Part shown: positions 1 through 64,000 of the stretch, piece by piece | How positions within the stretch are numbered: the first letter of the stretch is position 1 | Layout of the letters: every line of letters starts with the position of its first letter | NCBI GenBank assembly: GCA_963810935.1 | Contig: CAWEPK010000008.1 | Location: forward strand, 224,001-288,000 | Reading direction: 5' to 3' | Origin: an uncultured delta proteobacterium | GTDB lineage: Bacteria > Desulfobacterota > Syntrophorhabdia > Syntrophorhabdales > WCHB1-27 | Length of the DNA: 64,000 nucleotides | Translations under genes and position numbers: made by a program | Notes under the pieces: generated by a model | Databases searched by the model: none | What the model was told of the DNA's origin: nothing | What the model saw: the letters and a program-made list of their open reading frames with translations, nothing else

Positions 1-1
1 G

Positions 2-1312
2 CAGCTCGGCATAGCGGTGGGCCAGCTCTATCCGCAACAACAGCAGGTGAACGCCGCCCTCCAGTATAATGGCCTGAGCAGCCATTCCACTTTCGGCACC
101 TTTCTGAGCAACGCTATCGGCACCTACTGGCAGGACCAGATAGGGGTCGGCGGCAACTGGGAGATCGACTTCTGGGGCAAGTTCCGGCGGGGCGTCGAGT
201 CGGCCGATGCGAGCCTTCTGGCAAGCGTGGCAGACTACGACAACGCCATCGTCTCCCTCACGGCCGACGTCGCAACGAATTACATAACGATACGGATGTT
301 CGAAAAGCGCATCGAGATCGCGCTCAAGAACGTCGATACCCAGGTCCAGAACCTAAAGGTGGTCGAGGCGCGCCGGGAATTCGGCACTGCTACAGACAGG
401 GAAGTCGCGCAGGCTACGACCCAGCTCAAAGAAACGCAGGCTACGGTCCCGTCGTTCCAGATCCAGCTCCAGCAGGCGAAACACGCCCTGAGTATCCTTT
501 TGGGGGTTCCCCCCTCAAACCTGACGCAGGAGCTGTCCGGCTCGTCGGGCATACCGGTCCCCCCTGTGCAGGTCACCGTCGGCATCCCGGCAGACCTCAT
601 AAGGAGGCGGCCCGACATACGCGGCGCCGAGTACCGCGCGATGGCGCAGTGCGCTCAAATAGGCGTCGCCCGCTCGTATCTCTATCCCGCCTTCGCCCTC
701 TCCGGGGACTTCGGCTTCCTATCCACCAACATCGGCCGGTCGAGCCTCGGTGAGACATTCCAGTGGGGCAGCAGGAACTGGGTAGTCGGGCCGGGCATCA
801 CCTGGAACGTGCTCAACTACGGCCAGCTTACCAACAATGTGCGCCTTCAGGACGCGCGCTTTCAGGAGTTGCTTACTACTTATCAGAACACGGTCCTTAC
901 GGCCCAGCAGAACGTGGAGGACGCGATCGTGGCCTATTTAAGGTCGCAGGAAAGGGCGGAGCTGCTCGCGAGCAGCACGAGCGCGGCCCAGCGGTCGCTC
1001 GAGCTGGGCAGCCACCAGTATACATTTGGGACGACCGATTTCACGACGGTAATCGTCAGCTCGCAGTCGCTCTTGACCGAGCAGGATAATTTCGTAACGA
1101 CGCTCGGCGCCGTGGCGACCAACCTCGTCGCGATATACCGGGCCCTGGGAGGCGGCTGGGAGATAAGGGAAGGCAAGGACATTGTGCCTGCCGAGGTCAC
1201 GCAGGCGATGGCGAAGCGGACTAACTGGGGACACTTGCTCGAATTTGCGTCATATATGCCGCCGCCGGTACCCGAAAAAGAGCGCCTGCTCGTGAGGCCG
1301 CCCGACTGGTAA
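2..1312 (+). CDS. Efflux outer-membrane factor (NodT/OprM family), 5'-truncated by window edge
   Basis: Motifs WEIDFWGKFRR, PADLIRRRPDIR and YRALGGGW. Frame is open upstream of the GTG at 17. Lies upstream of MFP and RND genes. Confidence 0.92.
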   Translation, partial: QLGIAVGQLYPQQQQVNAALQYNGLSSHSTFGTFLSNAIGTYWQDQIGVGGNWEIDFWGKFRRGVESADASLLASVADYDNAIVSLTADVATNYITIRMFEKRIEIALKNVDTQVQNLKVVEARREFGTATDREVAQATTQLKETQATVPSFQIQLQQAKHALSILLGVPPSNLTQELSGSSGIPVPPVQVTVGIPADLIRRRPDIRGAEYRAMAQCAQIGVARSYLYPAFALSGDFGFLSTNIGRSSLGETFQWGSRNWVVGPGITWNVLNYGQLTNNVRLQDARFQELLTTYQNTVLTAQQNVEDAIVAYLRSQERAELLASSTSAAQRSLELGSHQYTFGTTDFTTVIVSSQSLLTEQDNFVTTLGAVATNLVAIYRALGGGWEIREGKDIVPAEVTQAMAKRTNWGHLLEFASYMPPPVPEKERLLVRPPDW

Positions 1313-1323
1313 GGCAGGAGGCG

Positions 1324-2545
1324 ATGCAGCACCCGTTGGCAGAACACAAGGGGACGGGAACATCCATGAAAAACATGAGGCAGGCATACACCGGAGACAA
1401 TCGGACGCAGCGGGCGCGGGGCCGCCGGGCTATCGTCTGGGCCGCTGCCGTGCTTCTCTGCGCGGCCCTCCTGCCGTCATGCAAAGGAAAACCGCCGCCC
1501 CCTCCCCCGCCACCGGCCGTCACGGTCGTCCAGCCGGTCGAGCGCCTCATCACCGATTACATCGAAACGACAGGCAGCACCCAGGCCATCCTGACCGTCC
1601 AGCTCCGCGCACGCGTAGCCGGCTACCTCGAGAAGGTCCTCTTCCAGGACGGCCAGTTCGTGCACGTTGGGCAGCTCCTTTTCGTGATACAGCAAAACAC
1701 CTATCGGGACGCCCTGGCGCAGGCAGAGGCTTCCATATCGTTTCAGACCGCGCAGGCTCGAATACGCCACCGCCCAGTTCAACCGCTACTCGGAGCTTTT
1801 TCTTCGCAAGGCGGCAGCCCAGTCGGACGTAGATAACTGGCGGTTCCAGAGGGACTCCGCCAGGGCCAACCTGCTGAGCGCGCGGGCCGCCCGCGACCTG
1901 GCCGCCCTTAACCTGGAATATACGGAAGTGCGCTCACCCTTCGACGGCAGGGTGGACAGGAGGCTGGTCGATCCCGGAAACCTCGTAGGGTCGAGCGAGG
2001 TGACGGTGCTGACGACGGTCAACAAGATCGACCCCATATATACGTACTTTACGATCAGCGAATCCGACCTGGCCCGGCTCACCGGCGCACGCTGGAGGCC
2101 GGGAAAGGCACGGGCCGAAAAGTGGCCCGTCCTGATAGGCACCATGAGCGAGCGGGGCTACCCCTACAAGGGAGTGCTCGACTTCGCTTCCATCAGCATG
2201 ACGGCTACGTCAGGGACATTGCAGATGCGCGGCATCTTCCCCAACCCGGAAGGACTTCTGGCCGCAGGCGCCTACGCCAGGGTCCGCGTCCCACTGTCGC
2301 AGAAAAAGGCGCTCCTTGTGCCGCAGGAAGCCGTCGGCTCCGACCAGCGGGGCTTCTTCCTGCTCGTCGTCGATGCGGACAATACCGTGGAGCGCAGGTA
2401 CGTCACGGTAGGTACGGAAGTTGACGGCATGAGGGCCATAGCGAAGGGCCTAGCCATCCAGGAGTGGGTCGTCACCAGCGGCCTTCAGAAGGCGATCCCC
2501 GGCCGTAAAGTGACGCCGCAAAAGGCGGGCGGGCGCCAGCCGTGA
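1324..2545 (+). pseudogene. RND periplasmic adaptor (MFP), split by a +1 frameshift at ~1755-1756 (real lesion or sequencing error)
   Basis: ORF 1324-1836 has a lipobox-like LLPSC and VQLRARVAGYL. ORF 1928-2545 has RSPFDGRVDRRLVDPGNLV. Removing one G from gcgcaGGctcgaatac gives continuous AQLEYATAQFNRYSEL...LNLEYTEVRSPFDG. Confidence 0.88.
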
Positions 2546-5500
2546 TCTCCACATTTTTCATCGACCGCCCCATTCTGGCGAACGTCCTCGCCGTCATTAC
2601 CATCATCATCGGCGTCATAAGCTATATCCGGCTTCCCGTGGAGCAGTATCCGCCCATCACCCCGCCTACCATACAGGTGACGACGAGGTATCCCGGAGCG
2701 AGCGCCTCCGTCGTCGCGGAGACGATAGGTGTGCCCCTGGAGCAGGCAGTCAACGGCGTGGAGCGCTCCATTTACATGCTCTCCACCAGCGGAAGCGACG
2801 GCTCCTACACGCTGACAGTAACGTTCGACATCGGGACCGACCTCGACAAGTCGCTCACCCTCGTGCAGAACGCGGTAAGCACCGCCCTGGCACAGCTCCC
2901 CGGCAGCGTTACCTTACAGGGCGTCAGCGTTAAGAAGGTCTCGACGAATATTCTTTTGGTCGTGAGCCTCTATTCAGAAGACAACCACTACGATGAAGCC
3001 TTTCTGTCCAATTACGGCCAGATCAACATGCAGTACCCCCTTGCGAGGCTGCCCGGCATTGGCCTGGTGAGGGTCTTCGGCGCGGGCCAGTACAGTATGC
3101 GCGTCTGGCTCGACCCCAACAGGCTCAGGCAGTTCAACCTGACAGCCGCCGACGTCCTCAATGCCGTAGGCGACCAGAACGTACAGCTTACCGCAGGGCA
3201 GATCGGCGCGCCGCCGACGGCCAACGAGCAGGCGTTTCAGCTTACGATCAACAGCCTCGGCAGGCTTTCGGACGCGAGACAGTTCGAAGACATCATAGTG
3301 AAGAGCGACACCAGCGGCCCCAGCGCCCAGATCGTCCGCATCCGGGACCTCGGTCACGTGGAGCTGGGCCAGCAAACGTACGCCGTCTACAGCAGCGCCC
3401 GAGGCAAGAAGTCCGCGGAGATCGTTGTCTTCGCGCTGCCGGAGGCGAACGCCATAGCCGTGGCGGACAGCGTCTACAAGATGGTGGACTCGATGAGCAA
3501 GGACTTCCCGGAGGGGCTGAAATACGGCATACACTTCGATACGACGAAATTCGTCCGGGAGTCCGTGTCGAAGGTGTACGAGACGCTCATCGAGGCAGGC
3601 ATACTGGTCCTCCTCGTCATCATGGTCTTCCTGCAGAATTTCAGGGCCCTCCTCGTCCCCGCGACTACGGTGCCCGTCACGATCGTAGGCGCTTTCGGGG
3701 CGATGATAGCCCTCGGCTTCACGATCAACCTGATGACGCTTTTCGCGCTGGTGCTGGCCATCGGGATCGTTGTTGACGACGCCATCGTGATCGTCGAGAA
3801 CAGCTCGTACTACATCGAGAAGGGGCTTTCGCCCCGGGACGCGGCGGTCAAGGCCATGAGCGAGCTTACGGGCCCCATCATGGGCATCACCATGGCCCTT
3901 GTCTCGGTATTCCTGCCGGCAGCCTTCCTGCCCGGCATCACCGGCCAGATTTTCAAGCAGTTCGCGCTGGTCATCGCGGCCACCTCGGTCATCAGCGCCA
4001 TCAACGCGCTGACGCTGAAGCCCGCCCAGTGCGCACTCTGGCTGCGCCAAAGGAAGCAGAAGCCGCCGAACTGGTTCAATAGGGGTTTCACGAGGATGTA
4101 CGAGGGGATGAGGCGCCCCTATATGGGCATGGTGAGGCGGATGGTCGGCCGGCCGGTCCTCTCCGTCGTAATCTTCGGCCTTGTCATCGCAGTCGCCTTC
4201 TTCGCCTTCACCCGGCGCCCGACAGGTTTTCTCCCCACCGAAGACCAGGGCTACGCCATCCTCCTGGCCCGCTTGCCGGACGCCGCCTCGCAGCCGAGGC
4301 TGCAGCGCGTCTCCGCTCAGATAGAGGCCATACTGCACAAGACGCCCGGCGTCGCGAGCTGGGTCGATATAGGCGGCTACTCCGTCCTGGACAGCGCTAA
4401 TGTCTCCACCGACATCACCGTCTTCGTCGTTTACGAGGATTGGAGCAAACGAGGTCGCCGCCTGAACCAGGATGCTATTATTTCCGGTCTCAACCGCGAC
4501 CTGGCGGGGATAAAGGACGCAGTCGCCTTCGTCGTAGTGCCGCCGCCGATCAGGGGGCTCGGACAATCAGGGGGCTTCCAGATCATGGTCGAAGACAGGG
4601 GGAACGCGGGACTTGAGGCCTTACAGGACGCCACCGCCTCCTTTGTCGGGGCAGGCAACAAGACAGCGGGGCTTCAGGGTCTTACGACTACCTTCGACGC
4701 CCACAGCCCGCAGATATACCTCGATATAGACAGGACCAAGGCACAGGCGTTCAACGTCCCTCTGGGGAACGTCTTCCAGACCCTGACCGGTTACGTCGGC
4801 TCCTCGTTCGTCAACCTCTTCAACAAATTCAACCAGATATACCAGGTATACATACAGGCGAACGACCCGTACCGTAAAACGGTCGATGATATAGGCAACC
4901 TTTACACGAGGAACGCGCAGGGGCAGATGGTGCCGCTGGGCAGCATCCTCCAGGCGCGGCGCACGATGGGGTCGGAGCTGATAACCCGCTACAACCTGTA
5001 CCCTGCCGCCTCCGTTTTCGGCTCTGCCGCTACCGGCTTCAGCTCGGGCCAGGCGATCACGAGCATGGAGCAGATCGCGGGACATGCCCTGCCCTCCGGC
5101 TTTTCTTATGAATGGACGGCCACTTCCTATCAGGAGAAAAAGGTCGGCTACGAGCCCTATTTCATTTACGCCCTCTCCGTCGTGCTCGTTTTTATGGTGC
5201 TGGCCGCGCTTTACGAAAGCTGGACCTCCCCTGCGGCCGTGCTCCTTGCCGTCCCCATGGCGCTCGTCGGCGTCCTTCTCGGCCTCATCGTCAGAGGCTA
5301 CGACAACAACATCTACACGCAGATCGGCCTGGTCCTGATGATCGCCCTTGCGAGCAAAAATGCCATCCTTGTCGTAGAGTTCGCCCGCGACCTCCGGAAG
5401 GAAGGCTTGTCCGTCAAGGAGGCCGCCATAGAAGCGACGGACCGCCGCTTCCGCCCCATCGTCATGACCTCTTTCGCCTTCATCCTTGGCGTCGCCCCAC

Positions 5501-5697
5501 TCCTTTTCGCCTTCGGCGCGGGCGCAGTGAGCCAGAGGGCCATCGGCACCGTCGTCTTCGGCGGTATGTGCGCCTCCACCCTCCTAGCCATCCCCTTCGT
5601 CCCCGTCTTCTTCGTCCTCATGCAGGGTTTGAGTGAACGGAAACAGAAAAATAAGCAACCACCGAGTCCCTCACCGAATCAAGACAGACCCTTATAA
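2542..5697 (+). CDS. HAE1-family RND efflux permease (AcrB/MexF-like)
   Basis: 1051 aa; FFIDRPI, GIVVDDAIVIVEN, KNAILVVEFA, RFRPIVMTS. Confidence 0.95.
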   Translation: MISTFFIDRPILANVLAVITIIIGVISYIRLPVEQYPPITPPTIQVTTRYPGASASVVAETIGVPLEQAVNGVERSIYMLSTSGSDGSYTLTVTFDIGTDLDKSLTLVQNAVSTALAQLPGSVTLQGVSVKKVSTNILLVVSLYSEDNHYDEAFLSNYGQINMQYPLARLPGIGLVRVFGAGQYSMRVWLDPNRLRQFNLTAADVLNAVGDQNVQLTAGQIGAPPTANEQAFQLTINSLGRLSDARQFEDIIVKSDTSGPSAQIVRIRDLGHVELGQQTYAVYSSARGKKSAEIVVFALPEANAIAVADSVYKMVDSMSKDFPEGLKYGIHFDTTKFVRESVSKVYETLIEAGILVLLVIMVFLQNFRALLVPATTVPVTIVGAFGAMIALGFTINLMTLFALVLAIGIVVDDAIVIVENSSYYIEKGLSPRDAAVKAMSELTGPIMGITMALVSVFLPAAFLPGITGQIFKQFALVIAATSVISAINALTLKPAQCALWLRQRKQKPPNWFNRGFTRMYEGMRRPYMGMVRRMVGRPVLSVVIFGLVIAVAFFAFTRRPTGFLPTEDQGYAILLARLPDAASQPRLQRVSAQIEAILHKTPGVASWVDIGGYSVLDSANVSTDITVFVVYEDWSKRGRRLNQDAIISGLNRDLAGIKDAVAFVVVPPPIRGLGQSGGFQIMVEDRGNAGLEALQDATASFVGAGNKTAGLQGLTTTFDAHSPQIYLDIDRTKAQAFNVPLGNVFQTLTGYVGSSFVNLFNKFNQIYQVYIQANDPYRKTVDDIGNLYTRNAQGQMVPLGSILQARRTMGSELITRYNLYPAASVFGSAATGFSSGQAITSMEQIAGHALPSGFSYEWTATSYQEKKVGYEPYFIYALSVVLVFMVLAALYESWTSPAAVLLAVPMALVGVLLGLIVRGYDNNIYTQIGLVLMIALASKNAILVVEFARDLRKEGLSVKEAAIEATDRRFRPIVMTSFAFILGVAPLLFAFGAGAVSQRAIGTVVFGGMCASTLLAIPFVPVFFVLMQGLSERKQKNKQPPSPSPNQDRPL

Positions 5698-5770
5698 GTT
5701 ACTTTAACGATGTGCCACAGTTAATTGTATTTGTTAGTCTTTAGACAGGTCGATCTATAGCGGCAAGTAT

Positions 5771-5872
5771 GGCGATGCAAATTTGGTGAAGCGCGAGGTT
5801 CGAGGCGCGAAGGCGTACTTTTTTGTACGTCGAAGCGTCGCGGACCGAAGCGCTACGCCAAAGATGCGCGCC
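5771..5872. repeat. Long imperfect hairpin with AGGCGTACTYTTTTGTACGTCGA apical core (family A, copy 1)
   Basis: Arm pairings tttggtg/cgccaaa, agcgc/gcgct, ggttcg/cggacc. Core 5811-5833 matches 49751-49773 at 22/23 nt. Lies between convergent genes. Confidence 0.7.
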
Positions 5873-5890
5873 AGACGCCGCCACACCCAC

Positions 5891-7378
5891 CTATACCTTT
5901 GGTAGCTGCCCCGCGTCCCAACTGCCGCCCATCGCTTCGATCAACAACACCGCCGCCGTCATCCTCCGCCCCAGTATATTCATTGCGGTTATCCTGTTGC
6001 TCAACACCGTCGTCTGCGCCACGATCACGCTGACGTAGGCTACCGTCCCCTGCTTGTATTGGTTCGTGATGATCGCGAGCGACTGCTCGGCCGCCTTGAC
6101 CGCCTCGTCCTGCACGGCCGCCTCCTGCTCCAGTATCCGCAGGGCGGCAAGGTTATCCTCGACCTCCTGGAAGGCCGTGAGCACGGTCTGCCGGTACGTC
6201 GCGACCGTTGCGTCGTATGCGGCCCTCGCCTGCGCGGTCCGGGCCTTCCTCAGGCCGCCGTCATAAACGAGCTGCGAGACTGCGGGGCCGACGGACCAGA
6301 AACGCATGGGCCACGTGAGCCATTGCGACAGGTCCGTGCTCAGGAAGCCCCCGGACCCGCCGATGGTCAGCGCGGGATAGTAGGCTGCGACTGCGACGCC
6401 GATCTGCGCGTTCGCCGCAGCCATGTTCCTCTCGGCGGTCGCCACGTCCGGCCTTCTCTCAAGCAGTGCGGAAGGCACGCCGACGGGCACGGGGGGCGGC
6501 AGCGCGGAGATAGGCGAGAAGGGGATCGAGAAGTTGGCGGGCGGCCTGCCCGTCAGCAGCGCAATGGCGTGCTCCAACTGGGCGCGCTGGACGCCCACGT
6601 CTATCTCCTGGGCGATGGTCGTCTTGAGCTGGGTTTCCGCCTGGAGCACATCGGCCCTCGACGACACGCCGGAGTTGTACTTGTTCTCTGTGAGCTGCAG
6701 GGTCTTGCGATACGCCTCCACGGTCTCGTGGAGGATCGCCTTTTGCGCGTCCAGCGTGCGGAGCTGGAAATAGTCCTGGGCGACCTGCGCATGCGCGCTT
6801 AAGCGGACGTTCTCAAGGAGAGCGGCGCTCGCCTGGGCGCTTGCGCGGTTCGACTCGACATTGCGCCGCACGAGGCCCCAGACGTCGGGCACCCACGAGG
6901 CGGTAGCCGGAAGGGAATAGATGTTGACGTCGGCGGCGGTCGTGCTGGATGCGGCCGAGGCGCTCGCTGATGCCGTACCCGTCGAGCGGTAGAGCCGCGT
7001 GGCGGCGGGGCTAATACTCGCCGTGGGGAAATAGGAGGCCCGGGCTACCGCCACGAGAGCGACGGCCTGCCGGAAGTTCGCCGCGGCACTCGCGATGTTC
7101 TGGTTAGTGATATCCACCTGGTCTTGCAGAGCGGACAACTCAGAGTTAGTGAATATCTCCCACCACTTGCCGCGCAGCAGGTCTTCTCTCGGCTCCGCCT
7201 GCTTCCATCCATCCATCTCCTTGAACGTCTCCTGCATCGGCGCCGTCGGCCTTACGTAGTCCGGCCCCACAGTGCACGAAGCCAGACCGAAGAGCAAAAC
7301 GAGCACAAACGCCCCCGCCTGCCGCACCATTCGGGCGCGTGTCTCTCTTGTAGTCTTTATTCTCTTATCGCGTATCAT
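5891..7378 (-). CDS. Efflux outer-membrane lipoprotein (NodT family)
   Basis: Lipobox LASC-TVGPDY, PSALLERRPDVA, EAMGGSW. ATG at 7378 is preceded by GAGGTG. Confidence 0.93.
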   Translation of the reverse strand: MIRDKRIKTTRETRARMVRQAGAFVLVLLFGLASCTVGPDYVRPTAPMQETFKEMDGWKQAEPREDLLRGKWWEIFTNSELSALQDQVDITNQNIASAAANFRQAVALVAVARASYFPTASISPAATRLYRSTGTASASASAASSTTAADVNIYSLPATASWVPDVWGLVRRNVESNRASAQASAALLENVRLSAHAQVAQDYFQLRTLDAQKAILHETVEAYRKTLQLTENKYNSGVSSRADVLQAETQLKTTIAQEIDVGVQRAQLEHAIALLTGRPPANFSIPFSPISALPPPVPVGVPSALLERRPDVATAERNMAAANAQIGVAVAAYYPALTIGGSGGFLSTDLSQWLTWPMRFWSVGPAVSQLVYDGGLRKARTAQARAAYDATVATYRQTVLTAFQEVEDNLAALRILEQEAAVQDEAVKAAEQSLAIITNQYKQGTVAYVSVIVAQTTVLSNRITAMNILGRRMTAAVLLIEAMGGSWDAGQLPKV

Positions 7379-10300
7379 CGACTTCACCTCTTGTAATGCT
7401 GACGCCCCCCCGGCCCCCTCTTGTAAACCGCCCTCTGAAGCCCCGCGCGCGGAGTGCCCTCAGCCTCAAGCGGAAACGGTCGAGGATGAGGTACATAGCC
7501 GGCGTCGTGTATAGCGTCAGCAACTGGCTGAAAATAAGTCCCCCCACGATCGATATGCCCAACGGGCGGCGCAACTCGGCCCCTACACCCGCCCCGACCG
7601 CAAGCGGCACAGCCCCAAGCAATGCGGCCATGGTCGTCATCATGATGGGCCTGAACCGCAAAAGGCACGCCTGGTAGATAGCGTCGATGGGCTCCATGCC
7701 CTGCCTGCGCTCCGCGTCTATGGCGAAGTCCACCATCATTATACCGTTCTTCTTAACGATGCCTATGAGCAGGATAATCCCTATGAAGGCGATGATCGTC
7801 AGGTCGGTCCTGAACACCAGCAGCGCGAGCATTGCGCCGACGCCGGCGGACGGCAGCGTGGACAGGATGGTGAGCGGGTGGACAAGGCTCTCGTAAAGGA
7901 TGCCGAGCACGATGTAGACGGTCACGAGTGCGGCCAGGATCAGTAAGGGTTCATTGGCCAGCGAGGCCTGGAACGCCTGGGCGGTGCCCATGAAGTTGCC
8001 CCTGACGCTCGCCGGTATGCCTACCTTGCGCGTGGCGTCCTCGATCTGCTGCACGGCCTCGCCCAGAGACTTACCCGGGGCGACGTTGAAGGAGATCGTT
8101 ACCGAGGGGTATTGTCCCTGGTGGTTGACTGCGAGCGACGTAGCGCGCCTCTCGAAATGCGTAAAAGCGGAAATAGGCACCATGTTTCCGGACGACCCGC
8201 GGACGTATATGTCGTGCAGCGTCTCGGGCCGCTGCCAATACTGGGGGCCGACCCCCATCACCACGTGGTACTGGTTGAGCTGCGTATACGTTATCGACAC
8301 CTGCCGCTGCCCGAACGCGTCATAGAGAACGTCGTCTATCGCCTGGGCCGTAATCCCCATCCTGGACGCGGTATCGCGGTCAATGACGAGGGTAGCCTCC
8401 AACCCCTTGTTCTGCTGGTCGCTGTTCACATCGACAAGGGCGGGCAGTGTCCGAATCCGCTGGTAGACCCTAGGCGCGTAGGAGACGAGGTCGCCGAGGT
8501 TGTCGCCCCATAGCGTGAACTGGTACATGGCGTTGCTCCGCCGGCCGCCGATTCGGAGGTCCTGGACGGGCACGAGATAGACGGGCGCCCCCGGTATCCG
8601 GGCGAGCTTCTTGCGCAGGCGGGCGATCACCGTCCCCACTGTCACTTTGCGCTGCGCAAAAGGCTTCAAGGTGATGAACATGTTAGCCGTGTTGGCGGCA
8701 GTACCGCCGCCTCCTCCACTGCCCGTATAGCCTCCGACCATATCGACTTCCGGGTCGGTGCGGATGATGTCCAGGACCTGCGTCAGTTTTCCTATCATCG
8801 ACTGGTATGATATATCCTGGTCCGCCTGAATGGTGCCGGAGATACGGCCGATGTCCTGCTCCGGGAAAAAGCCTTTCGGAAGCACGATGAAAAGAAAGAT
8901 GCTCGTGGCCACCGTCATGCCCATCACTATGAGCATCAGCCGGGCGTGGCCCAGCGCCCAGCGGAGGCTCACTTCGTACTTGCGGCGGAGCCAATTGAAG
9001 GTGTTTTCGCTTATCTCGTATGCGCGGCCGTGCCCGACGTCCTTACCGCTCCGGAGCACCGTGGCGCACATCATCGATGTGGTCGTCAGCGATACGGCCA
9101 TCGACACCAGAATTGCCGCCGAAAGCGTTACGGCAAACTCACGGAAGAGCCGGCCCACCATGCCGCCCATCATAAGGATGGGGATAAAGACCGCGACCAG
9201 CGAGAGGCTCATGGAGAGGACGGTGAACCCGATTTCCTTCGAGCCTATCAGCGCCGCCACCCTCGGCTTAACGCCCTGCTCGATGTGGCGAGTGACGTTC
9301 TCCAGCACGACGATGGCGTCGTCCACCACAAACCCGGTGGCTATGGTAAGGGCCATCAGAGACAGGTTATCGAGGTTATAGCCGAAAACGTACATGACGC
9401 CGAAGGTGCCGACGAGCGAAGCGGCGACTGCTACGGCAGGGATGATCGTCGAGCGCAGGTTGCGAAGGAAAACGAAGACGACTAAAATAACGAGGCCGAA
9501 GGAGATCAACAGGCTGATCTCCACGTCCCGCAGCGAGCCCCTGATCGGCGGGGTGCGGTCCTGAATTATGGAGAAATCGATCCCTCCCGGGAGAGAGGCC
9601 TGAAGCTGCGGCAGGATCGCTTTAACGCTGTCCACGGTGTCGATGATGTTCGCGTTCGGCTGGCGGAATATCACCACCATGACGGCGCGCTTGCCGTTGA
9701 CGAACCCGCCCGTCCTTACGTCCTCCACGGAATCCTGCACGGTGCCCACATCGGGCAGGCGCACCGCGGCCCCGGACCGGTACGCGACGATCACGGGCAT
9801 ATAATCGGCGGCCTTTGTAAGCTGGTCGTTTGTATGGATGTCCCAGGCTTGCTCCTTGTTCGATATCTGCCCCCTCGGCTGGTTGACGCTCGTCTGCTGC
9901 AAGACGCCGCGCACGTCGGCCAGCCCGATGCCGTACCGGTTCAGGGCGGTCGGGTTCAGGTCCACCCGCACGGCGGGCAGCGCGCCGCCGCCCACGAACA
10001 CCTGGCCCACGCCGGGCACCTGGGAAAGCTTCTGCATCATGATGCTGGAAGCCGCGTCGTACATCTTCGAGGCAGGGACATGGTCCGACGTAAGGGCCAC
10101 GATGAGTACGGGCGCGTCCGACGGGTTGACTTTACGGTACGTCGGCTGGCTCGGCAGGTTCGGCGGCAGGTAGCTCCTGGCCGCGTTGATCGCCGCCTGG
10201 ACGTCGCGGGCCGCGCCGTTTATATTCCGGTCGAGGTCGAATTGCAGCGTGATGCTCGTCGCCCCCCGGTTACTCACCGAAGTCATCTCCGTGACGCCCG

Positions 10301-10523
10301 CTATGCGGCCCAACTGGCGTTCCAGGGGGGTGGCCACCGATGTCGCCATCGTCTCCGGGTCCGCGCCGGGCAGCGTGGCCGCCACGAAGATTGTAGGGAA
10401 ATCGACCGCAGGCAGGGGAGAGACGGGCAGCATGTAGAAAGCCACGGCCCCGGCCAGGACAAGCCCTATGGTCAAAAGCGTAGTGGCAACGGGCCTTCCA
10501 ATAAAGGTAGAAGAGATGTTCAT
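7365..10523 (-). CDS. mdtC: Multidrug efflux RND permease MdtC-like
   Basis: FIGRPVATTLL, PVSPLPAVDFPTI, PLERQLGRIAGVTEMTS. Second of two tandem RND genes. Confidence 0.9.
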   Translation of the reverse strand: MNISSTFIGRPVATTLLTIGLVLAGAVAFYMLPVSPLPAVDFPTIFVAATLPGADPETMATSVATPLERQLGRIAGVTEMTSVSNRGATSITLQFDLDRNINGAARDVQAAINAARSYLPPNLPSQPTYRKVNPSDAPVLIVALTSDHVPASKMYDAASSIMMQKLSQVPGVGQVFVGGGALPAVRVDLNPTALNRYGIGLADVRGVLQQTSVNQPRGQISNKEQAWDIHTNDQLTKAADYMPVIVAYRSGAAVRLPDVGTVQDSVEDVRTGGFVNGKRAVMVVIFRQPNANIIDTVDSVKAILPQLQASLPGGIDFSIIQDRTPPIRGSLRDVEISLLISFGLVILVVFVFLRNLRSTIIPAVAVAASLVGTFGVMYVFGYNLDNLSLMALTIATGFVVDDAIVVLENVTRHIEQGVKPRVAALIGSKEIGFTVLSMSLSLVAVFIPILMMGGMVGRLFREFAVTLSAAILVSMAVSLTTTSMMCATVLRSGKDVGHGRAYEISENTFNWLRRKYEVSLRWALGHARLMLIVMGMTVATSIFLFIVLPKGFFPEQDIGRISGTIQADQDISYQSMIGKLTQVLDIIRTDPEVDMVGGYTGSGGGGGTAANTANMFITLKPFAQRKVTVGTVIARLRKKLARIPGAPVYLVPVQDLRIGGRRSNAMYQFTLWGDNLGDLVSYAPRVYQRIRTLPALVDVNSDQQNKGLEATLVIDRDTASRMGITAQAIDDVLYDAFGQRQVSITYTQLNQYHVVMGVGPQYWQRPETLHDIYVRGSSGNMVPISAFTHFERRATSLAVNHQGQYPSVTISFNVAPGKSLGEAVQQIEDATRKVGIPASVRGNFMGTAQAFQASLANEPLLILAALVTVYIVLGILYESLVHPLTILSTLPSAGVGAMLALLVFRTDLTIIAFIGIILLIGIVKKNGIMMVDFAIDAERRQGMEPIDAIYQACLLRFRPIMMTTMAALLGAVPLAVGAGVGAELRRPLGISIVGGLIFSQLLTLYTTPAMYLILDRFRLRLRALRARGFRGRFTRGGRGGVSITRGEVDDTR

Positions 10524-10526
10524 GGC

Positions 10527-13500
10527 CTACCCGACATCTTCAGGATCGTTCTGCTCGCCTTCGATATCTTCCATACCGTTCTGCTCGCCGGCGCCGCCTC
10601 TCCTGAAGCGCCTGGCAAGCCGGTCGAACCATAGATAGATAACGGGTGTCGTGTAGAGGGTAAGGATCTGGCTGATGACGAGCCCGCCCACTATCGAGAT
10701 ACCGAGAGGATGGCGAAGCTCCGACCCGACGCCTCTGCCCACGGCCAGCGGCAGCGCGCCGAGGAGGGCAGCCATCGTCGTCATCATTATCGGCCGGAAG
10801 CGCAGGAGGCAGGCCTGGTAAATAGCATCATGCGGGCTTTTCTTTTGTTTTCGTTCCGCCTCAAGGGCAAAGTCCACCATCATGATGCCGTTCTTCTTCA
10901 CGATGCCTATAAGGAGGATGATGCCGATAAGCGCAATGACGCTGAAATCGGTGCGGCAGAGGAGGAGCGCAAAAATGGCGCCGACGCCCGCGGAAGGCAG
11001 CGTCGAAAGTATCGTGATCGGGTGAATGTAGCTCTCATACAGCACGCCGAGCACGATGTACACGGTCACGAGGGCCGCGAGTATCAGGATGGGCTCGTGC
11101 ACCAGGGACGAACGGAACGCCTGGGCCGTGCCCTGGAAGCTGCCGCTTATGCTTGGCGGTAGCTGCAACCGGGCAGCGGACGACTGTACGGCATCGACCG
11201 CGTTGCCGAGGGAGGAGCCGCGTTGGAGGTCGAAGGAGATCGTGACCGATGGGAACTGCCCCTGCCGGCTGATCAAAAGCGGCCCCGTCCCCACCGACGT
11301 CTGGGTCATGGCGGCGAGAGGCACCTCGGTCCCTCCGCTGCCCCTTATATAGATATTGCCCAGCTCGCCGGGGTTCGCCTTGTAGTCCGGTTTTACGCCC
11401 AGTATGACTCGGTACTGGTTGAGCTGCGTGAATATAGTGGAGACCATGCGCTGGCCGTATGCGTCGTAAAGCGTATTGTCGATAACCGATGGCATTATAC
11501 CGAGGCGCGACGCAGTGCTCCTGTCGATATCGACATTGAGCTGAAGCCCCTTATCCTGCTGGTCGCTGCTGACGTCTCTCAGCTCGGGCCGGCGGCGCAG
11601 GGCCTCGACGAGCTTCGGGGCGTATGTGTAAAGCTCCTTCGAGTCCGGGTCTTCCAGGGTGTATTGGAATTGCGTCCGGCTGACGCGCGCATCGACAGAG
11701 AGGTCCTGTGCCGGCTGCATATAAAGGGTAATGCCCTCGACCCTCTCAAGCTGCGGCTGGAGGCGCCGTATCACGTCCGTCGCGCTCACTTTCCGCACGT
11801 CCAGCGGCTTCAGGTTGATGAGTATCCTGCCCGTGTTGAGCGTCGGGTTCGTGCCGTCTACGCCGATGAACGACGAAAGGCTATCTACCGCAGGGTCCTG
11901 AAGGATAATGTGGCTGAGCGCCTGCTGGTACTTGGTCATCGCAGGGAACGATACGGTCTGGGAGGCCTCGGATATACCAGTTATAAGCCCGGTGTCCTCA
12001 ACGGGGAAAAAACCCTTCGGCACTAATATATACAAGACGATCGTAAGGACGAGGGTGCCGACCGCCACCACTAGCGTCGCCTGCTGGTGCTTGAGCACCC
12101 AGCTCAGCGTCCTGCCGTAGAAGGCGACCGTCCTGTCGAAGACTTCCCCTGACTTCCGGAAAAAGCGGCCCTGCTCCTTCTCCGGCGTATGCTTCAGCAG
12201 CCGCGCGCACATCATCGGGGTAAGGGTCAGGGAGACAACAGCGGAAATCAGGATCGTTACGCCCAGGGTAACGGCGAACTCGCGGAAGAGCCTGCCCACA
12301 ATGTCGCTCATGAAAAGCAGCGGGATAAGGACGGCGATCAGCGATACGGTCAGCGACAGGATCGTGAAGCCTATCTGCTTGGCCCCGAGCAGCGCCGCCT
12401 TGAGCGGCGTCTCGCCCTGCTCTATGTAGCGCGCGATGTTCTCGATCATGACGATGGCGTCATCCACGACAAAGCCCGTCGAGATGGTGAGGGCCATAAG
12501 CGAAAGGTTGTTGAGGCTGAACCCCAGAAGGTACATGACGCCGAACGAGCCGACGAGCGACAGCGGCACCGCGACGCTAGGTATGATCGTAGCGGACACG
12601 TTCCGCAGAAAGAGGAAAATCACCAGGACGACGAGGGCGACGGCAAGGAGAAGCTCGAACTGGACGTCCCTGACGGACGCGCGGATCGTAGTCGTCCTGT
12701 CGGTCAAAATCGAAACCTGTACGGACGAAGGCAGGGAGCTTCTAAGCTGCGGCAGCAGCGTCTTGATCCGGTCCACCACCTGTATGACGTTCGCGCCCGG
12801 CTGCCTCTGGATATTGAGAATGACCGCCGGCATCTCGTTCATCCATGCGGCCATCTGCACGTTCTCTGAGTCGTCCACCGCCTCGGCGACGTCGGAAAGC
12901 GTGACGGGAGCGCCGTTACGGTAGGTAATGATGAGCGGCTTGTATTCTTTGGCGGTGAACAACTGGTCGTTCGCCCCTATGATGTAAGACTGGCGCGGAC
13001 CGTCGAAGCTCCCTTTCGCCTGGTTCACGTTAGCGGCAGCCAGGGCGCTGCGCACGTCCTCCAAGGTCAGGTTGTAAGCGGCCAGGGCAGTCGGGTTGAC
13101 GTGGATGCGAACGGCCGGCCGCTGTCCACCGCTTATGCTGACGAGGCCGACGCCCGGCAACTGCGAGATCTTCTGCGCGAACCTCGTGTCGGCAAGGTCT
13201 TCGATCTGCGGAAGCGGCACGGTCTTCGACGTCAGGGCCAGTGTCAATATCGGTGCATCGGCGGGGTTTATCTTGCTGTAGACGGGCGGGACCGGCAAAT
13301 CGGACGGCAGGAAACTGTACGCCGCGTTAATGGCCGCCTGTACCTGCTGCTCGGCCACGTCGAGGGCCAGCTCGAGGGTGAACTGCAGCGTGACTATCGA
13401 GCTGCCCTGAGAGCTCGTAGAGGTCATCAGGGTGAGGCCCGGCATCTGGCCGAACTGCCGTTCCAGCGGGGCAGTCACGGACGACGCCATCACGTCGGGG

Positions 13501-13664
13501 CTTGCGCCGGGGTAGAACGTGCGCACCTGGATGGTGGGGTAATCGACCTGCGGAAGCGCCGATACGGGCAACTGATGATACGCGACCGCACCGGCGAGAA
13601 AAATTGCGACCATCAGCAGCGCAGTTGCTACCGGCCGGAGAATAAAAGGCCGGGAGAGGTTCAA
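10527..13664 (-). CDS. mdtB: Multidrug efflux RND permease MdtB-like
   Basis: [39 protein letters not shown]. Confidence 0.92.
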
Positions 13665-14866
13665 GGTGTGCTCCGACTCCCGCTGCTGCCGGCAGCCTGG
13701 CCTTTAAGGTCTATCTTCGAGCCATCCCGCAGCCTCTCCGCGCCGTCGACAACGACGAGCTCGCCGACCTTGAGCCCCTTTGATATCGCCGCCTCGCCGC
13801 CCTGTACCTCCATGATGGTAACCGGCCTTATCTCTACCGTACGGTCGGGTTTTGCCACGTATACGAATATGCCCTGCGAGCCCCTCTGGATAGCGGCCGA
13901 AGGCACGATGACAACGGACCGAAGCGTATCCACCAGGAGCTTGGCGTTGACGAACTGGTTGGGAAAGAGCGAGTTGTCTTTGTTGTCGAAGACCGCCTTG
14001 AGGCGCACTGTCCCTGTTGTCGGGTCAATCTGGTTGTCAACGGTCAGGAGGGTGCCGCTCGTTATCTTTTTCGACTGGGACCGGTCGTACGCGTCCACCG
14101 GCATCTTCTCGCCCGAATGGAGCTTCTTGAGCACGGGCGGGAGACTGTCCTCCGGCACCGGGAAGATAACGGTAATCGGCTGGAGCTGCGTAATCACGAG
14201 GAGCCCGCCCGCGTCGGTGGCGTGGACCATATTGCCCGGATCGACGAGCCTTAAGCCTACCCTGCCGTCGATGGGCGAGCAGATGCGGCTGTAAATAAGC
14301 TGGAGCTTCGCGTTATCGATCGCGGCCCTGTCGGTCTTGATCGCGCCTTCATACTGGCGCACAAGCTCCACCTGCGTATCGAGCTGCTGCTTGGGTATCG
14401 AGTCCTGTTTCCAGAGCGTATCGTAACGGTCGAGGTCCACCTTCGCGTTTCTCATGAGCGCCTCGTCACGCACAAGCTGGCCTTCCGCCTGGTCCAACTG
14501 CACCTGAAAGGGTCGAGGGTCGATTGTGGCAAGGAGGTCGCCCTTCTTGACTACCTGACCCTCCTTGAAGGAAACGTCCATGAGCTGGCCGTCCACACGG
14601 CTCTTGACGGTAACGGTATAAAGGGGCGTTACCGAGCCAAGCCCGTTGATGTATACGTTCATGTCGCCTTCCCGCGCAGCCGTCGCTGCTACGGGTAGGC
14701 CCCGCACCCCGGCGGCCGCTTGCGCGGCCCGCAACGCTCCCTGCTTGCTTTTAGCGACAATTGCATACGTCAGGATTACGGCGAGAATCACGGCCAGCGC
14801 CACGCATATGCGCCACACCCTCCTACGCCCGGTCCCCAGCACCTTTCTTTCGAATACCTCGTTCAC
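13661..14866 (-). CDS. mdtA: MdtA/MuxA-family periplasmic adaptor
   Basis: [45 protein letters not shown]. Confidence 0.92.
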
Positions 14867-15166
14867 ATGGTCCTCACAATCTTAAATCAGGGGGCGCGAA
14901 GCGCCCATTCCGATAGCAAATATACCACTTTTATCATAACCGGCACAACCCCGGCCGGCAGCCGGCTGCATACATGCCGCCGAAGGAATATGCCGCGCCT
15001 TCGCTACCCGTACCCCCCCTTAGCTATCGTAGCCGACCCTTGAAAGGTTACACGGGAGCTAAAAAATGAAGCAGGCCGGCAGACAAGGGGGGGAGGCGCT
15101 TTCATATGTCGCACAAAAGGCGGCATTACTTGCAAAGCTCGCTATGCGAAGCAGCAGAGATATAGC

Positions 15167-15194
15167 TGCCCGCAGGCTAAAGTCCCTGCGGGCA
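15167..15194 (-). terminator. Stem-loop just downstream of the last gene of the minus-strand cluster
   Basis: tgcccgcagg-N8-cctgcgggca, a perfect 10-bp stem. No clear U-tract. Confidence 0.45.
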
Positions 15195-15217
15195 ACCGTT
15201 CAGGCTTTTCTGCGCGG

Positions 15218-16438
15218 CTATTTCTTCCGGTCTTTGAGTACCTCTTCGCAGCTCGACATGTAATCCTTTGCGGGGATCACCTGGTTTTCGGCCGAGATGA
15301 GGAAATCGGGGTACTTGGGATCTTTCTTGGTAACGCCCCAGTACATAGGCAGCTCAAGCTGGTGGTCGCAGGCCCGCATCGTCAGGGGACCGACCGGGCT
15401 GTCGACCGTCATACCTTCGAGAGCCTTGACAAACCGCTCCGTGTCCACTTTTCCCGCCTTCTTGAACCCCTCCGCTATGAACTCCGCAGTCATGTATCCG
15501 TAAAGCGCGCCGATGCGCGGATACCTGCTGTAAGCCTTCTGGAAGTCTGAAGCGAAGGCCCTGTTGGCAGGCGTATCCGGGTAATAAAAAAGGTAGTTCG
15601 ACGTGCCGAAGGCGCCTTCGGGTGCATTCGGCCCCTGCGCCATGAGCGTGGAGTGCTCGTTGGCCGTATGCTGGTAGAAAGGCACCTTCTGGCTCAAGCC
15701 CGTTGCCTTGGCCGCCTTCTGGAAGTTCACCATGCCCGACCCGCCCGTCGCGACAATGAGGAAATCGGGTTTTGCGGCCATGATCTGCGTGATGTAAGGA
15801 GTAAAATCGGCCTCGCCGACCTTCCACCAGGACTGGCCCACGAGCTGTACGTTGGGCTTTAGCTTCTTCAGGTGGTTCCACACGCCGTCAGCGATAGCGT
15901 GGCCGTATTCATAGTCATCGCCCGCTATCCAGTACTTCACATACGGCTTCTTGGCAAGCATGAGGGCGGCGGCCTTCCCCGCCATCAGTGTGTTTTCGTT
16001 CATGTTGAAGACGTACCGGTGTCCCTTCTCGCCGATGATCTTATCGCTTTTCGCGAACGTAACGAAGAAGGGTACCTTCTCCTTCTTGGCGAAATCGGAG
16101 ACGGCAAGCGCCGTACCGCTGTTGATAGTGCCCATCAGTATGTCAACTTTCTCCTTCATCACGAGATCTTTCGCCATTGCGAGTCCGATGTCGGGCTTGA
16201 ATTTCTCATCGCGCGTCATGTACTCGATCTTCCTGCCCAACACCCCGCCTTTGGCGTTGATCTTTTCTACGGCCAGCTTGAAGCCGTCGAGGACATCCTG
16301 CGTGAAGCTCGTGGCCGGCCCGGAATACGTATCGACGATCCCGACCTTGATCGGCCCGGCCGCAAAGCAAAACGAAGCGGCAGAAAGAAGCCCGACCGAT
16401 AATCCAAGAACCAGTCCAACAACCATACTTTTTCGCAT
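15218..16438 (-). CDS. ABC substrate-binding protein, Liv/PBP1 type (aromatic-acid or amide binding group)
   Basis: Signal peptide, IKVGIVDTYSG, INAKGGVLGRKIE, DYEYGH, MRACDHQ. Confidence 0.9.
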   Translation of the reverse strand: MRKSMVVGLVLGLSVGLLSAASFCFAAGPIKVGIVDTYSGPATSFTQDVLDGFKLAVEKINAKGGVLGRKIEYMTRDEKFKPDIGLAMAKDLVMKEKVDILMGTINSGTALAVSDFAKKEKVPFFVTFAKSDKIIGEKGHRYVFNMNENTLMAGKAAALMLAKKPYVKYWIAGDDYEYGHAIADGVWNHLKKLKPNVQLVGQSWWKVGEADFTPYITQIMAAKPDFLIVATGGSGMVNFQKAAKATGLSQKVPFYQHTANEHSTLMAQGPNAPEGAFGTSNYLFYYPDTPANRAFASDFQKAYSRYPRIGALYGYMTAEFIAEGFKKAGKVDTERFVKALEGMTVDSPVGPLTMRACDHQLELPMYWGVTKKDPKYPDFLISAENQVIPAKDYMSSCEEVLKDRKK

Positions 16439-16683
16439 GATTTGCCCCTCTTCACTACGAATTCAGTTGCACCCCCGGCAACTGTCTGTTATGTTTCGGA
16501 CATTCTATCGGATATATCTTTGCATGTCCAGAAAAGCCGGCTGCGTACCGCCATACCCATACTCCCAGAGGCCAACAGGTCCAAAGGCCGGAGCGATTTC
16601 ATAGGTCGAAAATCGCCCCGGCCCCATATAAGCCGGAAAAACGTCTTTGCCCAAAGCGGCGGGTATATGAACCCGCCGATCGC

Positions 16684-17907
16684 TTACTTGCCGGCGCGCT
16701 GCTTCATAATCTCATCACAGCCAGGCAAATAATCCTTGCCTGCCACTGTGAGAAAGTCCGACCCTATGAGGAACGGATAGGATTTCGTCTTCTTCGTCAC
16801 CCCGTAATACATCGGGAGGATCAACTGGTGGTCGCAGGCCCGCATCTGGATGTTCCCTATAGGGCTGTCAACGGTCAAACCTTCCATGGCGTCGATGAAC
16901 TTCTCGGTATCGACCTTGCCTGCCTTCTGGTACGCCTTTGCCATCAACTGGACGGCCACATAGCCGTAAAACGCCGTGGACCCGGGCTGTCTCTTGTAAA
17001 CCCTCATGAACTCATCGACGAAGGCCTTGTTGTCCGGGATATTCGGATAGTAGAAGTGATAGCTCGAGCTGCCCATCACGCCCTCGGGCGCATCCATGCC
17101 GAGCGGCCGCAGGGCAAGCAGGTCGGTAGCGTAGTGCTGGTATATGGGTATCTTCTTCTCCAGTCCCATGGCCTTGACGGCCTTCAGGAAGTTGACGATC
17201 CCCCCGCCGCCCGCCGCGCTGATGATACAGTCCGGCTTCGACTGCAAAGCGAGCGTCATGTAAGGGGCCAGGTCGGTCTCGCCGACCTTCCTCCAGGATT
17301 GTCCGAGGAGCTGCACTTGCGGCTTGAGCGTCTTGAGGTGGCTCCACAGGGCCTCTGCGCACGCATGGCCGAACTCGTAGTCCTCACCCATGATCCAGAA
17401 CTTCGTGTAGGGCTTCTTGGAGAGGGCGAGCGCCGCGGCCCTGCCGATCATGGCCGTGTTCTCGTTAGTGTTGAAGACGTAGCGGTTGCCTCTCTCGCCC
17501 GTGATCTTGTCGCTCTTCGCATCGGTTACGATGAAGGCTATCTTTTCCTTCTTCGCAAACTCGGACATGGCCAGGGCGCCGCCGGAGTTCGTCGATCCCA
17601 TGATGATATCGACCTTCTCCCGCATCACGAGGTCCTTGGTCATCTCGAGGGCGATATCAGGTTTGAACTTGTCGTCCCGCCTTATGATCTCGACCTTCCT
17701 GCCTAGTATCCCGCCCTTCGCGTTCACATGGGCGGCACCCAGCTTAATGCCGTCGAGCACGTCTTCCGTGTAGGTCGTCGCCGGCCCGGTGTACGTGTCC
17801 ACAACACCGACCTTGAACACGGCCTGCGCATGGACGGCCCCGGCACCCGTCAGAAAACAGGCAAAAACGAAGCATAAAGCCGCAATCAATGACATCACAG
17901 TTTTCAT
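16684..17907 (-). CDS. ABC substrate-binding protein, Liv/PBP1 type (paralog of the adjacent gene)
   Basis: Same motifs (DTYTG, DDKFKPD, DYEFGH, MRACDHQ). ATG at 17907 follows GAGGAGG. Confidence 0.9.
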   Translation of the reverse strand: MKTVMSLIAALCFVFACFLTGAGAVHAQAVFKVGVVDTYTGPATTYTEDVLDGIKLGAAHVNAKGGILGRKVEIIRRDDKFKPDIALEMTKDLVMREKVDIIMGSTNSGGALAMSEFAKKEKIAFIVTDAKSDKITGERGNRYVFNTNENTAMIGRAAALALSKKPYTKFWIMGEDYEFGHACAEALWSHLKTLKPQVQLLGQSWRKVGETDLAPYMTLALQSKPDCIISAAGGGGIVNFLKAVKAMGLEKKIPIYQHYATDLLALRPLGMDAPEGVMGSSSYHFYYPNIPDNKAFVDEFMRVYKRQPGSTAFYGYVAVQLMAKAYQKAGKVDTEKFIDAMEGLTVDSPIGNIQMRACDHQLILPMYYGVTKKTKSYPFLIGSDFLTVAGKDYLPGCDEIMKQRAGK

Positions 17908-17952
17908 ACAGCCTCCTCTTTCATTACCCCTTTTCAATACAAAAACATCACG

Positions 17953-19716
17953 CTACTTTGCGCCCGCCTGCCTTTTGACCGGGCGCCCGCCATCCTTCTT
18001 CTTCTGCGGGCAGACGAAAAGGCACATCCCGCAGTTGACGCAAAGCCCCTCGTCCCGTTTGACCTTCTTTGCTTCCTCGTCGAAGATGAGGCCGGGACAA
18101 TCGAACAGCTTTACGCATATTTTGCAACCGTTGCACGTTGCGCTCAGGTCGAGGTCGTCGTAGTAGGCAGCTTTGCCCGCCTTCGAAAACAGCAGGCACG
18201 GGTGGCGCGCGATGACGGCGGCCGGCCCCCTGCCCTTCGATCGCATATAGTCCTGCGCCTCTTTGAGGGTTTTTATCATGAGAGGCGTATCGTACGGGTC
18301 GATTGTCCGGATGAACTCGACGCCCAGTCCCCGCACCGTTTCTTCGATTGAAACGCGATACTCGCTCTTGCCGTCGGCCCGCATTCCGCTCCCCGGCGTC
18401 GGTTGCATCCCGGTCATCGCCGTCGTGCCGTTATCCAGGATAACTGCGATGAACCGCTTGCCCGTATGCGCCGCGCCGTAGATCAGTGGAAGCGCAGCGT
18501 GGAAGAATGTGGAATCGCCGATAGTGGCAAGGATCGGCATCTCCTCGCCGTCCTGGTCGTAGGTTTCGAAGAATCCTGAGGCAAGGCTTATGCTGCCGCC
18601 CATGTCGACGCACGTATCGACTGCCCCCTGCGATGTTCCAAGGGTATAGCAGCCGATGTCTCCCGGAAATATGGCCTTGGGGAACGCCCGCCGCATTGCG
18701 TAAAAGGAGGACCTGTGGGGACAGCCCGCACAGAGCTTGGGAGGACGGGGCGGGAACGGCACGCTGCTCACAGCAGTTTCTATCGAGTCGTCGGCGGAGA
18801 ACCCGCGCGCCTTCAAGCCCGTCTCCCGCGCAACGTCCTGCACTATGGCACGCACTACGTCGTAGGTAAGCTCGCCCTGGCTGGGAACATGGCCCGTAGA
18901 CCTGCCCAAGACCTTCGTGCGGCCCGCTACGAGCGCCTCCAGCACCTCGTCCGTCTCCTCAAGGATGAGGATGCTGTCCACCGACTCCGCGAAACGGAGC
19001 AGGCCGGGTTGGCAAGGATATATCTGCGCCGCCTTGTAAAGCGAAACGCTTTTTTCGAGCCCGAGCTCCTGAAGCACGTCCATCGCGACGTTATATCCCA
19101 TGCCCGAAGAAATGACGCCCAGCTTTTTACCGCCGGACATCTTCACGCCCTCGTCGATAGCGCCTCCGGCAACGGGGGCGTCGAGGCTGATTGCCTCCCT
19201 CGCGTGGCTGACCCGGTGGGTAGACCTGAGCACGACGGGCCTGTGCGTCCGGACTGAATAGTCCAGCGCATAGGCTGCCAGCAGGCGCGCGTCTTCGGGA
19301 GAGGAGACGTCGAATACGGGAAAGCCGAACAGCATGGCGATAAGCCGGGAATCCTGCTCGGTCTGGGACGACTGCGGTCCCGGGTCGTCGCAGGAGATGA
19401 CGACCAACCCACCTTTGATCTTTACGTCCCTGCCCTTTATAAACGGGGTAAAGGCCACATTCAGCCCAACCTGTTTCATCATGCAGGCAACCTTCTTGCC
19501 GGCCATCGCGGCCCCGTAGGCAACCTCCATGGCAACCCGCTCGTTGACGGACCACTCTGTGTGAATCTCCCTGTTGAAGCGTTTCTTGAAATCGACCACG
19601 GCCGGCAGTATCTCCGAGCTGGGTGTGCCCGGATAAGCCGACGCGACCTCCAGCCCGGCCTCTACGAGACCGAGGGCTATCGCCTGGTTTCCGATCATAA
19701 CTTCTGTCTTGCTCAT
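17953..19716 (-). CDS. iorA: Indolepyruvate:ferredoxin oxidoreductase alpha subunit family
   Basis: GNQAIA, AYPGTPSSEI, WSVNE, MKQVGLNVA, LCAGCPHR, GDIGCY, IGDSTFFH and C-terminal 2x[4Fe-4S] motifs. Confidence 0.9.
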   Translation of the reverse strand: MSKTEVMIGNQAIALGLVEAGLEVASAYPGTPSSEILPAVVDFKKRFNREIHTEWSVNERVAMEVAYGAAMAGKKVACMMKQVGLNVAFTPFIKGRDVKIKGGLVVISCDDPGPQSSQTEQDSRLIAMLFGFPVFDVSSPEDARLLAAYALDYSVRTHRPVVLRSTHRVSHAREAISLDAPVAGGAIDEGVKMSGGKKLGVISSGMGYNVAMDVLQELGLEKSVSLYKAAQIYPCQPGLLRFAESVDSILILEETDEVLEALVAGRTKVLGRSTGHVPSQGELTYDVVRAIVQDVARETGLKARGFSADDSIETAVSSVPFPPRPPKLCAGCPHRSSFYAMRRAFPKAIFPGDIGCYTLGTSQGAVDTCVDMGGSISLASGFFETYDQDGEEMPILATIGDSTFFHAALPLIYGAAHTGKRFIAVILDNGTTAMTGMQPTPGSGMRADGKSEYRVSIEETVRGLGVEFIRTIDPYDTPLMIKTLKEAQDYMRSKGRGPAAVIARHPCLLFSKAGKAAYYDDLDLSATCNGCKICVKLFDCPGLIFDEEAKKVKRDEGLCVNCGMCLFVCPQKKKDGGRPVKRQAGAK

Positions 19717-20303
19717 ACCCTCACCCCACGCCGCGCTGCCGCGCGCCCGGCCTCGCTCCTTCCTTCCTCACATACCGCCCGGTTCATCTCGAAGAGCCTG
19801 GCCGGGACTTTGCGCCCGATTGCGCCGAGGATATTCTCGAAGACATACGGGCCGAAGGCGAAGTGCGAGAAGAAGCCGAGCATCGCCATGTTGGAGGCCT
19901 GTATAGCGCCGTGGCGGTTCGCGATGGCGTCCGCGTCGACGAAGTGCCACTCTATATCTCTTGACTCAAGCAGGGCGCGGACCGTTGGAGGCATCTCACG
20001 CCCCGCGGAGTTGATAATCGCAAGGCCGCCTCTCCTCAGGAAAGTCAGGTTGCGGTAAAATTCACTCTCTTCGAAGGAAAGGAGGGCGTCCGCGTTTTCC
20101 CTGCCCACGAAGGGGCTGCGGAAAGTGCCGATCTTCAACATCGAGACGACCGAGCCGCCCCTCTGGCTCATGCCCAGCTCATCGGAAGCCATCGCGTGGT
20201 ATCCCGCGGCGGTAGCTGTCTCTATAAGGACCGCCGACGCGAGGAGCACGCCCCTTCCGCCTACGCCCGAGCAGACAATCTCCCACTTTGACGGCCGTTT
20301 CAT
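19713..20303 (-). CDS. iorB: Indolepyruvate:ferredoxin oxidoreductase beta subunit family
   Basis: GVGGRG, GMSQRGGSV, NMAMLG. Confidence 0.88.
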   Translation of the reverse strand: MKRPSKWEIVCSGVGGRGVLLASAVLIETATAAGYHAMASDELGMSQRGGSVVSMLKIGTFRSPFVGRENADALLSFEESEFYRNLTFLRRGGLAIINSAGREMPPTVRALLESRDIEWHFVDADAIANRHGAIQASNMAMLGFFSHFAFGPYVFENILGAIGRKVPARLFEMNRAVCEEGRSEAGRAAARRGVRV

Positions 20304-21514
20304 AAATCACCTTCGTGCAGAAGCACGGTAAGGCGTGCCTCGCGCTTGTATTTCCCGATGTCGCCGGACGACGCCAGCCGCACGATATGCTCGAAGCCGA
20401 AGCCCCGGAGCGCATCCGAGACCGTCTTTTCCATACCGTTCGTCTTTATTGCGAGCAGGTAGTCCGATCCGTTATAGATCGTGTTGACGAACGCGGCCAG
20501 GCCCGAATGGAGGAAGGAGCCCGCGTCGGTAACTGCAAGGATATTCCTGGCCCCCGCTTTTGCCATGCCATGGGCGATGTTTATCGACGATGCCGGACCG
20601 AGACGGTCCCTGATGACGGTAAGGCCCGAAAGCTTCCCGCCTGATGCCGGCCTCTCGCCTTTTTCGGCACGCGCCGGTGTGCCTTTGCAGAGCCGCCCAT
20701 CAATTCCGCCCATGCGCAATTGCACCTCAATGCCCGGATAAGCCCCTTCGATGACCTGCACTCGTTTCATGTCAGCAGCAAATTGCGACACAAGGCGGAC
20801 GGGCAGCGGGAAGACCGACCCAAGGGAAAGGACGCTCGCGTTTTGTGACATCTCTTCAGTGCAGGCCCGGTGTGTCAGCACGCCTTGCGTCCCTCTGACG
20901 TTCATCACGTTCCCGGCGTACGTCTCGAACTCGTCGCGAATGCGCTCTATCTTTGCATTCAACGCCTTATGGAGCTGGTACCTGAATTTCGGTATTGCGG
21001 CCCACCGCCCCGTGTCTTTCACGAAAGCGGAAGCCCCGTCAGCCGCCGCCGCCTTCCGCCGCGTGATGCCTTCAGGCGGGAGTGTCTCGACAATGCAGGG
21101 CATCTCGTATCTCGCCGACAGGTCGAACGCAAACGACAGGGCGGACGACAGGTCGCGGGCCGTCCCGTCCGACACCAGGATGGGGAGCTTCGAGAACGGT
21201 CCGAGGGGCGTCGCATCCAGGGGCCCCTCCTTGACGCAGACCACGACGAAGGCGCCCTTCACGCCCGTATAAGCAGAGCTCATAAGCGGGTCGAGCGCAT
21301 CGTAAAGGCCTTCGACGGAGAAGAGGCAGGCGGTCTTTTTCGCGGCATACGACCCGGCAAGGGCCATCTCGTATGCCGCCTGCTCGTTGACGCACGATTC
21401 AAAATGCACGCCCGGCGGCGCCTTGCCGGCTAAATCCGGCATGCCCGCAGTATAGACGAGCCTGGGTCCGAACGAAAGTATCAGATTGAAAAGGTTGGGG
21501 TACATGGATGTCAT
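20300..21514 (-). CDS. Shortened, divergent IorA-like protein
   Basis: ESCVNEQAAYEMALAGS, DPLMSSAYTGVKG, DAGSFLHSGL. Lacks YPGTP, CxGCPH, GDIGCY and the ferredoxin domain. Confidence 0.75.
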   Translation of the reverse strand: MTSMYPNLFNLILSFGPRLVYTAGMPDLAGKAPPGVHFESCVNEQAAYEMALAGSYAAKKTACLFSVEGLYDALDPLMSSAYTGVKGAFVVVCVKEGPLDATPLGPFSKLPILVSDGTARDLSSALSFAFDLSARYEMPCIVETLPPEGITRRKAAAADGASAFVKDTGRWAAIPKFRYQLHKALNAKIERIRDEFETYAGNVMNVRGTQGVLTHRACTEEMSQNASVLSLGSVFPLPVRLVSQFAADMKRVQVIEGAYPGIEVQLRMGGIDGRLCKGTPARAEKGERPASGGKLSGLTVIRDRLGPASSINIAHGMAKAGARNILAVTDAGSFLHSGLAAFVNTIYNGSDYLLAIKTNGMEKTVSDALRGFGFEHIVRLASSGDIGKYKREARLTVLLHEGDL

Positions 21515-21548
21515 TCGCTCACTATATATACCATATTATTTTGGATTT

Positions 21549-23273
21549 TCACTTGCGCGGCCTTTTCCGGCCGCGCAGCGCTCTGGTGGCCTTGACGTCT
21601 GCTTTCATCGAGACAGGGTCGATTACCACCCCGTACTCGCTCTTTGCTGCTTCGACGGAGACATAACCTTCCGCTACGTCGCTCTCCACCATCTCCGGGT
21701 CTCTCTCGAACGGCTCCCCGTAACCGCCGCCGCCGGGCGCGTCTATCGTTACAACGTCGCCGGGGACAAGCTGCGTGAGGCCGTAAGGGTTGCCGGGGGT
21801 GGTATTCACCAGAAACCGCGCGCGCGCTCCGGGACGCCCTCCGAAAAGGCCCTCCGGCGGATAGACGTACCGCCCCGACTGCATCCCGAGGTTCACGGGA
21901 GGCACGGGCGCGTAGGCATCGTTGGGGACTTTGAAGACGATCCTCTTGCCAAGACCGCCCTTCATCCTTCCCGGCCCTGCGGAGTCGGATAGAAGCTCCC
22001 TTCTCTCGACGATCAGGGGCGTATCGCTCTCGAAAATCTCCACCGGGGTGCCCGCGCCGTTCGCCGGGAATATGTACACGTAATTGCCGTCGTTCGAGCT
22101 GCCGGCGCCCATGCCGCCGCCCCTTATGACTACCGAGTGCCACGGCCTGCCGTTGTTCCTCTTTCCGTAGAAGACGTTCATTACCGCAGGAGTGCCTCCG
22201 CTCGCCGCTATCACCTTGGACGGCATGGCGGAGGACAATGCCCTGTAAATGATCTCCGTGAGGAAGTGGCCTATCACGAGCCGGGCTGCGACCGCCGCAG
22301 GGAAGCGGCAATTGACGACGCTCCCTTCCGGCGCCGTAAGGTGGAGAGGCTTCGCGCACCCGTCGTTATTCGGGATGTCGGGACCGAACATGCTCTTCAT
22401 CGCCATAAAGACATACGCATAGGTAAAGTTGAACACTACGTTGCCGCCCCAGTTGACCTGCGGCGAGGAGCCGGAGAGGTCAACGCTGATGTCGCTCCCC
22501 TTCACCCTTACTGCGGCTTTTATGACGACGTCGCCGCTGCCTTTCGTCTGCTCCACGATGCCTTCAGCCCGGTAGAGCCCGTCCGGGACTTTGGCGATCT
22601 CTTCCCGCATGCTCTTTTCCGTTCGGCCGATGATCTCGTCCGCAAGGTCGTCCAGGTCGGACAGGTGGTTCTCCCTGAGCATCCGGCCTACTTTGTCGGC
22701 GCACACGTGGTTGGCCGCAATCTGCGACCGTATGTCGCCTATCACTTCATCGGGGGTCCGGACGTTCCACCGGATCATTTCCATCACCGACTCGTTAAGG
22801 ACGCCGCCGTCATACAGCTTTACGAGAGGGATGAAAAGGCCCTCTTCGAAAACGTCGTGGTTGTCCGACGAGACGCGGCCGCCGATATCGGAATGATGGA
22901 AAACGCACGCGGTAAAGGCGACGACCTTGTGCTCGTAGAATATCGGACTCATGACGCAGACGTCGTTCAGGTGGCCCGCAAGCGCCCACGGGTCGTTCGT
23001 TATGAAAACGTCGCCCGGCTTATACTCGCTGACCGGCGTGCGCATCACCAGGTTCTTGATCCCCAGCGCCATCGCGCCCGACTGGCCCGGCGTCGCAAAG
23101 CTCCCCTGCGCAAGCTCGCGCCCTTTGCGGTCGGTGAACATGCAAGTGTAATCGTGCGCGTCGCGCAGCAGGCTCGAAAAAGCCGTGCGGGCGACCGTGC
23201 CGTCCGCTTCATCCACTATCGATATCAGCCTTCGCCAGAGTATTTCCAGCGTAATCGGATCGAAAGACGCCAT
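21549..23273 (-). CDS. Hydantoinase B/oxoprolinase family subunit
   Basis: DPITLEILW, RTAFS, PGDVFITNDPW, GHLND, HHSDIGG, PGGGGYG. Start taken at MASFDP. Confidence 0.92.
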   Translation of the reverse strand: MASFDPITLEILWRRLISIVDEADGTVARTAFSSLLRDAHDYTCMFTDRKGRELAQGSFATPGQSGAMALGIKNLVMRTPVSEYKPGDVFITNDPWALAGHLNDVCVMSPIFYEHKVVAFTACVFHHSDIGGRVSSDNHDVFEEGLFIPLVKLYDGGVLNESVMEMIRWNVRTPDEVIGDIRSQIAANHVCADKVGRMLRENHLSDLDDLADEIIGRTEKSMREEIAKVPDGLYRAEGIVEQTKGSGDVVIKAAVRVKGSDISVDLSGSSPQVNWGGNVVFNFTYAYVFMAMKSMFGPDIPNNDGCAKPLHLTAPEGSVVNCRFPAAVAARLVIGHFLTEIIYRALSSAMPSKVIAASGGTPAVMNVFYGKRNNGRPWHSVVIRGGGMGAGSSNDGNYVYIFPANGAGTPVEIFESDTPLIVERRELLSDSAGPGRMKGGLGKRIVFKVPNDAYAPVPPVNLGMQSGRYVYPPEGLFGGRPGARARFLVNTTPGNPYGLTQLVPGDVVTIDAPGGGGYGEPFERDPEMVESDVAEGYVSVEAAKSEYGVVIDPVSMKADVKATRALRGRKRPRK

Positions 23274-23274
23274 T

Positions 23275-25377
23275 TCACGCCTCCTTAAGGTCGACTCGAA
23301 GGAACCCGAACTCGTCCGTCCGCACCAGCGCATTCTCGCCCACAATGAGAGTCGATTCCCTCTCCTCGATGATGGCCGGGCCCCGGAAAAGAGCGCCGGG
23401 GAAGAGCTTGTAACGGTCATAAACGGTGTGGGGGATGAAGTCATTGGCGACCGGCGAGTACGCCTTGCGCGTGCCCTTGATCGCAGCTTCAAGGTGCTGG
23501 CCTTTCTTCTTTGTCAGCTTCGGCAGTTGCAGCAGCTTCTCCGGCAGCACTGCCCTCACCTTGAAGTTGATGAACTCGATCTCGGAGTCGGGATACGTCC
23601 TGCCGTACAGCTTCTCGTAAACCTGGTCGAAGAGCCGGCGCACCTCGGCCCTCTGCATATCGGGGAAAGGCTTTGCGGGGATGGGCACATTGGTCTCCGC
23701 GCCCTGGCCGACAAAGCGCATATCGAGCGACCTCTCGAAGCGGATCGACGCGCCCGGGCCGTCCTTTTGCAGCGTAGCGGCGGCTTCCCCTTCCAACGCT
23801 TTGAAAATAGCCTCTATCTCCTCGAACTTTGCTTCGGCGAGCGCAACCTTGTGGCTCCTCAGCAGGTCGAACGCGCGGGGCGCGGTGAAAAAGCCGAGCG
23901 CGGAGCCGACGCCCGCGTTCGGTGGGACCAGCAGGCGCGGCGCTCCCAGCTTTTGAGCCAGGCCATACGCGTGCACCGGGCCCGCGCCGCCGAAGGCAGC
24001 GATGGTCACTATCTTCGGGTTGCCGCCCTTCTCCGCGATGTGCGTCTTTGCGGCGGCTGCCATCGTCTCGTTTATGACGTCGTGAATACCCCAGACGGCC
24101 TTCACGTACGAAACCTCGAGGGGCCCGGCTATGCGCTCCATTACGGCGCGCCTGGCAGCCTCCTTGTCGAGCTTCATCTCGCCGCCGAGGAAATAATTCT
24201 CGTCGAGGTAGCCGAGCAGAAGGTCTGCGTCCGTGACGCACGGATCGACGCCGCCCCTGCCGTAGCAGACGGGTCCGGGGTCCGCGCTGGAGCTTTCCGG
24301 CCCCACCTGGAGCGTCCCCATTTTGCTCACTTTCGCGATGCTCCCGCCGCCCGCGCCTATCTCCATGAGGTCTACGACCGGCACCTGTATCGTGAGGCCG
24401 CTCCCCTTCATGAAACGCTGCACGCGGCCCACCTCGAACGTCGGCACAACGCCTGCGACGCCTTTCTGTATCAGGCATGACTTCGCGGTCGTGCCGCCCA
24501 TGTCGAAGCAGAACATCTCAGGGATATCGAAGTGCTTCCCGTAATACTGGCCCGCTATAACCGCAGCCGTGGGCCCTGACTCGATGATGCGGACCGGGAA
24601 CCGGGCGGCCGTCTCGACGGACGTGACGCCGCCGGAAGAGAGCATTATGAAGAGCTTCCCACGGAAGCCGATCGATTCCAGCTTGCCCTGGAGCTTTGAC
24701 AGGTACTTGCCGGTCAGCGGCTTGACGTAGGCGTTCGTGACCGTGGTGCTCGTCCTCTCGTATTCCTTTATCTGCGGAAGGACTTCGTAGGAGATCGATA
24801 TCGGGACGCCGGGCATCTCCTCTTCGAGGATCCGCTTGAGAGTCAGCTCGTGGGCGGGGTTCTCGAAGGAATTGAGCAGGCAGACGGCAACCGATTCTAT
24901 GCCGAGGGCAGGCAAGGATTTTACCAGGCGTCTCGCCTCCTGGACCTTCATCGCCTTGAGCACGGTGCCGTCGCTGCGCACTCTTTCGTCCACCTCGAAG
25001 CGGAACCTCCTCGGTATCAGCGGCTCCGGGAACTCCGCGAAGATGTCATAAGGGGCATAGCGTATCTCACGGCCGATCTCCAGCACGTCCCGAAAGCCCT
25101 TCGTCGTAATAAGGGCCGTCCTGGCGCCTTTCCGTTCGATTATGGAGTTGATGACGAGCGTGGTGCCGTGGATAAGCTCGTTGAGCTTCGGCACGAAGCC
25201 GGCGACGTCTTTCTCCAATGTCCTTATGCCCTGCTCCACCGCGTCCGACGGGTCCCTCGGCGTCGTAAGGCATTTGCTCGTCCTTATCTCGCCGGTTTCG
25301 TCGTCCAGAAGGACGAAGTCCGTGAACGTCCCGCCGATATCGCAGCCCAGCCGGTAATGCTTATCATCCTTCTTCAC
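23275..25377 (-). CDS. Hydantoinase A/oxoprolinase family subunit (ATP-binding)
   Basis: DIGGTFTD, HGTT, EYERTSTT, ESGP, DMGGTT, IGAGGGSIA, GPVCYGRGG. Confidence 0.94.
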   Translation of the reverse strand: MKKDDKHYRLGCDIGGTFTDFVLLDDETGEIRTSKCLTTPRDPSDAVEQGIRTLEKDVAGFVPKLNELIHGTTLVINSIIERKGARTALITTKGFRDVLEIGREIRYAPYDIFAEFPEPLIPRRFRFEVDERVRSDGTVLKAMKVQEARRLVKSLPALGIESVAVCLLNSFENPAHELTLKRILEEEMPGVPISISYEVLPQIKEYERTSTTVTNAYVKPLTGKYLSKLQGKLESIGFRGKLFIMLSSGGVTSVETAARFPVRIIESGPTAAVIAGQYYGKHFDIPEMFCFDMGGTTAKSCLIQKGVAGVVPTFEVGRVQRFMKGSGLTIQVPVVDLMEIGAGGGSIAKVSKMGTLQVGPESSSADPGPVCYGRGGVDPCVTDADLLLGYLDENYFLGGEMKLDKEAARRAVMERIAGPLEVSYVKAVWGIHDVINETMAAAAKTHIAEKGGNPKIVTIAAFGGAGPVHAYGLAQKLGAPRLLVPPNAGVGSALGFFTAPRAFDLLRSHKVALAEAKFEEIEAIFKALEGEAAATLQKDGPGASIRFERSLDMRFVGQGAETNVPIPAKPFPDMQRAEVRRLFDQVYEKLYGRTYPDSEIEFINFKVRAVLPEKLLQLPKLTKKKGQHLEAAIKGTRKAYSPVANDFIPHTVYDRYKLFPGALFRGPAIIEERESTLIVGENALVRTDEFGFLRVDLKEA

Positions 25378-27680
25378 GCCGCTCCCCCTTCCTTTTCTTT
25401 TGCCTTAAGCGCAGCGAGCACTTTTTCCGGGGTTATGGGCAGGTCCCTTATCCTCACGCCTATCGCGTCGTACACGGCGTTCGCGATTGCCGGCGCAGTC
25501 GGCACCAGGCCCGGCTCGCCTATACCTTTCGCCCCGAACGGACCATCCTTCTCGTCCGTCTCGACTATGACCGCCTGCATGGGCGGTATGTCCCTCGCCG
25601 TAAGGATCTTGTAATCCAGGTAATTCGGGTTCATCAGCCTGCCGTCTTTGTAGACCATCTTCTCCGAAAGGGCGTAGCCGAGGCCCATAGCGCCGCCTCC
25701 CGATATCTGCCCTTCGAGGAGCATCGGGTTGAGGGCCTTGCCGACGTCGTGGGCTGCCACGTAATTGATGACCTTGACCCTGCCCGTCTCCTTGTCGACC
25801 TCGACCTCGACGCCGTGCGCGCCATAGGCGTAGGTGACGGAGAGGTTCCCTTTAAGCTCCCGGTCGAGGCACTCGTTCGGCGGGTCGTAAAAATATTCCG
25901 CCATGAGCATCTTGCCGCCCGACATGTAGTGCGCGTTCCGCAGGATTTTGGCTAGGGAGATGTTCTTTTCTTTATTGTGTCTCGCGTAAATGAGGCCGGG
26001 CGCCAGCTCCAGCCCCGACGGGTCTTCGTTCAACGCCTCGGCGGCCGCTTCAAGGATCTGCTGCTTGATCTTCATAGCCGCGCCCAGCGCCGAGTTGCCG
26101 CCGACGAACGTGGTACGGCTCGCATGGACGCCCACGTCCCATGGGCAAACGTCCGTATCATTGTTGATCACGTTCACGTCGTCCGTCGAGATGCCGAGCA
26201 CCTCCGCGACGATCTGGGCGATGATCGTGTCCGACCCCTGGCCTATGTCCGACGAGCCGGTGAAGACGTCCACCTTGCAGTAGTCGTCCATCTTGATGAT
26301 CGTGCCGCACCCGTCTGACTTGTAGACCCTCGCTCCCCCGCCGACGTGGATGAGGGTGGCCATGCCGAAACCTCTTCCTTCCTTGGCCTTGCGCTTCCCG
26401 CTCCAGCCCAGCCTGCTTTTGACCTCCGACATGCATTCCTTCATGCCGCAGGTGGTGATCTTCAGCTTCTGGGGCGTAAACTCTCCGGGCTCGTTCGCGT
26501 TCTTCAGCCTGAAATCGTAAGGTTCAATCCCCGCCTTCTCCGCAAGCTCTTCGAGGGAAGACTCGATGGCGAACGTTGCCTGGGGGTTGCCGTAACCTCT
26601 CATGGCCTGGCTATACGTATTGTTCGTATAAACACACTTGGCGATATATTTGATGTTCGGCACTTTATATAGCGAGGAGATGGGCATCATCATGACCGAC
26701 GGCGTCGTCGCCCCCCATGACGTATAGGCCCCGTTGTCGAGGATCATCTCCATGTCCCTGAAGAGTAGCTTTCCTTCTTTGGTGCAACCTTGCGAGATGC
26801 GGGTGATCGTGGGCTGCCTGGGCGACGTAGCCAGGAACTCCTCTTCCCGCGTGAAGACGATCTTAACCGGCCGCCTGGCAGCCATGGCCAGTAGTATCGC
26901 GATATATTCATAAGCGTAGGTGTCCAGCTTGCTCCCGAAACCACCTCCTATGGTGGTCTGGATGACCCTGACCCGCTTGCCTTTCAGGCCGAAGACGCCG
27001 AGCGCCTCCATGAAATCCTTCTGCGCCAGGGATGGTATCTGCGTGTTGCTGTACATCGTAAGGTTCTTAGTAGAGTCGAACTGGGCGATGCACCCGCTGG
27101 TGCCCATGCAGCAGTGGGTAACCCATTGCGTGCTGTACGAGCCTTCCACTATGAAGGCCGCCTCTTTCTTCGCCGCCTCAACGTCGCCGGAAACCAGCCG
27201 CCAGGGCAGGTTGAGGATATTGGTGGGCTTCTTCTCTTTGCCGCCCAGGTGGTCTTCGTGTATCAGGGGCGCGCCTTCTTTCATCGCCTCAAGAGGGTCG
27301 AAGACGGCAGGCAGCTCCTCGTACTCGACCTCGATCAGGTCGAGGGCGTCTTCGGCAATCTCCGGGTCCGTCGCGGCGACCGCGGCAATCTCATCCCTCA
27401 GAGAACAGACCTTGTCCTTCTTGAGCGGCGGGTTGTCCTTATAGACGCCCATCTTGAAAGGCGGGACCGAGGCGCCCGTGATGACCGCTTTCACGCCCGG
27501 AAGATTCTCCGCCCGGGAAGTATCTATGCGTTTTATACGCGCGTGGGGATAACGACTGTATAATATCTTTCCGTAGAGCATTCCGGGCAGTGCCAGGTCC
27601 TGGATGTAGGAGGCCTCACCCGTCACTTTGGCCGGCGCGTCCTTCTTGGATATCCTTTTTCCTACGGCAGTCAGCTCCAT
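25374..27680 (-). CDS. Xanthine-dehydrogenase-family molybdopterin-binding subunit
   Basis: KVTGEA, GGGFGSK, AMRGYGNPQ, DIGQGS, ASRTT, AKGIGEP (catalytic Glu retained). Confidence 0.93.
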   Translation of the reverse strand: MELTAVGKRISKKDAPAKVTGEASYIQDLALPGMLYGKILYSRYPHARIKRIDTSRAENLPGVKAVITGASVPPFKMGVYKDNPPLKKDKVCSLRDEIAAVAATDPEIAEDALDLIEVEYEELPAVFDPLEAMKEGAPLIHEDHLGGKEKKPTNILNLPWRLVSGDVEAAKKEAAFIVEGSYSTQWVTHCCMGTSGCIAQFDSTKNLTMYSNTQIPSLAQKDFMEALGVFGLKGKRVRVIQTTIGGGFGSKLDTYAYEYIAILLAMAARRPVKIVFTREEEFLATSPRQPTITRISQGCTKEGKLLFRDMEMILDNGAYTSWGATTPSVMMMPISSLYKVPNIKYIAKCVYTNNTYSQAMRGYGNPQATFAIESSLEELAEKAGIEPYDFRLKNANEPGEFTPQKLKITTCGMKECMSEVKSRLGWSGKRKAKEGRGFGMATLIHVGGGARVYKSDGCGTIIKMDDYCKVDVFTGSSDIGQGSDTIIAQIVAEVLGISTDDVNVINNDTDVCPWDVGVHASRTTFVGGNSALGAAMKIKQQILEAAAEALNEDPSGLELAPGLIYARHNKEKNISLAKILRNAHYMSGGKMLMAEYFYDPPNECLDRELKGNLSVTYAYGAHGVEVEVDKETGRVKVINYVAAHDVGKALNPMLLEGQISGGGAMGLGYALSEKMVYKDGRLMNPNYLDYKILTARDIPPMQAVIVETDEKDGPFGAKGIGEPGLVPTAPAIANAVYDAIGVRIRDLPITPEKVLAALKAKEKEGGAA

Positions 27681-28147
27681 CATCCACCTCCCACGGCGGA
27701 CTTAATGGCCTCAATAATTTGAACGTACCCCGTACATCTGCACAGATTGCCTTCTATGCCCTCCTTGATCTCATCATCGGTAGGCCGGACATTCTCATCC
27801 AGCAAGGCATAAGCAGACATGATCATCCCTGGCGAGCAGAAGCCGCACTGAACGGCCCCGTGCTCGATGAAGGCTACCTGGAGCGGATGGAGGCTGCCGT
27901 CTTTCGCCGTCAGGCCCTCGATGGTCTTCACGCTGCACCCTCCCGCCTCTATCGCGGGGAAAAGGCAGGAATTGACCGCTTTCCCATCGACGATCACCGT
28001 ACAGGCCCCGCATTCACCATGGCCGCACCCTTCCTTCGTCCCTTTAAGACCCATAACCTCCCGCAATAGATAGAGGAGGGTCCAGTGGGGTTCCACCTCC
28101 GTCCCGACGGTCTCGCCGTTCAGAACAAATGAAATTTCTTTCTTCAT
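27680..28147 (-). CDS. Xanthine-dehydrogenase-family [2Fe-2S] subunit
   Basis: GTKEGCGHGECGACTV, QCGFCSPG, GNLCRCTGY. Confidence 0.95.
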   Translation of the reverse strand: MKKEISFVLNGETVGTEVEPHWTLLYLLREVMGLKGTKEGCGHGECGACTVIVDGKAVNSCLFPAIEAGGCSVKTIEGLTAKDGSLHPLQVAFIEHGAVQCGFCSPGMIMSAYALLDENVRPTDDEIKEGIEGNLCRCTGYVQIIEAIKSAVGGG

Positions 28148-28157
28148 CCTTTCACCC

Positions 28158-29120
28158 TTACCAGAGCCTGTCAGGATAAACCATCTCGTCCGGCCGCAAG
28201 ACCCGGTCGAGGGACTTCATGATCGCTCTCCGCACTAGGACTTCCACCAGTTCCCTGCGATACCACGCGTCTCCCCGTACGTCGTCTATCGGCGACGATT
28301 CGGATGCCGCGACCTGCGCCGCGGCGGCAACGGCCTCGTCGGAGAGAACGCGGCCCTTGAGCATATCTTCAGCTTTTCTCGCCCTCAGAGGACGGGGCGC
28401 AACTGCGGCCATTGCTATGCGTATGTCCTTGCAGCGCACCTCCTCGTCACCGAAATGGGAGAGTATCTCGGAGGCAGGCGCCATGCTGCATAGCATGTCC
28501 TTGCAGCGAACGTCCGTCCTGTCCAGGGTGAGCCGCACGGCGACGGCTGCGATGGGCAGGTCCACGGCGTTTCTCCTCGCCTGCCTTATATACGCCGACC
28601 CTGTATAGTCGTCTGTCTCCGGCACACGCAGCTCTTTAAGGATCTCGCCCCTCTTCAGCACTGTCATGCCCGGTCCCAGGAAAAAATCATCGAGGCTTAC
28701 GCGCCGCTCGCCTTCGGGTCCCACTATGACCCCTTCCGCGTCCAACACGAGAAGCGGGCAGGCAGTGTCGGCCGAAGGCGCGGCATTGCAGATATTGCCT
28801 CCGATGGTAGCCACGTTCCTTATCTGCGTCGACCCTACGTTGCACACAGCGTCGTGGAGGGCCGAGAGGCGCTTCTGAGCGTGCTCGTTCTTTTGGATCT
28901 CCCTGTGAGTCACGCAGGCGCCGATGGAAAGCCCGTTCAGCACGGACAACTCCTTTATGCTCCTGAGCGACGTCAGCGCCTTCACGGAAAGTCTCTTCTG
29001 CCTGAGGAGCACCATCACGTCAGTGCCGCCCGCTATGTATGCAGCGTCGCCGCTGAATCGCCCCATTAGATCGAGCGCCTCCGAAATGGAAGCGGGTTTA
29101 AAATACTCGAACCGAAGCAT
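28158..29120 (-). CDS. Xanthine-dehydrogenase-family FAD-binding subunit (CoxM-like)
   Basis: IAGGTD, QIRNVATIGGNICNAAPSAD, PIDDVRG..YR. Confidence 0.93.
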   Translation of the reverse strand: MLRFEYFKPASISEALDLMGRFSGDAAYIAGGTDVMVLLRQKRLSVKALTSLRSIKELSVLNGLSIGACVTHREIQKNEHAQKRLSALHDAVCNVGSTQIRNVATIGGNICNAAPSADTACPLLVLDAEGVIVGPEGERRVSLDDFFLGPGMTVLKRGEILKELRVPETDDYTGSAYIRQARRNAVDLPIAAVAVRLTLDRTDVRCKDMLCSMAPASEILSHFGDEEVRCKDIRIAMAAVAPRPLRARKAEDMLKGRVLSDEAVAAAAQVAASESSPIDDVRGDAWYRRELVEVLVRRAIMKSLDRVLRPDEMVYPDRLW

Positions 29121-29183
29121 GTTAGTCCCCTCTCCTTCCGTCCGGCCGGAACGGCAATTTGCCCAATATCGCCAGACCCCGGC

Positions 29184-30476
29184 CTAATCCTCTCTAGTGT
29201 CGAATACCCTCTTAGTCTTTCTTTCGGACCTCGGAAGCTCGCCGTAGCCGCAGATCTCGCACTCGCAGCTCACCATGATCTGCTTCTTGACCAGCGCCTC
29301 GACCGCTTTCTTGCATGCGGCGTCTCCGCCGGGAGAGGCGCCTTTTCCCCTCTCGACCTTGATGGTCATGTAATCCTTTCCGTCGCCGGCCCTCTTCAGG
29401 TGCACCTGAAATTCGCTGCCTATGCCGGGGATGCCCGAAAGCACGTGGTCGATCTGGCCGGGATAAACGTTGACGGCCCTTATGATGAACATATCGTCCG
29501 AGCGGCCCAGGAAGCGGTCGTGCCTCGGCAGGATCGAGCCGCAGGGACAGGTCCCCGGTATGGCCCTCGTCAGGTCCCTCGTCCTGTACCTGATCAGGGG
29601 CGCGGCCTCTTTCCGCAGGGTGGTGACGACGAGCTCGCCGATTTCGCCTTCCGGCACCGGCTCCAGTGTCTCAGGGTCGAGGAACTCCGCTATGTAGTAG
29701 TCGGCCCAGTAGTGAATGCCCGTGTGATGGACGCAATCGAGGCCCGTGCCCGGACCGTAAAGCTCGGTCATCCCTGGGATGTCGAATATATCCTGTACGC
29801 CGAGCATTTCCCTGATCTTCGCCCGCATTGAGTCGCTCGACCGCTCCGAGCCGAAAATGACTTTCTTGAGGTTGATCTTATCCTTGATGCCCCTCTTCTC
29901 GACCTCTTCCGCCATGAGCAGACCCATAGACGCGGTGCAGCAGAGCACGGTGGTCTTGAAATCGACGAGGAACTCGCATTGCAGGTCGATGTTCCCCGGT
30001 CCTATGGGTATCGCCATCGCTCCGAAGCGCTCGCACCCTGCCTGGAACCCGACCCCGGCCGTCCACACGCCGTAACCGACGGCGATCTGCACGCTGTCCG
30101 CCGCAGTCAGCCCGGCCATCTCATAGCAGCGCGCAAAAAAATTGGCCCAGTCATCGATGTCGCGCGCAGTATAGGCAAGCACCTTGCGCTTACCCGTAGT
30201 GCCCGAGGACGCGTGTATCCTGACAACGTCCTCCATCGGAACGGAAAGGAGCGGGAAAGGATACCCCGCCTTGAGGTCGTTGGCCGTAGTAAAAGGCAAG
30301 CGCTTCAAGTCGTCCAGCGTCTTGATCTGCTCCGGCCTGACACCGGCGTCCTCTAATTTTTTCCTGTAAAACGGAGACCCCTTAAATGCGTGCTGCACCG
30401 TCCACTTCAAGCCCTCAAGCTGAAAGGCGAGCAACTCCTTCTCGGTCTTCTGAACCGGCATGAATGTCTTTCCCAT
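29184..30476 (-). CDS. Phenylacetate-CoA-ligase (PaaK) family aryl/acyl-CoA ligase
   Basis: RIHASSGTTGK, GYGVWTAG, GMTELYGPG, PLIRYRTRD, GRSDDM. Start taken at MGKTF after GAGGGG. Confidence 0.9.
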   Translation of the reverse strand: MGKTFMPVQKTEKELLAFQLEGLKWTVQHAFKGSPFYRKKLEDAGVRPEQIKTLDDLKRLPFTTANDLKAGYPFPLLSVPMEDVVRIHASSGTTGKRKVLAYTARDIDDWANFFARCYEMAGLTAADSVQIAVGYGVWTAGVGFQAGCERFGAMAIPIGPGNIDLQCEFLVDFKTTVLCCTASMGLLMAEEVEKRGIKDKINLKKVIFGSERSSDSMRAKIREMLGVQDIFDIPGMTELYGPGTGLDCVHHTGIHYWADYYIAEFLDPETLEPVPEGEIGELVVTTLRKEAAPLIRYRTRDLTRAIPGTCPCGSILPRHDRFLGRSDDMFIIRAVNVYPGQIDHVLSGIPGIGSEFQVHLKRAGDGKDYMTIKVERGKGASPGGDAACKKAVEALVKKQIMVSCECEICGYGELPRSERKTKRVFDTRED

Positions 30477-30516
30477 GATAACTCCCCTCCACGAGAAATT
30501 GACCGGACGGGTTTTT

Positions 30517-32145
30517 CTAAAACAGGCTCGGCTCGTCGAACTCGCCGAAAATGTTGCGAAAAACACCCGTCATTTCACCAACCGTTGCGTAGGCCTTGCA
30601 GCACTCCACGAGGAAAGGCATGACGTTCTTCCCTTCCTTTGTGGCCTTTTCCAGATCACCGAGCGTCTTCGCGACGTCCCGGCTGCTCCTGCCGCGCCTG
30701 ACCTCTTTCAGGTCCTCTATCTGCTTGTTCGCCGACTCCGTATTGTATTCATGCAGCTCAACGTCCTGTGATTCTCCTTCCGTGTGGATGTTGACTCCGA
30801 CCTTTAGAAGCTCTCCGGACTGGATGCCCTTCTCGAAGTCGTATGCCTGCGCAGCCACGAGCCTCTGGATGTAACCCGTTGCGACCGCCTGCACGATGCC
30901 CCCCACTTTCTCTATGCTGGCCATCTCTTCTTCGATCTTTTGCTCCATCTCTTTCGTCAGCGTCTCGATGAAGTAGCTGCCTGCGAGCGGGTCCACCGTA
31001 TCGCGCAGCCCTATCTCGTCCATCAGAAGCTGGAGCGTGCGCAGCGAGATGATGGCCGAATGGGGCGTGGGAATGGTGTAAGCCTCGTCATAGCTGCAAA
31101 GGGCGATAGTCTGTGCGCCCGACAGGGCCGCGGCCAGGGCGTAATAGGCGCCCCGCATGATGTTGTTCTCGGGCTGCGCCTTCGTGAGGCCGTAACCCCC
31201 GCCCCCGAAGAGGCCCCGGAGATACATGTTCGAATCTTTCTTTACGCCGTATTTCTCTTTCAGGTTCCTTGCCCACATTTTCCTCGCCGCCCTGAACTTC
31301 GCCACCTGCTCCCACAGGTTGCCGAAGACGTTCAGGTTGAAGGAGAAGCGGCCGACGAAATCGTCCGCCTCGTACCCCCTCGCCAGCACGTTATCAATGT
31401 AGGCGTTCGCGATCAGGACGGCGCACGCGATCTCCTGCGCGGGCGTAGCCCCGGATTCCCTGATATGGTATCCGCACACGCTCACCGGGTTAGTCCTGGG
31501 CAGGACGTTCATCGAGTACTCGATGGTGTCGCCGATCAGCTTGACTGCGGGCTCCACGGGGAAAATCCACGAGCCCCTGCCGATCATCTCCTTCAATATG
31601 TCGTTCTGCGGCGTGGCGGAGATAACGGCCGGGCTGTAACCGAACTTCTCGGCGACCGCCTGGTACATGGCAAGCATGATCGAGGCGACCGCATTTATCG
31701 TGAGGCCGGACCCGATGCGCGCAAGGTCGATCTGGTTGAAGGCTACCTCGAAGTCACGGAGCGAATCGACCGCCATGCCCACGCGGCCCACCTCGCCCTC
31801 GGACATAGGGTCGTCCGAGTCGTAGCCCATCTGCGTGGGGAGGTCGAAGGCCACGTTGAGCCCCGTCTGCCCGTGCGAGATCATCAGCTTGAACCGCTCG
31901 TTCGTCTCGGCTGGCGTGCCGAAACCCGTATACTGGCGCGTCGTCCAGGCCCTGCTCCTGAAGCCCTGCGGGTGGATGCCCCGCGTGAACGGATACCGGC
32001 CGGGGTCGGCCAGGTCTTTTTCATATGAAAAACCTATCCGCTCCAGGTCTTCGGGACCGTAAACCGGCTTAACGTGGATACCCGACTGGAGCGTCACGTC
32101 CGTTATCTGGTCCTTCCCGTCCTTTGTGTATTTTGCAACTCCCAT
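30517..32145 (-). CDS. B12-dependent acyl-CoA mutase, large (substrate-binding) subunit; divergent from MCM
   Basis: PGRYPFTRG, RQYTGFG, VAFDLPTQMGYDSD, QNDILKE, GYHIRE, DPLAGSY. Confidence 0.92.
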   Translation of the reverse strand: MGVAKYTKDGKDQITDVTLQSGIHVKPVYGPEDLERIGFSYEKDLADPGRYPFTRGIHPQGFRSRAWTTRQYTGFGTPAETNERFKLMISHGQTGLNVAFDLPTQMGYDSDDPMSEGEVGRVGMAVDSLRDFEVAFNQIDLARIGSGLTINAVASIMLAMYQAVAEKFGYSPAVISATPQNDILKEMIGRGSWIFPVEPAVKLIGDTIEYSMNVLPRTNPVSVCGYHIRESGATPAQEIACAVLIANAYIDNVLARGYEADDFVGRFSFNLNVFGNLWEQVAKFRAARKMWARNLKEKYGVKKDSNMYLRGLFGGGGYGLTKAQPENNIMRGAYYALAAALSGAQTIALCSYDEAYTIPTPHSAIISLRTLQLLMDEIGLRDTVDPLAGSYFIETLTKEMEQKIEEEMASIEKVGGIVQAVATGYIQRLVAAQAYDFEKGIQSGELLKVGVNIHTEGESQDVELHEYNTESANKQIEDLKEVRRGRSSRDVAKTLGDLEKATKEGKNVMPFLVECCKAYATVGEMTGVFRNIFGEFDEPSLF

Positions 32146-32159
32146 CTCGCCTCCTTAAT

Positions 32160-32222
32160 GGGGCTTGCGTCGCCCCCTCCACGAGCAAAGCTCGTAGAGC
32201 CTCCCCTTCATAAAAAGGAAGA
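32160..32222 (-). repeat. 63-bp double-hairpin intergenic element (family B, copy 1)
   Basis: 54/63 identical to 36887-36949, with compensatory changes in the stem. Confidence 0.85.
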
Positions 32223-32233
32223 GGCAACACATC

Positions 32234-32656
32234 CTAACCCCGCTTCGCGTTGTCGCGGATAAACTCCACGATTTCGGAAAAACGGGTGCCGCCCGGAAAG
32301 ACGCCGGAAACGCCGAGGCCTTTTAGCCGCCCGATGTCGAGGTTGGGTATCACGCCCCCGACAAGGACCATCTTGTCGCCTATCCCCTCTTTGTCCACCG
32401 CTTTCATGAGCTTTTGCACGATGGGGATATGGGCGCCGCTCATGATCGAGAGGCCGATAACGTCCACGTCCTCCTGGATCGCTATCCTCACGATCTGATC
32501 GACGGTCCTGTGCAGGCCCGTATAAACTACCTCCATGCCCGCTTCCTTGAGGGCCAGGGCAACCACCCTTGCGCCCCTGTCGTGCCCGTCCAGTCCCGGC
32601 TTGGCAATCAATACCTTAATGGGTTTCTTGCTCTCCAACTTCCCCTCCCGCAGCAC
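32234..32656 (-). CDS. Cobalamin-binding small subunit of acyl-CoA mutase
   Basis: KPGLDGHDRG (DxHxxG), IQEDVDVIGLS, VGGVIP. Start codon uncertain. Confidence 0.93.
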   Translation of the reverse strand: MLREGKLESKKPIKVLIAKPGLDGHDRGARVVALALKEAGMEVVYTGLHRTVDQIVRIAIQEDVDVIGLSIMSGAHIPIVQKLMKAVDKEGIGDKMVLVGGVIPNLDIGRLKGLGVSGVFPGGTRFSEIVEFIRDNAKRG

Positions 32657-32669
32657 CTGCCGCTACCGA

Positions 32670-32682
32670 GTATACTGTATAC
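32670..32682. promoter_or_regulatory. Putative GntR-family operator GTATAC-T-GTATAC (copy 1)
   Basis: Palindromic 13-mer, identical at 40502 and 56901; all three are intergenic and upstream of starts. Confidence 0.7.
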
Positions 32683-32727
32683 AAATCAAAAAATCACAAG
32701 AAATGTAACTTCCGATACGATTAATCA

Positions 32728-33435
32728 TCAATTTCCCTTTACGGACATATCTTTCAGGACTATTTCCATCCCCCGGAGAAGGTGCCTTCTGACCAGTATT
32801 TCAACGTTTTGAGGGTCCCGTTCCTTCATAGCCTGGACTATCTTTTCGTGCTCCGCGAGGGAGGCGGCCGCGTTCTCCGTGCAGTTAAGCAGGCGCCTCC
32901 TGTACCGCGAGATGAAGTCCCGGAAATTGCCTATGAGGGCGCAAAGCGTCTTGCTCCCCGAGGCATTGAAAATGATCTCGTCCAGGCTGTCGTTGAACTG
33001 CGTCATCCTCGTCGTGTCGCCGCGCTTCAATGCCTCCCTGTATCCGTCCAGGGCAGCCTCCATCCGCGCGATTGTCGACCCGTTCATGCGCGCCGTCGCA
33101 AGGCCCGCTGCGTAGCTTTCGATCACCGCCCGTATCCCGAAGGTTTCCTCTATCTCTTCCGCCGAGAGGTCCTTCACGACGAAGCCGCCCTTCTCCAGCC
33201 TTTCCACCAGGCCGTCCTGCTCCAATTTGCGAAAGGCCTCCCTGACGGGGATGCGGCTGATCTTCATCTGGCCTGAAAGAGTATTCTCAACAAGCCTCTG
33301 GCCCGGATAAAGGTCACCTTTTACGATCGCCTCCCGCAGCGAAGCGTAGGCCGTCTCCCCGATGGGGCGCGGCTTGCCGACCGCCTTGATGCCCTTAAGC
33401 GGCTTGACCGTTTTGACTCCTTGCTTCTGCGCCAC
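32728..33435 (-). CDS. GntR-family regulator with FCD domain
   Basis: LREAIVKGDLYPGQRL, SRIPVREA, EHEKIVQAM. Confidence 0.93.
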   Translation of the reverse strand: MAQKQGVKTVKPLKGIKAVGKPRPIGETAYASLREAIVKGDLYPGQRLVENTLSGQMKISRIPVREAFRKLEQDGLVERLEKGGFVVKDLSAEEIEETFGIRAVIESYAAGLATARMNGSTIARMEAALDGYREALKRGDTTRMTQFNDSLDEIIFNASGSKTLCALIGNFRDFISRYRRRLLNCTENAAASLAEHEKIVQAMKERDPQNVEILVRRHLLRGMEIVLKDMSVKGN

Positions 33436-33449
33436 CGGCTACCTCCCGT

Positions 33450-33728
33450 CTATCCGCAGCGATACTGGACGCCGCATTCTCCTCTGGGATATTCCCAGGT
33501 AATGGCTTTGTGCACACAGGCGATCTTGCACGTGCCGCACTCCAGGCATCCTGCGTATTCGACGACTATCTCCTGCGTATCCTCGTTCACCGAATAGAGA
33601 TGGCCCGGGCAGATGCGGATGCAATACCTCTCCTTGCACCGGGCGCAAATCTCCTTATCCAGCTTGATATGGCTCTCTTTGTCGTTTTTGATGGCGTCGA
33701 GCGCCAGCTTCTCTTCAACCTTCATCAC
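33450..33728 (-). CDS. fixX: FixX-type ferredoxin
   Basis: CARC...CIRICP, GCLECGTCKIAC, WEYPRG..GVQY. Follows fixC. Confidence 0.9.
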   Translation of the reverse strand: MMKVEEKLALDAIKNDKESHIKLDKEICARCKERYCIRICPGHLYSVNEDTQEIVVEYAGCLECGTCKIACVHKAITWEYPRGECGVQYRCG

Positions 33729-35020
33729 ATCCGCCTCAGTGCCAGAAAGTCTTTGAACCCCTGAAACGCGCTGATATACCGTTTGTTTACCGCCTTGGCT
33801 GTCTTGTAAAGGGACCCCTTCGGCCCCTCCCCTATAGTAAAGAGCTCCTCGAACAGCTCGCAGAGGAACCGCGGGTAGACGCTTAAGAACCGTGGGTTTT
33901 CCAGTACCTCACCGGAATGGCGGAACGTCTCCATATCTTTGAGGACGAAGCTCTCCTTCAATTTCTGCTCATAGACCGAAAGCGCCCCGGCCGAGAAGTC
34001 ACCCTTCGACAGCGCCTCATCCGCAGCCTCTGCGGCGATGACGCCGGAGGCCACCGCGAAATCCATGCCCCTCACCGTAAGCCCCATATTGAGGGCCAGG
34101 CCCGCGGCGTCCCCCGCAATGAGCATCCCGCCCGTGTAAAGCTTCGTCAGGCCGCCGTACCCCGCCTCGGAGATGATATGGGCCGAATATTCCTTAAGCT
34201 CGCCGCCTTTAAGGAAGCGCGCTACTTCCGGTCTTGCCGTAAAGCCGTCGATCAGGCGGTGCATCTCGGCATCGCCCGCATTTTTCAGAAAAGAGCCTAT
34301 CCCTACGACGATGCCGGCGGAGATGCTCTCCCTGTTCGTGTAGAGAAATCCCCCGCCGAACATGCCTTTGGTAACCGACCCCGCGTAAAGGCCGGCCGCG
34401 CCCTCGCCCTCTTCGAGGCCGAAACGCTCCTCGATCCTGCCGGGCTCGAGCTTGTATACCTCTTTGATCGCTACGGCGTAATCGGCAGGCTCGAGGTCTT
34501 TCCGCAGGCCCGCCTTTTCCGCCATGAAGGAAAGCGCCCCGTCCGCGGCGATCACTATATTCGCCGGTATCTCCTCGTCGCCGATCCTGACGCCTGCTAC
34601 GCGGCCGTCCTCGAAGAGCAGCCCGTCCACCTTCCGCTTCGGGATGACGAACCCTCCCTTCTCCATGACCTTCTCGGAAAGCCAGTTGTCGAAGGTCGCG
34701 CGAAGGACCGTGTAGCTCATGTACGGCGGTTTCTTCCATTTGTCGTTTGTGTGCTCGACCTGCACGGACGCGCCCTCGTCGAGGAGCGTCACTATCTCCC
34801 TGACGACCGGCCGCTCGAAAGGCGCTTCTTTGAGGATCGCGGGGATATACTTGCGCAACGGCGCTACGTAAATCCTGCCTCCTGTAACGTTCTTGCTCCC
34901 GCACGTATCGCCCCGTTCCAGGAGTATGACCTGTCTGCCTGCTTCAAGCAGGCGGTAGGCGGCGCAAAGACCCGCAAGCCCTCCGCCGACGATCACCACA
35001 TCCATTTTATCTTCAGACAT
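33725..35020 (-). CDS. fixC: FixC-type flavoprotein (ETF:quinone oxidoreductase-like)
   Basis: VGGGLAG, ERG...GSKNVTGG, GGGFLYTN, EYSAHII, GDAAG, RGMDFA. Confidence 0.9.
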   Translation of the reverse strand: MSEDKMDVVIVGGGLAGLCAAYRLLEAGRQVILLERGDTCGSKNVTGGRIYVAPLRKYIPAILKEAPFERPVVREIVTLLDEGASVQVEHTNDKWKKPPYMSYTVLRATFDNWLSEKVMEKGGFVIPKRKVDGLLFEDGRVAGVRIGDEEIPANIVIAADGALSFMAEKAGLRKDLEPADYAVAIKEVYKLEPGRIEERFGLEEGEGAAGLYAGSVTKGMFGGGFLYTNRESISAGIVVGIGSFLKNAGDAEMHRLIDGFTARPEVARFLKGGELKEYSAHIISEAGYGGLTKLYTGGMLIAGDAAGLALNMGLTVRGMDFAVASGVIAAEAADEALSKGDFSAGALSVYEQKLKESFVLKDMETFRHSGEVLENPRFLSVYPRFLCELFEELFTIGEGPKGSLYKTAKAVNKRYISAFQGFKDFLALRRM

Positions 35021-35022
35021 CG

Positions 35023-36000
35023 TTATCCGCCGGTCCTCTTTTTAAGCTCCGCGGTCATCGCAGGCACTACATCGAACAAGTCTCCCACGATCCCGTAATT
35101 GGCATACTGGAAGATGATGGCGTTCGGGTCCCTGTTTACGGCAAGGACCAGCTTCGACGTATCCATGCCCATTATATGATGGATTGCGCCCGATATGCCG
35201 ATAGCAATGTACAGCTTGGGCGATACGGTCTTGCCGCTCTTGCCCACCTGGTCTTCCACGTCGCGCCAGCCCGCGTCGACGACCGACCTCGTCGCGCCGA
35301 CCGTCCCCCCGAGCACAGCCGCAAGCTCCTCGATAAGGGCAAAGTTTTCGGGGGCCTTCAGACCCCTGCCGCCTGACACTATCGTATCGGCCTCGGTGAG
35401 ATCGACCTTGCCCGCCTGCTTCTGCTCAACCCGAAGCACCTTCGTGTGCATCGCACTTGCGTCGAGCCCTGCCTGTTTCTCTATGAGGGTGCCCGCTCCA
35501 CCGGCGGCCTCAGCGACCGGGAACGTGTTCGGCCTGGTGGTCACGATAACGGGATAGGCGGCAGGTGAGACTTCCGTGAGCACCTTGCCGCCGTAAATGG
35601 GCCGCACGAAGCTCATCGGGTCTGTGTCCCATGCTGCGGCCGTTACGTCGGACACTATGCCGCAGCCGAGGAGCACTGCGACCCTCGGCAGGAAATCGCG
35701 CCCTGTCTGCGTCGCGCCCGCAACTATTATTTTAGGGTTGGCTTCCTTGGCATAACCTGCAAAGGCTGCCGCATAAGCTTCCGGCGTGTATGACTCAAGC
35801 AGGGGGTCGTCGATATGGACGAGCGTCTCCGTTAATGCGAGCAGCTTTTCTGCAAGCTTTCCGGAAAGTGGGCCCAGCACTGCGGCCTCGACCTTAAACC
35901 GGCCGGATTGCGCAAGCCGGCGGCCCTCGCTCAAAACCTCCAGGGAAGCCTTTTTTGCCTCGTCGCCCTTAGTCTCCACAAATACAAGGATAGTCTCCAT
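35023..36000 (-). CDS. etfA: Electron transfer flavoprotein alpha subunit
   Basis: VSGGRGL, GATRSVVDAGW, QVGKSGKTVSPKLYIAIGISGAIHH. Confidence 0.94.
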   Translation of the reverse strand: METILVFVETKGDEAKKASLEVLSEGRRLAQSGRFKVEAAVLGPLSGKLAEKLLALTETLVHIDDPLLESYTPEAYAAAFAGYAKEANPKIIVAGATQTGRDFLPRVAVLLGCGIVSDVTAAAWDTDPMSFVRPIYGGKVLTEVSPAAYPVIVTTRPNTFPVAEAAGGAGTLIEKQAGLDASAMHTKVLRVEQKQAGKVDLTEADTIVSGGRGLKAPENFALIEELAAVLGGTVGATRSVVDAGWRDVEDQVGKSGKTVSPKLYIAIGISGAIHHIMGMDTSKLVLAVNRDPNAIIFQYANYGIVGDLFDVVPAMTAELKKRTGG

Positions 36001-36008
36001 GGCTCCCC

Positions 36009-36791
36009 CTAAATGACCCGTTCTACGTCGGCGAGGATCTTTACCGCCTCTGCCGCGGCCTCTGCCGCTTCCCCGCCTATGATCTTAACGGGCGGCCTTT
36101 TCTTCGGGGCAAGGTAGCGTTTTACCCGCACCTTCGACCCGGCGAGGCCCACCGCATCGCTCTCCAGCCCCAGGTCTTCCGGCCCTATCTTCGGTATCTG
36201 GGCCTTCATCGCCTTCATGACACCCGTGATCGGCGCTACGCGCGGCTGGTTCAGACCTTTCTGTACGGTAATGACTGCGGGCAGGGAAACCTCGATGACT
36301 TCCCTCCCGCTTTCCGTGAGCGATTCTGCAACCGCCTTCCCTTCGCCGATATCGAGCTTCACGACTGCGCCGACGTGAGGGAGCCCCAGGAACTGCGCGA
36401 CCATGGGCCCGACCTCGCCCCTGTCGTCGTCAACGGCCTGCCTGCCGCACAATACGATGTCGTACGGCTCCTTCGCCACCGCTTTCGAGAGGGCCAGCGC
36501 GGTCGAATAGCCGTCGCCGTCGAGGAAAGCCGCGTTCTCCAGGAGCAGGGCGGCGTCCGCCCCCATGGCAATGCCGGTCCTGAGCACCTCCGTCGCCTTG
36601 CCTGCGCCCAGGGTTATGACCAGCACGCGCCCGCCGAGGCGCTCTCTTATCCGCAGGGCCTCTTCGAGGGCGAACTCGTCGAATATGCTCGTAGCGAACT
36701 TCTGCTCGATCTCGAGCTTTGCACCGTCGCCCTTTATCTCTATGGCCGCTTCCGCGTCGGGCACCTGCTTTGCCAGAACGACTACATTCAT
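36009..36791 (-). CDS. etfB: Electron transfer flavoprotein beta subunit
   Basis: KQVPD, FDEFALEEAL, AMGAD, CGRQAVDDD, LNQPR. Confidence 0.94.
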   Translation of the reverse strand: MNVVVLAKQVPDAEAAIEIKGDGAKLEIEQKFATSIFDEFALEEALRIRERLGGRVLVITLGAGKATEVLRTGIAMGADAALLLENAAFLDGDGYSTALALSKAVAKEPYDIVLCGRQAVDDDRGEVGPMVAQFLGLPHVGAVVKLDIGEGKAVAESLTESGREVIEVSLPAVITVQKGLNQPRVAPITGVMKAMKAQIPKIGPEDLGLESDAVGLAGSKVRVKRYLAPKKRPPVKIIGGEAAEAAAEAVKILADVERVI

Positions 36792-36813
36792 TTCCGATAC
36801 CTCCGTTAACAGA

Positions 36814-36876
36814 TCACGTCTTTCCTATTATCAGCCTGCCCAGGAAGTCCTTTATGATCTCGTGCGTACCGCCGCC
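36814..36876 (-). pseudogene. 63-bp remnant duplicating the 3' end of the upstream acyl-CoA dehydrogenase gene
   Basis: Translates GGGTHEIIKDFLGRLIIGKT* versus GGGTHEIIKDFLGRLIIGKS* at 36957-37019; 57/63 nt identical. Confidence 0.9.
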
Positions 36877-36886
36877 GGCAATTACT

Positions 36887-36949
36887 GGGGCTCGCGTCGC
36901 CCCCTCCACCGGCAAAGCCGGCGGAGCCACCCCCTCATAAAAAGGAAGA
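36887..36949 (-). repeat. 63-bp double-hairpin intergenic element (family B, copy 2)
   Basis: 54/63 identical to 32160-32222; lies between the gene end and its duplicate. Confidence 0.85.
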
Positions 36950-36956
36950 AAAAGCA

Positions 36957-38105
36957 TCACGACTTGCCTATAATCAGCCTGCCCAGGAAGTCCTTGATAA
37001 TCTCGTGCGTCCCGCCGCCGTACAGCAGGAACCGGGCGTCCCTGAAGTGGCGCTGGGGGTCGTACTCGCGGGCGAAACCGTTGGCGCCCCAGATGCGCGT
37101 TACCTCATCGACCACCTTGCAGCACGTTTCCGTGGCAAACATCTTGGCCATGGCTGCTTCCTTGCGGCTGGACAGCTTTTCCTTTATACGCCATGCCGCG
37201 CTGTAGACCAACAACCTGCTCGCCTCCATCTCGGTAGCCATATCGGCGAACTTGGCCCTGATGAGCTGATAGCTGCCGATGGGCTTCCCGAAGGCGACGC
37301 GCTTCCTTGCGTATTCGAGTCCCTCGTCGTAGGCCGCCTGGGCGATACCGATCGCCATCGCGCCCGTCATGGTCCGTACCTCGTCGAGGATCTCGCCCAG
37401 GTACTCGACCCCTTTGTTGATCTCCTCGCCCAACAGGTTCTCTTCCGGCACCCTCACGTTGTCGAAAACCAGCTCGCCCGTGATCGTGCCCCTGCACCCG
37501 AGCTTATCGATCACCTGTCCTGCTGCAAACCCCGGCGTCCCTTTCTCGACGAGGAAGAAGTTGAGTCCCTTGTTCCCCAGCTTGACGTCCGTAGTCGCGA
37601 GGACCGTAGCCATGTCTGCGATAGGGCCGTTCGTGATCCACATTTTGGTACCGTTAATCACCCATTCATTTCCCTCTTTGACAGCCGTAGTCCGCGTTGC
37701 CGCGAGGTCGGACCCCGACTGGTCCTCGGTGAAGCACATGGTGGCCACCTTCTCGCCCCGCATTGCCGGATACAGGCAGCGTTCTTTGATTGCGTCGGAG
37801 CCGAAGCGGTAAATGAAATAGGTGCCCATCAGGATATTCATGATTGCGCTCTGGGCGAAGCCGACCGATGCGCGCGCTATCTGCTCGTAAAAGATCATAG
37901 CGGTGACAGGGTCCGCGTTCATGCCCCCTATCTCTTCGGGATAGCGCAGGCCCAGGTAGCCGAGCTTCCCGAACTCACGCCACAGCTCCATGGGGAACTC
38001 GTCTTTCTCGTCGATCTCCCGCGCCTTCGGCACGATCATACGGTCGACCGTATCGGTGACCATCTTTTTGAAAAATTCCTGCTCTTCGGTCAGCCTGAAG
38101 TCCAT
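36957..38105 (-). CDS. Acyl-CoA dehydrogenase family protein, atypical catalytic site
   Basis: MDFRLTEEQ, FTEDQSGSD, NGTKMWITNG, KLGCRG, RVAFGKPI, RDAR, YGGGTHEI. Confidence 0.93.
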   Translation of the reverse strand: MDFRLTEEQEFFKKMVTDTVDRMIVPKAREIDEKDEFPMELWREFGKLGYLGLRYPEEIGGMNADPVTAMIFYEQIARASVGFAQSAIMNILMGTYFIYRFGSDAIKERCLYPAMRGEKVATMCFTEDQSGSDLAATRTTAVKEGNEWVINGTKMWITNGPIADMATVLATTDVKLGNKGLNFFLVEKGTPGFAAGQVIDKLGCRGTITGELVFDNVRVPEENLLGEEINKGVEYLGEILDEVRTMTGAMAIGIAQAAYDEGLEYARKRVAFGKPIGSYQLIRAKFADMATEMEASRLLVYSAAWRIKEKLSSRKEAAMAKMFATETCCKVVDEVTRIWGANGFAREYDPQRHFRDARFLLYGGGTHEIIKDFLGRLIIGKS

Positions 38106-38217
38106 TCGCAACCTCCTCCCGGTTAGTCCCGCCGGCCTCCATTATCTCAAATGTCCGGGCGTCCTTTCAAGGGGAACCACCCTGCCCCGCCTGCACCCGC
38201 CCATGCGGAGCTTCGGC

Positions 38218-39168
38218 CTATTTTTCTATCCTGAACACGACCTTTTCGACAATGCTCTCGACCGCGCCGTAAGGGTCCCGCTTCCTCTCGACGGCCTCCC
38301 CGGCTATCTCCATGCAGACCTTATCGTCCCGGACCGCCGCGCCTGCACGCTGCCAGACCTCTTCCTTTAGAAGGTCCATAGTGAAGGCGGCAGTCCTCTC
38401 CTCTCTGCGCTTCTTTCTCCGTCCTTCTTCCGCGAGGAAGCGCCAGTGCCTGTCGATTTCACCCGCAAGGTCTGTAATGCCCTCGCCCCGGTCTGCCCGC
38501 GTGCTCATTACCGGGGGCAGCCAGCCGTCCGAGCCTGCGGCCAGTATGGAGGCGATGGTGGCTTTCGCACTCTCCGCCCCCGCGATATCGGTCTTATTGA
38601 CTACGATAATATCGCCAACCTCCAGAAGACCCGCCTTCAACAATTGGACCTCGTCGCCGTACTCAGGCGTAAAAAGGACGATCATCGTATCGCACAGGTA
38701 AGAAAGGGCCTTCTCGCCCTGCCCGGCCCCCATGCTTTCAACCAGGACTCTCTCCTTACCCAGGGCCTCCAGGACATATACCGCACCTGCCGCTGCCCTC
38801 GCAAGTCCGCCGGGGTAACCCCTGTGCGCCATCGACCTTATAAAAACGCCCAGTTTCTCCGCGCCTTTCATCCGTAGCCGGTCGGCCAGGAGCGCGCCTG
38901 CGCCCGCAATGCTCGTGGGGTCAACCGCTACGACACCCACCCTCTTTCCCTGCCCGGCGAAAGCCACGGCCAGTCCGCCCGTTACGGTGCTCTTACCCGC
39001 ACCGGGCGGCCCTGTGATGCCTATTATATGGGCCCTGCCCGTATGGCCGAAGAGACGGGAGAGCTCAACGTAACCCTCCCTCGACCCGTTCTCGATCAGC
39101 GTGATGAGACGGGCGGCGCTTTTTTCATCGCCCGCTATTATCTTCTCTGCGAGCCCTGACACAGCCAA
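38218..39168 (-). CDS. meaB: MeaB/ArgK GTPase chaperone of B12 mutases
   Basis: ARLITLIEN, GPPGAGKST, VDPTS, DRLRM, FIRSM, VNKTD. Confidence 0.9.
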   Translation of the reverse strand: MAVSGLAEKIIAGDEKSAARLITLIENGSREGYVELSRLFGHTGRAHIIGITGPPGAGKSTVTGGLAVAFAGQGKRVGVVAVDPTSIAGAGALLADRLRMKGAEKLGVFIRSMAHRGYPGGLARAAAGAVYVLEALGKERVLVESMGAGQGEKALSYLCDTMIVLFTPEYGDEVQLLKAGLLEVGDIIVVNKTDIAGAESAKATIASILAAGSDGWLPPVMSTRADRGEGITDLAGEIDRHWRFLAEEGRRKKRREERTAAFTMDLLKEEVWQRAGAAVRDDKVCMEIAGEAVERKRDPYGAVESIVEKVVFRIEK

Positions 39169-39181
39169 TGAGCGATCCGCC

Positions 39182-40372
39182 TCAGATGACCTCTTTATTT
39201 TTCATCTCTTTGATCTGTTCATCGGAATATCCCAGCACCTTCCCGTAAATCTCAGCGTTATGCTCACCGAACCTCGGCGGGAACGACATTGTCCGGCTGT
39301 TCTCTGTGAGGAACGCGGTCATGTGCGGCGGCGGCGCCATCCATATCTTCGTGCCGGTCACAGGGTCCGTGGCGGTGAGCATCGACTTCGAAACCAGCGT
39401 GTCCTCCATGACGTCTTTTATCGTGTTGACCCTCGATATGGGAATGGTCGCCTTGTTGAAAACCTCGATTATATCGTCGGTGGTACGGGTGCGCGTACAA
39501 CTGTTTATCTGCTCGTTCAGGCTTATTACGTCCGCGATCCTGCCCTTGTTCTTCTCGTATTCGGGCCGCGCCAGCTTCTCGAAGCCCGGTAATTGCGTGA
39601 AGGAAACCCACTGGCGGTCGTTCCCTACCGCTATGTAGACGTATCCGTCTTTCGTTTCGTAGACTGAAACGGGGGAAAAGAACTCGTGCGTATTGCCTCT
39701 GCGCGTCACCTTCGTGCCGAAGGACTTGGCTAGGCCCAAGGCCACCGTGAGCCAGGACGTGGTGGACATGAACATCGAAACGTCGATCCTCTCGCCCTCT
39801 CCTGTCAGCGCCCGCTTGCAAAGCGCCTTCATAATCAGGCCGTAACCGTGCTCGCTCGTCCCCATGTCCGGAAGCGGGATACCGAGGACCTGCGGGTCCC
39901 CGCCCGCATTCCCCGTAAGCTCCATCAGGCCCCCTCTCGCCTGGAGGATGGGATCGTAAGCCGCCTCGTTGCTTTCCGGCCCGAAGCCCGTGAGGCCCAT
40001 CCAGATGAGGTCCGGCTTGACCGCTTTGAGCGATTCGTAGTCTACGCCGAGCTTTTCGTAGTTGCGCGGGAGCTGGTTCGTCGCGAAGATATCGACGTTC
40101 ATCTTCACGATCATTTCCTTGAGCAGCTTCCGCCCTTCCGGCGATCCCAGGTTGAGGGTAACGGCTTTCTTTCCCGCGTTTATCGTAAGGAAATAAGCGT
40201 TCATCTTCTCTTCGCCGAGCCTGTTATCGCCGATCTGCCGGTTCGGGTCACCGAATACCGGGTGCTCCAGCCTGATAACACGCATGCCGTCCATTGCGAG
40301 CCTGTAGCTCAGATATGGCAATACGGTGGCCTGCTCCAGCGAGAGCATCGTCATATTCCTGAAAACGTCCAT
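39182..40372 (-). CDS. Class III CoA-transferase (CaiB/BaiF family)
   Basis: GDPNR, NAGKKAVTLNL, AYDPILQARGGLM, PLPD (catalytic Asp region), YETKDG, PRFGEHN. Confidence 0.92.
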   Translation of the reverse strand: MDVFRNMTMLSLEQATVLPYLSYRLAMDGMRVIRLEHPVFGDPNRQIGDNRLGEEKMNAYFLTINAGKKAVTLNLGSPEGRKLLKEMIVKMNVDIFATNQLPRNYEKLGVDYESLKAVKPDLIWMGLTGFGPESNEAAYDPILQARGGLMELTGNAGGDPQVLGIPLPDMGTSEHGYGLIMKALCKRALTGEGERIDVSMFMSTTSWLTVALGLAKSFGTKVTRRGNTHEFFSPVSVYETKDGYVYIAVGNDRQWVSFTQLPGFEKLARPEYEKNKGRIADVISLNEQINSCTRTRTTDDIIEVFNKATIPISRVNTIKDVMEDTLVSKSMLTATDPVTGTKIWMAPPPHMTAFLTENSRTMSFPPRFGEHNAEIYGKVLGYSDEQIKEMKNKEVI

Positions 40373-40449
40373 GCCGTCCTCCTACGGGATAATCCCAAAG
40401 CCGGCCTTTCCCGCGCAGAAAAAATTTTCGCTTTACCCCAATTTTTCGG

Positions 40450-40557
40450 TTGACACAATCATGCTATTATTCGTATCATTCTGTTCATGGTGCGAGGGTA
40501 TGTATACTGTATACCGTCCCCTTGTCCAGTATAGTTAAGACGGCGGTTTCTTGTCAA
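40450..40557. promoter_or_regulatory. Face-to-face sigma70-like promoters with a central operator (GTATACTGTATAC at 40502-40514)
   Basis: Plus strand: TTGACA 40450-55, 18 nt, TATCAT 40474-79. Minus strand: TTGACA 40557-52, 18 nt, TATACT 40533-28. The operator lies downstream of both. Confidence 0.6.
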
Positions 40558-40741
40558 GAGAATTTAAACGATATAAAATGGTGGCAACGGACGGGCGAGT
40601 GAGTCTTCGTTGCAATGAGCGGTGAGGCCGGGGGGCTTATTCGCGGACGGCTTACCGCCAATGACCGTCCATTGTGTTGAAAGATTTCAGAATATACGAG
40701 AGGCCGACAGTGAATATAAACGATAGAGGGGCCGACAAACA

Positions 40742-41743
40742 ATGAGACTGCCCCCTTTCCAATACCTATCGCCGGGGAAAGTGAAAGAGGCTCTGCAGAT
40801 GCTGCACGACCACAAGGGAAGCGTGTGCATGAGCGCCGGCGGGACAGACATCGTGAGCCGTCTGCGGCAGAGGCTCGTTGCCCCGCGCTACCTGATGAGC
40901 CTCAAGAACGTGCCGGAGTTGAAGGGCATCAAAAAAAAGAAGAACGAGCTTGTCATATCCGCCGGGACGAGCCTGCGGGACATCGCGGAGGACCCGGATG
41001 TCGGCTTGCTTTTCGGCGCCCTGGCAGTCTCGGCCGGTCTGGTCGCCGCCTCGCCCATCCGCAACATCGCAACTATCGGGGGCAATATCCTTCAGGATAC
41101 GAGGTGCCTCTTACGTAACCAGTCGGAGCTGGTCCGCGACGCTGCGCCTGCATGCCTGAAACAAGGCGGGAAAGCCTGCCTCGCGCAAAAAGGCGCAACC
41201 CGGTGCCTCTCCGTCTACCAGGGCGACCTGGCGCCGGTCCTCATCGCCTTCGACGCCAAGGCCGTGCTGAAAAAACTCGGCTCGTCCAGGACAGCCCCCG
41301 TATCGGAGCTTTTTTCCGGCAAAGGGAACCAGCCGTTTGCAGTGGAAGACGACGAGCTTCTCACCCAGGTTATCATCCCCGTGCAGCACGGGCATTACGC
41401 CGCTGCCTATAAAAAACTGCGGATGCGCACAGGGCTCGATTATCCCTTCGCCGCTGCTGCGGCCTTCGTCTCTCTCTCTGCTAAGGGTGTGATCGACCGG
41501 GCGCGCCTTGTCGTCGGCGCTGCCGGTCCGGCCCCCGTGATAGTCGAGGAGGCGGCCTCCATTCTTAAAGGGCGCGCGCCTGCGGAAGCGGACCGCGAGG
41601 CGGCTGCGGCCTGCGCGCTCAAAGCCGCAAAGGTGATAGACAACCTCCCCCTCCCCGCTGATTACAGGAGAAAAATGGCGAAGGTGGCGGCGCGCCGGGC
41701 CATCGATGATGCGCTGGGCGCTATCTCAGGGGCGGGTGCGTGA
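40742..41743 (+). CDS. FAD/[4Fe-4S] subunit, 4-hydroxybenzoyl-CoA reductase beta (HcrB)-like
   Basis: AGGTD, IRNIATIGGN, then a four-Cys insertion DTRC..NQS...CLKQGGKAC...TRC. Confidence 0.85.
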   Translation: MRLPPFQYLSPGKVKEALQMLHDHKGSVCMSAGGTDIVSRLRQRLVAPRYLMSLKNVPELKGIKKKKNELVISAGTSLRDIAEDPDVGLLFGALAVSAGLVAASPIRNIATIGGNILQDTRCLLRNQSELVRDAAPACLKQGGKACLAQKGATRCLSVYQGDLAPVLIAFDAKAVLKKLGSSRTAPVSELFSGKGNQPFAVEDDELLTQVIIPVQHGHYAAAYKKLRMRTGLDYPFAAAAAFVSLSAKGVIDRARLVVGAAGPAPVIVEEAASILKGRAPAEADREAAAACALKAAKVIDNLPLPADYRRKMAKVAARRAIDDALGAISGAGA

Positions 41744-42231
41744 TGGCCAAGTCAGAGAAAATAATGGTGAAGCTGCGGGTTAACGGCGAGGATTATTCTT
41801 TACTGATCGTCCCCCATCTGACGCTTCTTGAAGCACTGCGCGAAGAGCTGCACCTGACGGGTGCCAAGGAAAGCTGCGGCCGCGGCGCCTGCGGGACCTG
41901 CACGGTACTCCTCGACGGCCTGCCGGTGCGTTCCTGCCTGCTCCTTGCGGCGGAAGCGGAAGGCAGGGAGGTTACGACGATAGAAGGGCTCGGCAAAAAA
42001 GGAGCGCTCCACCCCCTGCAGGAGGCGTTCGTCGCCCACCACGCGATACAATGCGGTTTCTGCACGCCCGGAATGATCCTGACGGCCAAGGCGTTCCTCG
42101 ACAAGAACCCGGACCCGACGGAAGAAGAAATACAGATGGCCCTTTCCGGCAACGTCTGCCGCTGCACCGGCTATACGAAAATCGTCGAAGCAGTCAAGGC
42201 TGCGTCCGCCAAGGCCGGCGGAGGTAAGTAG
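41743..42231 (+). CDS. [2Fe-2S] subunit, xanthine dehydrogenase family (HcrC-like)
   Basis: GAKESCGRGACGTCTV, QCGFCTPG, GNVCRCTGY. Confidence 0.94.
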   Translation: MAKSEKIMVKLRVNGEDYSLLIVPHLTLLEALREELHLTGAKESCGRGACGTCTVLLDGLPVRSCLLLAAEAEGREVTTIEGLGKKGALHPLQEAFVAHHAIQCGFCTPGMILTAKAFLDKNPDPTEEEIQMALSGNVCRCTGYTKIVEAVKAASAKAGGGK

Positions 42232-42238
42232 CGAAATT

Positions 42239-44522
42239 ATGGAAGAACTCTCTATCATAGGGAAGAGCGAGGGCGGAAGGGTCGATACTGCGGCAAAAGC
42301 GACGGGCGAGGCCCTCTTTTCCGCGGACCTCTCTCTGCCCCGCATGCTCGTAGGCAAAGTACTCCGCTCCCCTCATGCCCACGCCCGCATCGTCAGCGTC
42401 GATACGTCGAAGGCCGAGCGGCTGCCCGGCGTACGCTCTATCGTGACATCGGCTGACAGCACAGGCGAGAAGTGGGGCGTCTTCCGCTATACGCAGGACC
42501 AGGCGTTCCTGCCAGCCGACAAGGTCCGCTTCATAGGGGAAGAGGTTGCCGCAGTCGCGGCAATAGACGAAGACACGGCGCTCGAAGCCCTGAAGCTTAT
42601 AAAAGTCGAATACGAGGAGCTGCCCGCCGTCTTCACGATTGAAGAAGCGATCAAGCCGGGCGCGGTCCTCATACATGACACGAACCCCGGCAACATCAAC
42701 GTACACGTCAAGATAGACGTGGGCGACGTCGATAAGGGTTTTTCCGCTTCCTATCTTGTCAGGGAGGATACGTTCAACGCTCCGGAGGAGTCTTATTTCC
42801 AGGCCGAGCCGTACGCGGTCGTCGCCTCCTTCGACAGCTCGGGCAACCTCGAGATATGGATGCCGAACGCCGGCCCTCACCTGAAGGCGAAGCCCCTTTC
42901 AAACTGCCTGCGGATGCCCCTCAACAAGGTCAGGGTAAGAAAAATCACGATCGGCGGGGCCTTCGGCGGCAGGTCGGAGATATCGCCCGCCGACGTAATC
43001 TGCGCGCTCCTTGCCCGCAAAGCCGGCGTACCGGTGAAGCTCGCTTACACGAGAGAAGAAAATACGGTTGCGACGCGCCAGGCCCACGGCATGATCGTGA
43101 AGATAAAAACGGGCGTGGACCGGGAAGGCCGCGTCGTAGCGAGGGACCTCACCTGCCACATGGACGGAGGCGCTTATTCCAGCACGGGGCCTATCGCCAC
43201 GAGCGTGCCATTCCTCTGCATGGAGCAGGCGTACCGGATGGAAAACGTCCGCTACAACGGCTACCGCGTCTTCACGAACAAGCCGATAAGGGGCATGTAC
43301 AGGACGCACGGACGCGCCTTCGCCTCCGGCGTCGATTTGCAGCTCGATATGATCGGCGAGGAAATGGGCATCGACCCCGCCGAGATCAGGATCAGGAACG
43401 CGCGCCAGGCCGGCGACTACACCCCTACGAAATCGCTCGTCGTGAGCTGCGCCATGACGGAGACCATCGAGCGCGCGTGCGACGCCGCCGGCTGGAAGGA
43501 GAAGTGGGGCAAGCTCCCGCCCTTCCATGGTATCGGCATAGGGTGCAACTCGGTCCAGACGGGCTTTCCCATGGGCATAAGGGGCGGCTCTTCCGCCTTT
43601 ATCAAATTCAACGAGGACGGCGGCGCCACGGTCATATCGGGTGTCGTTGACAACGGGCAGGGCAATGAGAACATGCTCGTCCAGATCGCGGCCGAAGAGC
43701 TGGGGATACTGCCCGAAGACATACAGCCTCATCAGCGCGGATACCGAGGTGACGCCGAGCGACCCCGGCTCGTACTCAATGTGCGAGACCTTCGTCGGCG
43801 GCAACGCGGTGAGGCTCGCGGCGAAGGACGCGAAAGAGAAGCTTTTCAAGTTCGCGGCGCGCGCCCTTGAGTCGAAGCCGGAAGACCTCGCCGCCAGGGG
43901 AAGGAAGATCTTCGTAAAGGGAGAGCCGGAAAGGTCGATACCCTTTACCAAGGCAGTCCGCATGGCCCTTTCCAAGGGTGAGTCGATAGCCGGCGAAGGC
44001 TCTTACTGGCCCAAAGTCGACCCGAGGCGCGAGTGGGTAGATAACCCGGTCGGGCAGCTCAGCGAGGCCTTCTCCTTCGGCACGACTATCGTCGAGGTGA
44101 AAGTGGACCCGGAAACGGGACTTGTGGATGTTATAGAGGCCTGGGCCGCGCAGGACGTGGGGCGCGCCCTCAACCCGAAGATCGTGGAAGGGCAGTTCGA
44201 AGGCGGCCTTGCGATGGGCGGACAGGGCGGCATGCTGACTGAATTCCATGTCTTTGACCGTGGGAGGTGCCTCAATCCGGACCAGATGGACTACGGGGTG
44301 CCGCTTGCCCCCGACATGCCGAAGATCAACTCGATCATCGTCGAGAGCAACGACCCCGCCGGGCCTTACGGCGCCAAGGAGGCAGGCATGTCTATCGCCA
44401 TGTCTGCGGCACAGGCTTACGTCTCGGCCGTCTGCAACGCCATAGGGGCGCCGATCACGGAGTACCCGCTCACCCCGGACAAGGTCTTAGCTGCGATAGA
44501 GCGAAAGGGTAAAAAGGGCTGA
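42239..44522 (+). pseudogene. Molybdopterin-binding subunit (HcrA-like), split by a +1 frameshift at ~43727 (real lesion or sequencing error)
   Basis: ORF 42239-43870 (GGAFGGRSE, DNGQG) joins ORF 43641-44522 (ADTEVTP.D.G, QDVGRALNP, GPYGAKE) when one C is removed from atacagCCtcatc. Confidence 0.87.
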
Positions 44523-44527
44523 ATCCA

Positions 44528-44959
44528 ATGCAGGTCCAGAAGATCGACCACATATGCTTCGCCGTAGCCGACCTGGAAAAGACAAAGCGCATATACAGCG
44601 AAAACCTTGGTATGAAGCCGGACCTCGAGTACGTAGCCGACTCCGAGCACATCAAAGTGGCGCGTTATTACGTCGGCGGGGTGGCGATAGAGTTCATGGA
44701 GCCTACGAGCCGGGATTGTGATGTAGCCAAGTTTATAGAACAAAGGGGTGACGGCGCGTTCCTCATTTCGTACCGCGTCGATAACCTCGAGACCGCGTTG
44801 GAAGAGCTCAAGGCCAAGGGAGCGAAACTGATAGACGAAAAGCCTAGGGAGCTTTTCGGAAACCGATACGCCTTTATACAGAAGCCAAGCGAGATGGCAG
44901 GCGTACTGGTGGAGCTTCTGGACGGGGAGTTCGACCCGAGCCAGGTAAAGCGCACGTAG
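44528..44959 (+). CDS. VOC-superfamily protein, methylmalonyl-CoA-epimerase-like
   Basis: KIDHICFAV, IEFMEP, VAKFIEQRGDG, LIDEKPR, GVLVEL. Confidence 0.8.
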   Translation: MQVQKIDHICFAVADLEKTKRIYSENLGMKPDLEYVADSEHIKVARYYVGGVAIEFMEPTSRDCDVAKFIEQRGDGAFLISYRVDNLETALEELKAKGAKLIDEKPRELFGNRYAFIQKPSEMAGVLVELLDGEFDPSQVKRT

Positions 44960-45051
44960 AACCGGCAAAGAGAAGCCGGATACGAAAGGGTCGTCGGGCC
45001 TTCCTTTTTGGGCCGCCATGACCGGTTAATAAAATATAGGGGGTAATTATA

Positions 45052-46077
45052 ATGAAGAGATTCTATCTCGGCGTCGTGGTATGCCTTGCGCTCTTTCTTG
45101 TCATGGCACTTGCCGCGCCTCAGCAGGCCCGTTGCCAAAGCAAGATCACGCTCACCTACGCCAATTTCCCGCCATCGACCACGTTCCCCTGCGTTCAGAT
45201 GGAGAGGTGGGCCAAGGAAGTCGAGAAACGGACCAACGGGAAGGTAAAAATCCAGACATTCCCCGGCGGGACCCTCCTGCCGGCGAAGAATATCTTCGAC
45301 GGCGTGATAACCGGCACGGCCGACATCGGGAACTTCGCGATGAGCTATCAGCCCGGCCGGTTCCCCGTTTCCGAGGCGGTTGACCTGCCCATGGGTTTCA
45401 GCAGCGCCAGGAACGCAAGCCTCGCCCTCTACGACCTCATCGAAAAGTACCCCAAAGAGTTCGACAAGGTGAAGCTGCTGACCGTCTTCACCTGCCCTCC
45501 GGCCGACTTCATGACGATAAAACCCGTCCGCTCGCTGAAAGACCTGAAGGGCATGGAGCTTGCCGTGTCGGGTACGGGCGCTGAGGCCGTCAAGAGGCTG
45601 GGTGCCATCCCCGTGGCCATGCCGCAGTCGGAAAGGCCCGAGGCCCTGCAGAAAGGCGTAGTAAAGGGCGTTGTCTCTTCGATGGAGGTCCTCAAAGACC
45701 TCAACTACTCGGCCTACTGCCCGTATGCGACCGACACGAACCTCTTCGTCGTCACCTTCGCCGTCGTCATGAACAAGGATAAATGGAACGCGATGCCTGC
45801 CGACGTGAAGAAAGTGATGGACGACATGCGCAGGGAGCAGGCGGAATGGACGGGCAGATACGTCGACGACCACGTCAAGGAAGCCCTCGAGTGGTCAAAG
45901 CAGAAGTACGGCCACCAGGTTATCAACCTGCCTGCCTCTGATAAGGCGCAGATACCTGTCCTCGTGAAGCCTATGATGGACGAGTACATAAAGAGGGTCT
46001 CCGCTAAAGGGCTTCCGGGCGAGCAGATCGTACAGGACATCCATAAGCTGAGAGATAAGTACGAGAAGTCCAGGTAG
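45052..46077 (+). CDS. dctP: TRAP transporter substrate-binding protein
   Basis: Signal peptide, VEKRTNGKVKI, PGRFP, DLKG, EALQKGVV. Confidence 0.92.
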   Translation: MKRFYLGVVVCLALFLVMALAAPQQARCQSKITLTYANFPPSTTFPCVQMERWAKEVEKRTNGKVKIQTFPGGTLLPAKNIFDGVITGTADIGNFAMSYQPGRFPVSEAVDLPMGFSSARNASLALYDLIEKYPKEFDKVKLLTVFTCPPADFMTIKPVRSLKDLKGMELAVSGTGAEAVKRLGAIPVAMPQSERPEALQKGVVKGVVSSMEVLKDLNYSAYCPYATDTNLFVVTFAVVMNKDKWNAMPADVKKVMDDMRREQAEWTGRYVDDHVKEALEWSKQKYGHQVINLPASDKAQIPVLVKPMMDEYIKRVSAKGLPGEQIVQDIHKLRDKYEKSR

Positions 46078-46293
46078 GCCGTAAGCGGGCAAGAGCGCAC
46101 CGGTCAATCCAAAAGTCTTAAACGGCCGCGGCCTGCACGAAAGCAGTGTGCAGGCCAAAGGCCGCTCGCAACAGGATCGGCAAGCGAAAGCAAGCAACGG
46201 GCGTTGGGAGGCGTCCGCGCAACAAGCGGGCCGGCCGCTTGAGGGGCCTTTTTTAAGGCCCGGCGGGCAGGTTCCGGCTCAAGGGGAGGTAAC

Positions 46294-46776
46294 ATGAAGT
46301 ATCTCGATTACGCGACCGTCATAATCAACAAGGTGCTGCTCGTTTGTGGCGGCATCGCAGTGCTTGCCCTTATGCTCCTCGCTACGGGCAACGTACTCCT
46401 GAGGATCCTCCATTTCCCTTTCAGGGGGACATACGAGATCGTCTCCTTTCTCGGGGCCATCGTCATCTCCTTTGCCCTGGGATACACCGTGAAAAGAAGG
46501 GACCACATCGTAGTGGATATCCTTTCGGAGAAGTATCCCGCAGTGCTCGCAAAAATTATCGACACCATCGCCGATATCGCCGTCGCGATATTCTTCGCCA
46601 TCGTCGCCTGGCAGATGTACGTATGGGGCATGAAGATCTGCGACGAAAGCGAGGTCTCCGAAACGCTCAAGATCATTTATTATCCGTTCGTCTTTGCGTG
46701 TGCCCTGGGTTTCGCTGCGCTCTCCTTCAACGCGCTGGTCGATTTCTTAAAGAAAATAAGCGGACGGGAGGCATAG
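46294..46776 (+). CDS. dctQ: TRAP small permease
   Basis: Four hydrophobic segments, GTYEIV, HIVVD. Confidence 0.9.
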   Translation: MKYLDYATVIINKVLLVCGGIAVLALMLLATGNVLLRILHFPFRGTYEIVSFLGAIVISFALGYTVKRRDHIVVDILSEKYPAVLAKIIDTIADIAVAIFFAIVAWQMYVWGMKICDESEVSETLKIIYYPFVFACALGFAALSFNALVDFLKKISGREA

Positions 46777-46779
46777 ACG

Positions 46780-48087
46780 ATGAGCGGCCCTATGATAGGC
46801 ATTTACGGCATTCTCGTAATGTTCGCGGTGCTCTTCCTGCTCCGCATACCCGCCGGCTTCACGATGGCGATCGTAGGATTTCTCGGCGTCGCCTACGTAA
46901 CGTCGTTCAAGGCGGCTTTCGGCCTGATCGGCACCGATATGTGGAATATCTTCTCGAACTACGGCCTGACGGTCATCCCCATGTTCATTCTGGTGGGCGA
47001 GTTCGTCCACTACGCAGGCTATAACAACGGGCTTTATCACGCCACGTACAAGTGGTTCGGCCACTATAAAGGCGGCCTCGCCATAACGACCATCATGGCC
47101 TGCGCCGCTTTTTCGGCCATATCCGGCAGCAATACCGCGACCGCCGCGACGATGAGCTCGGTGGCTATACCGGAGATGCGGAAGTACAAATACCACCCGC
47201 AGCTCAACGCCGGGTCAGTTGCCGCAGGGGCGACGCTCGGGGTGCTAATACCGCCCAGCATCGTTCTCGTTGTCTACGGTCTCTATACCGGCCAATCGAT
47301 AGGCAAGCTCTTTTTCGGCAACGTCATACCGAGCGCCATACTGACCGTGCTGATCGCGTGCACTGTCTTCTACATCTGCTGGCGCCACCCCGACTGGGGC
47401 CCCGCCGCGGAAAAGAGCACCTGGAAAGAACGTTTCAAGGCGCTGCCCGACATCATCGACATCCTTATCCTGTTCGCCATAATAATGTACGCCCTCTTCA
47501 CCGGCGTCGTAACAGCCACCGAGGCCGCAGCCGCAAGCTCGACGCTCGGTCTTGCTATCTGTCTCGTCCGCAGGAAGATAACATGGCATGGCTTTATCAC
47601 GTCGATACTCGACACGCTCCGCATCTCCTGCATGGTCTTCATGATCGTCGCGGGCGCCGTTATATTCGGCCGTTTCCTCACCGTGACGAGGCTGCCCTTC
47701 GAGATAGCGGGGATCATAGGCGGCCTCAACATGCCGGGCTGGATGCTTTTGTGGGTTATCCTGATTTGCTACATCATCGGCGGCTGCGTGATGGACGCGC
47801 TGGCTTTCCTGCTTGTTTCGCTGCCGATCTTTTATCCCCTCGTGATGCAGCTCGGTTACGATCCGATCTGGTTCGGCCAGGTTATCTGCATAGTGACGAC
47901 CATGGGCTCGATCATGCCGCCCATAGGCATATGCTGTTACGTGGTGGCAGGCATGGCCAAGGACATACCTCTGGGTACCGTGTTCAGGGGAGGACTCTAC
48001 TACATACCGTCCTATATAATATCGATCATATTGTTGATGCTATCACCGTATTGGACGGTCCTCGTCTTATCGAACCTGGTGAGATAG
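46780..48087 (+). CDS. dctM: TRAP large permease
   Basis: IPMFIL, AISGS, LGVLIPPS, TATEAA, PPIG. Confidence 0.93.
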   Translation: MSGPMIGIYGILVMFAVLFLLRIPAGFTMAIVGFLGVAYVTSFKAAFGLIGTDMWNIFSNYGLTVIPMFILVGEFVHYAGYNNGLYHATYKWFGHYKGGLAITTIMACAAFSAISGSNTATAATMSSVAIPEMRKYKYHPQLNAGSVAAGATLGVLIPPSIVLVVYGLYTGQSIGKLFFGNVIPSAILTVLIACTVFYICWRHPDWGPAAEKSTWKERFKALPDIIDILILFAIIMYALFTGVVTATEAAAASSTLGLAICLVRRKITWHGFITSILDTLRISCMVFMIVAGAVIFGRFLTVTRLPFEIAGIIGGLNMPGWMLLWVILICYIIGGCVMDALAFLLVSLPIFYPLVMQLGYDPIWFGQVICIVTTMGSIMPPIGICCYVVAGMAKDIPLGTVFRGGLYYIPSYIISIILLMLSPYWTVLVLSNLVR

Positions 48088-48095
48088 TACGAACC

Positions 48096-48134
48096 CCGAC
48101 CATGCCAGGCGCAAAACACGCCCGGCATGGTCGG
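48096..48134 (+). terminator. Stem-loop after dctM
   Basis: ccgaccatgcc...ggcatggtcgg 11-bp perfect outer stem, starting 8 nt after the stop. Confidence 0.55.
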
Positions 48135-48264
48135 TTATGCTCCGTGCATACGCAATTCAATCCGCTGAAAATACCACTAGACGGACAGCGATTGTCGATC
48201 CTGACTGCGAAAGGACGACGTTTTTGTCGAACAGTCCAGCCTACCGGCCTGGCATAGACAATTA

Positions 48265-48307
48265 TATCAAGTAGTTATGGCTGGAAGGGGCAGGTACGAA
48301 TATTGCT
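48265..48307 (+). promoter_or_regulatory. Candidate IHF site plus sigma54 -24/-12 promoter
   Basis: TATCAAgtagTTA (48265-77) fits WATCAANNNNTTR. aGGtacgaatattGCt has GG at 48293 and GC at 48305. Confidence 0.5.
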
Positions 48308-48392
48308 ATCATGTTTTGCAGATGGCACAATAGCCGCCGAATAAAGGGCCATTGACGGGAAGAAGGTACGGCGGTATATTAGGACGGGAAGC

Positions 48393-49520
48393 ATGAGCTA
48401 CTCGGTTTTTTCAAAAAGGTTTTCAGCAGGCGCCATACTTCTGGCAGTCTCTATTTTTCTTCTTGCATCCGCCGCCGCTCACGCACAACAGGCAGCCCCT
48501 TCCTACCCGCCTTCCGCTTCCATATCGGCCCCGCTCGTGCGGGAAGGCGACTTGGCGGCCGCCCTCGATAGTGCATTCGGCCTGGGCAACGGGCGCGACG
48601 AGGCGGCAGCCGAGAACCGTCTTTCCGAGATAGCCATCACCCCCAAAAACGGCTGGATCGCAGATTATCCTGTGACGCCCGATATCGCCTCCGAGATCCA
48701 GCAAGGGGTCATAGAAGCGGCGGATTCGGGCAGGCTCGGCTTCGGCAGGGACGAGGCGATGAACAGGCTCCAGACCGTGCTCGTAAGCGCCGGCCTTATC
48801 AACAGGCCTTATGACGGCAGCGCTTACGCCGCCGCCGCGCCCCAGTCGGCGAACCCCGGCTATCCATACCCGGACCCTGCGGCCCTCGGCGACTACTATG
48901 CCTCACAGGGGCCTCCGGTCCTGACCTATTACTCTCCGCCCCCCGATTATGCATACCTTTACTCGTATGTGGATTACCCCTTCTGGTATTCCGGCTTCTG
49001 GATGCCCGGCTTTTTCGTCCTGCGCGACTTCCACCGGCCTTACGGGACATACGGCCGCTCCTTCGTCTCCAACCACTTCGTCCGGCCGGGCACGAATGCG
49101 GTCTACCGCGTAAACCCGACCGCGAGGCTCGCGGGCACAGCGGCCACATACGCGGCTGCTCCGGCCCGTGGGTTCGCAACTGCCCGCGGCGTGGCGGGCG
49201 CTCCATCGTCCGCTGGAGCATCCGGCTCGCGAGGCCCTGCGGGCACGTACCGCTCCCCCGGCACGGCGGGCTCCGTACCGCGCAGCGCCTTCTCGCAGCC
49301 AAGCCCCTACGGTACGCCCCGTGTAGCGATGTCGGCCACACGCTCGGCCGCGCCCTCTGCGCCTGCTTTCAGCGGCGGACATAGCTCGTTCTTCAGCTCG
49401 TCGCACCCCTCATCCGGCTCGTTCCGTTCCTCCGGCGGCTTTGGCGGAGGGTCCTCGGGCGGCCGTTCTTCCTCCGGCGGTTCCCACGGCGGAGGGGGCG
49501 GACACGGCGGGCACAGGTAG
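48393..49520 (+). CDS. Exported hypothetical protein with Tyr/Pro/Trp-rich segment and Gly/Ser-rich tail
   Basis: Signal peptide (AHA-Q), NGWIADYPVTPD, YYSPPPDY..LYSYV.YPFW, low-complexity tail ending GGHGGHR. Confidence 0.75.
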   Translation: MSYSVFSKRFSAGAILLAVSIFLLASAAAHAQQAAPSYPPSASISAPLVREGDLAAALDSAFGLGNGRDEAAAENRLSEIAITPKNGWIADYPVTPDIASEIQQGVIEAADSGRLGFGRDEAMNRLQTVLVSAGLINRPYDGSAYAAAAPQSANPGYPYPDPAALGDYYASQGPPVLTYYSPPPDYAYLYSYVDYPFWYSGFWMPGFFVLRDFHRPYGTYGRSFVSNHFVRPGTNAVYRVNPTARLAGTAATYAAAPARGFATARGVAGAPSSAGASGSRGPAGTYRSPGTAGSVPRSAFSQPSPYGTPRVAMSATRSAAPSAPAFSGGHSSFFSSSHPSSGSFRSSGGFGGGSSGGRSSSGGSHGGGGGHGGHR

Positions 49521-49697
49521 TCACTGCGGATCGAATACTTATCGCGGATTAACGAGAAAGCAAAAAAGCTAAACCAATGCTTTGGGCGGCGGTAAAGGCG
49601 GGTGATACTATGGAGCAATGTGGGATACTGCGCAACCAACAAGATGCGGCGGCAAAATTGATGAGATAATTAGCGCGGGTACAGTACAGGTTTCAAA

Positions 49698-49824
49698 GGG
49701 GCCGGGAGATTTTGGATGGAATTCGCGTTGTTTTCGACGGCGCGCGGCGGAGGCGTACTCTTTTGTACGTCGAGCACGCCGCGCCTAGAAAACGACGCGA
49801 AGGCCGCCAAAAGATCCCGGCCCC
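49698..49824. repeat. Long imperfect hairpin with AGGCGTACTYTTTTGTACGTCGA core (family A, copy 2)
   Basis: Arm pairings ggggccggga/tcccggcccc, ttttgg/ccaaaa, ttcgcgttgttttc/gaaaacgacgcgaa. Lies between convergent genes. Confidence 0.75.
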
Positions 49825-49830
49825 CTATTT

Positions 49831-51135
49831 CTATTGACCCATTAGTTTCGTTGGCAGCCACGTAGCCAGTCCGGGGAAAATGAACAGCAGTATCCCGCCT
49901 ACCACCAGGCTGATAAGGAACGGGTACACGCCCTGGTAGATGGTCCCCATCGGAATTTTCGTTATCTGCTTGACGATAAAGACGCAGACTGCCACAGGCG
50001 GTATGACCACGCCTATCATCACCGTGATGGCGATGATCATGCTGAACCAGATGGGGTTATAGCCGAGCTTGATGATGGCCGGGAAGAAGATAGGCGTCGC
50101 CAGGATCATGAAGGCCAGATCGTCGATGAAGGAGCCGCCCAGCAAGTAGATGAAGGCAATGAGGACAACAATGATATCCCGGTTGAACGGCAGGGAGACG
50201 ATCCAATCGGCAGAGAGCATCGGTATCTTCGTGACGGCTATAAAGTGGCCGAGGATCGTCGAGCTCATGACGAGGAGGAGCACCATGCACGCCGTCCTCA
50301 CTGCCTCGATGATCGATTTAACATACGCCTTGAGGTCTAGGTCGCGCTTCAACAACGTCAAAAGGAGCACGAAGCAGGTGCCTACGCTGCCCGCCTCCGT
50401 GGGGGTAAAAAAGCCGAGCATGATGCCGCCGACCATCAGCAGGAAGACTACGACCACCCAACCGACCTCGGGGAGCACCCTTAGCCTTGCGCCCCACGAG
50501 AAAACCGGCCCTTTCGGCCCGACGGCGGGATTGATCTTGCACCATCCGTAAATCACGATCACGAAAAAGAAAGCAATAAGCAGGCCCGGAAAGACGCCGG
50601 CGAGGAAGAGCCGCCCGATGGACTGGTCGGAGATAATGCCGAAGATAATGAGCGTCACGGAAGGAGGCAGGAGTATGCCCAGCGTGCCGACAGTGGCAAC
50701 GATGCCCGACGAGAGCCGCCTGTCGTAGCCGTAGCGCTCCATTTCGGGGACGGCCACGCTCGCGAAAGTCGCGGTCGTCGCCGGGGTCGAACCGCATATC
50801 GCCTTGAAGGCGGTCGCTCCCGCGACAGTGGAAATGGCAAGGCCTCCCGGTATATGCCCTACGAATTTATAAGATGCATCGAAGAGCTTCTTCGCTATGC
50901 CTGAGTTGAACGCGACCTGACCCATCAATATGAAGAGAGGCACGACGGTCAGGCTGTACGACGTGAAGACATCGAAGAAGTCTTTAGCGAGCAGGTTGAG
51001 GGCCGCCTCCCATGACATAAGGATGCCGAACCCGACGAAACCCACGGCTATCATGGCGAACGACATCTCGATCCCCGTAAGGAAAAGCAAAAGGACCGCG
51101 ATAAGACCGATTATACCGACCGTTACCTCACTCAT
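49831..51135 (-). CDS. dctM: TRAP large permease
   Basis: VPLFILMG, AICGS, LGILLPPS, TPTEAG. Confidence 0.93.
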   Translation of the reverse strand: MSEVTVGIIGLIAVLLLFLTGIEMSFAMIAVGFVGFGILMSWEAALNLLAKDFFDVFTSYSLTVVPLFILMGQVAFNSGIAKKLFDASYKFVGHIPGGLAISTVAGATAFKAICGSTPATTATFASVAVPEMERYGYDRRLSSGIVATVGTLGILLPPSVTLIIFGIISDQSIGRLFLAGVFPGLLIAFFFVIVIYGWCKINPAVGPKGPVFSWGARLRVLPEVGWVVVVFLLMVGGIMLGFFTPTEAGSVGTCFVLLLTLLKRDLDLKAYVKSIIEAVRTACMVLLLVMSSTILGHFIAVTKIPMLSADWIVSLPFNRDIIVVLIAFIYLLGGSFIDDLAFMILATPIFFPAIIKLGYNPIWFSMIIAITVMIGVVIPPVAVCVFIVKQITKIPMGTIYQGVYPFLISLVVGGILLFIFPGLATWLPTKLMGQ

Positions 51136-51610
51136 ACTTACCTCTCGATACTTTCACGATGTCGGCCAGGAGCACCAGGCACTGCACAAAACAACAGACT
51201 GCAAGGGCGTAAGCGACGGGATAGAACGGCAGGTGGCGGGTCAGTGTGACCTCGCCCGCGCTGTGCAGCTCGAACCCGAGTTTGAGAAGGTTCCAGCCGA
51301 TCAGAATGAAGAGGGTCAGTGCCATGAGCCTCGTCACTATGTCGAACCCGGCGCGGACAGCCTTCGGGAACTTGGAGTAAACGGTATCGACGTATATATG
51401 CCCGCGAATCCACGAAGTAATGGGGATCGCGAAGGCCAGCACCAGCGCCCCGCCCAGGCCTACAAGCTCGTAGGTCCCGATAATCGGATGTCCGAACGTC
51501 CTGCCGACTACATCAGCAGTAGTAAGGAGCATCAAGCCAGTGAGGACGACGCACGAGACGGCCTGCATCCACTTGCCCACTTTCTCGACGTATGCCAATG
51601 CGGTATCCAT
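51128..51610 (-). CDS. dctQ: TRAP small permease
   Basis: DVVGR, GTYELV, GHIYVD. Confidence 0.9.
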   Translation of the reverse strand: MDTALAYVEKVGKWMQAVSCVVLTGLMLLTTADVVGRTFGHPIIGTYELVGLGGALVLAFAIPITSWIRGHIYVDTVYSKFPKAVRAGFDIVTRLMALTLFILIGWNLLKLGFELHSAGEVTLTRHLPFYPVAYALAVCCFVQCLVLLADIVKVSRGKYE

Positions 51611-51729
51611 GAAGCCTCCAATCACGCAGGCGCACCGCACGCGGCATTTGCCCCGCCGCGCCGTTCTTTTACTTGACGTTTACCTATCGCACTTACACCG
51701 CGCGCAGATACGCCCGTCTCATTCCATCG

Positions 51730-52755
51730 TCAATGGGTCTTCAGGTAATCCTGGCAGAACTTGACCGCCTCTGCGCCCGGCAGACCCTTCGAATTCGACT
51801 CTTTAATGTACTCGTCGGACATGGGCTTAAGCTTAGCGCGCCATCTCTCCTGCTCAGCCGCTGAAAGGTTAACGATCTTCCCGCCCTTGGCAAGCAGCGC
51901 ATCCGTCCCTTCCTTGTCCGCTTCGTCCCAGTTCTTCGCGGCCTTCTCCACCCACTCCGTGTTGATCTGCTCGATAATTTTCTGGTCTTCGGCAGGGATC
52001 ATGTTCCATTTCTTCTTGCTCATGAAGATCATGGCCGCGTTCACGTGGGCCGAGCCGTACTGCGTTACGCTGGACAGGACCTCGGAGAGCTTCCACCCCT
52101 TCATGATCTCCAGGGGACCGACGACGCCGTTTACGACGCCGCGCGCCAGGGAGTCATACGCGTCGCCCATAGGCATGCCGACGGGCGCCCCGCCGAGGTG
52201 CTCGATGATCTTCGCGCTCGACCCGGTGGAGCGTATCTTCAAACCTTTCATCTCTTCCAGCTTCGTGATGGGCTTTTTCGTGCAAAGCTGCTGCGGACCG
52301 GCCGTGTAAAAGAACATGATCTTCGCGTCATCGAGCTCCTTCGGCTTGAACTTTGCGTAAAAAGCGTTCGTCAGGTGGTTGCCCTGGGTCGCGCTCTTGT
52401 AGCCGTAAGGCAGGTCGATCGTCTCCATCATCGGAAAACGTCCCTTCGTGTAAGAGACGAACGTGTCCCCCAGGTCGGCTATGCCTTTCCGGACGCTGTC
52501 GTAAACCTGCGTCGTCGGAGCGAGAATGCCGCCCGGGAAAAAGTCGACCTTGACCCTGCCATTAGTCCTCTTTTCCACCTCCTTGCTCCAGTCGGCCATC
52601 AACATGGCCATCCTGTGCGTGGCGGGGAACGTCGATTCGGAGAACTTGAGGACCACCTTGGGGCTTTCAGCGGATGCCGCCAAAGGACAGACGGCCATCG
52701 CAAAGAACGCCAGAAGGGCGATCATTACCTGGATTGCCACAATACGCTTGTTCAT
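51730..52755 (-). CDS. dctP: TRAP substrate-binding protein
   Basis: VEKRTNGRVKV, GRFP, GLKIR, YDSLARGVV. Confidence 0.92.
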   Translation of the reverse strand: MNKRIVAIQVMIALLAFFAMAVCPLAASAESPKVVLKFSESTFPATHRMAMLMADWSKEVEKRTNGRVKVDFFPGGILAPTTQVYDSVRKGIADLGDTFVSYTKGRFPMMETIDLPYGYKSATQGNHLTNAFYAKFKPKELDDAKIMFFYTAGPQQLCTKKPITKLEEMKGLKIRSTGSSAKIIEHLGGAPVGMPMGDAYDSLARGVVNGVVGPLEIMKGWKLSEVLSSVTQYGSAHVNAAMIFMSKKKWNMIPAEDQKIIEQINTEWVEKAAKNWDEADKEGTDALLAKGGKIVNLSAAEQERWRAKLKPMSDEYIKESNSKGLPGAEAVKFCQDYLKTH

Positions 52756-52833
52756 CACGTACCTCCCGTGTTTAAGATTCTACCTGTTTCCTTTTCGCAA
52801 ACTACCCGTTTGAAACGCGGGTGGGTCCCAACG

Positions 52834-53400
52834 TCATAACCGTTTATATGAATACATGACGGCCAGCACCCTCGCCCTCTTCTTGCCGACGCTTTTCCCG
52901 CTGTGCGGGACGGACGAATCGAAATAGATGCTGTCCCCTTTGCGGAGGGTATACGTCTTGTCTCCGTAAACAAACTCGTGGGTCCCCTCCAGCACGTACA
53001 TGAACTCCTCCCCCTCGTGGGAGAAGACCGCCTCTTCGTCGAAGGCCGGGGCAATCAGGTAGGGCTCCATGTTCTTGCCCGTCTTTTTGTACGCGAGGGA
53101 GTCGTACTCGTAGCGCCCCGCCGCTGTTTTTGCGGTCGTGTTCTCCCTCTCGTCCGCACGGACGATGCACAGCTTCGTATCGCTCGGGACCTGCGTTTCC
53201 GCCGATATAAGTAACATGAGGTCCACTCCCAGACCGCGGGCTATTTTACCGAGCGTCGAAAATGGGGGGGCTTTATCGGAATTCTCGATTTTAGACAGGT
53301 AGCCTTTCGTCAGCCCGCTTGACTTTGCGAGCCGTTCCAGCGAAATCCCCTCGCCCAACCTTACCTTCCTGATATTCCCGGCTATCTGCTTTTCGTTCAT
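52834..53400 (-). CDS. XRE-family HTH regulator with C-terminal cupin
   Basis: SGLTKGYLSKIEN, HEGEEFMYVLEG, GDSIYFDS.VPH. Confidence 0.93.
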   Translation of the reverse strand: MNEKQIAGNIRKVRLGEGISLERLAKSSGLTKGYLSKIENSDKAPPFSTLGKIARGLGVDLMLLISAETQVPSDTKLCIVRADERENTTAKTAAGRYEYDSLAYKKTGKNMEPYLIAPAFDEEAVFSHEGEEFMYVLEGTHEFVYGDKTYTLRKGDSIYFDSSVPHSGKSVGKKRARVLAVMYSYKRL

Positions 53401-53494
53401 CCGCTTTTTTCTTTAACGTGCGTTGCTGGTATGGTATCCTTACTGGAAACTTCTGTCAAGAATATTTGTTCGGGGAAGGAGGCGGCGACCCATT

Positions 53495-54295
53495 ATGATG
53501 AGACTGAACGACAAGGTGGCAATCGTGACGGGCGGGGGACATGGCATAGGCAGGGCAATAGCGGCCGCCTACGCGTCCGAAGGGGCGTCGGTCGTAATAT
53601 CCGGGCGGGACGTCGGGCGCCTCGCGCAAACCGCAGGCGAGTTGGCCGCAACAGGCGCAAGGGTAAAGGCGGTCAAGGCCGATATCTCCGTCGAGGCGGA
53701 CGCGCGGAAACTCGTGGATGAAGCGGTGGCGGCCTTCGGCAGGATCGACATCCTCGTCAACAATGCGGCGGTTACGGGACCTGTCCTCCCCGTGTCGCAG
53801 ATGGATATAGCCGCATGGACGGAGACGCTCGCGACGAACGTCACCGGCACCATGCTCTGCGCCCGCGAGGCTCTGCGGTACATGATCCCGCAAAAAAGCG
53901 GCGTTATCGTCAATATGTCTTCAGAGGGCGGCAGGGGCGCGGACGGCCGCGCAGGCTACCCCAACAGGAGCGCCTACTGCTCTTCCAAGATAGCGATCAT
54001 AGGATTGACGGAGACGTTAGCCGTGGAGGTGGGACAGTTCGGCATTCGCGTCAACGCCATCAGCCCCGCCGGGGTCATGGGAGAGCGCATCAGAACGATC
54101 ATGACCAACAGGGCAGCCGCCATGGGTATCACGATGGAGGAGCTGGTCAGCCGCCACGTGTCGAACTATTCCCTCGGCAGGATGGCCGAGGAATCGGAGA
54201 TAGCGGCAGTTGCAGTATTTCTGGCCTCCAATGAATCATCCGCAATAACGGGCCAGACAATCGTGGCGAACTGCGGGCAGCATATAGTTCACTAG
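53495..54295 (+). CDS. Short-chain dehydrogenase/reductase
   Basis: TGGGHGIG, LVNNA, YCSSK (YxxxK), RVNAISP, ITGQ. Confidence 0.94.
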   Translation: MMRLNDKVAIVTGGGHGIGRAIAAAYASEGASVVISGRDVGRLAQTAGELAATGARVKAVKADISVEADARKLVDEAVAAFGRIDILVNNAAVTGPVLPVSQMDIAAWTETLATNVTGTMLCAREALRYMIPQKSGVIVNMSSEGGRGADGRAGYPNRSAYCSSKIAIIGLTETLAVEVGQFGIRVNAISPAGVMGERIRTIMTNRAAAMGITMEELVSRHVSNYSLGRMAEESEIAAVAVFLASNESSAITGQTIVANCGQHIVH

Positions 54296-54380
54296 AGAAT
54301 AAGGCCGGAGTCTTCTCGCGTCCGTTCCGTTATATATGCTACGCCGCCTCTTCCTTTCTCCGAGGCGCGCGTGCACCTTG

Positions 54381-55646
54381 CTAGAGCGGCTCGTAATGGT
54401 ACTTCGAGGCGATATACGCCATCGACTCGTCGATGGCTGCCGCCGTCTGGTTCAGATCGTCTTCGGTGTGGCGGTAGCTGATATATCCGTGATGGTGGGG
54501 GGTAAGGAAAATCCCCCGCCGGATAAGCTGCGTGTAGAAGTCCGTCCGCCTGCCCTTCTGCGTTTCTCCCTTGTCCTTCTTGAAGGTGACGAAGAACATC
54601 GGCGCCAGGCCGGACAATTCGGCCCCGGTCTCGTATTTGTCGATGGTCGCCTGTATTTTCTTCAGGAACCGGCCGCCCTTCTCCCATATACCGGCGATCA
54701 CCTTTTCGCGCTCCATTACCTCGATGGTCTTCAGGGCCGCGATGTAGCCGTCGCTGTTGGGGAAGAACGTGCTCGATATAAAGAGCTTCTGCGACGCGGC
54801 CATCATCACATCGGCCTTTCCTGTGACTACGCTGATCGCGTACCCGTTCGCCATGCCTTTACCGAGCACGGTAAGGTCGGGCGTTACGCCGTATAGCTCC
54901 TGCGCTCCGCCCATGGCGAGCCTGAAACATGTGCGGACCTCGTCGAAGACGAGCACGGCCCCGTATTTGTCTGCAAGCGCCCTCACCCCTTCGAGGAAGC
55001 CCGGCGCCGGCTCCGCCATCTTCTGATGGAGCGCGTGGCCGAACGGCGTCATGATGATCGCCGCAGTCTGGTCGCCGTATTTCGCCATCAGCTCTTCGAG
55101 GGACGCGAGGTTGTTGTAATGGAACTCGTGCACGTCCTCATAGAGCTTAGCGGGGATGCCGCCCTTCATCTCTACCGACCAGTCATGCCAGCCGTGGTAG
55201 CCGCTCCGCATGACCTTCAGCTTGCCCGTGTACGCACGGGCGATGCGGATGCTTGCCGTAGTCGCGTCGGAGCCCGTCTTGAGGAAGATGCTCATTTCCG
55301 ATGATGGGACAATCCCGGTCAGCTTTTCGGCAAGTGTATTCTGGTGCCTCTGGGTCAGGGTGAAGCAGAAACCCTTGTCTTTTATCTGACTGATGACCGC
55401 ATCATCGACCTCGTCTTCCCTGTAGCCCAGGATGATCGGCCCGTACCCGCAGAGGAAGTCGATATATTCGTTGCCGTCCACGTCCGTCAGGTGGGCGCCC
55501 TTGCCCGACTCAAGGAAAATCGGGTACTCCCCCTCGATGAAGTCGCCAGGCTTTCTCGCTCCCAACACACCGCCCGGCACCACCTTCTTTGCCTGTTCGA
55601 AATACTCCAGGCTTTTCGTGATGTTCAGTTTTCCGGCTTCTTTCAT
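54381..55646 (-). CDS. Class III PLP aminotransferase, GSA-aminomutase-like fold (possibly acyl-CoA beta-transaminase type)
   Basis: DVDGNEYID, YGPIILG, GYHGWHDW, FDEVRT.FR, PDLTVLGKGMANG. Confidence 0.88.
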   Translation of the reverse strand: MKEAGKLNITKSLEYFEQAKKVVPGGVLGARKPGDFIEGEYPIFLESGKGAHLTDVDGNEYIDFLCGYGPIILGYREDEVDDAVISQIKDKGFCFTLTQRHQNTLAEKLTGIVPSSEMSIFLKTGSDATTASIRIARAYTGKLKVMRSGYHGWHDWSVEMKGGIPAKLYEDVHEFHYNNLASLEELMAKYGDQTAAIIMTPFGHALHQKMAEPAPGFLEGVRALADKYGAVLVFDEVRTCFRLAMGGAQELYGVTPDLTVLGKGMANGYAISVVTGKADVMMAASQKLFISSTFFPNSDGYIAALKTIEVMEREKVIAGIWEKGGRFLKKIQATIDKYETGAELSGLAPMFFVTFKKDKGETQKGRRTDFYTQLIRRGIFLTPHHHGYISYRHTEDDLNQTAAAIDESMAYIASKYHYEPL

Positions 55647-55689
55647 GAGAGAATACCCCCTTCTGCCGAGACCGCGAAACGCGGGCCCT

Positions 55690-56835
55690 CTAAATTTCCA
55701 GCATTGACGAAACGCTCTCCGTCTGGTGTATGCGCGCGCCCCGGCTCATCAGGGCGGCGAGGAATTTCTCCGGGTTGATGCAGCCCTCCGGGGCCACCAC
55801 GCCCTTCACGTTTACGTCGCCCGCACGCATCATCAGCGCGGCAATGGAAGCGGGGAGTCCCGTTCCCGGCGCCATCCTGCCCACGATGTCGGCCGTGTAC
55901 GTAACGCGCTTGCCCCCCCTGTCCCCTTTTACTATCACCTTCAGGCCGGACGCCGCCGGCCCCTTGTCCCTGCTTTGCGGGATCGAGCCCCAGACCCGCA
56001 GGGTCAGGTCATAGGGGACCACTTTAACCCCTTTGACGTCTACCGGCTCGGTGCTCAAAAACCCGGTATCTTTCTGCTCCTTGATGAGGTCGTCAACCCA
56101 GGTGGGTATAAGTGCGCCTTTTATGACGACCCTTTTAACATCCTTTATATATCTTGGAATGGTGAGCGGCTGCGGATGGCCCACGTAACGGACCCGGCAC
56201 ACGCCGAGGGGTTCCAGAAAAGTATCGGTCTCCTCTCCCGTCCCGCCTTCGACGTACTCCAGTTTCCCGTCAAGAAACTGGGGGACCATGCCCGTGATCA
56301 TGTGAAGGCTGTGGTCCCAGGCCGCGCCCTCGGAGAGGTCGGCAATGGCCACCACCCAGTAAAGAGCGACTTCATCGACCCTGTCCAACCGGTCCGCGTA
56401 ATATTTGACGATCACGTTGTTCGTGCCCGGGTCGGAGCCCATGCCCGTGAGCACCGTTATCCCCGCATCCCGCGCCGCGGCATCGATCTCGGAGGCGAAA
56501 AGGATCTCCGTGCCCTGGTAATCGTCGCAGATATCGATATAGTTGACGCGCGCCTCGACTGCCGCCTTCGCAACGGGCACGGCTGTCTTGTAGAACGGCC
56601 CTGCGCAGTTTATCACTACGTCGGCTTCTTTGATAGCCGCGACGAGGCCCGCGTGATCGTTCACGTCGACCTTTCTGAGTGATACCTTGTCGCTGGCGCG
56701 GAGTTTCGGCTGCACCCTTTCCGGGTCGATGGCGATGTCCCCCAGGACAACGCTTTTTACTTGCTCCTGCTTGATCAGATCACGGGCCACCCCCTGGCCC
56801 ATGGCCCCTGTGCCGCCAAGCACCAATGTCTGCAT
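55690..56835 (-). CDS. Saccharopine dehydrogenase family oxidoreductase
   Basis: LGGTGAMG, VINCAGPF, YIDICDD, GMGSDPG. Confidence 0.88.
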   Translation of the reverse strand: MQTLVLGGTGAMGQGVARDLIKQEQVKSVVLGDIAIDPERVQPKLRASDKVSLRKVDVNDHAGLVAAIKEADVVINCAGPFYKTAVPVAKAAVEARVNYIDICDDYQGTEILFASEIDAAARDAGITVLTGMGSDPGTNNVIVKYYADRLDRVDEVALYWVVAIADLSEGAAWDHSLHMITGMVPQFLDGKLEYVEGGTGEETDTFLEPLGVCRVRYVGHPQPLTIPRYIKDVKRVVIKGALIPTWVDDLIKEQKDTGFLSTEPVDVKGVKVVPYDLTLRVWGSIPQSRDKGPAASGLKVIVKGDRGGKRVTYTADIVGRMAPGTGLPASIAALMMRAGDVNVKGVVAPEGCINPEKFLAALMSRGARIHQTESVSSMLEI

Positions 56836-56900
56836 GACCCCTCCCGCCTTTGTTGGATTAACCGTACCGAAGGAATAACACGCCTTCCGAATACGATACT

Positions 56901-56935
56901 GTATACTGTATACGAAAAATCCGATTGCATGTCAA
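56901..56935 (-). promoter_or_regulatory. Operator GTATACTGTATAC (copy 3) overlapping the -10 of a candidate promoter
   Basis: Minus-strand TTGACA at 56935-30, 17 nt, then TATACA inside the 13-mer. Extra ATAC half-sites at 56891 and 56896. Confidence 0.65.
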
Positions 56936-57542
56936 GAAAAGAAGATAAGTGCAAGCCATACGCCGCGCAAGCGCCCCGCACGCGCCTTTGTCTTCCGGGC
57001 AACAAAAAAACCTTTGCCGGGACGCTGCATGGCCACCGCAAAGGTTCCGACGTACGATAAGGCCGCCCCAAAAACGGTCAGCGGCACTGGAGCCCCCCTG
57101 CATTGCAGGTCAGCCCGTGCCGCTGAGCCTAGTTCCGCTCCCCCTTCACCCCCGAAAAATAGACTTTACGAACATATCTATACTTTGTCAACGAAATAAT
57201 TTAGGTAGACCCCGCGTCATCGCAAGTAAGCGAGATTATTGACCCACAGTCCGCTCCTTCCGCGATGACTGTATTTATTACCGCACACATGCGCCTAATT
57301 TCACAATCTTCCCTTTTCCAAAAGGCCGCTATAGCCGCTAAGCAAGCGCCCTTCTTCCCTCCGTCGCATTGATGGCTCAAATCCGGCGTGGCGATTTTAA
57401 GGGATCGCTTGTGAGCATTTTCACACGACATTTTTCTCCCTTCCCGCTCTTCGGGCGATTTAGACAGACGGGCTGCCCGTTTTTCTATAAGCGGCCGGAT
57501 GAGTTATAATAGACAACATAGCGGCGCCTCGAGAGGGAAAAA

Positions 57543-58270
57543 GTGGCAAACAAGGATGCGGAGTATAAGAGCGGCTGCGCTTTCTGCGGAAAAGAGATCG
57601 TTTACTCGGGTAGCCCGCGCGAGCTTCCCTGTGTTTTCTGCGGCCGCGTTTTCACCACCGAGGCCGCATGCGTTGAAGGTCATTTCGTGTGCGACGCATG
57701 CCATTCCCTGCCGGCAGGCGACGCGACGGAACGCCTGGCCGTAACAAGCGCTTCCATCAATCCCCTCGGCATGGCTGTAACCCTGATGAAAAATCCCGCC
57801 GTCAAGATGCACGGGCCGGAGCACCATTTCCTCGTCCCGGCAGTCCTCATTTCCGCCTTCTGCAACGCGTCCGGCCGCCAGGGCCAGAAGAGGCAATGAT
57901 CGCCAAAGCGCGGCAGCGGGCGGAACACGTCCTGGGCGGGTTCTGCGGGTTCTATGGCGATTGCGGCGCGGCGGTCGGCACGGGTATATTCGTAAGCGTG
58001 GTAACCGGCGCAACACCGCTGTCGAAAAAGGAATGGAGGCTTGCGAACCTGATGACTGCCCGCAGCCTCCTTATAATCGCAGAGGCCGGCGGGCCGCGCT
58101 GCTGTAAGCGCAACTCCTTCCTCGCCATATCGGAGGCCGTCCGCTTTTCGGAAGAGGAGTTACGCGTCCGGATGGAGTCCGGGCCTGCCTCGATTAACTG
58201 CGAGTTCCACGACCTGAACAAGGAATGCAGGAAGTCCGCGTGCCCGTTCTATCCGCACGCGTCTATATAG
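57543..58270 (+). pseudogene. Cys-rich DUF5714-like protein, split by a one-base deletion at ~57888-57892
   Basis: N-part has CAFCG, CVFCG, C..GHFVCDACH, MHGPEHHFLVP. C-part, in another frame, has GGFCGFYGDCGAAVG, GGPRCCKR, NKECRKSACPF. Confidence 0.75.
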
Positions 58271-58414
58271 GAAACCCGGTGCCGTCGAGAAAAGCCGCCT
58301 TCCTTGACAGGTCCAACATTCTTCTTGACAATAAATTAGCCTGATCGTAATCTTTGCAATCATTATATATGTTTTCACCCTCTACCAATCGAGCAACACT
58401 ATCCGGGTGCAGCG

Positions 58415-59146
58415 ATGTTCAGTGCCGTAAGGTTCAATAAGGTCTCGCAGCAGATAATCTCTCAGATACGGGGCCGTATCCTGGAAGGCAGGCTCTCTCC
58501 GGGCGACAGGCTGCCCTCCGAAGGCGCGCTCATGGAAGAATTCCAGGTGAGCAAGCAGACATTGAGAGAGGCCCTGCGCGCACTGGAATACATGGGGCTT
58601 ATCGAGGTCAGGAAGGGCGTCCAGGGAGGCCCGTACATTGTCGAAGTGGATGCCGGTATCACGAAGGACGTCCTCACTAATTTCCTCTACTTCAAGAACC
58701 TTTCCGTCGCGAGCCTGTCGGAGGTAAGGAAGCTCATCGACCCTTACGCCGCAGGCAGGGCAGCGCGGCTAATGGGCAAGCCGGATTTTGACAGGCTGGC
58801 CGAGGTTATAAGAATCTCCAGGGACGCCCGGCCGGACGACTATTCGGTGGACCTGGCCGAGAACGACCTCAATTTTCACCGTATCATCGCCTCTTCTGCG
58901 GGCAACCCCATCCTCGAACTGGTGGTCGACCTCGTGGAATCGCTGCTCGGCGATCTGAAAAGCATGATGAAGCCCGACTCGGGTTTCTCCCTCGCCGTGC
59001 TTCTGGCCCACGAGCGCATCTTCAAGGCAATCGAGGCGAAGGATGAAGGGCGCGCGTCTGCGGAGATGTACGAGCACGTAGTCCGTGTGGAAGAAGAGTT
59101 GGCAAAGCTGGAAGACAGGGCCGGCCTCTGGCGCAGAAAGAGATAG
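58415..59146 (+). CDS. FadR/GntR-family regulator
   Basis: PGDRLPSE, VSKQTLREAL, FHRIIA..GNP, HERIF.AI. Confidence 0.93.
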   Translation: MFSAVRFNKVSQQIISQIRGRILEGRLSPGDRLPSEGALMEEFQVSKQTLREALRALEYMGLIEVRKGVQGGPYIVEVDAGITKDVLTNFLYFKNLSVASLSEVRKLIDPYAAGRAARLMGKPDFDRLAEVIRISRDARPDDYSVDLAENDLNFHRIIASSAGNPILELVVDLVESLLGDLKSMMKPDSGFSLAVLLAHERIFKAIEAKDEGRASAEMYEHVVRVEEELAKLEDRAGLWRRKR

Positions 59147-59209
59147 GAAAGGAGAACAAAATTACGGGGCAACGGGTGCAGGCCGGCACCAAACCATAAG
59201 GAGGGGCAG

Positions 59210-60463
59210 ATGTACACCAAGAAGGTCGTGGCAATCGTTCTGGCTGCAACGTTCCTGCTGCCGTTTCTCTCCGGCACGGGCTATTCGGCGGAAAAGCTGA
59301 CGAAAATAAAAGTCGGCCTTATGTTCGGCCTCACCGGCGCGGCCTCCCCTATCGGCCCGGTCCAGCTACGGGGGGCCAAGCTGGCTGTAAAGGAAATAAA
59401 CGAGAAAGGCGGCGTCAATTACGGCGGAAAGAAGCTGCCCCTCGAATATGTGGTGAAGGACGACGAAACGAAGCCCGACATCGCCATCCGCCGTTACAGG
59501 GAGCTGATGACGGAAGACAAGATACAGGGCCTCGTCGCAACGACGTTCGCCCCCATCGCGGCTGCCATCAACAAGGAAGTCGCGAAGAACCCGACCGTCT
59601 TCTTCTCCGCGTGCGTCTCCCCGATCAATATGTTCAAGAAGGACGAGCTTGCGGAATCGACCCTCGCCATCCTGGGCGACGCCTACTCCATCGGTTACTC
59701 GGGCGCTGCCTATATCATCAACAAGCTGGGCTACAAGAACATCTACCACTTCGCGCCCGCCTATGCTTTCGGCTGGGACCAGTATGCAGGGGCCAGGGAC
59801 GCGGTCAAGAAATACGGCGGCAAGATCGACTACATAGAGGCGCCGGTCGGCACTGCGGATTTCAGCTCGTACATCCTGAAGATCGCAGAAAAGAAGCCTG
59901 ACATCGTCATGATGTCCCAGTGGGGCGTCGATGCGATCAACGTGCTGAAACAGGCCAACGAGCTGGGCCTCAATAAGAAGACCAAGATATGGTTCGACTG
60001 GATGACCAACGTCTTCGGCAGCGGCGTACCCGGCGAGGCGCTTGAGAACGTTTACTCCCTTATGTACTGGTACTGGAATATGCAGGGATTCGACGACCCC
60101 GTCGTCGGCAAAGCGACGAAGGACTTCGACGCCAAGTACCGCAAAGAATATAACGACGTGCCCGACCCTTACGCGGCGGCTGCTTATATCGCGGTCAAGG
60201 AGTTTGTCAGGGGCATAGAGGTATCCCAGTCGGTCGATCCCAAGGTAGTGGTTGCGGCGCTCAAGAAGAACCCGAAATTCGACTCGATGAAGGGACCGGG
60301 CACCTGGAGGGCGGACGGTCATGCGCTCTTCAAGTACGGCGCGTTCGTAACTATCGGCAAGGGGGCGAAGGAAAGGAAGGAGAAGCAGGACCTGGTGAAG
60401 GTGATCGGCGCCTACACCGGCGAGGACTACCTGCCTACCTTACAGAGCCTCGGTTACAAGTAG
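59210..60463 (+). CDS. Liv-type ABC substrate-binding protein
   Basis: Signal peptide, IKVG, LAVKEINEKGG, DDETKP, GTADFSSY. Confidence 0.9.
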   Translation: MYTKKVVAIVLAATFLLPFLSGTGYSAEKLTKIKVGLMFGLTGAASPIGPVQLRGAKLAVKEINEKGGVNYGGKKLPLEYVVKDDETKPDIAIRRYRELMTEDKIQGLVATTFAPIAAAINKEVAKNPTVFFSACVSPINMFKKDELAESTLAILGDAYSIGYSGAAYIINKLGYKNIYHFAPAYAFGWDQYAGARDAVKKYGGKIDYIEAPVGTADFSSYILKIAEKKPDIVMMSQWGVDAINVLKQANELGLNKKTKIWFDWMTNVFGSGVPGEALENVYSLMYWYWNMQGFDDPVVGKATKDFDAKYRKEYNDVPDPYAAAAYIAVKEFVRGIEVSQSVDPKVVVAALKKNPKFDSMKGPGTWRADGHALFKYGAFVTIGKGAKERKEKQDLVKVIGAYTGEDYLPTLQSLGYK

Positions 60464-60473
60464 GATAACGCTG

Positions 60474-60507
60474 ACCGGGGAAGGGGCCCTCCCCTTCCCC
60501 GGTTTTT
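60474..60507 (+). terminator. Intra-operon stem-loop with U-tract after the binding-protein gene
   Basis: accggggaagggg-ccct-ccccttccccggt-tttt, a perfect 13-bp stem. Confidence 0.7.
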
Positions 60508-60530
60508 CGCACAAAAGAAAGTTGCAGTCT

Positions 60531-61301
60531 ATGACCGACATAGCAATCCGCACGAAAGGCATCACCAAGGAATTTGCCGGTCTGGTTGCGGTCAACAACG
60601 TGGACTGCGAGATACGCCGCAATGAGACAGTGGGCGTTATCGGCCCGAACGGCGCTGGCAAATCGACCTTCTTCAACCTGCTGACAGGCTATTTCATACC
60701 GGAGTCGGGCCGGATCGATTACTTTGATAAGGAGATCACGCGCGTCCCGCCGCACGAGCGCGTGGCCTTAGGCATCGTCCGGACGTTCCAACTCGTCTCC
60801 GTCTTCGATACCCTCACAGTCCTCGAAAACATGCTCCTCGCCCGTGTGCGCTTCGACGGCGCATACAGGCGCACGGACAGGTTCTTCCTGAAGTCCCTTT
60901 CACGGAGCACGCAGACGGTCTTCTGCATGGAGGCGCTGGACGCCATAGGCATAGCCAACAAGGCGCACGTCAAGGTCTCCCAACTCTCCTACGGCAAGAA
61001 AAGGGAGCTGGAGATTGCCATTGCCATGACGATGGACCCGACTGTCCTCCTTCTTGACGAGCCGCTGGCGGGCCTCTCGATGGTGGAGATCACCGAGATA
61101 GTCAATATCATCAGGGGACTTAAGGGCAAGATGACGATAGTGCTCGTTGAACACAAGATATCGAAGGTCCTGGACCTCGTGGAAAGGCTCTATGTAATGC
61201 ACGAGGGGCAGGTCATCACGTGCGGCGAGCCGAACGCGGTGATATGCGACCCGGCCGTCAAGCAGTGCTACTTCGGCAAGGAAGACGCAGTATGCTATTG
61301 A
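60531..61301 (+). CDS. livG: Liv-type ABC ATPase
   Basis: GPNGAGKST, RTFQ, LSYG, LLLDEP, VEH. Confidence 0.9.
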   Translation: MTDIAIRTKGITKEFAGLVAVNNVDCEIRRNETVGVIGPNGAGKSTFFNLLTGYFIPESGRIDYFDKEITRVPPHERVALGIVRTFQLVSVFDTLTVLENMLLARVRFDGAYRRTDRFFLKSLSRSTQTVFCMEALDAIGIANKAHVKVSQLSYGKKRELEIAIAMTMDPTVLLLDEPLAGLSMVEITEIVNIIRGLKGKMTIVLVEHKISKVLDLVERLYVMHEGQVITCGEPNAVICDPAVKQCYFGKEDAVCY

Positions 61302-61984
61302 AAATCGAGGGCATCGACGCCCATTACGGCAGCGCCCAGGTGCTCCACGACGTAAGCGTAGAGGCACAGCAGGGCGAGCTCGTCTGCATCGTCGGCAGGA
61401 ACGGCGCGGGCAAGACGACGCTCTTAAAAACCGTGGCCGGGTTCATGCACCCGTCAAAGGGCAGCGTAATTTTCGACGGCAGGCCCATCGGCCGTTTGAA
61501 GCCAGAAAAAGTCGCCCGCCTCGGCATCAAGTACGTCTGGCAGGACAAGCGTGTCTTCGCCGAGCTGACCGTCCGCGAGAACATGGAGCTTGCGAGCTAC
61601 CCTCTGAAGGCGGACCTCAACGAATCCCTCGAAAAGCTATTCGCGGTCTCGCAAAAGATGAAGACGCTCCTCGACTCGAAGGCGAAAGGCCTGAGCGGAG
61701 GGGAGAGGCAGATCCTGCTTATAGGCCGGGCGCTTGCGGGCAACCCCAGGCTGCTTCTGATCGACGAGCCGACGGAGGGGCTCGCAGCAAAGGTGATCGA
61801 CGACATCTCCCGCATACTGACGGACATGAAGGGGCGCGTCTCGATGATAGTTGTCGAGCAGAACCTCGTTATCGTCTCCCAGCTTGCCGACAGGATATAT
61901 ATCATGAAAGAAGGCAGCGTGCTCAGGGAGATATCGGACAAAGGCATGATACAGGACCAGGCGTACATAGAATCGCTGTTGTGA
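61292..61984 (+). CDS. livF: Liv-type ABC ATPase
   Basis: GRNGAGKTT, LSGGERQ, DEPTEGLA, VEQN. Confidence 0.9.
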   Translation: MLLKIEGIDAHYGSAQVLHDVSVEAQQGELVCIVGRNGAGKTTLLKTVAGFMHPSKGSVIFDGRPIGRLKPEKVARLGIKYVWQDKRVFAELTVRENMELASYPLKADLNESLEKLFAVSQKMKTLLDSKAKGLSGGERQILLIGRALAGNPRLLLIDEPTEGLAAKVIDDISRILTDMKGRVSMIVVEQNLVIVSQLADRIYIMKEGSVLREISDKGMIQDQAYIESLL

Positions 61985-62985
61985 GGCAGCAAAAAAAAGG
62001 CATGGGCGGCGATAAAAGCATATTCAGAAAAATAGACGATTCGGGGGCGATCAATTTCGCCGTCATGATCGTAGGCTTCAGCCTCTTCGCGTGGTTCGCG
62101 TCCGTAAACAAAGTCACCGATTTTATCATCTTTTGCATCTATGTCCTCGGCTTCGACGTGCTTTACGGCCGCATGGGGCGCATCTCCTTCGGCCATATGC
62201 TCTACCTCGGTGCAGGCGCGTACGGGGCCGCGATGTCCGCAAAGTATATCTCTACGGACCCCTTCCTCGCGATCTTCATGGGCCTTGCAGCGGGCGCGGC
62301 AGTGGGCTTACTGCTCGGCCCCATCTGCGTGCGCGTGAAGGGCGCGGCCTTCGCCCTTATCAACGTGGCCTTCAACCAGATAGGATATTTCCTCGTCCTC
62401 GTCGCTCTCGCAAGGTACACGGGCGGAGAAGACGGGGTCTCCCTCACGTTCGCCAAGTACGGGTTCATCAATTTCGGCGAGGTCCATTTCCTTTTCTGCT
62501 TCTGCCTGTTCTGTCTCATAGTCTCGTATTACCTGATGCAGAAGCTGAAGCGCTCGGCTTTCGGGGCGATACTGACGGGCATAAAGGAAAACGAAACCAG
62601 GGTGCGCTTTTTGGGCTACAACACGTTTTTCTATAAAAGGGCCGCTTTTATCATATCGACGACCTTGTCTGCGCTGGCGGGCGCGCTCTTCGTGCTCGAC
62701 TACGGTTTCGCCAACCCGAGTTTCATGGACCCCGCACGCAACGTGGAGGTCATCTTCGCGGCGCTCATAGGCGGGCCGGGCACGGAGTCGGGGCCGGTGG
62801 CCGGCGGCACGGCATATATGGTCATAAGCAATTACCTGGCGAAATACATCACGCGATGGGAGTTGTTCATGGGCCTCGCGCTGCTCATAATCGCTTTCAG
62901 GTTCAGGAAAGGCATGATGGGATACATCGAGGACCTTATAACGTCAAGGCGCGAGCGCAAGGCGTCGGGACAGGCGGAGCGGTAA
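61981..62985 (+). CDS. livM: Liv-type ABC permease
   Basis: SFGH, TGGEDG, IKENE, LIGG.G. Confidence 0.88.
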   Translation: MRQQKKGMGGDKSIFRKIDDSGAINFAVMIVGFSLFAWFASVNKVTDFIIFCIYVLGFDVLYGRMGRISFGHMLYLGAGAYGAAMSAKYISTDPFLAIFMGLAAGAAVGLLLGPICVRVKGAAFALINVAFNQIGYFLVLVALARYTGGEDGVSLTFAKYGFINFGEVHFLFCFCLFCLIVSYYLMQKLKRSAFGAILTGIKENETRVRFLGYNTFFYKRAAFIISTTLSALAGALFVLDYGFANPSFMDPARNVEVIFAALIGGPGTESGPVAGGTAYMVISNYLAKYITRWELFMGLALLIIAFRFRKGMMGYIEDLITSRRERKASGQAER

Positions 62986-63818
62986 TGCTCGAAGTCATCG
63001 CATACGGACTGACGATAGGCGGCATCCTTTACATTATATCGATAGGCTTCTCGCTGACCTTCGGCAGCATGAGGATCGTCAATTTCGCCCACGGCCTCGT
63101 CTATGCCGTAGGCGCCTACGCCCTCGTGTCGATGATGCACGTGACAAGAGGCAATTTCCTCCTCGCGGCCATACTTGCCGTCGCCGCGTCGCTGCCGGTC
63201 AGCTACGTCATAGAGAAGTTCGTCATAAGGAGGCTCTACGGCAAGTCGATAGACTACGCCATCATCGCGAGCTACGCGGTCCTGCTTATGGGCGTCGATA
63301 TCATCAAGTGGATATGGGGCGCGAGCCCCCTGCCCCTGAACGACCCCGTCGGCAGGAGCCTGGCCGTCCTCTCTTTCGATATACCGGTTTACAGGGTTAT
63401 CATTATCGTCCTGTCGTTCCTGATATTCATCGGCCTCTCGCTTTTCTTCAAGAAAACGATTATAGGCAAGATAGTAGTCGCGGGCCTCCAGGACAGAGAG
63501 GCTGTGCAGGGCCTGGGGATCGACATAGACAAATATTTCGCAATCGTCTTCATGATAGGGAGCGCGCTGGCCGCACTCGGCGGGGTACTATACGCGCCGA
63601 TCAGCACGGTCCACCCGTACATGGGCTTCCGCGTAGTCACCCTTTGTTTTGCTGTCGTTATAGTAGGCGGCATGGGAAACCTGAAGGGGACCGCGATTGC
63701 GTCTTACGTGCTTGGGATGGTGATGGCCCTTACGGCCTGGTTCTGGGGGCCTGCCGCGGAGGCTATGATCTTCGCCGTGATGGCGGTTGTCCTGATTTTC
63801 CGGCCGATAGAGATCTAG
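62985..63818 (+). CDS. livH: Liv-type ABC permease
   Basis: IVNFAHG, LAALGG, VVIVGGMG, FRP. Confidence 0.9.
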   Translation: MLEVIAYGLTIGGILYIISIGFSLTFGSMRIVNFAHGLVYAVGAYALVSMMHVTRGNFLLAAILAVAASLPVSYVIEKFVIRRLYGKSIDYAIIASYAVLLMGVDIIKWIWGASPLPLNDPVGRSLAVLSFDIPVYRVIIIVLSFLIFIGLSLFFKKTIIGKIVVAGLQDREAVQGLGIDIDKYFAIVFMIGSALAALGGVLYAPISTVHPYMGFRVVTLCFAVVIVGGMGNLKGTAIASYVLGMVMALTAWFWGPAAEAMIFAVMAVVLIFRPIEI

Positions 63819-63890
63819 GCCTAAGGTCGCGAGCAGCAGGAAAAGCCGCACCGGCTTTGAGGCGGGCAATGGTGCGAAAAGGAGCGAGCC

Positions 63891-64000
63891 ATGAAGTTCT
63901 CGGGGAACGTATCATACACCAAAGAACGTGAATGGGAGCAATACCTGATGCCGCGCACGGTCGAGGAGGCCCTCGACATACTTAGGCAGCACAGGGGCAG
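63891..64000 (+). CDS. Start of a probable xanthine-dehydrogenase-family FAD-binding subunit (truncated by window edge)
   Basis: AGGAG then ATG; WEQYLMPRTVEEALDIL resembles the N-termini of the two FAD subunits in this window. Confidence 0.6.
   Translation, partial: MKFSGNVSYTKEREWEQYLMPRTVEEALDILRQHRG

Follow-up and report, generated by a model that had tools for sequence, protein, structure and literature searches.

A probable iaa-type gene cluster for anaerobic indole-3-acetate oxidation with a second, Hcr-like molybdenum enzyme in a Thermodesulfobacteriota genome

The region at positions 15218-48087 of the window (the whole stretch of 64,000 nucleotides analyzed here) is probably an iaa-type catabolic cluster for the anaerobic oxidation of indole-3-acetate by the route proposed below and, taken jointly with this reading, its host is likely to be an anaerobic, benzoyl-CoA-degrading member of Thermodesulfobacteriota, the nearest named relatives of which are Syntrophorhabdales MAGs. 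The genome encodes Oah, which scored above its cut-off (530.9 vs. 464.45 bits). The host is described as a soil anaerobe. The presumed orthology to the characterized Iaa proteins rests on one motif and on gene context, and all substrates, the path of the electrons, what Mo enzyme 2 does and how the cluster is regulated are presented below as we infer them.

Family profile searches identified approximately 28 genes in this region, and all enzyme families listed in the initial annotation of 15218-48087 are present where it placed them. A run of 21 co-directional genes on the minus strand, from 40372 down to 15218, begins with the CoA-transferase, MeaB, the acyl-CoA dehydrogenase, EtfB, EtfA, FixC, FixX and the GntR/FCD regulator; it continues with the small and large mutase subunits, the PaaK-like ligase and the FAD, 2Fe-2S and Mo subunits of Mo enzyme 1, and ends with hydantoinases A and B, a 404-aa IorA-like protein, the IorB-like and IorA-like proteins and two Liv-type binding proteins. 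The plus strand (40742-48087) carries the FAD, 2Fe-2S and Mo subunits of Mo enzyme 2, an epimerase-like glyoxalase-fold protein and TRAP DctPQM. The features and the family assignments observed are as follows.

15218-16438, minus: Liv-type periplasmic binding protein 1, putative IaaM-like role (Peripla_BP_6, 280.7 bits)
16684-17937, minus: Liv-type periplasmic binding protein 2 (Peripla_BP_6, 250.8 bits)
17953-19716, minus: IorA-like TPP/2x[4Fe-4S] subunit, 2-oxoacid:ferredoxin oxidoreductase (TIGR03336 IOR_alpha, 506.3 bits, below the cut-off of 650.9)
19713-20303, minus: IorB-like subunit (Pfam POR, 105.2 bits)
20300-21514, minus: 404-aa IorA-like paralog (IOR_alpha positions 46-298, 128.3 bits; no Pfam hit, no Fe-S motifs)
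21549-23273, minus: hydantoinase B-type subunit, putative IaaE-like role in ATP-dependent lactam opening (Hydantoinase_B, 494.7 bits)
23275-25377, minus: hydantoinase A-type subunit, putative IaaC-like role (Hydantoinase_A, Hydant_A_N, Hydant_A_C)
25374-27683, minus: Mo enzyme 1 Mo-binding large subunit, proposed pyrrole-ring hydroxylase (MoCoBD_1, MoCoBD_2, Ald_Xan_dh_C)
27680-28147, minus: Mo enzyme 1 2x[2Fe-2S] subunit (Fer2_2, Fer2)
28158-29120, minus: Mo enzyme 1 FAD subunit without HcrB-type insert (FAD_binding_5, CO_deh_flav_C)
29184-30566, minus: PaaK-family aryl-acetate CoA ligase, putative IaaB-like role (AMP-binding, AMP-binding_C_2)
30517-32145, minus: B12 acyl-CoA mutase large subunit, putative IaaG/H-like role (MM_CoA_mutase, 572.7 bits)
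32234-32656, minus: B12-binding mutase small subunit (B12-binding; TIGR00640, 142.2 bits)
32670-32682, no strand: operator-like palindrome GTATAC-N-GTATAC, between the gntR and mutase genes
32728-33435, minus: GntR/FCD transcription regulator (GntR, FCD)
33450-33728, minus: FixX-type ferredoxin-like protein (NF011993 FixX, 59.8 bits, below cut-off; Pfam Fer4_ETF_QO)
33725-35020, minus: FixC-type flavoprotein, ETF:quinone oxidoreductase-like (NF007450, 379.5 bits, below the cut-off of 466)
35023-36000, minus: ETF alpha (large) subunit (ETF, ETF_alpha)
36009-36791, minus: ETF beta (small) subunit (ETF)
36957-38111, minus: IaaF-type acyl-CoA dehydrogenase, benzylmalonyl-CoA dehydrogenase class (three Acyl-CoA_dh domains)
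38218-39168, minus: MeaB GTPase, mutase chaperone (TIGR00750, 264.1 bits, above the cut-off of 240.75)
39182-40372, minus: family III CoA-transferase, putative IaaL-like role (CoA_transf_3, 256 bits)
40502-40514, no strand: palindrome GTATAC-N-GTATAC, in the divergent intergenic region
40742-41743, plus: Mo enzyme 2 FAD subunit with HcrB-type four-cysteine insert (best solved relative 1RM6_B)
41740-42231, plus: Mo enzyme 2 2x[2Fe-2S] subunit (Fer2_2, Fer2)
42239-44522, plus: Mo enzyme 2 Mo-binding large subunit (best solved relative HcrA; frame change at 43727)
44528-44959, plus: methylmalonyl-CoA-epimerase-like glyoxalase-fold protein (Glyoxalase_4; TIGR03081, 89 bits vs. a cut-off of 114.95)
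45052-48087, plus: TRAP DctP (45052-46077), DctQ (46294-46776) and DctM (46780-48087) (DctP, DctQ and DctM domains)

This arrangement is not due to chance: the genes reappear as a group in 35 long related loci and in 38 fetched neighborhoods. The set, whose conservation elsewhere the initial annotation had made a point of checking, occurs together in many Thermodesulfobacteriota genomes. The recurrent order is CoA-transferase, ACAD, EtfB, EtfA, FixC, FixX, GntR, MutS, MutL, HydA and HydB (next Lig, MoM, MoS and MoL). One genome (G047) encodes the dehydrogenase at 76% identity, with neither hydantoinase B nor the mutase. Only MeaB and generic mutase domains passed curated models in the cluster; no cluster protein reached the equivalog cut-off of caprolactamase (5-oxoprolinase-type lactamase), methylmalonyl-CoA mutase, XdhA, HcrA or PaaK, and thus a grouping with unrelated characterized enzymes was not seen.

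The iaa-like assignment is borne out by the acyl-CoA dehydrogenase (start probably ATG at 38105), whose C-terminal motif LLYGGGTHEI places GGG at the position of YEG in 5OL2_C and 5LNX_A. GGG is described in the relevant part of PMC8360864 as a hallmark throughout the IaaF subclass (benzylmalonyl-CoA dehydrogenases), whose members are encoded with other iaa genes. G363-G365 are invariant in 20/20 cluster-borne homologs (40-100% identity), and 10 further fetched homologs at 40-47% identity were all of the GGG type and all located in such clusters. Five of the seven same-genome paralogs carry YEG, FEG or VEG at this site, and the remaining two, whose C-terminus differs, carry neither motif. At an identity of at least 51%, the dehydrogenase was found in 57 of 400 sampled genomes of the phylum. 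Counting against the iaa reading, the nearest clusters in a feature-based Atlas search were named 'isovaleryl-CoA dehydrogenase'.

In the proposed iaa-type route, Mo enzyme 1 would hydroxylate the substrate adjacent to the ring nitrogen. The best solved relative of its large subunit is HcrA (1RM6_A, 457.8 bits; next, 304.1), all equivalog models scoring under their cut-offs; this HcrA-like character would suit a CoA-thioester substrate, and the FAD subunit is an ordinary one, with CO dehydrogenase flavoprotein as its best solved relative and homologs likewise lacking the insert (alignment rows L145_2 and L146_8). The hydantoinase pair (CapA model, 523.6 bits for A; CapB model, 246 bits for B; cut-off 1000 for each) would then open the oxindole lactam at the expense of ATP to give (2-aminophenyl)succinyl-CoA. 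Hydantoinase B has at least 554 relatives in genome contigs, and its start was corrected from 23492 to the ATG at 23273, which is preceded by AAGGAGG. The family III CoA-transferase, for which all equivalog models scored under their cut-offs, would move CoA between the two carboxyl groups of this intermediate, and the two-subunit B12 mutase (methylmalonyl-CoA mutase equivalog, 434.1 bits vs. 876 for the large subunit), serviced by MeaB, would rearrange it to (2-aminobenzyl)malonyl-CoA. IaaF is stereospecific, and benzylmalonyl-CoA is epimerized by a methylmalonyl-CoA epimerase; the epimerase-like protein, whose gene adjoins that of the Mo enzyme 2 large subunit in L120, L134, L140, L142, L143 and L146, could match the stereocenter before the IaaF-type dehydrogenase carries out the predicted oxidative decarboxylation to 2-aminocinnamoyl-CoA. 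The ligase scored 405 bits with the PaaK model (cut-off 646.3), and alignments with its relatives begin at query residues 17-30; translation probably starts about 17-30 codons further downstream than the listed GTG. The order of chemistry given in the initial annotation is supported.

Conversion of 2-aminocinnamoyl-CoA to 2-aminobenzoyl-CoA would proceed by beta-oxidation with enzymes encoded elsewhere. The window contains no enoyl-CoA hydratase, 3-hydroxyacyl-CoA dehydrogenase or thiolase gene; for hydratase and thiolase, already reported as missing, this covers all 55 frames scanned. Beta-oxidation genes elsewhere in the genome are generic paralogs only, with at most 40% identity to the fused enzyme of L005. 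Electrons from the dehydrogenase step would be taken up by EtfAB, encoded in the cluster itself, and reach the quinone pool via FixCX. Since the best solved relatives of this ETF are bifurcating ETFs, a simple ETF-to-quinone path is not established. According to the part of PMC8360864 on this subject, the electron acceptor of IaaF in A. aromaticum is unknown, and strict anaerobes have a dedicated ETF.

The 'Hcr-like' label given to Mo enzyme 2 also held, its best solved relatives being HcrB and HcrA. Its FAD subunit (TIGR03195, 203.3 bits vs. a cut-off of 404.55) shares the four-cysteine insert of 4-hydroxybenzoyl-CoA reductase, the four cysteines aligning with those of HcrB (1RM6_B) inside the insert; insert and cysteines occur in 12/12 orthologs (13/13 copies with that of the window) and the insert is absent from the FAD subunit of Mo enzyme 1. 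In the window, the large subunit is split into two overlapping frames (42239-43870 and 43641-44522) and in relatives it is a single frame of 761-766 aa. A broken gene was ruled out: one letter at 43727 is missing in the contigs of all four metagenome runs (X1-X4, one study), and therefore the split reflects one extra base in the window and the gene is intact. The large subunit occurs in 72 of 400 genomes overall and in 46 of the 57 with the dehydrogenase (at least 51% identity), and a dehydrogenase match at E<=1e-90 was obtained in 63 of those 72; in 22 genomes (12 family codes), both genes share a contig at a distance of no more than 26.6 kb. These counts overstate the association because related genomes are not independent samples. 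Because Mo enzyme 2 is absent at the chosen threshold from 11 of the 57 genomes and the dehydrogenase from 9 of the 72, including G354 (98% complete), Mo enzyme 2 is not exclusive to the pathway. It may act last in the pathway: as an Hcr-type reductase with an extra [4Fe-4S] site, it would use reduced ferredoxin to strip 2-aminobenzoyl-CoA reductively of its remaining amino group, giving benzoyl-CoA. In D. anilini, aniline and 4-aminobenzoate induce Hcr-like proteins that are suspected of being 4-aminobenzoyl-CoA reductases (PMC7500099).

IorAB had been suggested as a source of indoleacetyl-CoA, but as a general entry route it is weak: of 80 related loci, just 3 have it next to the cluster. 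Like IorAB, the two binding proteins are specific to the lineage (3 of 80 loci), and L001, L002 and L070 alone have Liv-type binding protein 1 beside the cluster. The IorA-like translation has two C-terminal CxxCxxCxxxCP motifs, every IorB equivalog model scored the IorB-like subunit under its cut-off, and among the 342 relatives of the 404-aa paralog is a Syntrophorhabdus aromaticivorans protein named 'hypothetical protein' (46% identity). In this lineage only, the Ior-like oxidoreductase may add entry from indolepyruvate and/or supply reduced ferredoxin. Uptake of the substrate would rely on TRAP DctPQM, on the Liv-type binding proteins or on both; many related loci have the DctPQM genes immediately upstream of that for the ligase.

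The GntR/FCD gene lies between the FixX and mutase genes in most neighborhoods. The palindrome is found at the equivalent gntR-mutase position in L001, L002, L003, L014 and L036, in the equivalent divergent position in L120 and L126, and upstream of the CoA-transferase gene in L118 and L119. The operator-like motif gave 7 matches (3 sites) vs. 0.82 expected and occupies promoter positions in 18 of 157 loci; the GntR/FCD protein is probably a repressor that controls the units through these candidate operators.

The iaa gene set for anaerobic indoleacetate breakdown is already known, and the cluster described here is a version of it with extra parts. The relevant part of PMC8360864, citing Schuhle et al. 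2016, reports an ETF paralog beside iaaF in the predicted iaa operons of strict anaerobes, namely Desulfatiglans anilini, other sulfate reducers and Ferroglobus placidus, and so the term 'undescribed' is not supported. Taken as a whole, the initial annotation is partly supported: it stands in its iaa-like core, order of chemistry and Hcr-like label, but not in the term 'undescribed', and IorAB is weak as a general entry. Beyond the strict-anaerobe operons as presented in that part of PMC8360864, the present cluster has FixCX after EtfBA, MeaB together with an epimerase-like gene, a conserved palindrome (GTATAC-N-GTATAC) at promoter positions, and a second Mo enzyme with a four-cysteine insert.

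The window (G000:C8:224001-288000) belongs to a source genome of 4.06 Mb in 21 contigs, which is 93.5% complete with 7.1% contamination; the organism is represented by a MAG only. On the minus strand, 21 genes separated by short gaps run from 40372 to 15218, and a second group of genes diverges from them on the plus strand. The mutase, the CoA-transferase, the hydantoinase pair, the ligase, one molybdenum enzyme and the dehydrogenase all lie on one strand within 25 kb. The genes are listed below, those of the minus strand in transcription order.

Genes of the cluster (minus-strand families assigned with Pfam and NCBIfam)
Minus strand, genes 1-3: family III CoA-transferase, MeaB, acyl-CoA dehydrogenase
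Minus strand, genes 4-8: EtfB, EtfA, FixC, FixX, GntR/FCD regulator
Minus strand, genes 9-11: small and large subunits of a B12-dependent acyl-CoA mutase, PaaK-family ligase
Minus strand, genes 12-16: FAD, 2Fe-2S and Mo subunits of molybdenum enzyme 1 (Mo1, xanthine-dehydrogenase family), hydantoinase A, hydantoinase B
Minus strand, genes 17-21: 404-aa IorA-like protein, IorB-like protein, IorA-like protein, two Liv-type binding proteins
Plus strand, from 40742 to 48087: three-subunit molybdenum enzyme 2 (Mo2), methylmalonyl-CoA-epimerase-like protein, TRAP transporter

The Pfam and NCBIfam searches confirmed every gene family that the initial annotation had named, and its statement that the window holds no hydratase or thiolase was borne out: neither an enoyl-CoA hydratase nor a thiolase was found among the 55 frames scanned in the window. 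The start of hydantoinase B was corrected to the ATG at 23273, behind AAGGAGG and one base past the hydantoinase A stop; the alignment with relatives of hydantoinase B begins only near residue 76 of the longer frame. The downstream flank carries a second TRAP system, a cupin-HTH regulator, an SDR, a class III aminotransferase and a saccharopine-dehydrogenase-like gene, together with a GntR gene and a Liv-type ABC system. Just past the TRAP genes lies a 375-aa frame (48393-49520) that matched no Pfam or NCBIfam model and had no counterpart by tblastn in 118 related loci (L001-L080, L118-L137 and L140-L157). Directly upstream of the cluster, positions 1-14866 of the window are taken up by three consecutive RND efflux systems with OEP, HlyD-type and AcrB-type genes.

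Judged from its sequence, the region is a real iaa-type indoleacetate cluster of a known kind, and its membership rests on the GGG motif of its dehydrogenase and on gene context. The available text of Schuhle et al. 2021 on the Aromatoleum iaa system (PMC8360864) marks the IaaF subclass of acyl-CoA dehydrogenases by GGG instead of the active-site YEG near the C-terminus. The C-terminal region of the window's dehydrogenase ends ...RFLLYGGGTHEI..., and the GGG of its LLYGGGTHEI aligns on the YEG of the solved butyryl-CoA-type dehydrogenases 5OL2_C and 5LNX_A. These three glycines (G363-G365) were invariant in 20 of 20 cluster-borne dehydrogenases of 40-100% identity. Among seven dehydrogenase paralogues from the same genome, five carry YEG, FEG or VEG, and two differ at the C-terminus and show neither kind of motif.

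The mutase domain models were passed with 528 and 142.2 bits. MeaB passes TIGR00750 (264.1 bits against a cut-off of 240.75), the only equivalog model, that is, one with a curated NCBIfam score for one defined enzyme, passed in the cluster. The scores of the other enzymes were as follows.

Scores of cluster enzymes against models of characterised enzymes
Mutase large subunit, methylmalonyl-CoA mutase equivalog: 434.1 bits, cut-off 876
Hydantoinase A, caprolactamase CapA model: 524 bits, cut-off 1000
Hydantoinase B, caprolactamase CapB model: 246 bits, cut-off 1000
Mo1 large subunit, XdhA model: 597 bits, cut-off 780
Mo1 large subunit, HcrA model: 626 bits, cut-off 995
Ligase, PaaK model: 405 bits, cut-off 646

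The initial annotation had allowed for the proteins turning out to be unrelated characterised enzymes; this did not occur, as the mutase, the hydantoinases, Mo1 and the ligase all fall below the cut-offs. Its description of the locus as a candidate undescribed system has to be given up, because the cluster is of the known iaa kind and the dedicated ETF of strict-anaerobe iaa operons already appears in the available text of PMC8360864; relative to that text, the lineage and the architecture of this iaa-type cluster are new.

The best 120 homologues were all close relatives, and a tblastn search against plasmids returned only generic dehydrogenases of at most 40.9% identity. In a profile search of 1.84 billion representatives, the FLL[YFW]GGG-type context occurred in six clusters among the 26 top-ranked rows inspected, and the expression GGG[TSAC]xE[IVL], sought anywhere in the protein, matched 21 of the 150 listed representatives. 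Ten representative clusters that were looked up named only MAG proteins as members, with no Aromatoleum protein. The name that an Atlas feature search gives to the nearest clusters, isovaleryl-CoA dehydrogenase, was not adopted, because the solved isovaleryl-CoA dehydrogenases score no better than the butyryl-CoA ones (261 versus 264 bits) and because the isovaleryl-CoA dehydrogenase class has GAG, not GGG, according to the available text of PMC8360864.

The cluster is widely conserved in related genomes. The species-genome collection holds at least 554 relatives of hydantoinase B, of which the best 80 are 64-97% identical and derive nearly all from MAGs labelled Deltaproteobacteria, Thermodesulfobacteriota, Syntrophorhabdales, Syntrophaceae, Desulfatiglandales or Desulfobacteraceae. 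Across 35 long loci, one recurring gene order is (GntR, mutase small subunit, mutase large subunit), ligase, the FAD, 2Fe-2S and Mo subunits of Mo1, hydantoinase A and hydantoinase B; the alternative is DctPQM, ligase, the same three Mo1 subunits and the hydantoinase pair. The series acyl-CoA dehydrogenase, EtfB, EtfA, (FixC), FixX was present in all 20 neighbourhoods fetched around dehydrogenases of 72-88% identity. The CoA-transferase gene adjoins the dehydrogenase gene in 13 of these 20, and 11 run on to the mutase genes, usually behind GntR, with hydantoinases A and B next where the stretch suffices. Five genomes hold orthologues of Mo1 and of the ligase (63-72% and 67-69% identical, respectively), which share the cluster's contig in four of the five, G195 and G021 having them directly behind the cluster; in G092, they are on a separate contig.

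Some related loci carry additional copies. In one related MAG (L005, 11716-20966), the hydantoinase pair is followed directly by a further hydantoinase A gene and a further hydantoinase B gene, which enclose a TRAP system, a glyoxalase-fold gene and the gene for a 466-aa protein that matches no Pfam family; in the same locus, the mutase and hydantoinase A are separated by a second ligase type and a fused 3-hydroxyacyl-CoA dehydrogenase/enoyl-CoA hydratase. A second GGG-type dehydrogenase, 51-52% identical, stands directly upstream of the main one and behind MeaB in loci L089/L118 and L090/L119 (genomes G372 and G396), and the match in G372 contains one in-frame TGA.

The frequency of the gene set was examined in 400 species genomes sampled from the phylum. 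Of these, 101 contain a match to the dehydrogenase at E<=1e-90, and 57 contain one of at least 51% identity. Ten further fetched dehydrogenases of 40-47% identity are all of the GGG type and all stand beside ETF genes, most of their loci also having mutase, hydantoinase, ligase and molybdenum-enzyme genes adjacent. Taken with the 57 genomes, these ten put an IaaF-type gene in at least 67 of the 400 genomes, and the carriers include genomes of 1.5-1.9 Mb. In six loci (L121, L123, L127, L129, L131 and L135), a GGG-type dehydrogenase-EtfBA-FixCX unit stands apart from mutase and hydantoinase genes. Some of these stand-alone units occur in genomes of 1.5-1.8 Mb (G085 and G119), and the one in L121 adjoins rpoD, dnaG, groEL and dnaJ. 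When the genomes of five of the six were searched, orthologues of the mutase and the hydantoinases were found clustered elsewhere in four of the five; in G047, whose dehydrogenase unit is 76% identical, the genome search returned no hydantoinase B or mutase orthologue.

According to the available text of PMC8360864, the iaa operons of strict anaerobes hold a dedicated ETF paralogue, and the IaaF of A. aromaticum shows no reaction with the sole housekeeping ETF, its acceptor being not known. For this re-oxidation partner, which published enzymology leaves open, the ETF and FixCX of the cluster are a concrete candidate: electrons would pass from IaaF to its own EtfAB and on to FixCX, a full encoded route to a quinone reductase. 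FixCX follows the ETF genes in 23 of the 28 fetched neighbourhoods with a dehydrogenase of at least 51% identity and in none of the ten of the 40-47% class. On scores only, the best solved relatives of the window's ETF are bifurcating ETFs (6FAH, 4KPU and 5OL2), by a small margin over non-bifurcating ones (136.1 versus 119.0 bits for the beta subunit and 215.4 versus 182.3 bits for the alpha subunit). MeaB, the gene of which recurs in L118, L119 and L133, fits as the chaperone of the cluster mutase. The epimerase-like gene, which adjoins Mo2 in six neighbourhoods, also makes sense in this cluster, because the published IaaF takes one enantiomer only and methylmalonyl-CoA epimerase restarts its reaction.

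The divergent Mo2 (40742-44522) resembles 4-hydroxybenzoyl-CoA reductase (Hcr). HcrA of Thauera aromatica is the best solved relative of the large subunits of both molybdenum enzymes (458 versus 304 bits for Mo1, 310 versus 234 bits for Mo2). The FAD subunit of Mo2 matches HcrB (1RM6_B) through an insert some 40 residues long in which four cysteines align, and the insert and cysteines are kept in 12 of the 12 orthologues examined; counting the window's own, this makes 13 of 13 copies. The FAD subunit of Mo1 is without an HcrB-type insert, and two Mo1-type homologues in the Mo2 alignment have neither the insert nor the four cysteines. In Hcr, the four-cysteine loop is the site of an extra [4Fe-4S] cluster that passes ferredoxin electrons towards the molybdenum, a feature of a reductase. 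Against the Hcr equivalogs, Mo2 scores 440.3 and 209.1 bits in its two alpha frames (cut-off 994.55), 203.3 bits for beta (cut-off 404.55) and 177 bits for gamma (cut-off 257.8). Because these scores are well under the cut-offs, Mo2 was not classed as a 4-hydroxybenzoyl-CoA reductase, and its iaa-type genomic context leads us to expect another substrate, for which 2-aminobenzoyl-CoA is proposed.

The link of Mo2 to the pathway is strong. In 12 of the 38 neighbourhoods fetched, its genes either diverge from the CoA-transferase gene or immediately follow Mo1, and in five genomes where Mo2 is not adjacent, an orthologue of 57-78% identity is present, the next paralogue reaching at most 43%. Mo2 occurs in 72 of the 400 sampled genomes, including 46 of the 57 that have a dehydrogenase of at least 51% identity; 63 of the 72 also have a dehydrogenase match (E<=1e-90), where about 18 would be expected under independence, a condition that related genomes do not satisfy. 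The two genes share a contig and lie within 26.6 kb of each other in 22 genomes of 12 family codes. The association is not exclusive, as 11 of the 57 dehydrogenase genomes are without Mo2 and nine of the 72 Mo2 genomes are without a dehydrogenase match, including one that is 98% complete (G354).

We tentatively propose that Mo2 reductively deaminates 2-aminobenzoyl-CoA, with which the iaa pathway ends, a reading that we hold to be possible and somewhat short of probable. That Mo2 is such a deaminating reductase and that the dehydrogenase-EtfBA-FixCX unit is at the same time the physiological electron outlet of IaaF is, as a joint claim, rather doubtful. It is slightly on the probable side that Mo2 has another role, as the true hydroxylase of the pathway, as an ordinary 4-hydroxybenzoyl-CoA reductase in an aromatic-catabolism island or as a reductase for a different intermediate. 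Since HcrA is the closest solved relative of both Mo1 and Mo2, a CoA thioester could suit either enzyme, and the nine Mo2 genomes without a dehydrogenase match also speak for another role; however, the HcrB-type insert in all 13 copies points to a reductase rather than a hydroxylase, the alpha and beta scores lie far under the Hcr cut-offs, and the placement beside the CoA-transferase gene or behind Mo1 is conserved across the 12 family codes. Hcr-like proteins of D. anilini were induced on aniline and 4-aminobenzoate and are suspected to be 4-aminobenzoyl-CoA reductases (PMC7500099, available text). In the Creative Commons literature, we found no paper linking an Hcr-like enzyme to 2-aminobenzoyl-CoA, nor one linking iaa genes to Syntrophorhabdus. 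The ring-cleaving hydrolase of the benzoyl-CoA pathway in the source genome passes its cut-off (530.9 versus 464.45 bits). In locus L120 (1472-3571), CoxE-like VWA and MoxR-type AAA genes, for which no counterpart was seen in the window, adjoin the epimerase and Mo2 genes and are possible maturation factors of the molybdenum enzyme.

In the window, the large subunit of Mo2 is encoded in two overlapping frames that meet at residues 491-498 of the relatives' frame. Five relatives have it in one frame, of 761-766 aa in three and of 942 and 964 aa in two, where the open frames extend upstream past the large-subunit gene. One soil-metagenome study supplied four runs (X1-X4), each with 0.65-0.81 of the sampled words, and the contigs of all four lack one letter at 43727, the sole indel in 3.9 kb. 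No RNA run was listed among those that contain the stretch. As a codon of the first frame ends at 43726 and a codon of the second begins at 43728, the split comes down to a single surplus base in the window; in the population, the gene is intact. On contigs C7, C8 and C10 of the source genome, 19 HcrA-family model matches represent some 14 genes for large subunits of xanthine-dehydrogenase-family enzymes, and four of these (the window's and three further) appear split in two or three pieces, which suggests that the split genes elsewhere in this genome reflect occasional single-base assembly errors.

A palindrome, GTATAC-N-GTATAC, was found by eye and pattern search, the inverted-repeat finder being blank for 40360-40750. 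With up to three mismatches allowed, it has seven strand-wise matches at three window sites against 0.82 expected, and none of 100 shuffles reached seven.

Sites of the operator-like palindrome
32670-32682: between gntR and the mutase genes
40502-40514: divergent CoA-transferase/Mo2 intergenic region
56901-56913: upstream of the saccharopine-dehydrogenase-like gene (55690-56835, minus strand) and the class III aminotransferase gene (54381-55646, minus strand)

The exact palindrome occurs in 18 of 157 loci, at the same promoter positions wherever gene maps exist. We infer that it is the putative operator of the cluster's GntR/FCD regulator; the gene pair at 54381-56835 may share this regulon and could, for instance, provide a route of entry for amines or amino acids.

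A further question is whether the cluster acts on free indoleacetate. The same enzyme logic of hydroxylation, lactam opening, CoA activation, arylsuccinyl-CoA rearrangement and oxidative decarboxylation could serve tryptophan (via indolepyruvate and the Ior-like enzyme), a ring-substituted indole-3-acetate or a related N-heterocyclic acid, and we consider another substrate of this sort unlikely. It would account for the IorA, IorB and third IorA-like genes directly behind hydantoinase B and for the operator-like site before the aminotransferase/saccharopine-dehydrogenase-like pair, and the equivalog scores of the enzymes, all under cut-off, mean that the sequence fixes no substrate. The Ior-like proteins are themselves under their cut-offs, with 506.3 bits against 650.9 for the IorA-like protein and 118.9 against 237 for the best IorB model. 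The 404-aa protein (20300-21514), encoded between the hydantoinase B and IorB genes, is similar to the N-terminal portion of IorA, matches no Pfam family, lacks Fe-S motifs and is a possible third subunit of the Ior-like enzyme; its family has 342 detected members, mostly unnamed, for which the source names are "hypothetical" or "IorA", and the relative in Syntrophorhabdus aromaticivorans (46% identity) is a "hypothetical protein". However, the Ior-like genes and the two Liv-type binding proteins, which are a lineage-specific accessory, stand beside the cluster in only three of 80 related loci (L001, L002 and L070), whereas the PaaK-like ligase is almost always present, which argues for activation of the free acid as the general entry. 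The arylsuccinyl-to-arylmalonyl rearrangement is, moreover, expected from the opening of 2-oxoindole-3-acetate specifically (PMC8360864, Fig. 1 legend).

A chance neighbourhood of housekeeping modules (a purine or nicotinate dehydrogenase, a 5-oxoprolinase, the methylmalonyl-CoA mutase of propionate metabolism with MeaB and epimerase, and a beta-oxidation dehydrogenase with its ETF) is highly improbable and largely refuted: MeaB does pass its equivalog cut-off, the epimerase-like protein does resemble methylmalonyl-CoA epimerase and the dehydrogenase unit does stand alone beside housekeeping genes in some small genomes, but the mutase, the molybdenum enzymes and the hydantoinases are all under the housekeeping cut-offs, the dehydrogenase is without the catalytic Glu of YEG, the entire set keeps its synteny across dozens of genomes, the mutase and hydantoinase genes are clustered elsewhere in four of the five searched genomes with a stand-alone unit, and the units are linked by shared operator-like sites.

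Indoleacetate is a plant hormone and a universal product of tryptophan breakdown. To our knowledge, what becomes of it in anoxic soil and sediment is known for a few denitrifiers only; the iaa-type set turns out to be common within one anaerobic phylum, and this high frequency is one of the points of note, together with the predicted GntR operator and EtfAB-FixCX as the candidate outlet of IaaF. We know of no identified enzyme for the reductive deamination of 2-aminobenzoyl-CoA, for which the cluster supplies a candidate in an Hcr-type enzyme with a ferredoxin-input cluster. If this assignment is true, Mo2 would join the breakdown of indoleacetate and anthranilate to the benzoyl-CoA pathway in strict anaerobes.

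The iaa cluster of Aromatoleum is reportedly described in Ebenau-Jehle et al. 2012 and Schuhle et al. 2016. The clusters of A. aromaticum EbN1 and A. evansii share with the window the families of the CoA ligase (IaaB), the hydantoinase pair (IaaC/E), the GGG acyl-CoA dehydrogenase (IaaF), the two-subunit B12 mutase (IaaGH) and the family III CoA-transferase (IaaL), as well as a binding protein (IaaM), a regulator and a molybdenum dehydrogenase. Iaa letters outside the set B, D, F, GH, L, M, Q and R, such as C/E for the hydantoinase, follow the initial annotation or general background on the pathway. PMC8360864 gives CAI07262 / WP_011236983 as the IaaF of A. aromaticum EbN1. The window differs from Aromatoleum in adding EtfBA-FixCX behind the dehydrogenase, MeaB, the epimerase-like gene, TRAP transport and the second, Hcr-type molybdenum enzyme and, in its own lineage, the Ior-like genes. 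It is also without beta-oxidation genes, and the likeness to Aromatoleum is one of enzyme families.

Further parallels are the iaa operons of strict anaerobes, which the available text of PMC8360864 predicts in Desulfatiglans anilini, strain NaphS2, Desulfocarbo indianensis and Ferroglobus placidus. There, as here, an IaaF orthologue with GGG adjoins a dedicated ETF paralogue and further iaa genes, and the text includes sulfate-reducer-type lineages of the window's own phylum. The dehydrogenase class of 40-47% identity (L140-L146 and L155-L157) resembles these operons in having the ETF without FixCX, whereas, relative to the available text, the window's class (at least 51% identical) differs by the FixCX usually added behind the ETF. 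Compared with HcrCAB of Thauera aromatica (PDB 1RM6/1SB3), Mo2 likewise has three subunits, with HcrA and HcrB as the best solved relatives and four insert cysteines aligned to those of HcrB, but all three subunits fall under the NCBIfam equivalog cut-offs and the genomic context is an iaa-type cluster. The electron-transfer genes form the same four-gene set, EtfB, EtfA, FixC and FixX, as the EtfABCX/FixABCX systems, for example EtfABCX of Thermotoga maritima (PDB 7KOE), the chains of which are among the solved relatives of both ETF subunits of the window; here, the four genes have a fixed place immediately after the gene for an acyl-CoA dehydrogenase.

Follow-up and report, generated by a model that had tools for sequence, protein, structure and literature searches.

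Which substrate is rearranged by a B12-dependent acyl-CoA mutase that carries a run of glycines on the strand where the methylmalonyl-CoA mutases (MCM) read H-x-Q-T? The question is raised by the gene at 30517..32145 of a 64,000-nucleotide stretch of DNA (the whole of which is here called the window). An earlier reading made from the letters alone (the sequence-only reading) had proposed a remodelled substrate pocket, with room for a bulky, e.g. aryl, substituent. The gene lies inside a 25-kb co-directional cluster, whose features, all on the minus strand, are given here from the first gene of the block onward.

39182..40372, minus strand: family III CoA-transferase, IaaL-like, first gene of the block
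38218..39168, minus strand: MeaB-type G-protein chaperone (TIGR00750, 264 bits; cut-off 241)
36957..38111, minus strand: acyl-CoA dehydrogenase, IaaF-type, reading RFLLYGGGTHEI, with GGG replacing YEG
36009..36791, minus strand: electron transfer flavoprotein (ETF) beta subunit
35023..36000, minus strand: ETF alpha subunit
33725..35020, minus strand: FixC-like FAD oxidoreductase of the ETF-oxidising type
33450..33728, minus strand: FixX-like ferredoxin
32728..33435, minus strand: GntR/FCD transcription regulator
32234..32656, minus strand: B12-binding small subunit, 140 aa, with D-G-H-D-R-G (DxHxxG) (TIGR00640, 142 bits; cut-off 57)
30517..32145, minus strand: acyl-CoA mutase large subunit, 542 aa, ATG start; Gly-rich strand RGLFGGGGYGLT at residues 310-321
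29184..30476, minus strand: PaaK-family aryl-acetate CoA ligase, IaaB-like (TIGR02155, 405 bits, under the equivalog cut-off of 646)
28158..29120, minus strand: Mo-hydroxylase FAD subunit
27680..28147, minus strand: Mo-hydroxylase 2Fe-2S subunit
25374..27683, minus strand: Mo-hydroxylase molybdopterin subunit (xanthine dehydrogenase / 4-hydroxybenzoyl-CoA reductase family)
23275..25377, minus strand: hydantoinase/oxoprolinase A-type subunit (lactam hydrolase)
21549..23492, minus strand: hydantoinase B-type subunit (coordinates of the ORF as listed)
20300..21514, minus strand: 404-aa protein without a Pfam family, between hydantoinase B and IorB
17953..20303, minus strand: indolepyruvate:ferredoxin-oxidoreductase-type pair (alpha 17953-19716, POR_N and TPP_enzyme_C; beta 19713-20303, POR)
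16684-17937 and 15218-16438, minus strand: two periplasmic solute-binding proteins (Peripla_BP_6)

The ligase ORF extends to 30566 (GTG), its likely start being the ATG at 30476; the true start of hydantoinase B is probably near 23.27 kb, since its Pfam match begins at residue 78. The name IorAB for the pair at 17953..20303 is our own reading of its domains. No RNA run was listed with the stretch 29184-33435, which is contained in five DNA runs from two studies.

A split B12-dependent mutase

Judged by its sequence, the ORF encodes the catalytic, large subunit (the TIM barrel) of a split acyl-CoA mutase that depends on adenosylcobalamin. The Pfam family MM_CoA_mutase (PF01642) matches residues 20-534 with an E value of 8.5e-172, TIGR00641 is matched at 528 bits (cut-off 304), and the small subunit gene, which reads GLDGHDRGA, lies just upstream. 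All of the motifs on which the sequence-only reading was built -- RQYTGFG at residue 70, QNDILKEMIGRG at 180, SVCGYHIRE at 222 and the Gly-rich strand at 310 -- are present in the translation. The protein thus retains Tyr72, Arg190 and Tyr226-His227, the equivalents of Tyr89, Arg207 and Tyr243-His244 of Propionibacterium (P.) shermanii MCM; in MCM, Tyr89, Arg207 and His244 are carboxylate- and thioester-binding residues. Asp353-Glu354 align to Asp369-Glu370 of MCM and are invariant in a 35-sequence alignment. Public sources label the large subunit as MCM.

A structure model, which the sequence-only reading had recommended building, is available from AlphaFold; it is confident (pLDDT 90.9), has eight barrel strands and places the Gly-rich motif on one of the barrel beta-strands. 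It superposes on MCM structures 2xiq, 1req and 4req with TM 0.92-0.93; MCM (P. shermanii MutB, 1req/4req; human MMUT, 2xij) is 31-36% identical, and shares the fold, the residues listed above, the DxHxxG B12 domain and the MeaB chaperone, whereas the window mutase is split into two polypeptides and has a different operon context. The best solved match in both sequence (E 3.6e-127) and structure (4r3u_A; TM 0.95, rmsd 1.4, 40% identity) is 2-hydroxyisobutyryl-CoA mutase (HCM, HcmAB), which is also split into large and small subunits. Unlike the window protein, HCM, whose substrate is an uncharged hydroxyacyl-CoA, reads RQIAGFG, with Ile at the Tyr72 position, and retains H-C-Q-T where the window protein has its glycines.

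The glycine-rich strand and its clade

In the window protein the Gly-rich strand replaces the R-x-H-x-Q-T-S-G-W-S-L-T of solved MCMs. HMMER alignments to solved structures pair LRGLFGGGGYGLT of the query with LRAHCQTSGWSLT in human MCM, with LRTHSQTSGWSLT in the P. shermanii and M. tuberculosis enzymes and with LRFHCQTAAATLT in HCM; the consensus that the sequence-only reading had given for this strand holds in these alignments, and the GGGG motif, which would have counted against that reading had it been common in verified MCMs, is absent from every solved MCM aligned. A GGGG run stands at the same place in 118 of the 120 best relatives of the large subunit; for the relatives of a Desulfobacterales-type member the figure is 117 of 120, which makes 235 of these 240 close relatives overall. 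When 150 representative mutase clusters (50% identity) were surveyed, 138 spanned this stretch; H-x-Q-T was found in 43 of the 138 and the GGGG run in five, all within one clade. The motif is a hallmark of a family rather than a quirk or the product of chance.

In a FastTree tree (SH-like supports, midpoint root) the Gly-rich clade lies apart from all H-x-Q-T mutases, with support of 100 for the family of the window protein (family A) and of 99 for family A together with the GGGGGG families. The sister family RMIAGGGGGGLTK, a member of the same clade (SH-like support 99) at 54-57% identity to the window family, has the same GLNVA, SVCGYH, SFNx and QT-x-ALC strands, but carries six glycines, preceded by Met-Ile-Ala where the window family has Gly-Leu-Phe; its source names are mostly Bacteroidota (MAGs), and it is annotated as "acyl-CoA mutase large subunit family protein". 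The signature of the clade can be written GLNVA / SVCGYH / SFN / GGGG / QT-x-ALC.

The remodelling goes beyond what the sequence-only reading had noticed. Pocket changes are spread over five barrel strands, and the clade differs from six canonical mutases at 19 positions that are fixed within it (in at least 19 of 20 sequences). The query strands L-F-G-G-G-G-Y and T-I-A-L-C stand against H-x-Q-T-S-G-W (His328-Trp334) and S-L-H-T-N (to Asn366) of MCM. With numbering taken from alignment offsets, MCM His328 becomes Leu, Gln330, Thr331 and Ser332 become Gly, Trp334 becomes Tyr, Ser114 becomes Asn, Ser241 becomes Cys, Phe287 becomes Asn, and His364-Thr365-Asn366 becomes Ala-Leu-Cys. Residue 318 is Tyr or Phe in the branch of the window protein, Ser in the Desulfobacterales branch and Gly in the Bacteroidota-named family. 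The place of the glycines on a barrel strand of the model suggests that they may make room for an aryl group.

The large subunit gene is the sole PF01642 match in its 93%-complete genome, and by hand count it is carried by 81 of the 96 genomes of its order, Syntrophorhabdales, about three quarters of which have no other mutase at E <= 1e-50 (also a hand count). No Aromatoleum-named protein occurs among the best 120 relatives listed in each of three homologue searches; the best match in a plasmid collection has 46.6% identity to the mutase, and the ESM Atlas matches are to generic MCM clusters only. One locus labelled Pseudodonghicola (L074) was considered as a route to Proteobacteria and set aside: the sequences closest to it carry the names Desulfobacula, Desulfotignum and Desulfobacteraceae, so its contig may be misbinned.

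Gene neighbourhoods and the iaa operon

For anaerobic auxin degradation, the step that rearranges the carbon skeleton was reportedly proposed in 2012. We take Mo-hydroxylase and hydantoinase-like genes to belong to the Aromatoleum iaa cluster. The iaa proteins, as named in PMC8360864, include the ligase IaaB, the phenylsuccinyl-CoA transferase IaaL, the benzylmalonyl-CoA mutase IaaGH, the dehydrogenase IaaF and the binding protein IaaM; IaaGH of the Aromatoleum aromaticum iaa operon is there a predicted phenylsuccinyl-CoA / benzylmalonyl-CoA mutase, with Ebenau-Jehle 2012 and Schuhle 2016 cited. The same paper describes IaaF as shown to be active on benzylmalonyl-CoA, GGG in place of YEG as its hallmark, every member of the IaaF subclass as having GGG and sitting in an iaa operon, and an extra ETF in the predicted iaa operons of strict anaerobes; among the organisms for which it names iaa operons are Desulfatiglans anilini, strain NaphS2, Desulfocarbo indianensis, Ferroglobus placidus and Rhodopseudomonas palustris (PMC8360864). 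Compared by gene content with the A. aromaticum operon as given there, the window cluster likewise holds a two-subunit B12 mutase alongside a ligase of the PaaK type, a CoA-transferase of family III and a decarboxylating dehydrogenase of the GGG type (the window dehydrogenase has YGGG where its family has YEG), and like the operons of strict anaerobes it has an ETF of its own (PMC8360864). It differs from the A. aromaticum operon in its host, by source names a Syntrophorhabdales-type syntroph, and in the added FixCX-like and IorAB-type genes. Our literature search found the rearrangement step in a single paper, no assay for that step or for any enzyme of the Gly-rich clade, and no link between Syntrophorhabdus and indoleacetate.

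A similar neighbourhood is found around relatives. Family A was followed in the best 80 of 559 loci from a contig scan, all from MAGs, at 68-96% identity, many of them on short contigs. Among these 80 the neighbours include the small subunit (73), hydantoinase A (62), hydantoinase B (53), GntR (57), the CoA-transferase (46), the ligase (45), the dehydrogenase (44) and the Mo subunits (34-37), while weak relatives of the 404-aa protein occur in seven; one or another partner gene is missing within reach in 34-46 of the 80, which is partly a matter of the short contigs. For the sister family, 80 metagenome loci gave the small subunit in 62, the dehydrogenase in 44, the CoA-transferase in 40, hydantoinases A and B in 27 each and the Mo subunits in 23-25; this family clusters more often with a thiolase (20/80 loci) and a DUF35-like OB-fold protein (16/80). 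A dehydrogenase specifically of the GGG type lies near the family A mutase in 36 of the best 80 loci and, when only loci of 15 kb or more are counted, in 26 of 44; for the sister family (family B) the figures are 50 of 80 and 24 of 24. Each of the two Gly-rich branches keeps the iaa-type neighbourhood. In three loci (L003, L005 and L016) the mutase, MeaB and GGG-type dehydrogenase stand apart from the ring-opening genes, and the neighbours of this module there are proteins of the glyoxalase-fold, saccharopine-dehydrogenase-like and class III aminotransferase types; two of the three genomes carry, at another site, a hydantoinase A with 80% identity.

Predicted role and alternatives

Since the cluster matches the iaa genes and both Gly-rich branches keep this neighbourhood, the gene probably encodes an IaaGH-type (2-aminophenyl)succinyl-CoA / (2-aminobenzyl)malonyl-CoA mutase that acts in anaerobic indoleacetate breakdown, the substrate being read from gene context. 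The sequence-only reading had left a choice between an arylsuccinyl-CoA/benzylmalonyl-CoA (IaaH-like) specificity and a new one: the first option has gained from the iaa-type neighbourhood and the GGG-type dehydrogenase, and the second has lost, as this specificity had been predicted for IaaGH before.

In the predicted pathway, indoleacetyl-CoA would be supplied by the PaaK-type ligase or else, with indolepyruvate as the direct precursor, by the IorAB-type enzyme, and would then be hydroxylated by the Mo-enzyme; the hydantoinase-like pair would open the lactam ring, and the resulting (2-aminophenyl)succinate would be converted to its CoA thioester via the family III transferase. The mutase large subunit, working with the 140-aa B12-binding subunit and the MeaB chaperone of the same block, would shift the thioester carbon in a 1,2-rearrangement driven by the 5'-deoxyadenosyl radical to give (2-aminobenzyl)malonyl-CoA, this being the presumed direction of flux. 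The GGG-type dehydrogenase would oxidise and decarboxylate that product to 2-aminocinnamoyl-CoA, with the electrons passing to the ETF/FixCX of the cluster. Within the mutase, Tyr72, Arg190 and Tyr226-His227 would keep their hold on the free carboxylate and on the thioester carbonyl, and Gly, Ala, Leu and Cys in place of bulky polar barrel residues may form a cavity for the aryl ring. As the sole PF01642 match of its genome, with Tyr, Arg and His kept, the mutase could also act as the general succinyl-CoA mutase of the organism.

The same chemistry might act on another substituted succinyl-CoA, with an N-heterocyclic or aromatic acid of a related kind as its source, or on an alkylsuccinyl-CoA, in a cluster that degrades some compound other than indoleacetate. 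Such a substrate is unlikely, though several observations speak for it: the indoleacetate-type substrate comes from context, the near-universal occurrence of the gene is wider than one would expect of a plant-hormone pathway, residue 318 differs by lineage, and in the L003-type loci an aminotransferase gene and one of saccharopine-dehydrogenase-like type accompany the mutase module. Against these, a Mo-hydroxylase, a hydantoinase-type lactam hydrolase and a PaaK-type ligase, followed by IorAB-type genes, fit an indole-3-acetyl skeleton; no gene for alkylsuccinate synthase or another glycyl-radical enzyme was seen among the window ORFs scanned; and the partner dehydrogenase bears the motif of an enzyme that was shown to act on benzylmalonyl-CoA (PMC8360864).

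That the protein is an ordinary MCM, converting succinyl-CoA to methylmalonyl-CoA with an odd strand irrelevant to specificity, would agree with the retained Tyr, Arg and Tyr-His residues, with its public annotation and with the lack of any further PF01642 match in the genome. We consider this very improbable: its score against the MCM equivalog NF006944 is 434 bits, far below the cut-off of 876; it has lost Ser114, Phe287, Gln330, Thr331, His364, Thr365 and Asn366 (P. shermanii numbering), which are common to the six canonical representatives and the solved MCMs; and it is conserved beside iaa-type genes, not propionate-pathway genes. A degenerate or non-catalytic paralogue, which the missing residues conserved in characterised mutases might suggest, is scarcely credible when 74 of the 96 Syntrophorhabdales genomes carry an unbroken reading frame (hand count; 67-100% identity), the replacement residues are themselves nearly invariant, Asp353-Glu354 is invariant in the 35-sequence alignment, and the DxHxxG B12 subunit and MeaB are kept.

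Beyond the IaaGH-type role of this one gene, we tentatively suggest that the Gly-rich clade may be a distinct and widespread class of arylsuccinyl-CoA mutases with a pocket rebuilt over five strands. In Syntrophorhabdales, where the gene is near-universal, usually the only acyl-CoA mutase, and here tied to IorAB-type genes and ETF/FixCX, syntrophic fermentation of indoleacetate and of tryptophan-derived indolepyruvate might thus be a core, so far unrecognised trait of the order, whose members are syntrophs of aromatic compounds. The signature separates the Gly-rich class from MCM, ICM and HCM, and should correct thousands of "methylmalonyl-CoA mutase" annotations. The class would also offer a natural example of a B12 barrel rebuilt for an aryl substituent, relevant to benzylmalonyl-CoA-type polyketide extender units, and it suggests that Syntrophorhabdales, an order common in anaerobic digesters, peat and soil, along with many Desulfobacterota and Bacteroidota, can degrade indoleacetate or tryptophan-derived indolepyruvate without oxygen.

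The mutase and its gene cluster

The open reading frame at 30517-32145 (-) encodes a 542-aa acyl-CoA mutase large subunit with an ATG start, matched by the Pfam MM_CoA_mutase model over residues 20-534 (E 8.5e-172). It scores 528 bits with the NCBIfam acyl-CoA mutase N-terminal domain model (cut-off 304) and 434 bits with the methylmalonyl-CoA mutase (MCM) equivalog model, far under the cut-off of 876. All four motifs quoted in the sequence-only reading are present in the translation: RQYTGFG (70), QNDILKEMIGRG (180), SVCGYHIRE (222) and the Gly-rich RGLFGGGGYGLT (310). The mutase is the tenth of about 20 co-directional (-) genes, running from 40372 down to 15218.

Genes of the mutase cluster
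39182-40372 (-), family III CoA-transferase
38218-39168 (-), MeaB
36957-38111 (-), acyl-CoA dehydrogenase, reads ...ARFLLYGGGTHEII...
36009-36791 (-), ETF beta
35023-36000 (-), ETF alpha
33725-35020 (-), FixC-like oxidoreductase
33450-33728 (-), FixX-like ferredoxin
32728-33435 (-), GntR regulator
32234-32656 (-), B12-binding small subunit, reads DGHDRG
30517-32145 (-), mutase large subunit
29184-30476 (-), PaaK-family CoA ligase (405 bits, under the PaaK equivalog cut-off of 646)
28158-29120, 27680-28147, 25374-27683 (-), three subunits of a xanthine-dehydrogenase-family Mo-hydroxylase
23275-25377 (-), hydantoinase A
21549-23492 (-), hydantoinase B
20300-21514 (-), 404-aa protein without a family (best Pfam E 0.21)
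17953-20303 (-), two indolepyruvate:ferredoxin-oxidoreductase-type (IorAB-type) genes
15218-17937 (-), two periplasmic binding proteins

Encoded between hydantoinase B and the IorB-type gene, the 404-aa protein has weak relatives (24-75% identity) in seven of the 80 related loci; IorAB-type genes are also present in five of those seven. A second Mo-hydroxylase set of the same family, at 40742-44486 (+), is divergent from the cluster, with an FAD subunit (40742-41743, +), a 2Fe-2S subunit (41740-42231, +) and a Mo subunit from 42239 (+) that is split over two frames. With the cluster Mo subunit as tblastn query, the match to residues 1-498 is in frame 2 (42239-43708) and that to residues 514-755 is in frame 3 (43755-44486), a division that indicates a frameshift or assembly error near 43.71-43.75 kb. 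One flank of the cluster (1-14866) carries three RND efflux sets, with AcrB-type pumps at 2542-5697, 7365-10523 and 10527-13664 and OEP and HlyD-type partners; the other carries two TRAP transporter sets, DctQ/DctM at 46294-48087 and DctP/Q/M at 49831-52758.

Passages of PMC8360864 describe the iaa operon of Aromatoleum aromaticum, in which IaaB activates indoleacetate to its CoA thioester, IaaL acts as phenylsuccinyl-CoA transferase and IaaGH is predicted to be a mutase of benzylmalonyl-CoA or phenylsuccinyl-CoA. According to the same passages, GGG replaces the YEG of other acyl-CoA dehydrogenases in all enzymes of the IaaF subclass, all encoded in iaa operons, and an extra ETF is encoded in the iaa operons predicted for strict anaerobes (Desulfatiglans anilini, other sulfate reducers and Ferroglobus placidus). 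The window dehydrogenase has the GGG (ARFLLYGGGTHEII), and the cluster has ETF alpha and beta together with the FixCX-like genes, in agreement with both features as given there.

The glycine-rich strand and the substrate pocket

The mutase was aligned to solved structures, with 11 distinct chains matched. Its Gly-rich stretch aligns with LRAHCQTSGWSLT of human MCM, with LRTHSQTSGWSLT of the MCMs from P. shermanii and M. tuberculosis, and with LRFHCQTAAATLT of 2-hydroxyisobutyryl-CoA mutase (HCM). The MCM/ICM consensus given for this strand in the sequence-only reading is thus essentially right, and the GGGG run is found in no solved MCM. Among the 120 best relatives of the window mutase (84-100% identity) the run is present in 118, as RGLFGGGG followed by Y, F or A, and RGLFGGGGSGLT is found in 117 of the 120 relatives listed for a Desulfobacterales-type member.

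When 1.84 billion cluster representatives were searched with HMMER, 18,392 relatives reached E <= 0.001, and 2,007 reached E <= 1e-30. The Gly-rich stretch is covered by 138 of the best 150; H-x-Q-T is present in 43 of these and a GGGG run in only five, namely two fragments of family A (the window mutase's own family) and P0124, P0125 and P0132, in which the stretch is RM(I/M)A(G/A)GGGGGLT. In a FastTree phylogeny of 142 full-length rows (SH-like support, midpoint root), family A has a support of 100 and is joined to the GGGGGG families with a support of 99, and this Gly-rich clade stands apart from every canonical H-x-Q-T mutase. Among P0125-P0273, many clusters keep the Tyr and Arg yet carry other non-canonical beta-7 strands, such as VFAGGNGIS, TLAGGNGSL, IFAFTAGS and VQAYTGGSD. 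Tyr and Arg are kept in 67 of the 138 representatives, with H-x-Q-T in only 21 of those, and a large share of the acyl-CoA mutase superfamily seems to have specificities without assignment.

The structure model proposed in the sequence-only reading was built with AlphaFold from a 35-sequence alignment (mean pLDDT 90.9) and superposes on solved HCM (4r3u; TM 0.95, rmsd 1.4) and MCMs (2xiq, 1req and 4req; TM 0.92-0.93). DSSP places the eight barrel strands at 68-74, 95-100, 145-149, 177-180, 222-224, 268-272, 311-314 and 346-348. When 20 sequences of the Gly-rich clade were compared with six canonical mutases, 19 positions had one residue in at least 19 of the 20 clade sequences and a different one in the canonical mutases; 10 of these positions lie on or just after barrel strands.

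Clade-fixed residues by barrel strand, with the P. shermanii MCM residues (numbered from the offsets of the alignment to solved structures)
Strand 2: Asn97, MCM Ser114
Strand 5: Cys224, MCM Ser241
Strand 6: Asn270, MCM Phe287
Strand 7: Gly314-Gly315, MCM Gln330-Thr331
Strand 8: Thr346 and Ala348-Leu349-Cys350, MCM Ser362 and His364-Thr365-Asn366

Outside the 19-of-20 criterion, the mutase also differs from the solved MCMs in having Leu312 (His328), Gly316 (Ser332) and Tyr318 (Trp334), while Tyr72, Arg190 and Tyr226-His227 are common to both; Asp353-Glu354 is invariant in the 35-sequence alignment. In MCM the CoA thioester passes through the barrel along its axis, the carboxylate and carbonyl are held in place by Tyr89, Arg207 and His244, and Gln330, Asn366 and Glu370 adjoin the substrate and 5'-deoxyadenosine. 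If these roles are right, the clade changes would strip bulky polar side chains from the place faced by a substituent on the carbon that accepts the migrating group; for benzylmalonyl-CoA, this acceptor carbon would be the benzylic one.

Gene neighbourhoods in two mutase families

For family A, the best 80 of 559 genomic relatives (68-96% identity) were searched for partners by tblastn with the window proteins; many of these loci are contigs of a few kb, so that misses are partly technical. The small subunit was found in 73/80, hydantoinase A in 62, GntR in 57, hydantoinase B in 53, the CoA-transferase in 46, the ligase in 45, the dehydrogenase in 44, the Mo subunits in 34-37, the ETF subunits in 26-29, MeaB in 22 and IorAB-type genes in 5. 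One family A mutase (L074) is carried by a MAG labelled Pseudodonghicola, an alphaproteobacterium; its nearest relatives listed are all named Desulfobacula, Desulfotignum or Desulfobacteraceae, and the contig is probably misbinned.

Family B, a large sister family 55% identical to family A, reads RMIAGGGGGGLTK, with six glycines, and also occurs within iaa-type clusters. Most of its source names belong to Bacteroidota (Flavobacteriales, Saprospiraceae, Crocinitomicaceae, Bacteroidales), and Ignavibacteriae occurs once. ORFs of 80 metagenome loci (L082-L161) were clustered and the cluster representatives scanned with Pfam, giving as neighbours a B12 small subunit (62/80), acyl-CoA dehydrogenase (44/80), family III CoA-transferase (40/80), hydantoinases A and B (27/80 each), Mo-hydroxylase subunits (23-25/80), thiolase (20/80), a DUF35-like OB-fold protein (16/80), RidA (15/80) and an Ior-type oxidoreductase (11/80). 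At L154:11615-15475 (+), a single 1286-aa open frame holds a Mo-hydroxylase large subunit (144-785) and a family III CoA-transferase (883-1250); this may be a genuine fusion, or else two neighbouring genes in one frame, and the median length in its ORF cluster is 788 aa.

The GGG-type dehydrogenase motif is present in 36 of 80 family A loci (26/44 of those of at least 15 kb) and 50 of 80 family B loci (24/24 at that length). With the iaa-type neighbours found in both families, the Gly-rich strand therefore occurs together with the iaa-type gene set in at least two deep branches, and this co-occurrence is the main argument for an IaaGH-type function.

An exception is seen in three loci, L003, L005 and L016, whose mutases are 87-90% identical and whose only companions by tblastn with the window proteins are MeaB, the GGG-type dehydrogenase and the small subunit. 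In L003 (5815-14958) the order is MeaB, dehydrogenase, GGG-type dehydrogenase, small subunit and mutase. Next come a protein with a glyoxalase fold, as in methylmalonyl-CoA epimerase, then a saccharopine-dehydrogenase-like protein and lastly a class III aminotransferase. A pair similar to the last two lies at 54381-56835 (-) in the window, about 15 kb from the cluster, with no epimerase-like ORF seen beside it. The L003 and L005 genomes encode a hydantoinase A (80% identity) at another site; in the 2.7-Mb genome of L016 the same query found none. The arrangement is read as the same pathway divided between two loci, though the mutase/dehydrogenase module might also serve a second role.

Predicted function and distribution

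The sequence-only reading had offered either an IaaH-like arylsuccinyl/benzylmalonyl-CoA mutase or a new specificity. Gene context supports the former as the predicted function, and the specificity is not new, being that already predicted for IaaGH. By the chemistry established for MCM, homolysis of AdoCbl would give a 5'-deoxyadenosyl radical that takes a hydrogen from the substrate, here a succinyl-CoA with a 2-aminophenyl group supplied by the cluster transferase; the thioester carbonyl would move between two adjacent carbons and the hydrogen be given back. Irreversible decarboxylation by the GGG-type dehydrogenase would then pull the reaction forward, as passages of PMC8360864 argue for Aromatoleum. 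In the literature searched, that was the only relevant paper found to name IaaGH or the mutase, and no pairing of Syntrophorhabdus with indoleacetate was found.

The closest mutase proteins listed have the source names Syntrophorhabdales, Syntrophorhabdaceae and Syntrophorhabdus, and the mutase is the only PF01642 match in the window's assembly (4.06 Mb, 93% complete). Within the order, 84 of 96 genomes have a match at E <= 1e-50 and 12 have none at that threshold. By hand count, 81 of the 96 have a copy of at least 67% identity (74 intact and full-length; 7 partial, split or with a stop) and three have distant mutases only.

New here are the multi-strand signature of this mutase class, its near-universality in Syntrophorhabdales, its link to IorAB-type genes, and the inclusion in it of a large, mostly Bacteroidota-named family. 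With family B in iaa-type clusters, the pathway would reach phyla beyond those named in the passages of PMC8360864.

Follow-up and report, generated by a model that had tools for sequence, protein, structure and literature searches.

The window, that is, the whole stretch of 64,000 nucleotides that was analysed, contains an acyl-CoA dehydrogenase (ACAD) gene within a gene cluster of the iaa type. The genes and motifs are located as follows.

40742-44522: second xanthine-dehydrogenase (XDH)-type gene set (Pfam)
39182..40372, minus strand: family III CoA-transferase, IaaL-like (Pfam CoA_transf_3, 256 bits; no NCBIfam equivalog cut-off reached)
38218..39168, minus strand: MeaB-type mutase-associated GTPase (Pfam MeaB, 243 bits)
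36957..38105, minus strand: IaaF-type acyl-CoA dehydrogenase, 382 aa (Pfam ACAD N, M and C domains); putative decarboxylating (2-aminobenzyl)malonyl-CoA dehydrogenase
37374..37388, minus strand: LDEVR motif of the ACAD, on the long helix 232-268 (PDB alignments; translation checked)
37011..37019, minus strand: GGG of the ACAD replacing the YEG catalytic motif, residues 363-365 (PDB alignments; translation checked)
36009..36791, minus strand: Etf small (beta/FixA-like) subunit, 165 bp downstream of the ACAD (Pfam ETF)
35023..36000, minus strand: Etf large (alpha/FixB-like) subunit (Pfam ETF and ETF_alpha; PDB alignments)
33725..35020, minus strand: FixC-like FAD oxidoreductase, ETF:quinone oxidoreductase type (Pfam FAD families; NCBIfam below cut-offs)
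33450..33728, minus strand: FixX-like ferredoxin (Pfam Fer4_ETF_QO, 28.2 bits, above the cut-off of 24)
32728..33435, minus strand: GntR/FCD regulator (Pfam)
30517..32656, minus strand: B12-dependent acyl-CoA mutase, IaaGH-like (TIGR00641, 528 bits, above cut-off), with the B12-binding small subunit at 32234-32656 (Pfam B12-binding, 83.8 bits) and the large subunit at 30517-32145 (Pfam MM_CoA_mutase, 572.7 bits)
29184..30566, minus strand: aryl-acetate CoA ligase, IaaB-like, PaaK family (Pfam; TIGR02155, 405 bits, below the cut-off of 646)
25374..29120, minus strand: xanthine-dehydrogenase-family molybdenum hydroxylase (Pfam; no NCBIfam equivalog cut-off reached), with large subunit at 25374-27683, 2Fe-2S subunit at 27680-28147 and FAD subunit at 28158-29120
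23275-25377, minus strand: hydantoinase/oxoprolinase A (Pfam Hydantoinase_A)
about 21549-23270 (start uncertain), minus strand: hydantoinase/oxoprolinase B (Pfam Hydantoinase_B, 494.7 bits)
20300-21514: 404-aa ORF adjoining the oxidoreductase below (weak IOR-alpha match)
17953..20303, minus strand: indolepyruvate-type 2-oxoacid:ferredoxin oxidoreductase (Pfam; TIGR03336, 128 bits, below cut-off), with the TPP subunit at 17953-19716 and the gamma-type subunit at 19713-20303

The cluster is co-directional. It runs from the CoA-transferase, MeaB and the ACAD through EtfB, EtfA, FixC, FixX, the GntR regulator, the small and large mutase subunits and the ligase, and continues with the XDH-type molybdenum enzyme, hydantoinase A/B and the indolepyruvate-type oxidoreductase. 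The ACAD gene lies between the MeaB/family-III CoA-transferase pair and the B12 mutase. The start of the CoA ligase is uncertain because its ORF overlaps the mutase gene. The iaa cluster described by Ebenau-Jehle in 2012 reportedly also contains a hydantoinase and a molybdenum enzyme. Promoter-like sites occur before the ACAD (38170-38141, minus strand) and before the CoA-transferase (40557-40528, minus strand); both are consensus matches only, which is not evidence of function. The ligase IaaB, the transferase IaaL, the mutase IaaGH and the dehydrogenase IaaF are named in Figure 1 of PMC8360864. Counterparts of IaaGH, IaaL and IaaB, recognised at protein-family level only, are encoded co-directionally with the ACAD within 22 kb.

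The ACAD ORF (36957-38105, minus strand) encodes 382 aa with the N-terminus MDFRL. An alternative TTG start is found at 38111, two codons upstream, and the public protein collection contains a protein identical to the 382-aa form (P0001). Pfam, the AF2 model and Foldseek all identified the three-domain FAD-dependent ACAD fold. The model (pLDDT 97.2) adopts the standard fold, with TM-scores of 0.95-0.96 to SCAD, MCAD and isovaleryl-CoA dehydrogenase (IVD), the range for the IVD structures 1ivh, 4o5m and 4kto being 0.93-0.95.

Two positions are known to carry the catalytic Glu in this fold, and a sequence-only reading of the DNA had claimed that both lack it. The alignments bear this out. In enzymes of the MCAD/SCAD type, the base is the Glu of the C-terminal YEG loop, which is assigned as catalytic in PMC8360864. 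The corresponding loop of the window ACAD, read earlier as LLYGGGTHEI, spans residues 360-366 of the model between two helices. HMMER pairwise alignments placed its stretch 'darfllygggtheiik' opposite DAKITEIYEGTSEVQR in 5ol2_C and opposite DAKVTQIYEGTNEI in 5lnx_A, so that the YEG Glu corresponds to the middle Gly of GGG (Gly364). In enzymes of the IVD/LCAD type, the Glu is located on helix G. Here, 'ildevrtm' of the window ACAD aligned with 'gldyervv' of the isovaleryl-CoA dehydrogenases 4o5m_A and 4kto_A. Hence, the helix-G Glu of IVD corresponds to Val243, and Glu242 sits one residue earlier, opposite the IVD Tyr, just as the LDEVR motif had been interpreted. IVD (1ivh, 4o5m, 4kto; ~34-38% identity) resembles the window ACAD in that a small residue replaces the YEG Glu (its motif is GAG), but compensates with its helix-G Glu (LDYER), where the window ACAD has Val. 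Chance is not an issue for these motifs, because they were read directly from the sequence.

In an alignment of 200 ACADs, the window protein grouped with other base-less ACADs in a 50-member clade (FastTree support 0.98). The close clade is strongly conserved (85-91% identity, 119 proteins), and the pair of GGG and LDEVR was kept in every close relative examined. GGG was present in 45/45 and 233/233 members of the two close-clade sets, and in 119/119 members of the proteobacterial branch. Three proteins related to the clade carry the JGI name 'benzylmalonyl-CoA dehydrogenase' (P0439, P0463 and P0566), which is an automatic name; the first of these is 62% identical to the window ACAD. The genome of the window has one such GGG-type gene, its next ACAD being 38% identical, while some related genomes have a tandem paralogue (53-55%) that is also GGG. 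Protein searches with the window ACAD, P0122 and the L066 protein as queries, and the representative and cluster look-ups, returned no protein named for Aromatoleum or Ferroglobus. Likewise, the best match in a tblastn search of a plasmid collection with the ACAD had 41% identity, and all matches were IVD/AcdA-like. Judged by its relatives, the host is an uncultured Syntrophorhabdales-like anaerobe.

According to Schuhle et al. 2021 (PMC8360864), IaaF is a decarboxylating benzylmalonyl-CoA dehydrogenase, and GGG in place of YEG is a hallmark of all IaaF orthologues. Residues 363-365 of the window ACAD are exactly this GGG. From the motif, the gene context and the clade with its automatic names, we infer orthology to IaaF of A. 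aromaticum. We therefore consider it likely that the gene encodes an FAD-dependent benzylmalonyl-CoA dehydrogenase that acts in the anaerobic breakdown of indoleacetate (auxin), with an electron route through Etf-FixCX. The GGG hallmark, the iaa-type context and the EtfB-EtfA-FixC-FixX genes that follow make decarboxylation with a dedicated acceptor the best-supported explanation. Two earlier proposals, a decarboxylating dehydrogenase for a substituted malonyl-CoA and a dedicated Etf-FixCX as its acceptor, thereby gain support, the former from hallmark and context, the latter from an adjacency that most relatives keep.

The chemistry proposed for the window enzyme is taken from published measurements on A. 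aromaticum IaaF. First, the CoA-transferase and the MeaB-assisted B12 mutase, for which MeaB would be the chaperone, would convert (2-aminophenyl)succinyl-CoA to (2-aminobenzyl)malonyl-CoA, from which the ACAD would form 2-aminocinnamoyl-CoA. FAD would accept a hydride from C3, and the carboxyl group at C2 would be lost as CO2, replacing the proton that Glu abstracts in other ACADs. This replacement of C2 proton abstraction by decarboxylation, which the sequence-only reading had noted for IaaF, is indeed so described in PMC8360864. It would account for the lack of a base at either known position, with GGG for YEG and Val at the IVD position. The co-encoded EtfBA would then re-oxidise the reduced flavin, and electrons would flow from EtfBA via FixCX to the quinone pool.

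The EtfB-EtfA-FixC-FixX genes directly follow the ACAD in the window. The same order was found in 22 of the 31 clade loci whose downstream sequence reaches 4.6 kb or more, and EtfB was directly downstream of the ACAD in 32/41 loci with at least 900 bp. The FixC-like protein scored 379.5 bits with NCBIfam NF007450 (cut-off 466) and 348.6 bits with the FixC model NF007542 (cut-off 610), while the FixX-like protein scored 59.8 bits with the FixX model (cut-off 166). Hence, both are related proteins rather than equivalogs. FixABCX/EtfABCX of Azotobacter and Thermotoga maritima (PMC10734219) has the same four-gene make-up of Etf small and large subunits, FixC and FixX, but is a group-2 bifurcating system with the motifs RxGV, GxxSPTxV and RPxFGG. 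The window Etf differs. Its small subunit lacks the RxGV and SPTxV motifs, with QKFA and GSKVRV instead, and has DDDRGEVG where bifurcating Etfs have DGDTAQVG (PDB alignments); its large subunit has RPIYGG, a near match to RPxFGG. Judged by these motifs, EtfBA is probably non-bifurcating. The electron donor presumably also differs, being NADH in FixABCX/EtfABCX and the ACAD in the window.

In two related genomes (G004 and G005), the ACAD follows yqeY-mutS2-dnaG-rpoD (annotation L016, L020) with EtfBA-FixCX still attached, while the remaining iaa-type cluster is located at another site, without ACAD or Etf. A stand-alone ACAD-EtfBA-FixCX module beside rpoD that serves a non-iaa pathway was rejected, since both genomes have this ACAD- and Etf-less iaa-type cluster elsewhere.

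According to PMC8360864, the way in which benzylmalonyl-CoA dehydrogenase disposes of its electrons in the cell 'remains unknown'. A. aromaticum IaaF reduced neither the housekeeping ETF nor artificial dyes, and O2 was the sole acceptor found. We tentatively propose, at slightly less than an even chance, that the five genes IaaF-EtfB-EtfA-FixC-FixX form this physiological outlet, in which an IaaF-specific non-bifurcating ETF would pass electrons to a FixCX-type quinone reductase, as a module that travels either within the iaa cluster or independently of it. If so, the clade-invariant residues Arg54 and Arg337, which lie outside the active site, would mark a specific ETF or FAD interface, and Glu242 with Y235, I239 and M246 would shape the 2-aminobenzyl pocket rather than act as a base.

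It is also conceivable, though we regard it as unlikely, that the enzyme is IaaF but is re-oxidised by another acceptor, and that the neighbouring Etf-FixCX serves other dehydrogenases. The A. aromaticum enzyme did not reduce ETF, and in 9/41 clade loci the ACAD lacks an adjacent Etf. Moreover, the genome of the window has 4 EtfA genes, three besides the neighbouring one, and 2 FixC-like genes, so that this Etf-FixCX set is one of several. However, the order ACAD-EtfBA-FixCX persists even when none of the other iaa genes is nearby. Furthermore, the ETF tested in PMC8360864 was the housekeeping ETF of a denitrifier, and the authors of that paper suggest that strict anaerobes use a dedicated one.

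Sequence alone does not specify the substrate. The ACAD could be a decarboxylating GGG-type dehydrogenase for another 2-carboxyacyl-CoA, in a cluster that degrades some other aryl- or heteroaryl-substituted acid. A. aromaticum IaaF weakly turns over butyl-, 3-methylbutyl- and hexylmalonyl-CoA, the window contains the second XDH-type set (40742-44522) and the indolepyruvate-type oxidoreductase, and the tandem paralogue of some related genomes shares the GGG. Against this, every family named in Fig. 1 of PMC8360864 has a member here (ligase, mutase, CoA-transferase, ACAD and regulator), the close clade is highly conserved, and the cluster also includes the hydantoinase and the molybdenum enzyme that reportedly occur in the iaa cluster described in 2012. 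We regard another substrate class as unlikely. The physiological substrate would be (2-aminobenzyl)malonyl-CoA more precisely than a generic alkylmalonyl-CoA. Given the two XDH-type sets and the indolepyruvate-type oxidoreductase, the compound on which the organism grows could derive from tryptophan or be an aryl-acetate other than free indoleacetate.

The shifted Glu242 deserves separate attention. It was invariant in all 45 and all 233 close-clade members, and belongs to a row of clade-specific residues (Y235, I239, E242, M246) that runs along one side of the helix that bears the IVD base. One could therefore suppose that the window ACAD works as an ordinary acyl-CoA dehydrogenase without decarboxylation, and that Glu242, which precedes the IVD position by one residue, abstracts the alpha-proton. 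We consider this improbable. In the proteobacterial branch of the GGG family, the Glu is replaced in 9/119 members, by Arg in 6 and by Gln in 3; all 119 retain GGG and Arg337, and 118 retain Arg54. Conversely, 10/115 aligned ACADs with a canonical acid also have Glu at the 242 position, so that a Glu here can coexist with a base at another site. Across ACADs the residue varies widely, G, S and Y being commonest, and helix geometry suggests that one helical step would rotate the side chain by ~100 degrees. The characterised A. aromaticum IaaF turns over benzylmalonyl-CoA and, weakly, C4-C6 alkylmalonyl-CoAs, whereas its phenylpropionyl-CoA activity was undetectable (PMC8360864). The Arg and Gln replacements, and the co-occurrence with a canonical Glu in 10 ACADs, indicate that Glu242 is probably not the catalytic base. 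Given its invariance in the close clade, it may still have some role near the substrate.

A non-redox enzyme of ACAD fold, like the 3-sulfinopropionyl-CoA desulfinase that PMC8360864 lists among the Glu-less ACADs, is very improbable: an NCBIfam desulfinase model does match the ACAD, but with 231 bits, far under its cut-off of 600, the desulfinase motif is AGG instead of GGG, and the neighbours include the mutase and Etf, with no sulfur-compound genes seen in the window by Pfam. No NCBIfam model reached its cut-off for the ACAD, and no IaaF model was among those matched.

As a putative decarboxylating dehydrogenase of the IaaF type, the window ACAD can be compared with the known systems. A. 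aromaticum IaaF likewise has the ACAD fold and GGG for YEG, its gene shares an iaa-type cluster with those of a B12 mutase and a family-III CoA-transferase, and the same chemistry is proposed for both, with loss of the C2 carboxyl instead of proton abstraction. The hosts differ, A. aromaticum being a denitrifier and that of the window an uncultured Syntrophorhabdales-like anaerobe. Furthermore, the window ACAD is followed by EtfBA-FixCX, whereas A. aromaticum has a single housekeeping ETF that IaaF does not use (PMC8360864). Closer in this respect are the strict anaerobes, in whose iaa operons PMC8360864 notes a dedicated ETF. In the account that it gives, citing Schuhle et al. 2016, the iaa operons of Desulfatiglans anilini and Ferroglobus placidus contain an iaaF orthologue and a dedicated 'non-bifurcating ETF paralogue'; the window Etf small subunit resembles these paralogues in lacking the group-2 motifs. 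The words 'FixC' and 'helix' are absent from the text of PMC8360864. The only other decarboxylating ACAD named there is glutaryl-CoA dehydrogenase, which begins by abstracting the C2 proton of its substrate and removes the gamma-carboxyl as CO2 in a second step; it keeps YEG, whereas the window ACAD has no such Glu.

The enzyme family, the missing base, the decarboxylative mechanism and the dedicated ETF of strict anaerobes are already published (PMC8360864). With family, base and mechanism in print, the central observation is not novel. Our analysis adds the conservation data on Glu242, the EtfB-EtfA-FixC-FixX linkage, and an Etf small subunit without the two bifurcation motifs checked. As for the conserved Glu beside the IVD base position, the comparative data provide an initial answer, namely that it is probably not catalytic, and the clade-specific residues give a list for mutagenesis. 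Directly behind the ACAD in the window and in about thirty related loci, Etf-FixCX is a concrete candidate for the anaerobic acceptor of IaaF. A literature search for links of Syntrophorhabdus with indoleacetate or auxin found none among the matches listed. The cluster would extend anaerobic degradation of auxin or of the tryptophan side chain to the syntrophic Syntrophorhabdales.

The acyl-CoA dehydrogenase (ACAD) gene (36957-38105, minus strand) encodes a protein of 382 amino acids beginning MDFRL; in the ORF reading, translation could alternatively start at a TTG two codons upstream. A protein search found an identical 382-amino-acid protein, P0001, in the public protein collection. All three ACAD domains, N-terminal, middle and C-terminal, were found with Pfam (E-values 1e-27 to 1e-44), and an NCBIfam search gave no model at or over its cut-off. 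In HMMER alignments with solved ACADs, the segment RFLLYGGGTHEI aligned with ..ITEIYEGTSEV of Clostridium difficile butyryl-CoA dehydrogenase (5ol2_C) and likewise with B. subtilis MmgC (5lnx_A). In the GGG of the window protein (residues 363-365, bases 37011-37019), it is therefore the central Gly that takes the place of the YEG Glu. Furthermore, ILDEVRTM aligned with GLDYERVV of two bacterial isovaleryl-CoA dehydrogenases (IVD; 4o5m_A and 4kto_A), such that Val243 corresponds to the helix-G Glu of IVD and Glu242 to the Tyr directly before that Glu (bases 37374-37388). The sequence-only reading, which had aligned the GGG loop and the LDEVR of helix G by eye, was correct in both places. AF2 gives a confident model (pLDDT 97.2), whose fold matches standard ACADs at TM 0.95-0.96 (Foldseek); residues 242-243 lie on a long helix (232-268) and GGG in a loop (360-366). 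The lack of Glu at both catalytic positions is a real observation.

Schuhle et al. (2021; PMC8360864) characterised IaaF of Aromatoleum aromaticum as a benzylmalonyl-CoA dehydrogenase of the decarboxylating kind, whose gene belongs to the iaa (indoleacetate) operon together with those for ligase IaaB, CoA-transferase IaaL and mutase IaaGH. According to the paper, every IaaF orthologue carries GGG instead of YEG. The authors propose that proton abstraction is replaced by elimination of the C2 carboxyl group. IaaF used benzylmalonyl-CoA well and C4-C6 alkylmalonyl-CoAs weakly, and activity was undetectable on methyl- and ethylmalonyl-CoA and on phenylpropionyl-CoA. The only acceptor found was O2, and the housekeeping ETF was not reduced. 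A 'non-bifurcating ETF paralogue' is described in iaa operons of Desulfatiglans anilini, other sulfate reducers and Ferroglobus placidus, and the authors speculate that this paralogue is the dedicated acceptor in strict anaerobes. The earlier proposal of a decarboxylating enzyme is essentially this model, applied to a new genome. In a word check, 'helix' and 'FixC' were absent from the text of PMC8360864; that text therefore discusses neither the IVD position nor the adjacent Glu nor the FixCX genes.

We aligned 200 ACADs, comprising the window protein, relatives' loci with an ACAD of 370-400 amino acids, and single-domain representatives of 330-420 amino acids. An acid was present at the YEG position in 115 sequences, at the IVD position instead in 30, and at neither in 55. 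GGG combined with Glu-Val/Ile at residues 242-243 occurred in 45 of these 55 acid-less ACADs, all within one clade of 50 (FastTree support 0.98). The other five members were P0130 (VI, GGG), P0132 (DI, GAG), P0134 (EA, GAG), P0135 (ET, AGG) and P0143 (KS, ASG). Among the matches listed, the closest genomic relatives were uncultured Syntrophorhabdales/Syntrophorhabdus and other 'Deltaproteobacteria' MAGs (98% for locus L001, 85-91% for many). Searches that started from clade members yielded three proteins (P0439, P0463, P0566) with the JGI automatic name 'benzylmalonyl-CoA dehydrogenase'. P0439 is 62% identical to the window protein; P0463 and P0566 belong to the proteobacterial branch around locus L066, which among the matches listed includes proteins from Xanthobacteraceae, Hyphomicrobiales and Gammaproteobacteria MAGs. 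Only one ACAD of the window's genome is of the GGG type; the second-ranked of eight ACAD matches is 38% identical. We infer direct orthology to the characterised A. aromaticum enzyme.

Glu242 was kept in all 45 clade sequences of the 200-ACAD alignment and, among the matches listed, in 119/119 close relatives of the window protein and 114/114 full-length relatives of clade member P0122 (5 of 119 listed, shorter than 360 amino acids, were left out). For the L066 branch, 119 of the 120 listed proteins were analysed, one being too short. They were 41-48% identical to the window protein and all 119 carried GGG; at the 242 position, 110 had Glu, six Arg and three Gln. Glu also occupies this position in 10 of the 115 ACADs with the canonical acid, and across outgroup ACADs the position is highly variable. 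The Arg and Gln residues, the Glu beside a canonical acid and the outgroup variability together argue that Glu242 would not be an essential base. The inactivity of A. aromaticum IaaF on phenylpropionyl-CoA (PMC8360864) points against a Glu242 base, provided that this enzyme carries the Glu. Residues present in at least 93% of the 45 sequences and at most 12% of the 145 others were considered clade-specific, and include R54, M89, L92, M93, F97, T122, C124, F125, Y235, I239, E242, M246, T247, R337, F359, L361 and Y362. The R337 position is Gln in 124 of the 145 other ACADs. Judged by their spacing, residues 235, 239, 242 and 246 would share one helix face. This periodicity suggests that Glu242 is part of a specialised surface, perhaps the lining of a pocket for the aminobenzyl group.

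Gene and domain annotation of the window placed the ACAD gene within a co-directional minus-strand array.

Genes of the array around the ACAD gene, and flanking genes
39182-40372, minus strand: family-III CoA-transferase
38218-39168, minus strand: MeaB GTPase
36009-36791, minus strand: Etf small subunit
35023-36000, minus strand: Etf large subunit
33725-35020, minus strand: FixC-like flavoprotein
33450-33728, minus strand: FixX-like ferredoxin
32728-33435, minus strand: GntR regulator
32234-32656 and 30517-32145, minus strand: B12 mutase, small and large subunit
29184-30566, minus strand: PaaK-like CoA ligase
25374-29120, minus strand: three-subunit molybdenum enzyme of the xanthine dehydrogenase (XDH) family
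23275-25377, minus strand: hydantoinase A
about 21549-23270, minus strand: hydantoinase B
17953-20303, minus strand: indolepyruvate-type 2-oxoacid:ferredoxin oxidoreductase
15218-17937 (minus), 46294-48087 (plus) and 49831-52758 (minus): flanking Peripla_BP_6 / TRAP genes

The indolepyruvate-type oxidoreductase at the array end is accompanied by a 404-amino-acid ORF with only a weak IOR-alpha match (17953-21514 for both, minus strand). The oxidoreductase would convert indolepyruvate directly to indoleacetyl-CoA, by which the cluster may serve tryptophan breakdown besides free indoleacetate. The flanking genes encode two Peripla_BP_6-type periplasmic binding proteins and two TRAP sets (DctQ/DctM; DctP/DctQ/DctM), candidate uptake systems for the aromatic acid. 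At 38141-38170 on the minus strand, a sigma-70-like promoter match (consensus match only; 10/12, extended -10 TG) falls within the 112-bp gap that follows meaB, 36 bp upstream of the ACAD start; an internal promoter of the ACAD-Etf-FixCX unit may lie here.

A second XDH-type gene set, divergent from the array, starts at 40742. Its large subunit (42239-44522, plus strand) is split over two overlapping frames: 42239-43870 covers MoCoBD_1 and profile positions 8-96 of MoCoBD_2, and 43641-44522 covers MoCoBD_2 positions 94-283. Both parts share one frame in five related loci (L001, L013, L031, L029, L034); in the window, the frame thus shifts near 43704-43727, and either the gene is broken or the assembly is wrong there. 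In A. aromaticum, iaaD is a non-functional truncated gene (PMC8360864). ORFs 44668-45873 (minus strand, 401 amino acids) and 48393-49520 (plus strand, 375 amino acids) had no Pfam or NCBIfam match. Many related iaa-type loci hold relatives of the 401-amino-acid ORF (38-51% identity, 87% in L001) in a comparable position. The 383-amino-acid ORF 22137-23288 (plus strand), antisense within hydantoinase B, was likewise unmatched in Pfam and NCBIfam and probably does not represent a gene.

Downstream genes were examined in 42 clade loci. EtfB lay directly downstream of the ACAD in 32 of the 41 loci with at least 900 bp downstream; these 32 do not include L036, which has EtfA-FixC-FixX and which the EtfB distance filter missed. 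The order EtfB-EtfA-FixC-FixX was found in 22 of the 31 loci with at least 4.6 kb downstream. In six loci (L002, L003, L005, L006, L013, L031) the mutase directly follows the ACAD, with no Etf, and two of the three searched genomes of this type have a tandem ACAD paralogue (53-55%) upstream. These second ACADs lie just upstream of the IaaF gene (L094, L095; G001:C1:5011861-5012979, G003:C19:274367-275491), and a comparable ACAD of L036 (L036:2511-3825; 55%) has the motifs GGG and SEIR. The tandem paralogue may act as another decarboxylating dehydrogenase or as a partner subunit.

Eleven Syntrophorhabdus-type loci (L015, L016, L018-L026) contain the ACAD and downstream Etf genes and lack every other iaa query gene inside the locus. 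In both annotated loci, L016 and L020, ACAD-EtfBA-FixCX follows the housekeeping genes yqeY-mutS2-dnaG-rpoD (e.g. L020:3814-14563). The two searched genomes of this type, G004 and G005, have a CoA-transferase-GntR-(MeaB)-mutase-hydantoinase-ligase-Mo-enzyme cluster elsewhere, in another contig region (L096, L097), without ACAD or Etf. Thus, the ACAD stays with EtfBA-FixCX when apart from the rest of the pathway. This co-retention is the strongest comparative argument for a functional ACAD/Etf-FixCX pair.

The genome of the window encodes four EtfA and two FixC-like proteins. Overall, the Etf small subunit of the array most closely resembles bifurcating Etfs (CarD, E = 1e-38); it reads QKFA for RxGV, GSKVRV for GxxSPTxV, and DDDRGEVG where bifurcating Etfs have DGDTAQVG. 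In the large subunit, RPIYGG stands in place of RPxFGG. These motifs appear to agree with the 'non-bifurcating' label of PMC8360864. FixC and FixX scored below the NCBIfam cut-offs. The ordinary enoyl-CoA/acyl-CoA couple lies at roughly -10 mV. From textbook potentials, the couple of an oxidation coupled to decarboxylation should lie well below this value, and menaquinone reduction should be exergonic.

A decarboxylating dehydrogenase with a dedicated Etf-FixCX, as the sequence-only reading proposed, is the best interpretation. The enzyme class and its GGG hallmark are already published (PMC8360864), as is the proposal of a dedicated ETF, and the window ACAD is a further member of the IaaF class, in a syntroph-related lineage. 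We contribute evidence that speaks against the shifted Glu as an essential base, a list of signature residues and the behaviour of IaaF-EtfBA-FixCX as a unit. The unit provides a candidate, open to testing, for the acceptor that IaaF would use under anaerobic conditions.
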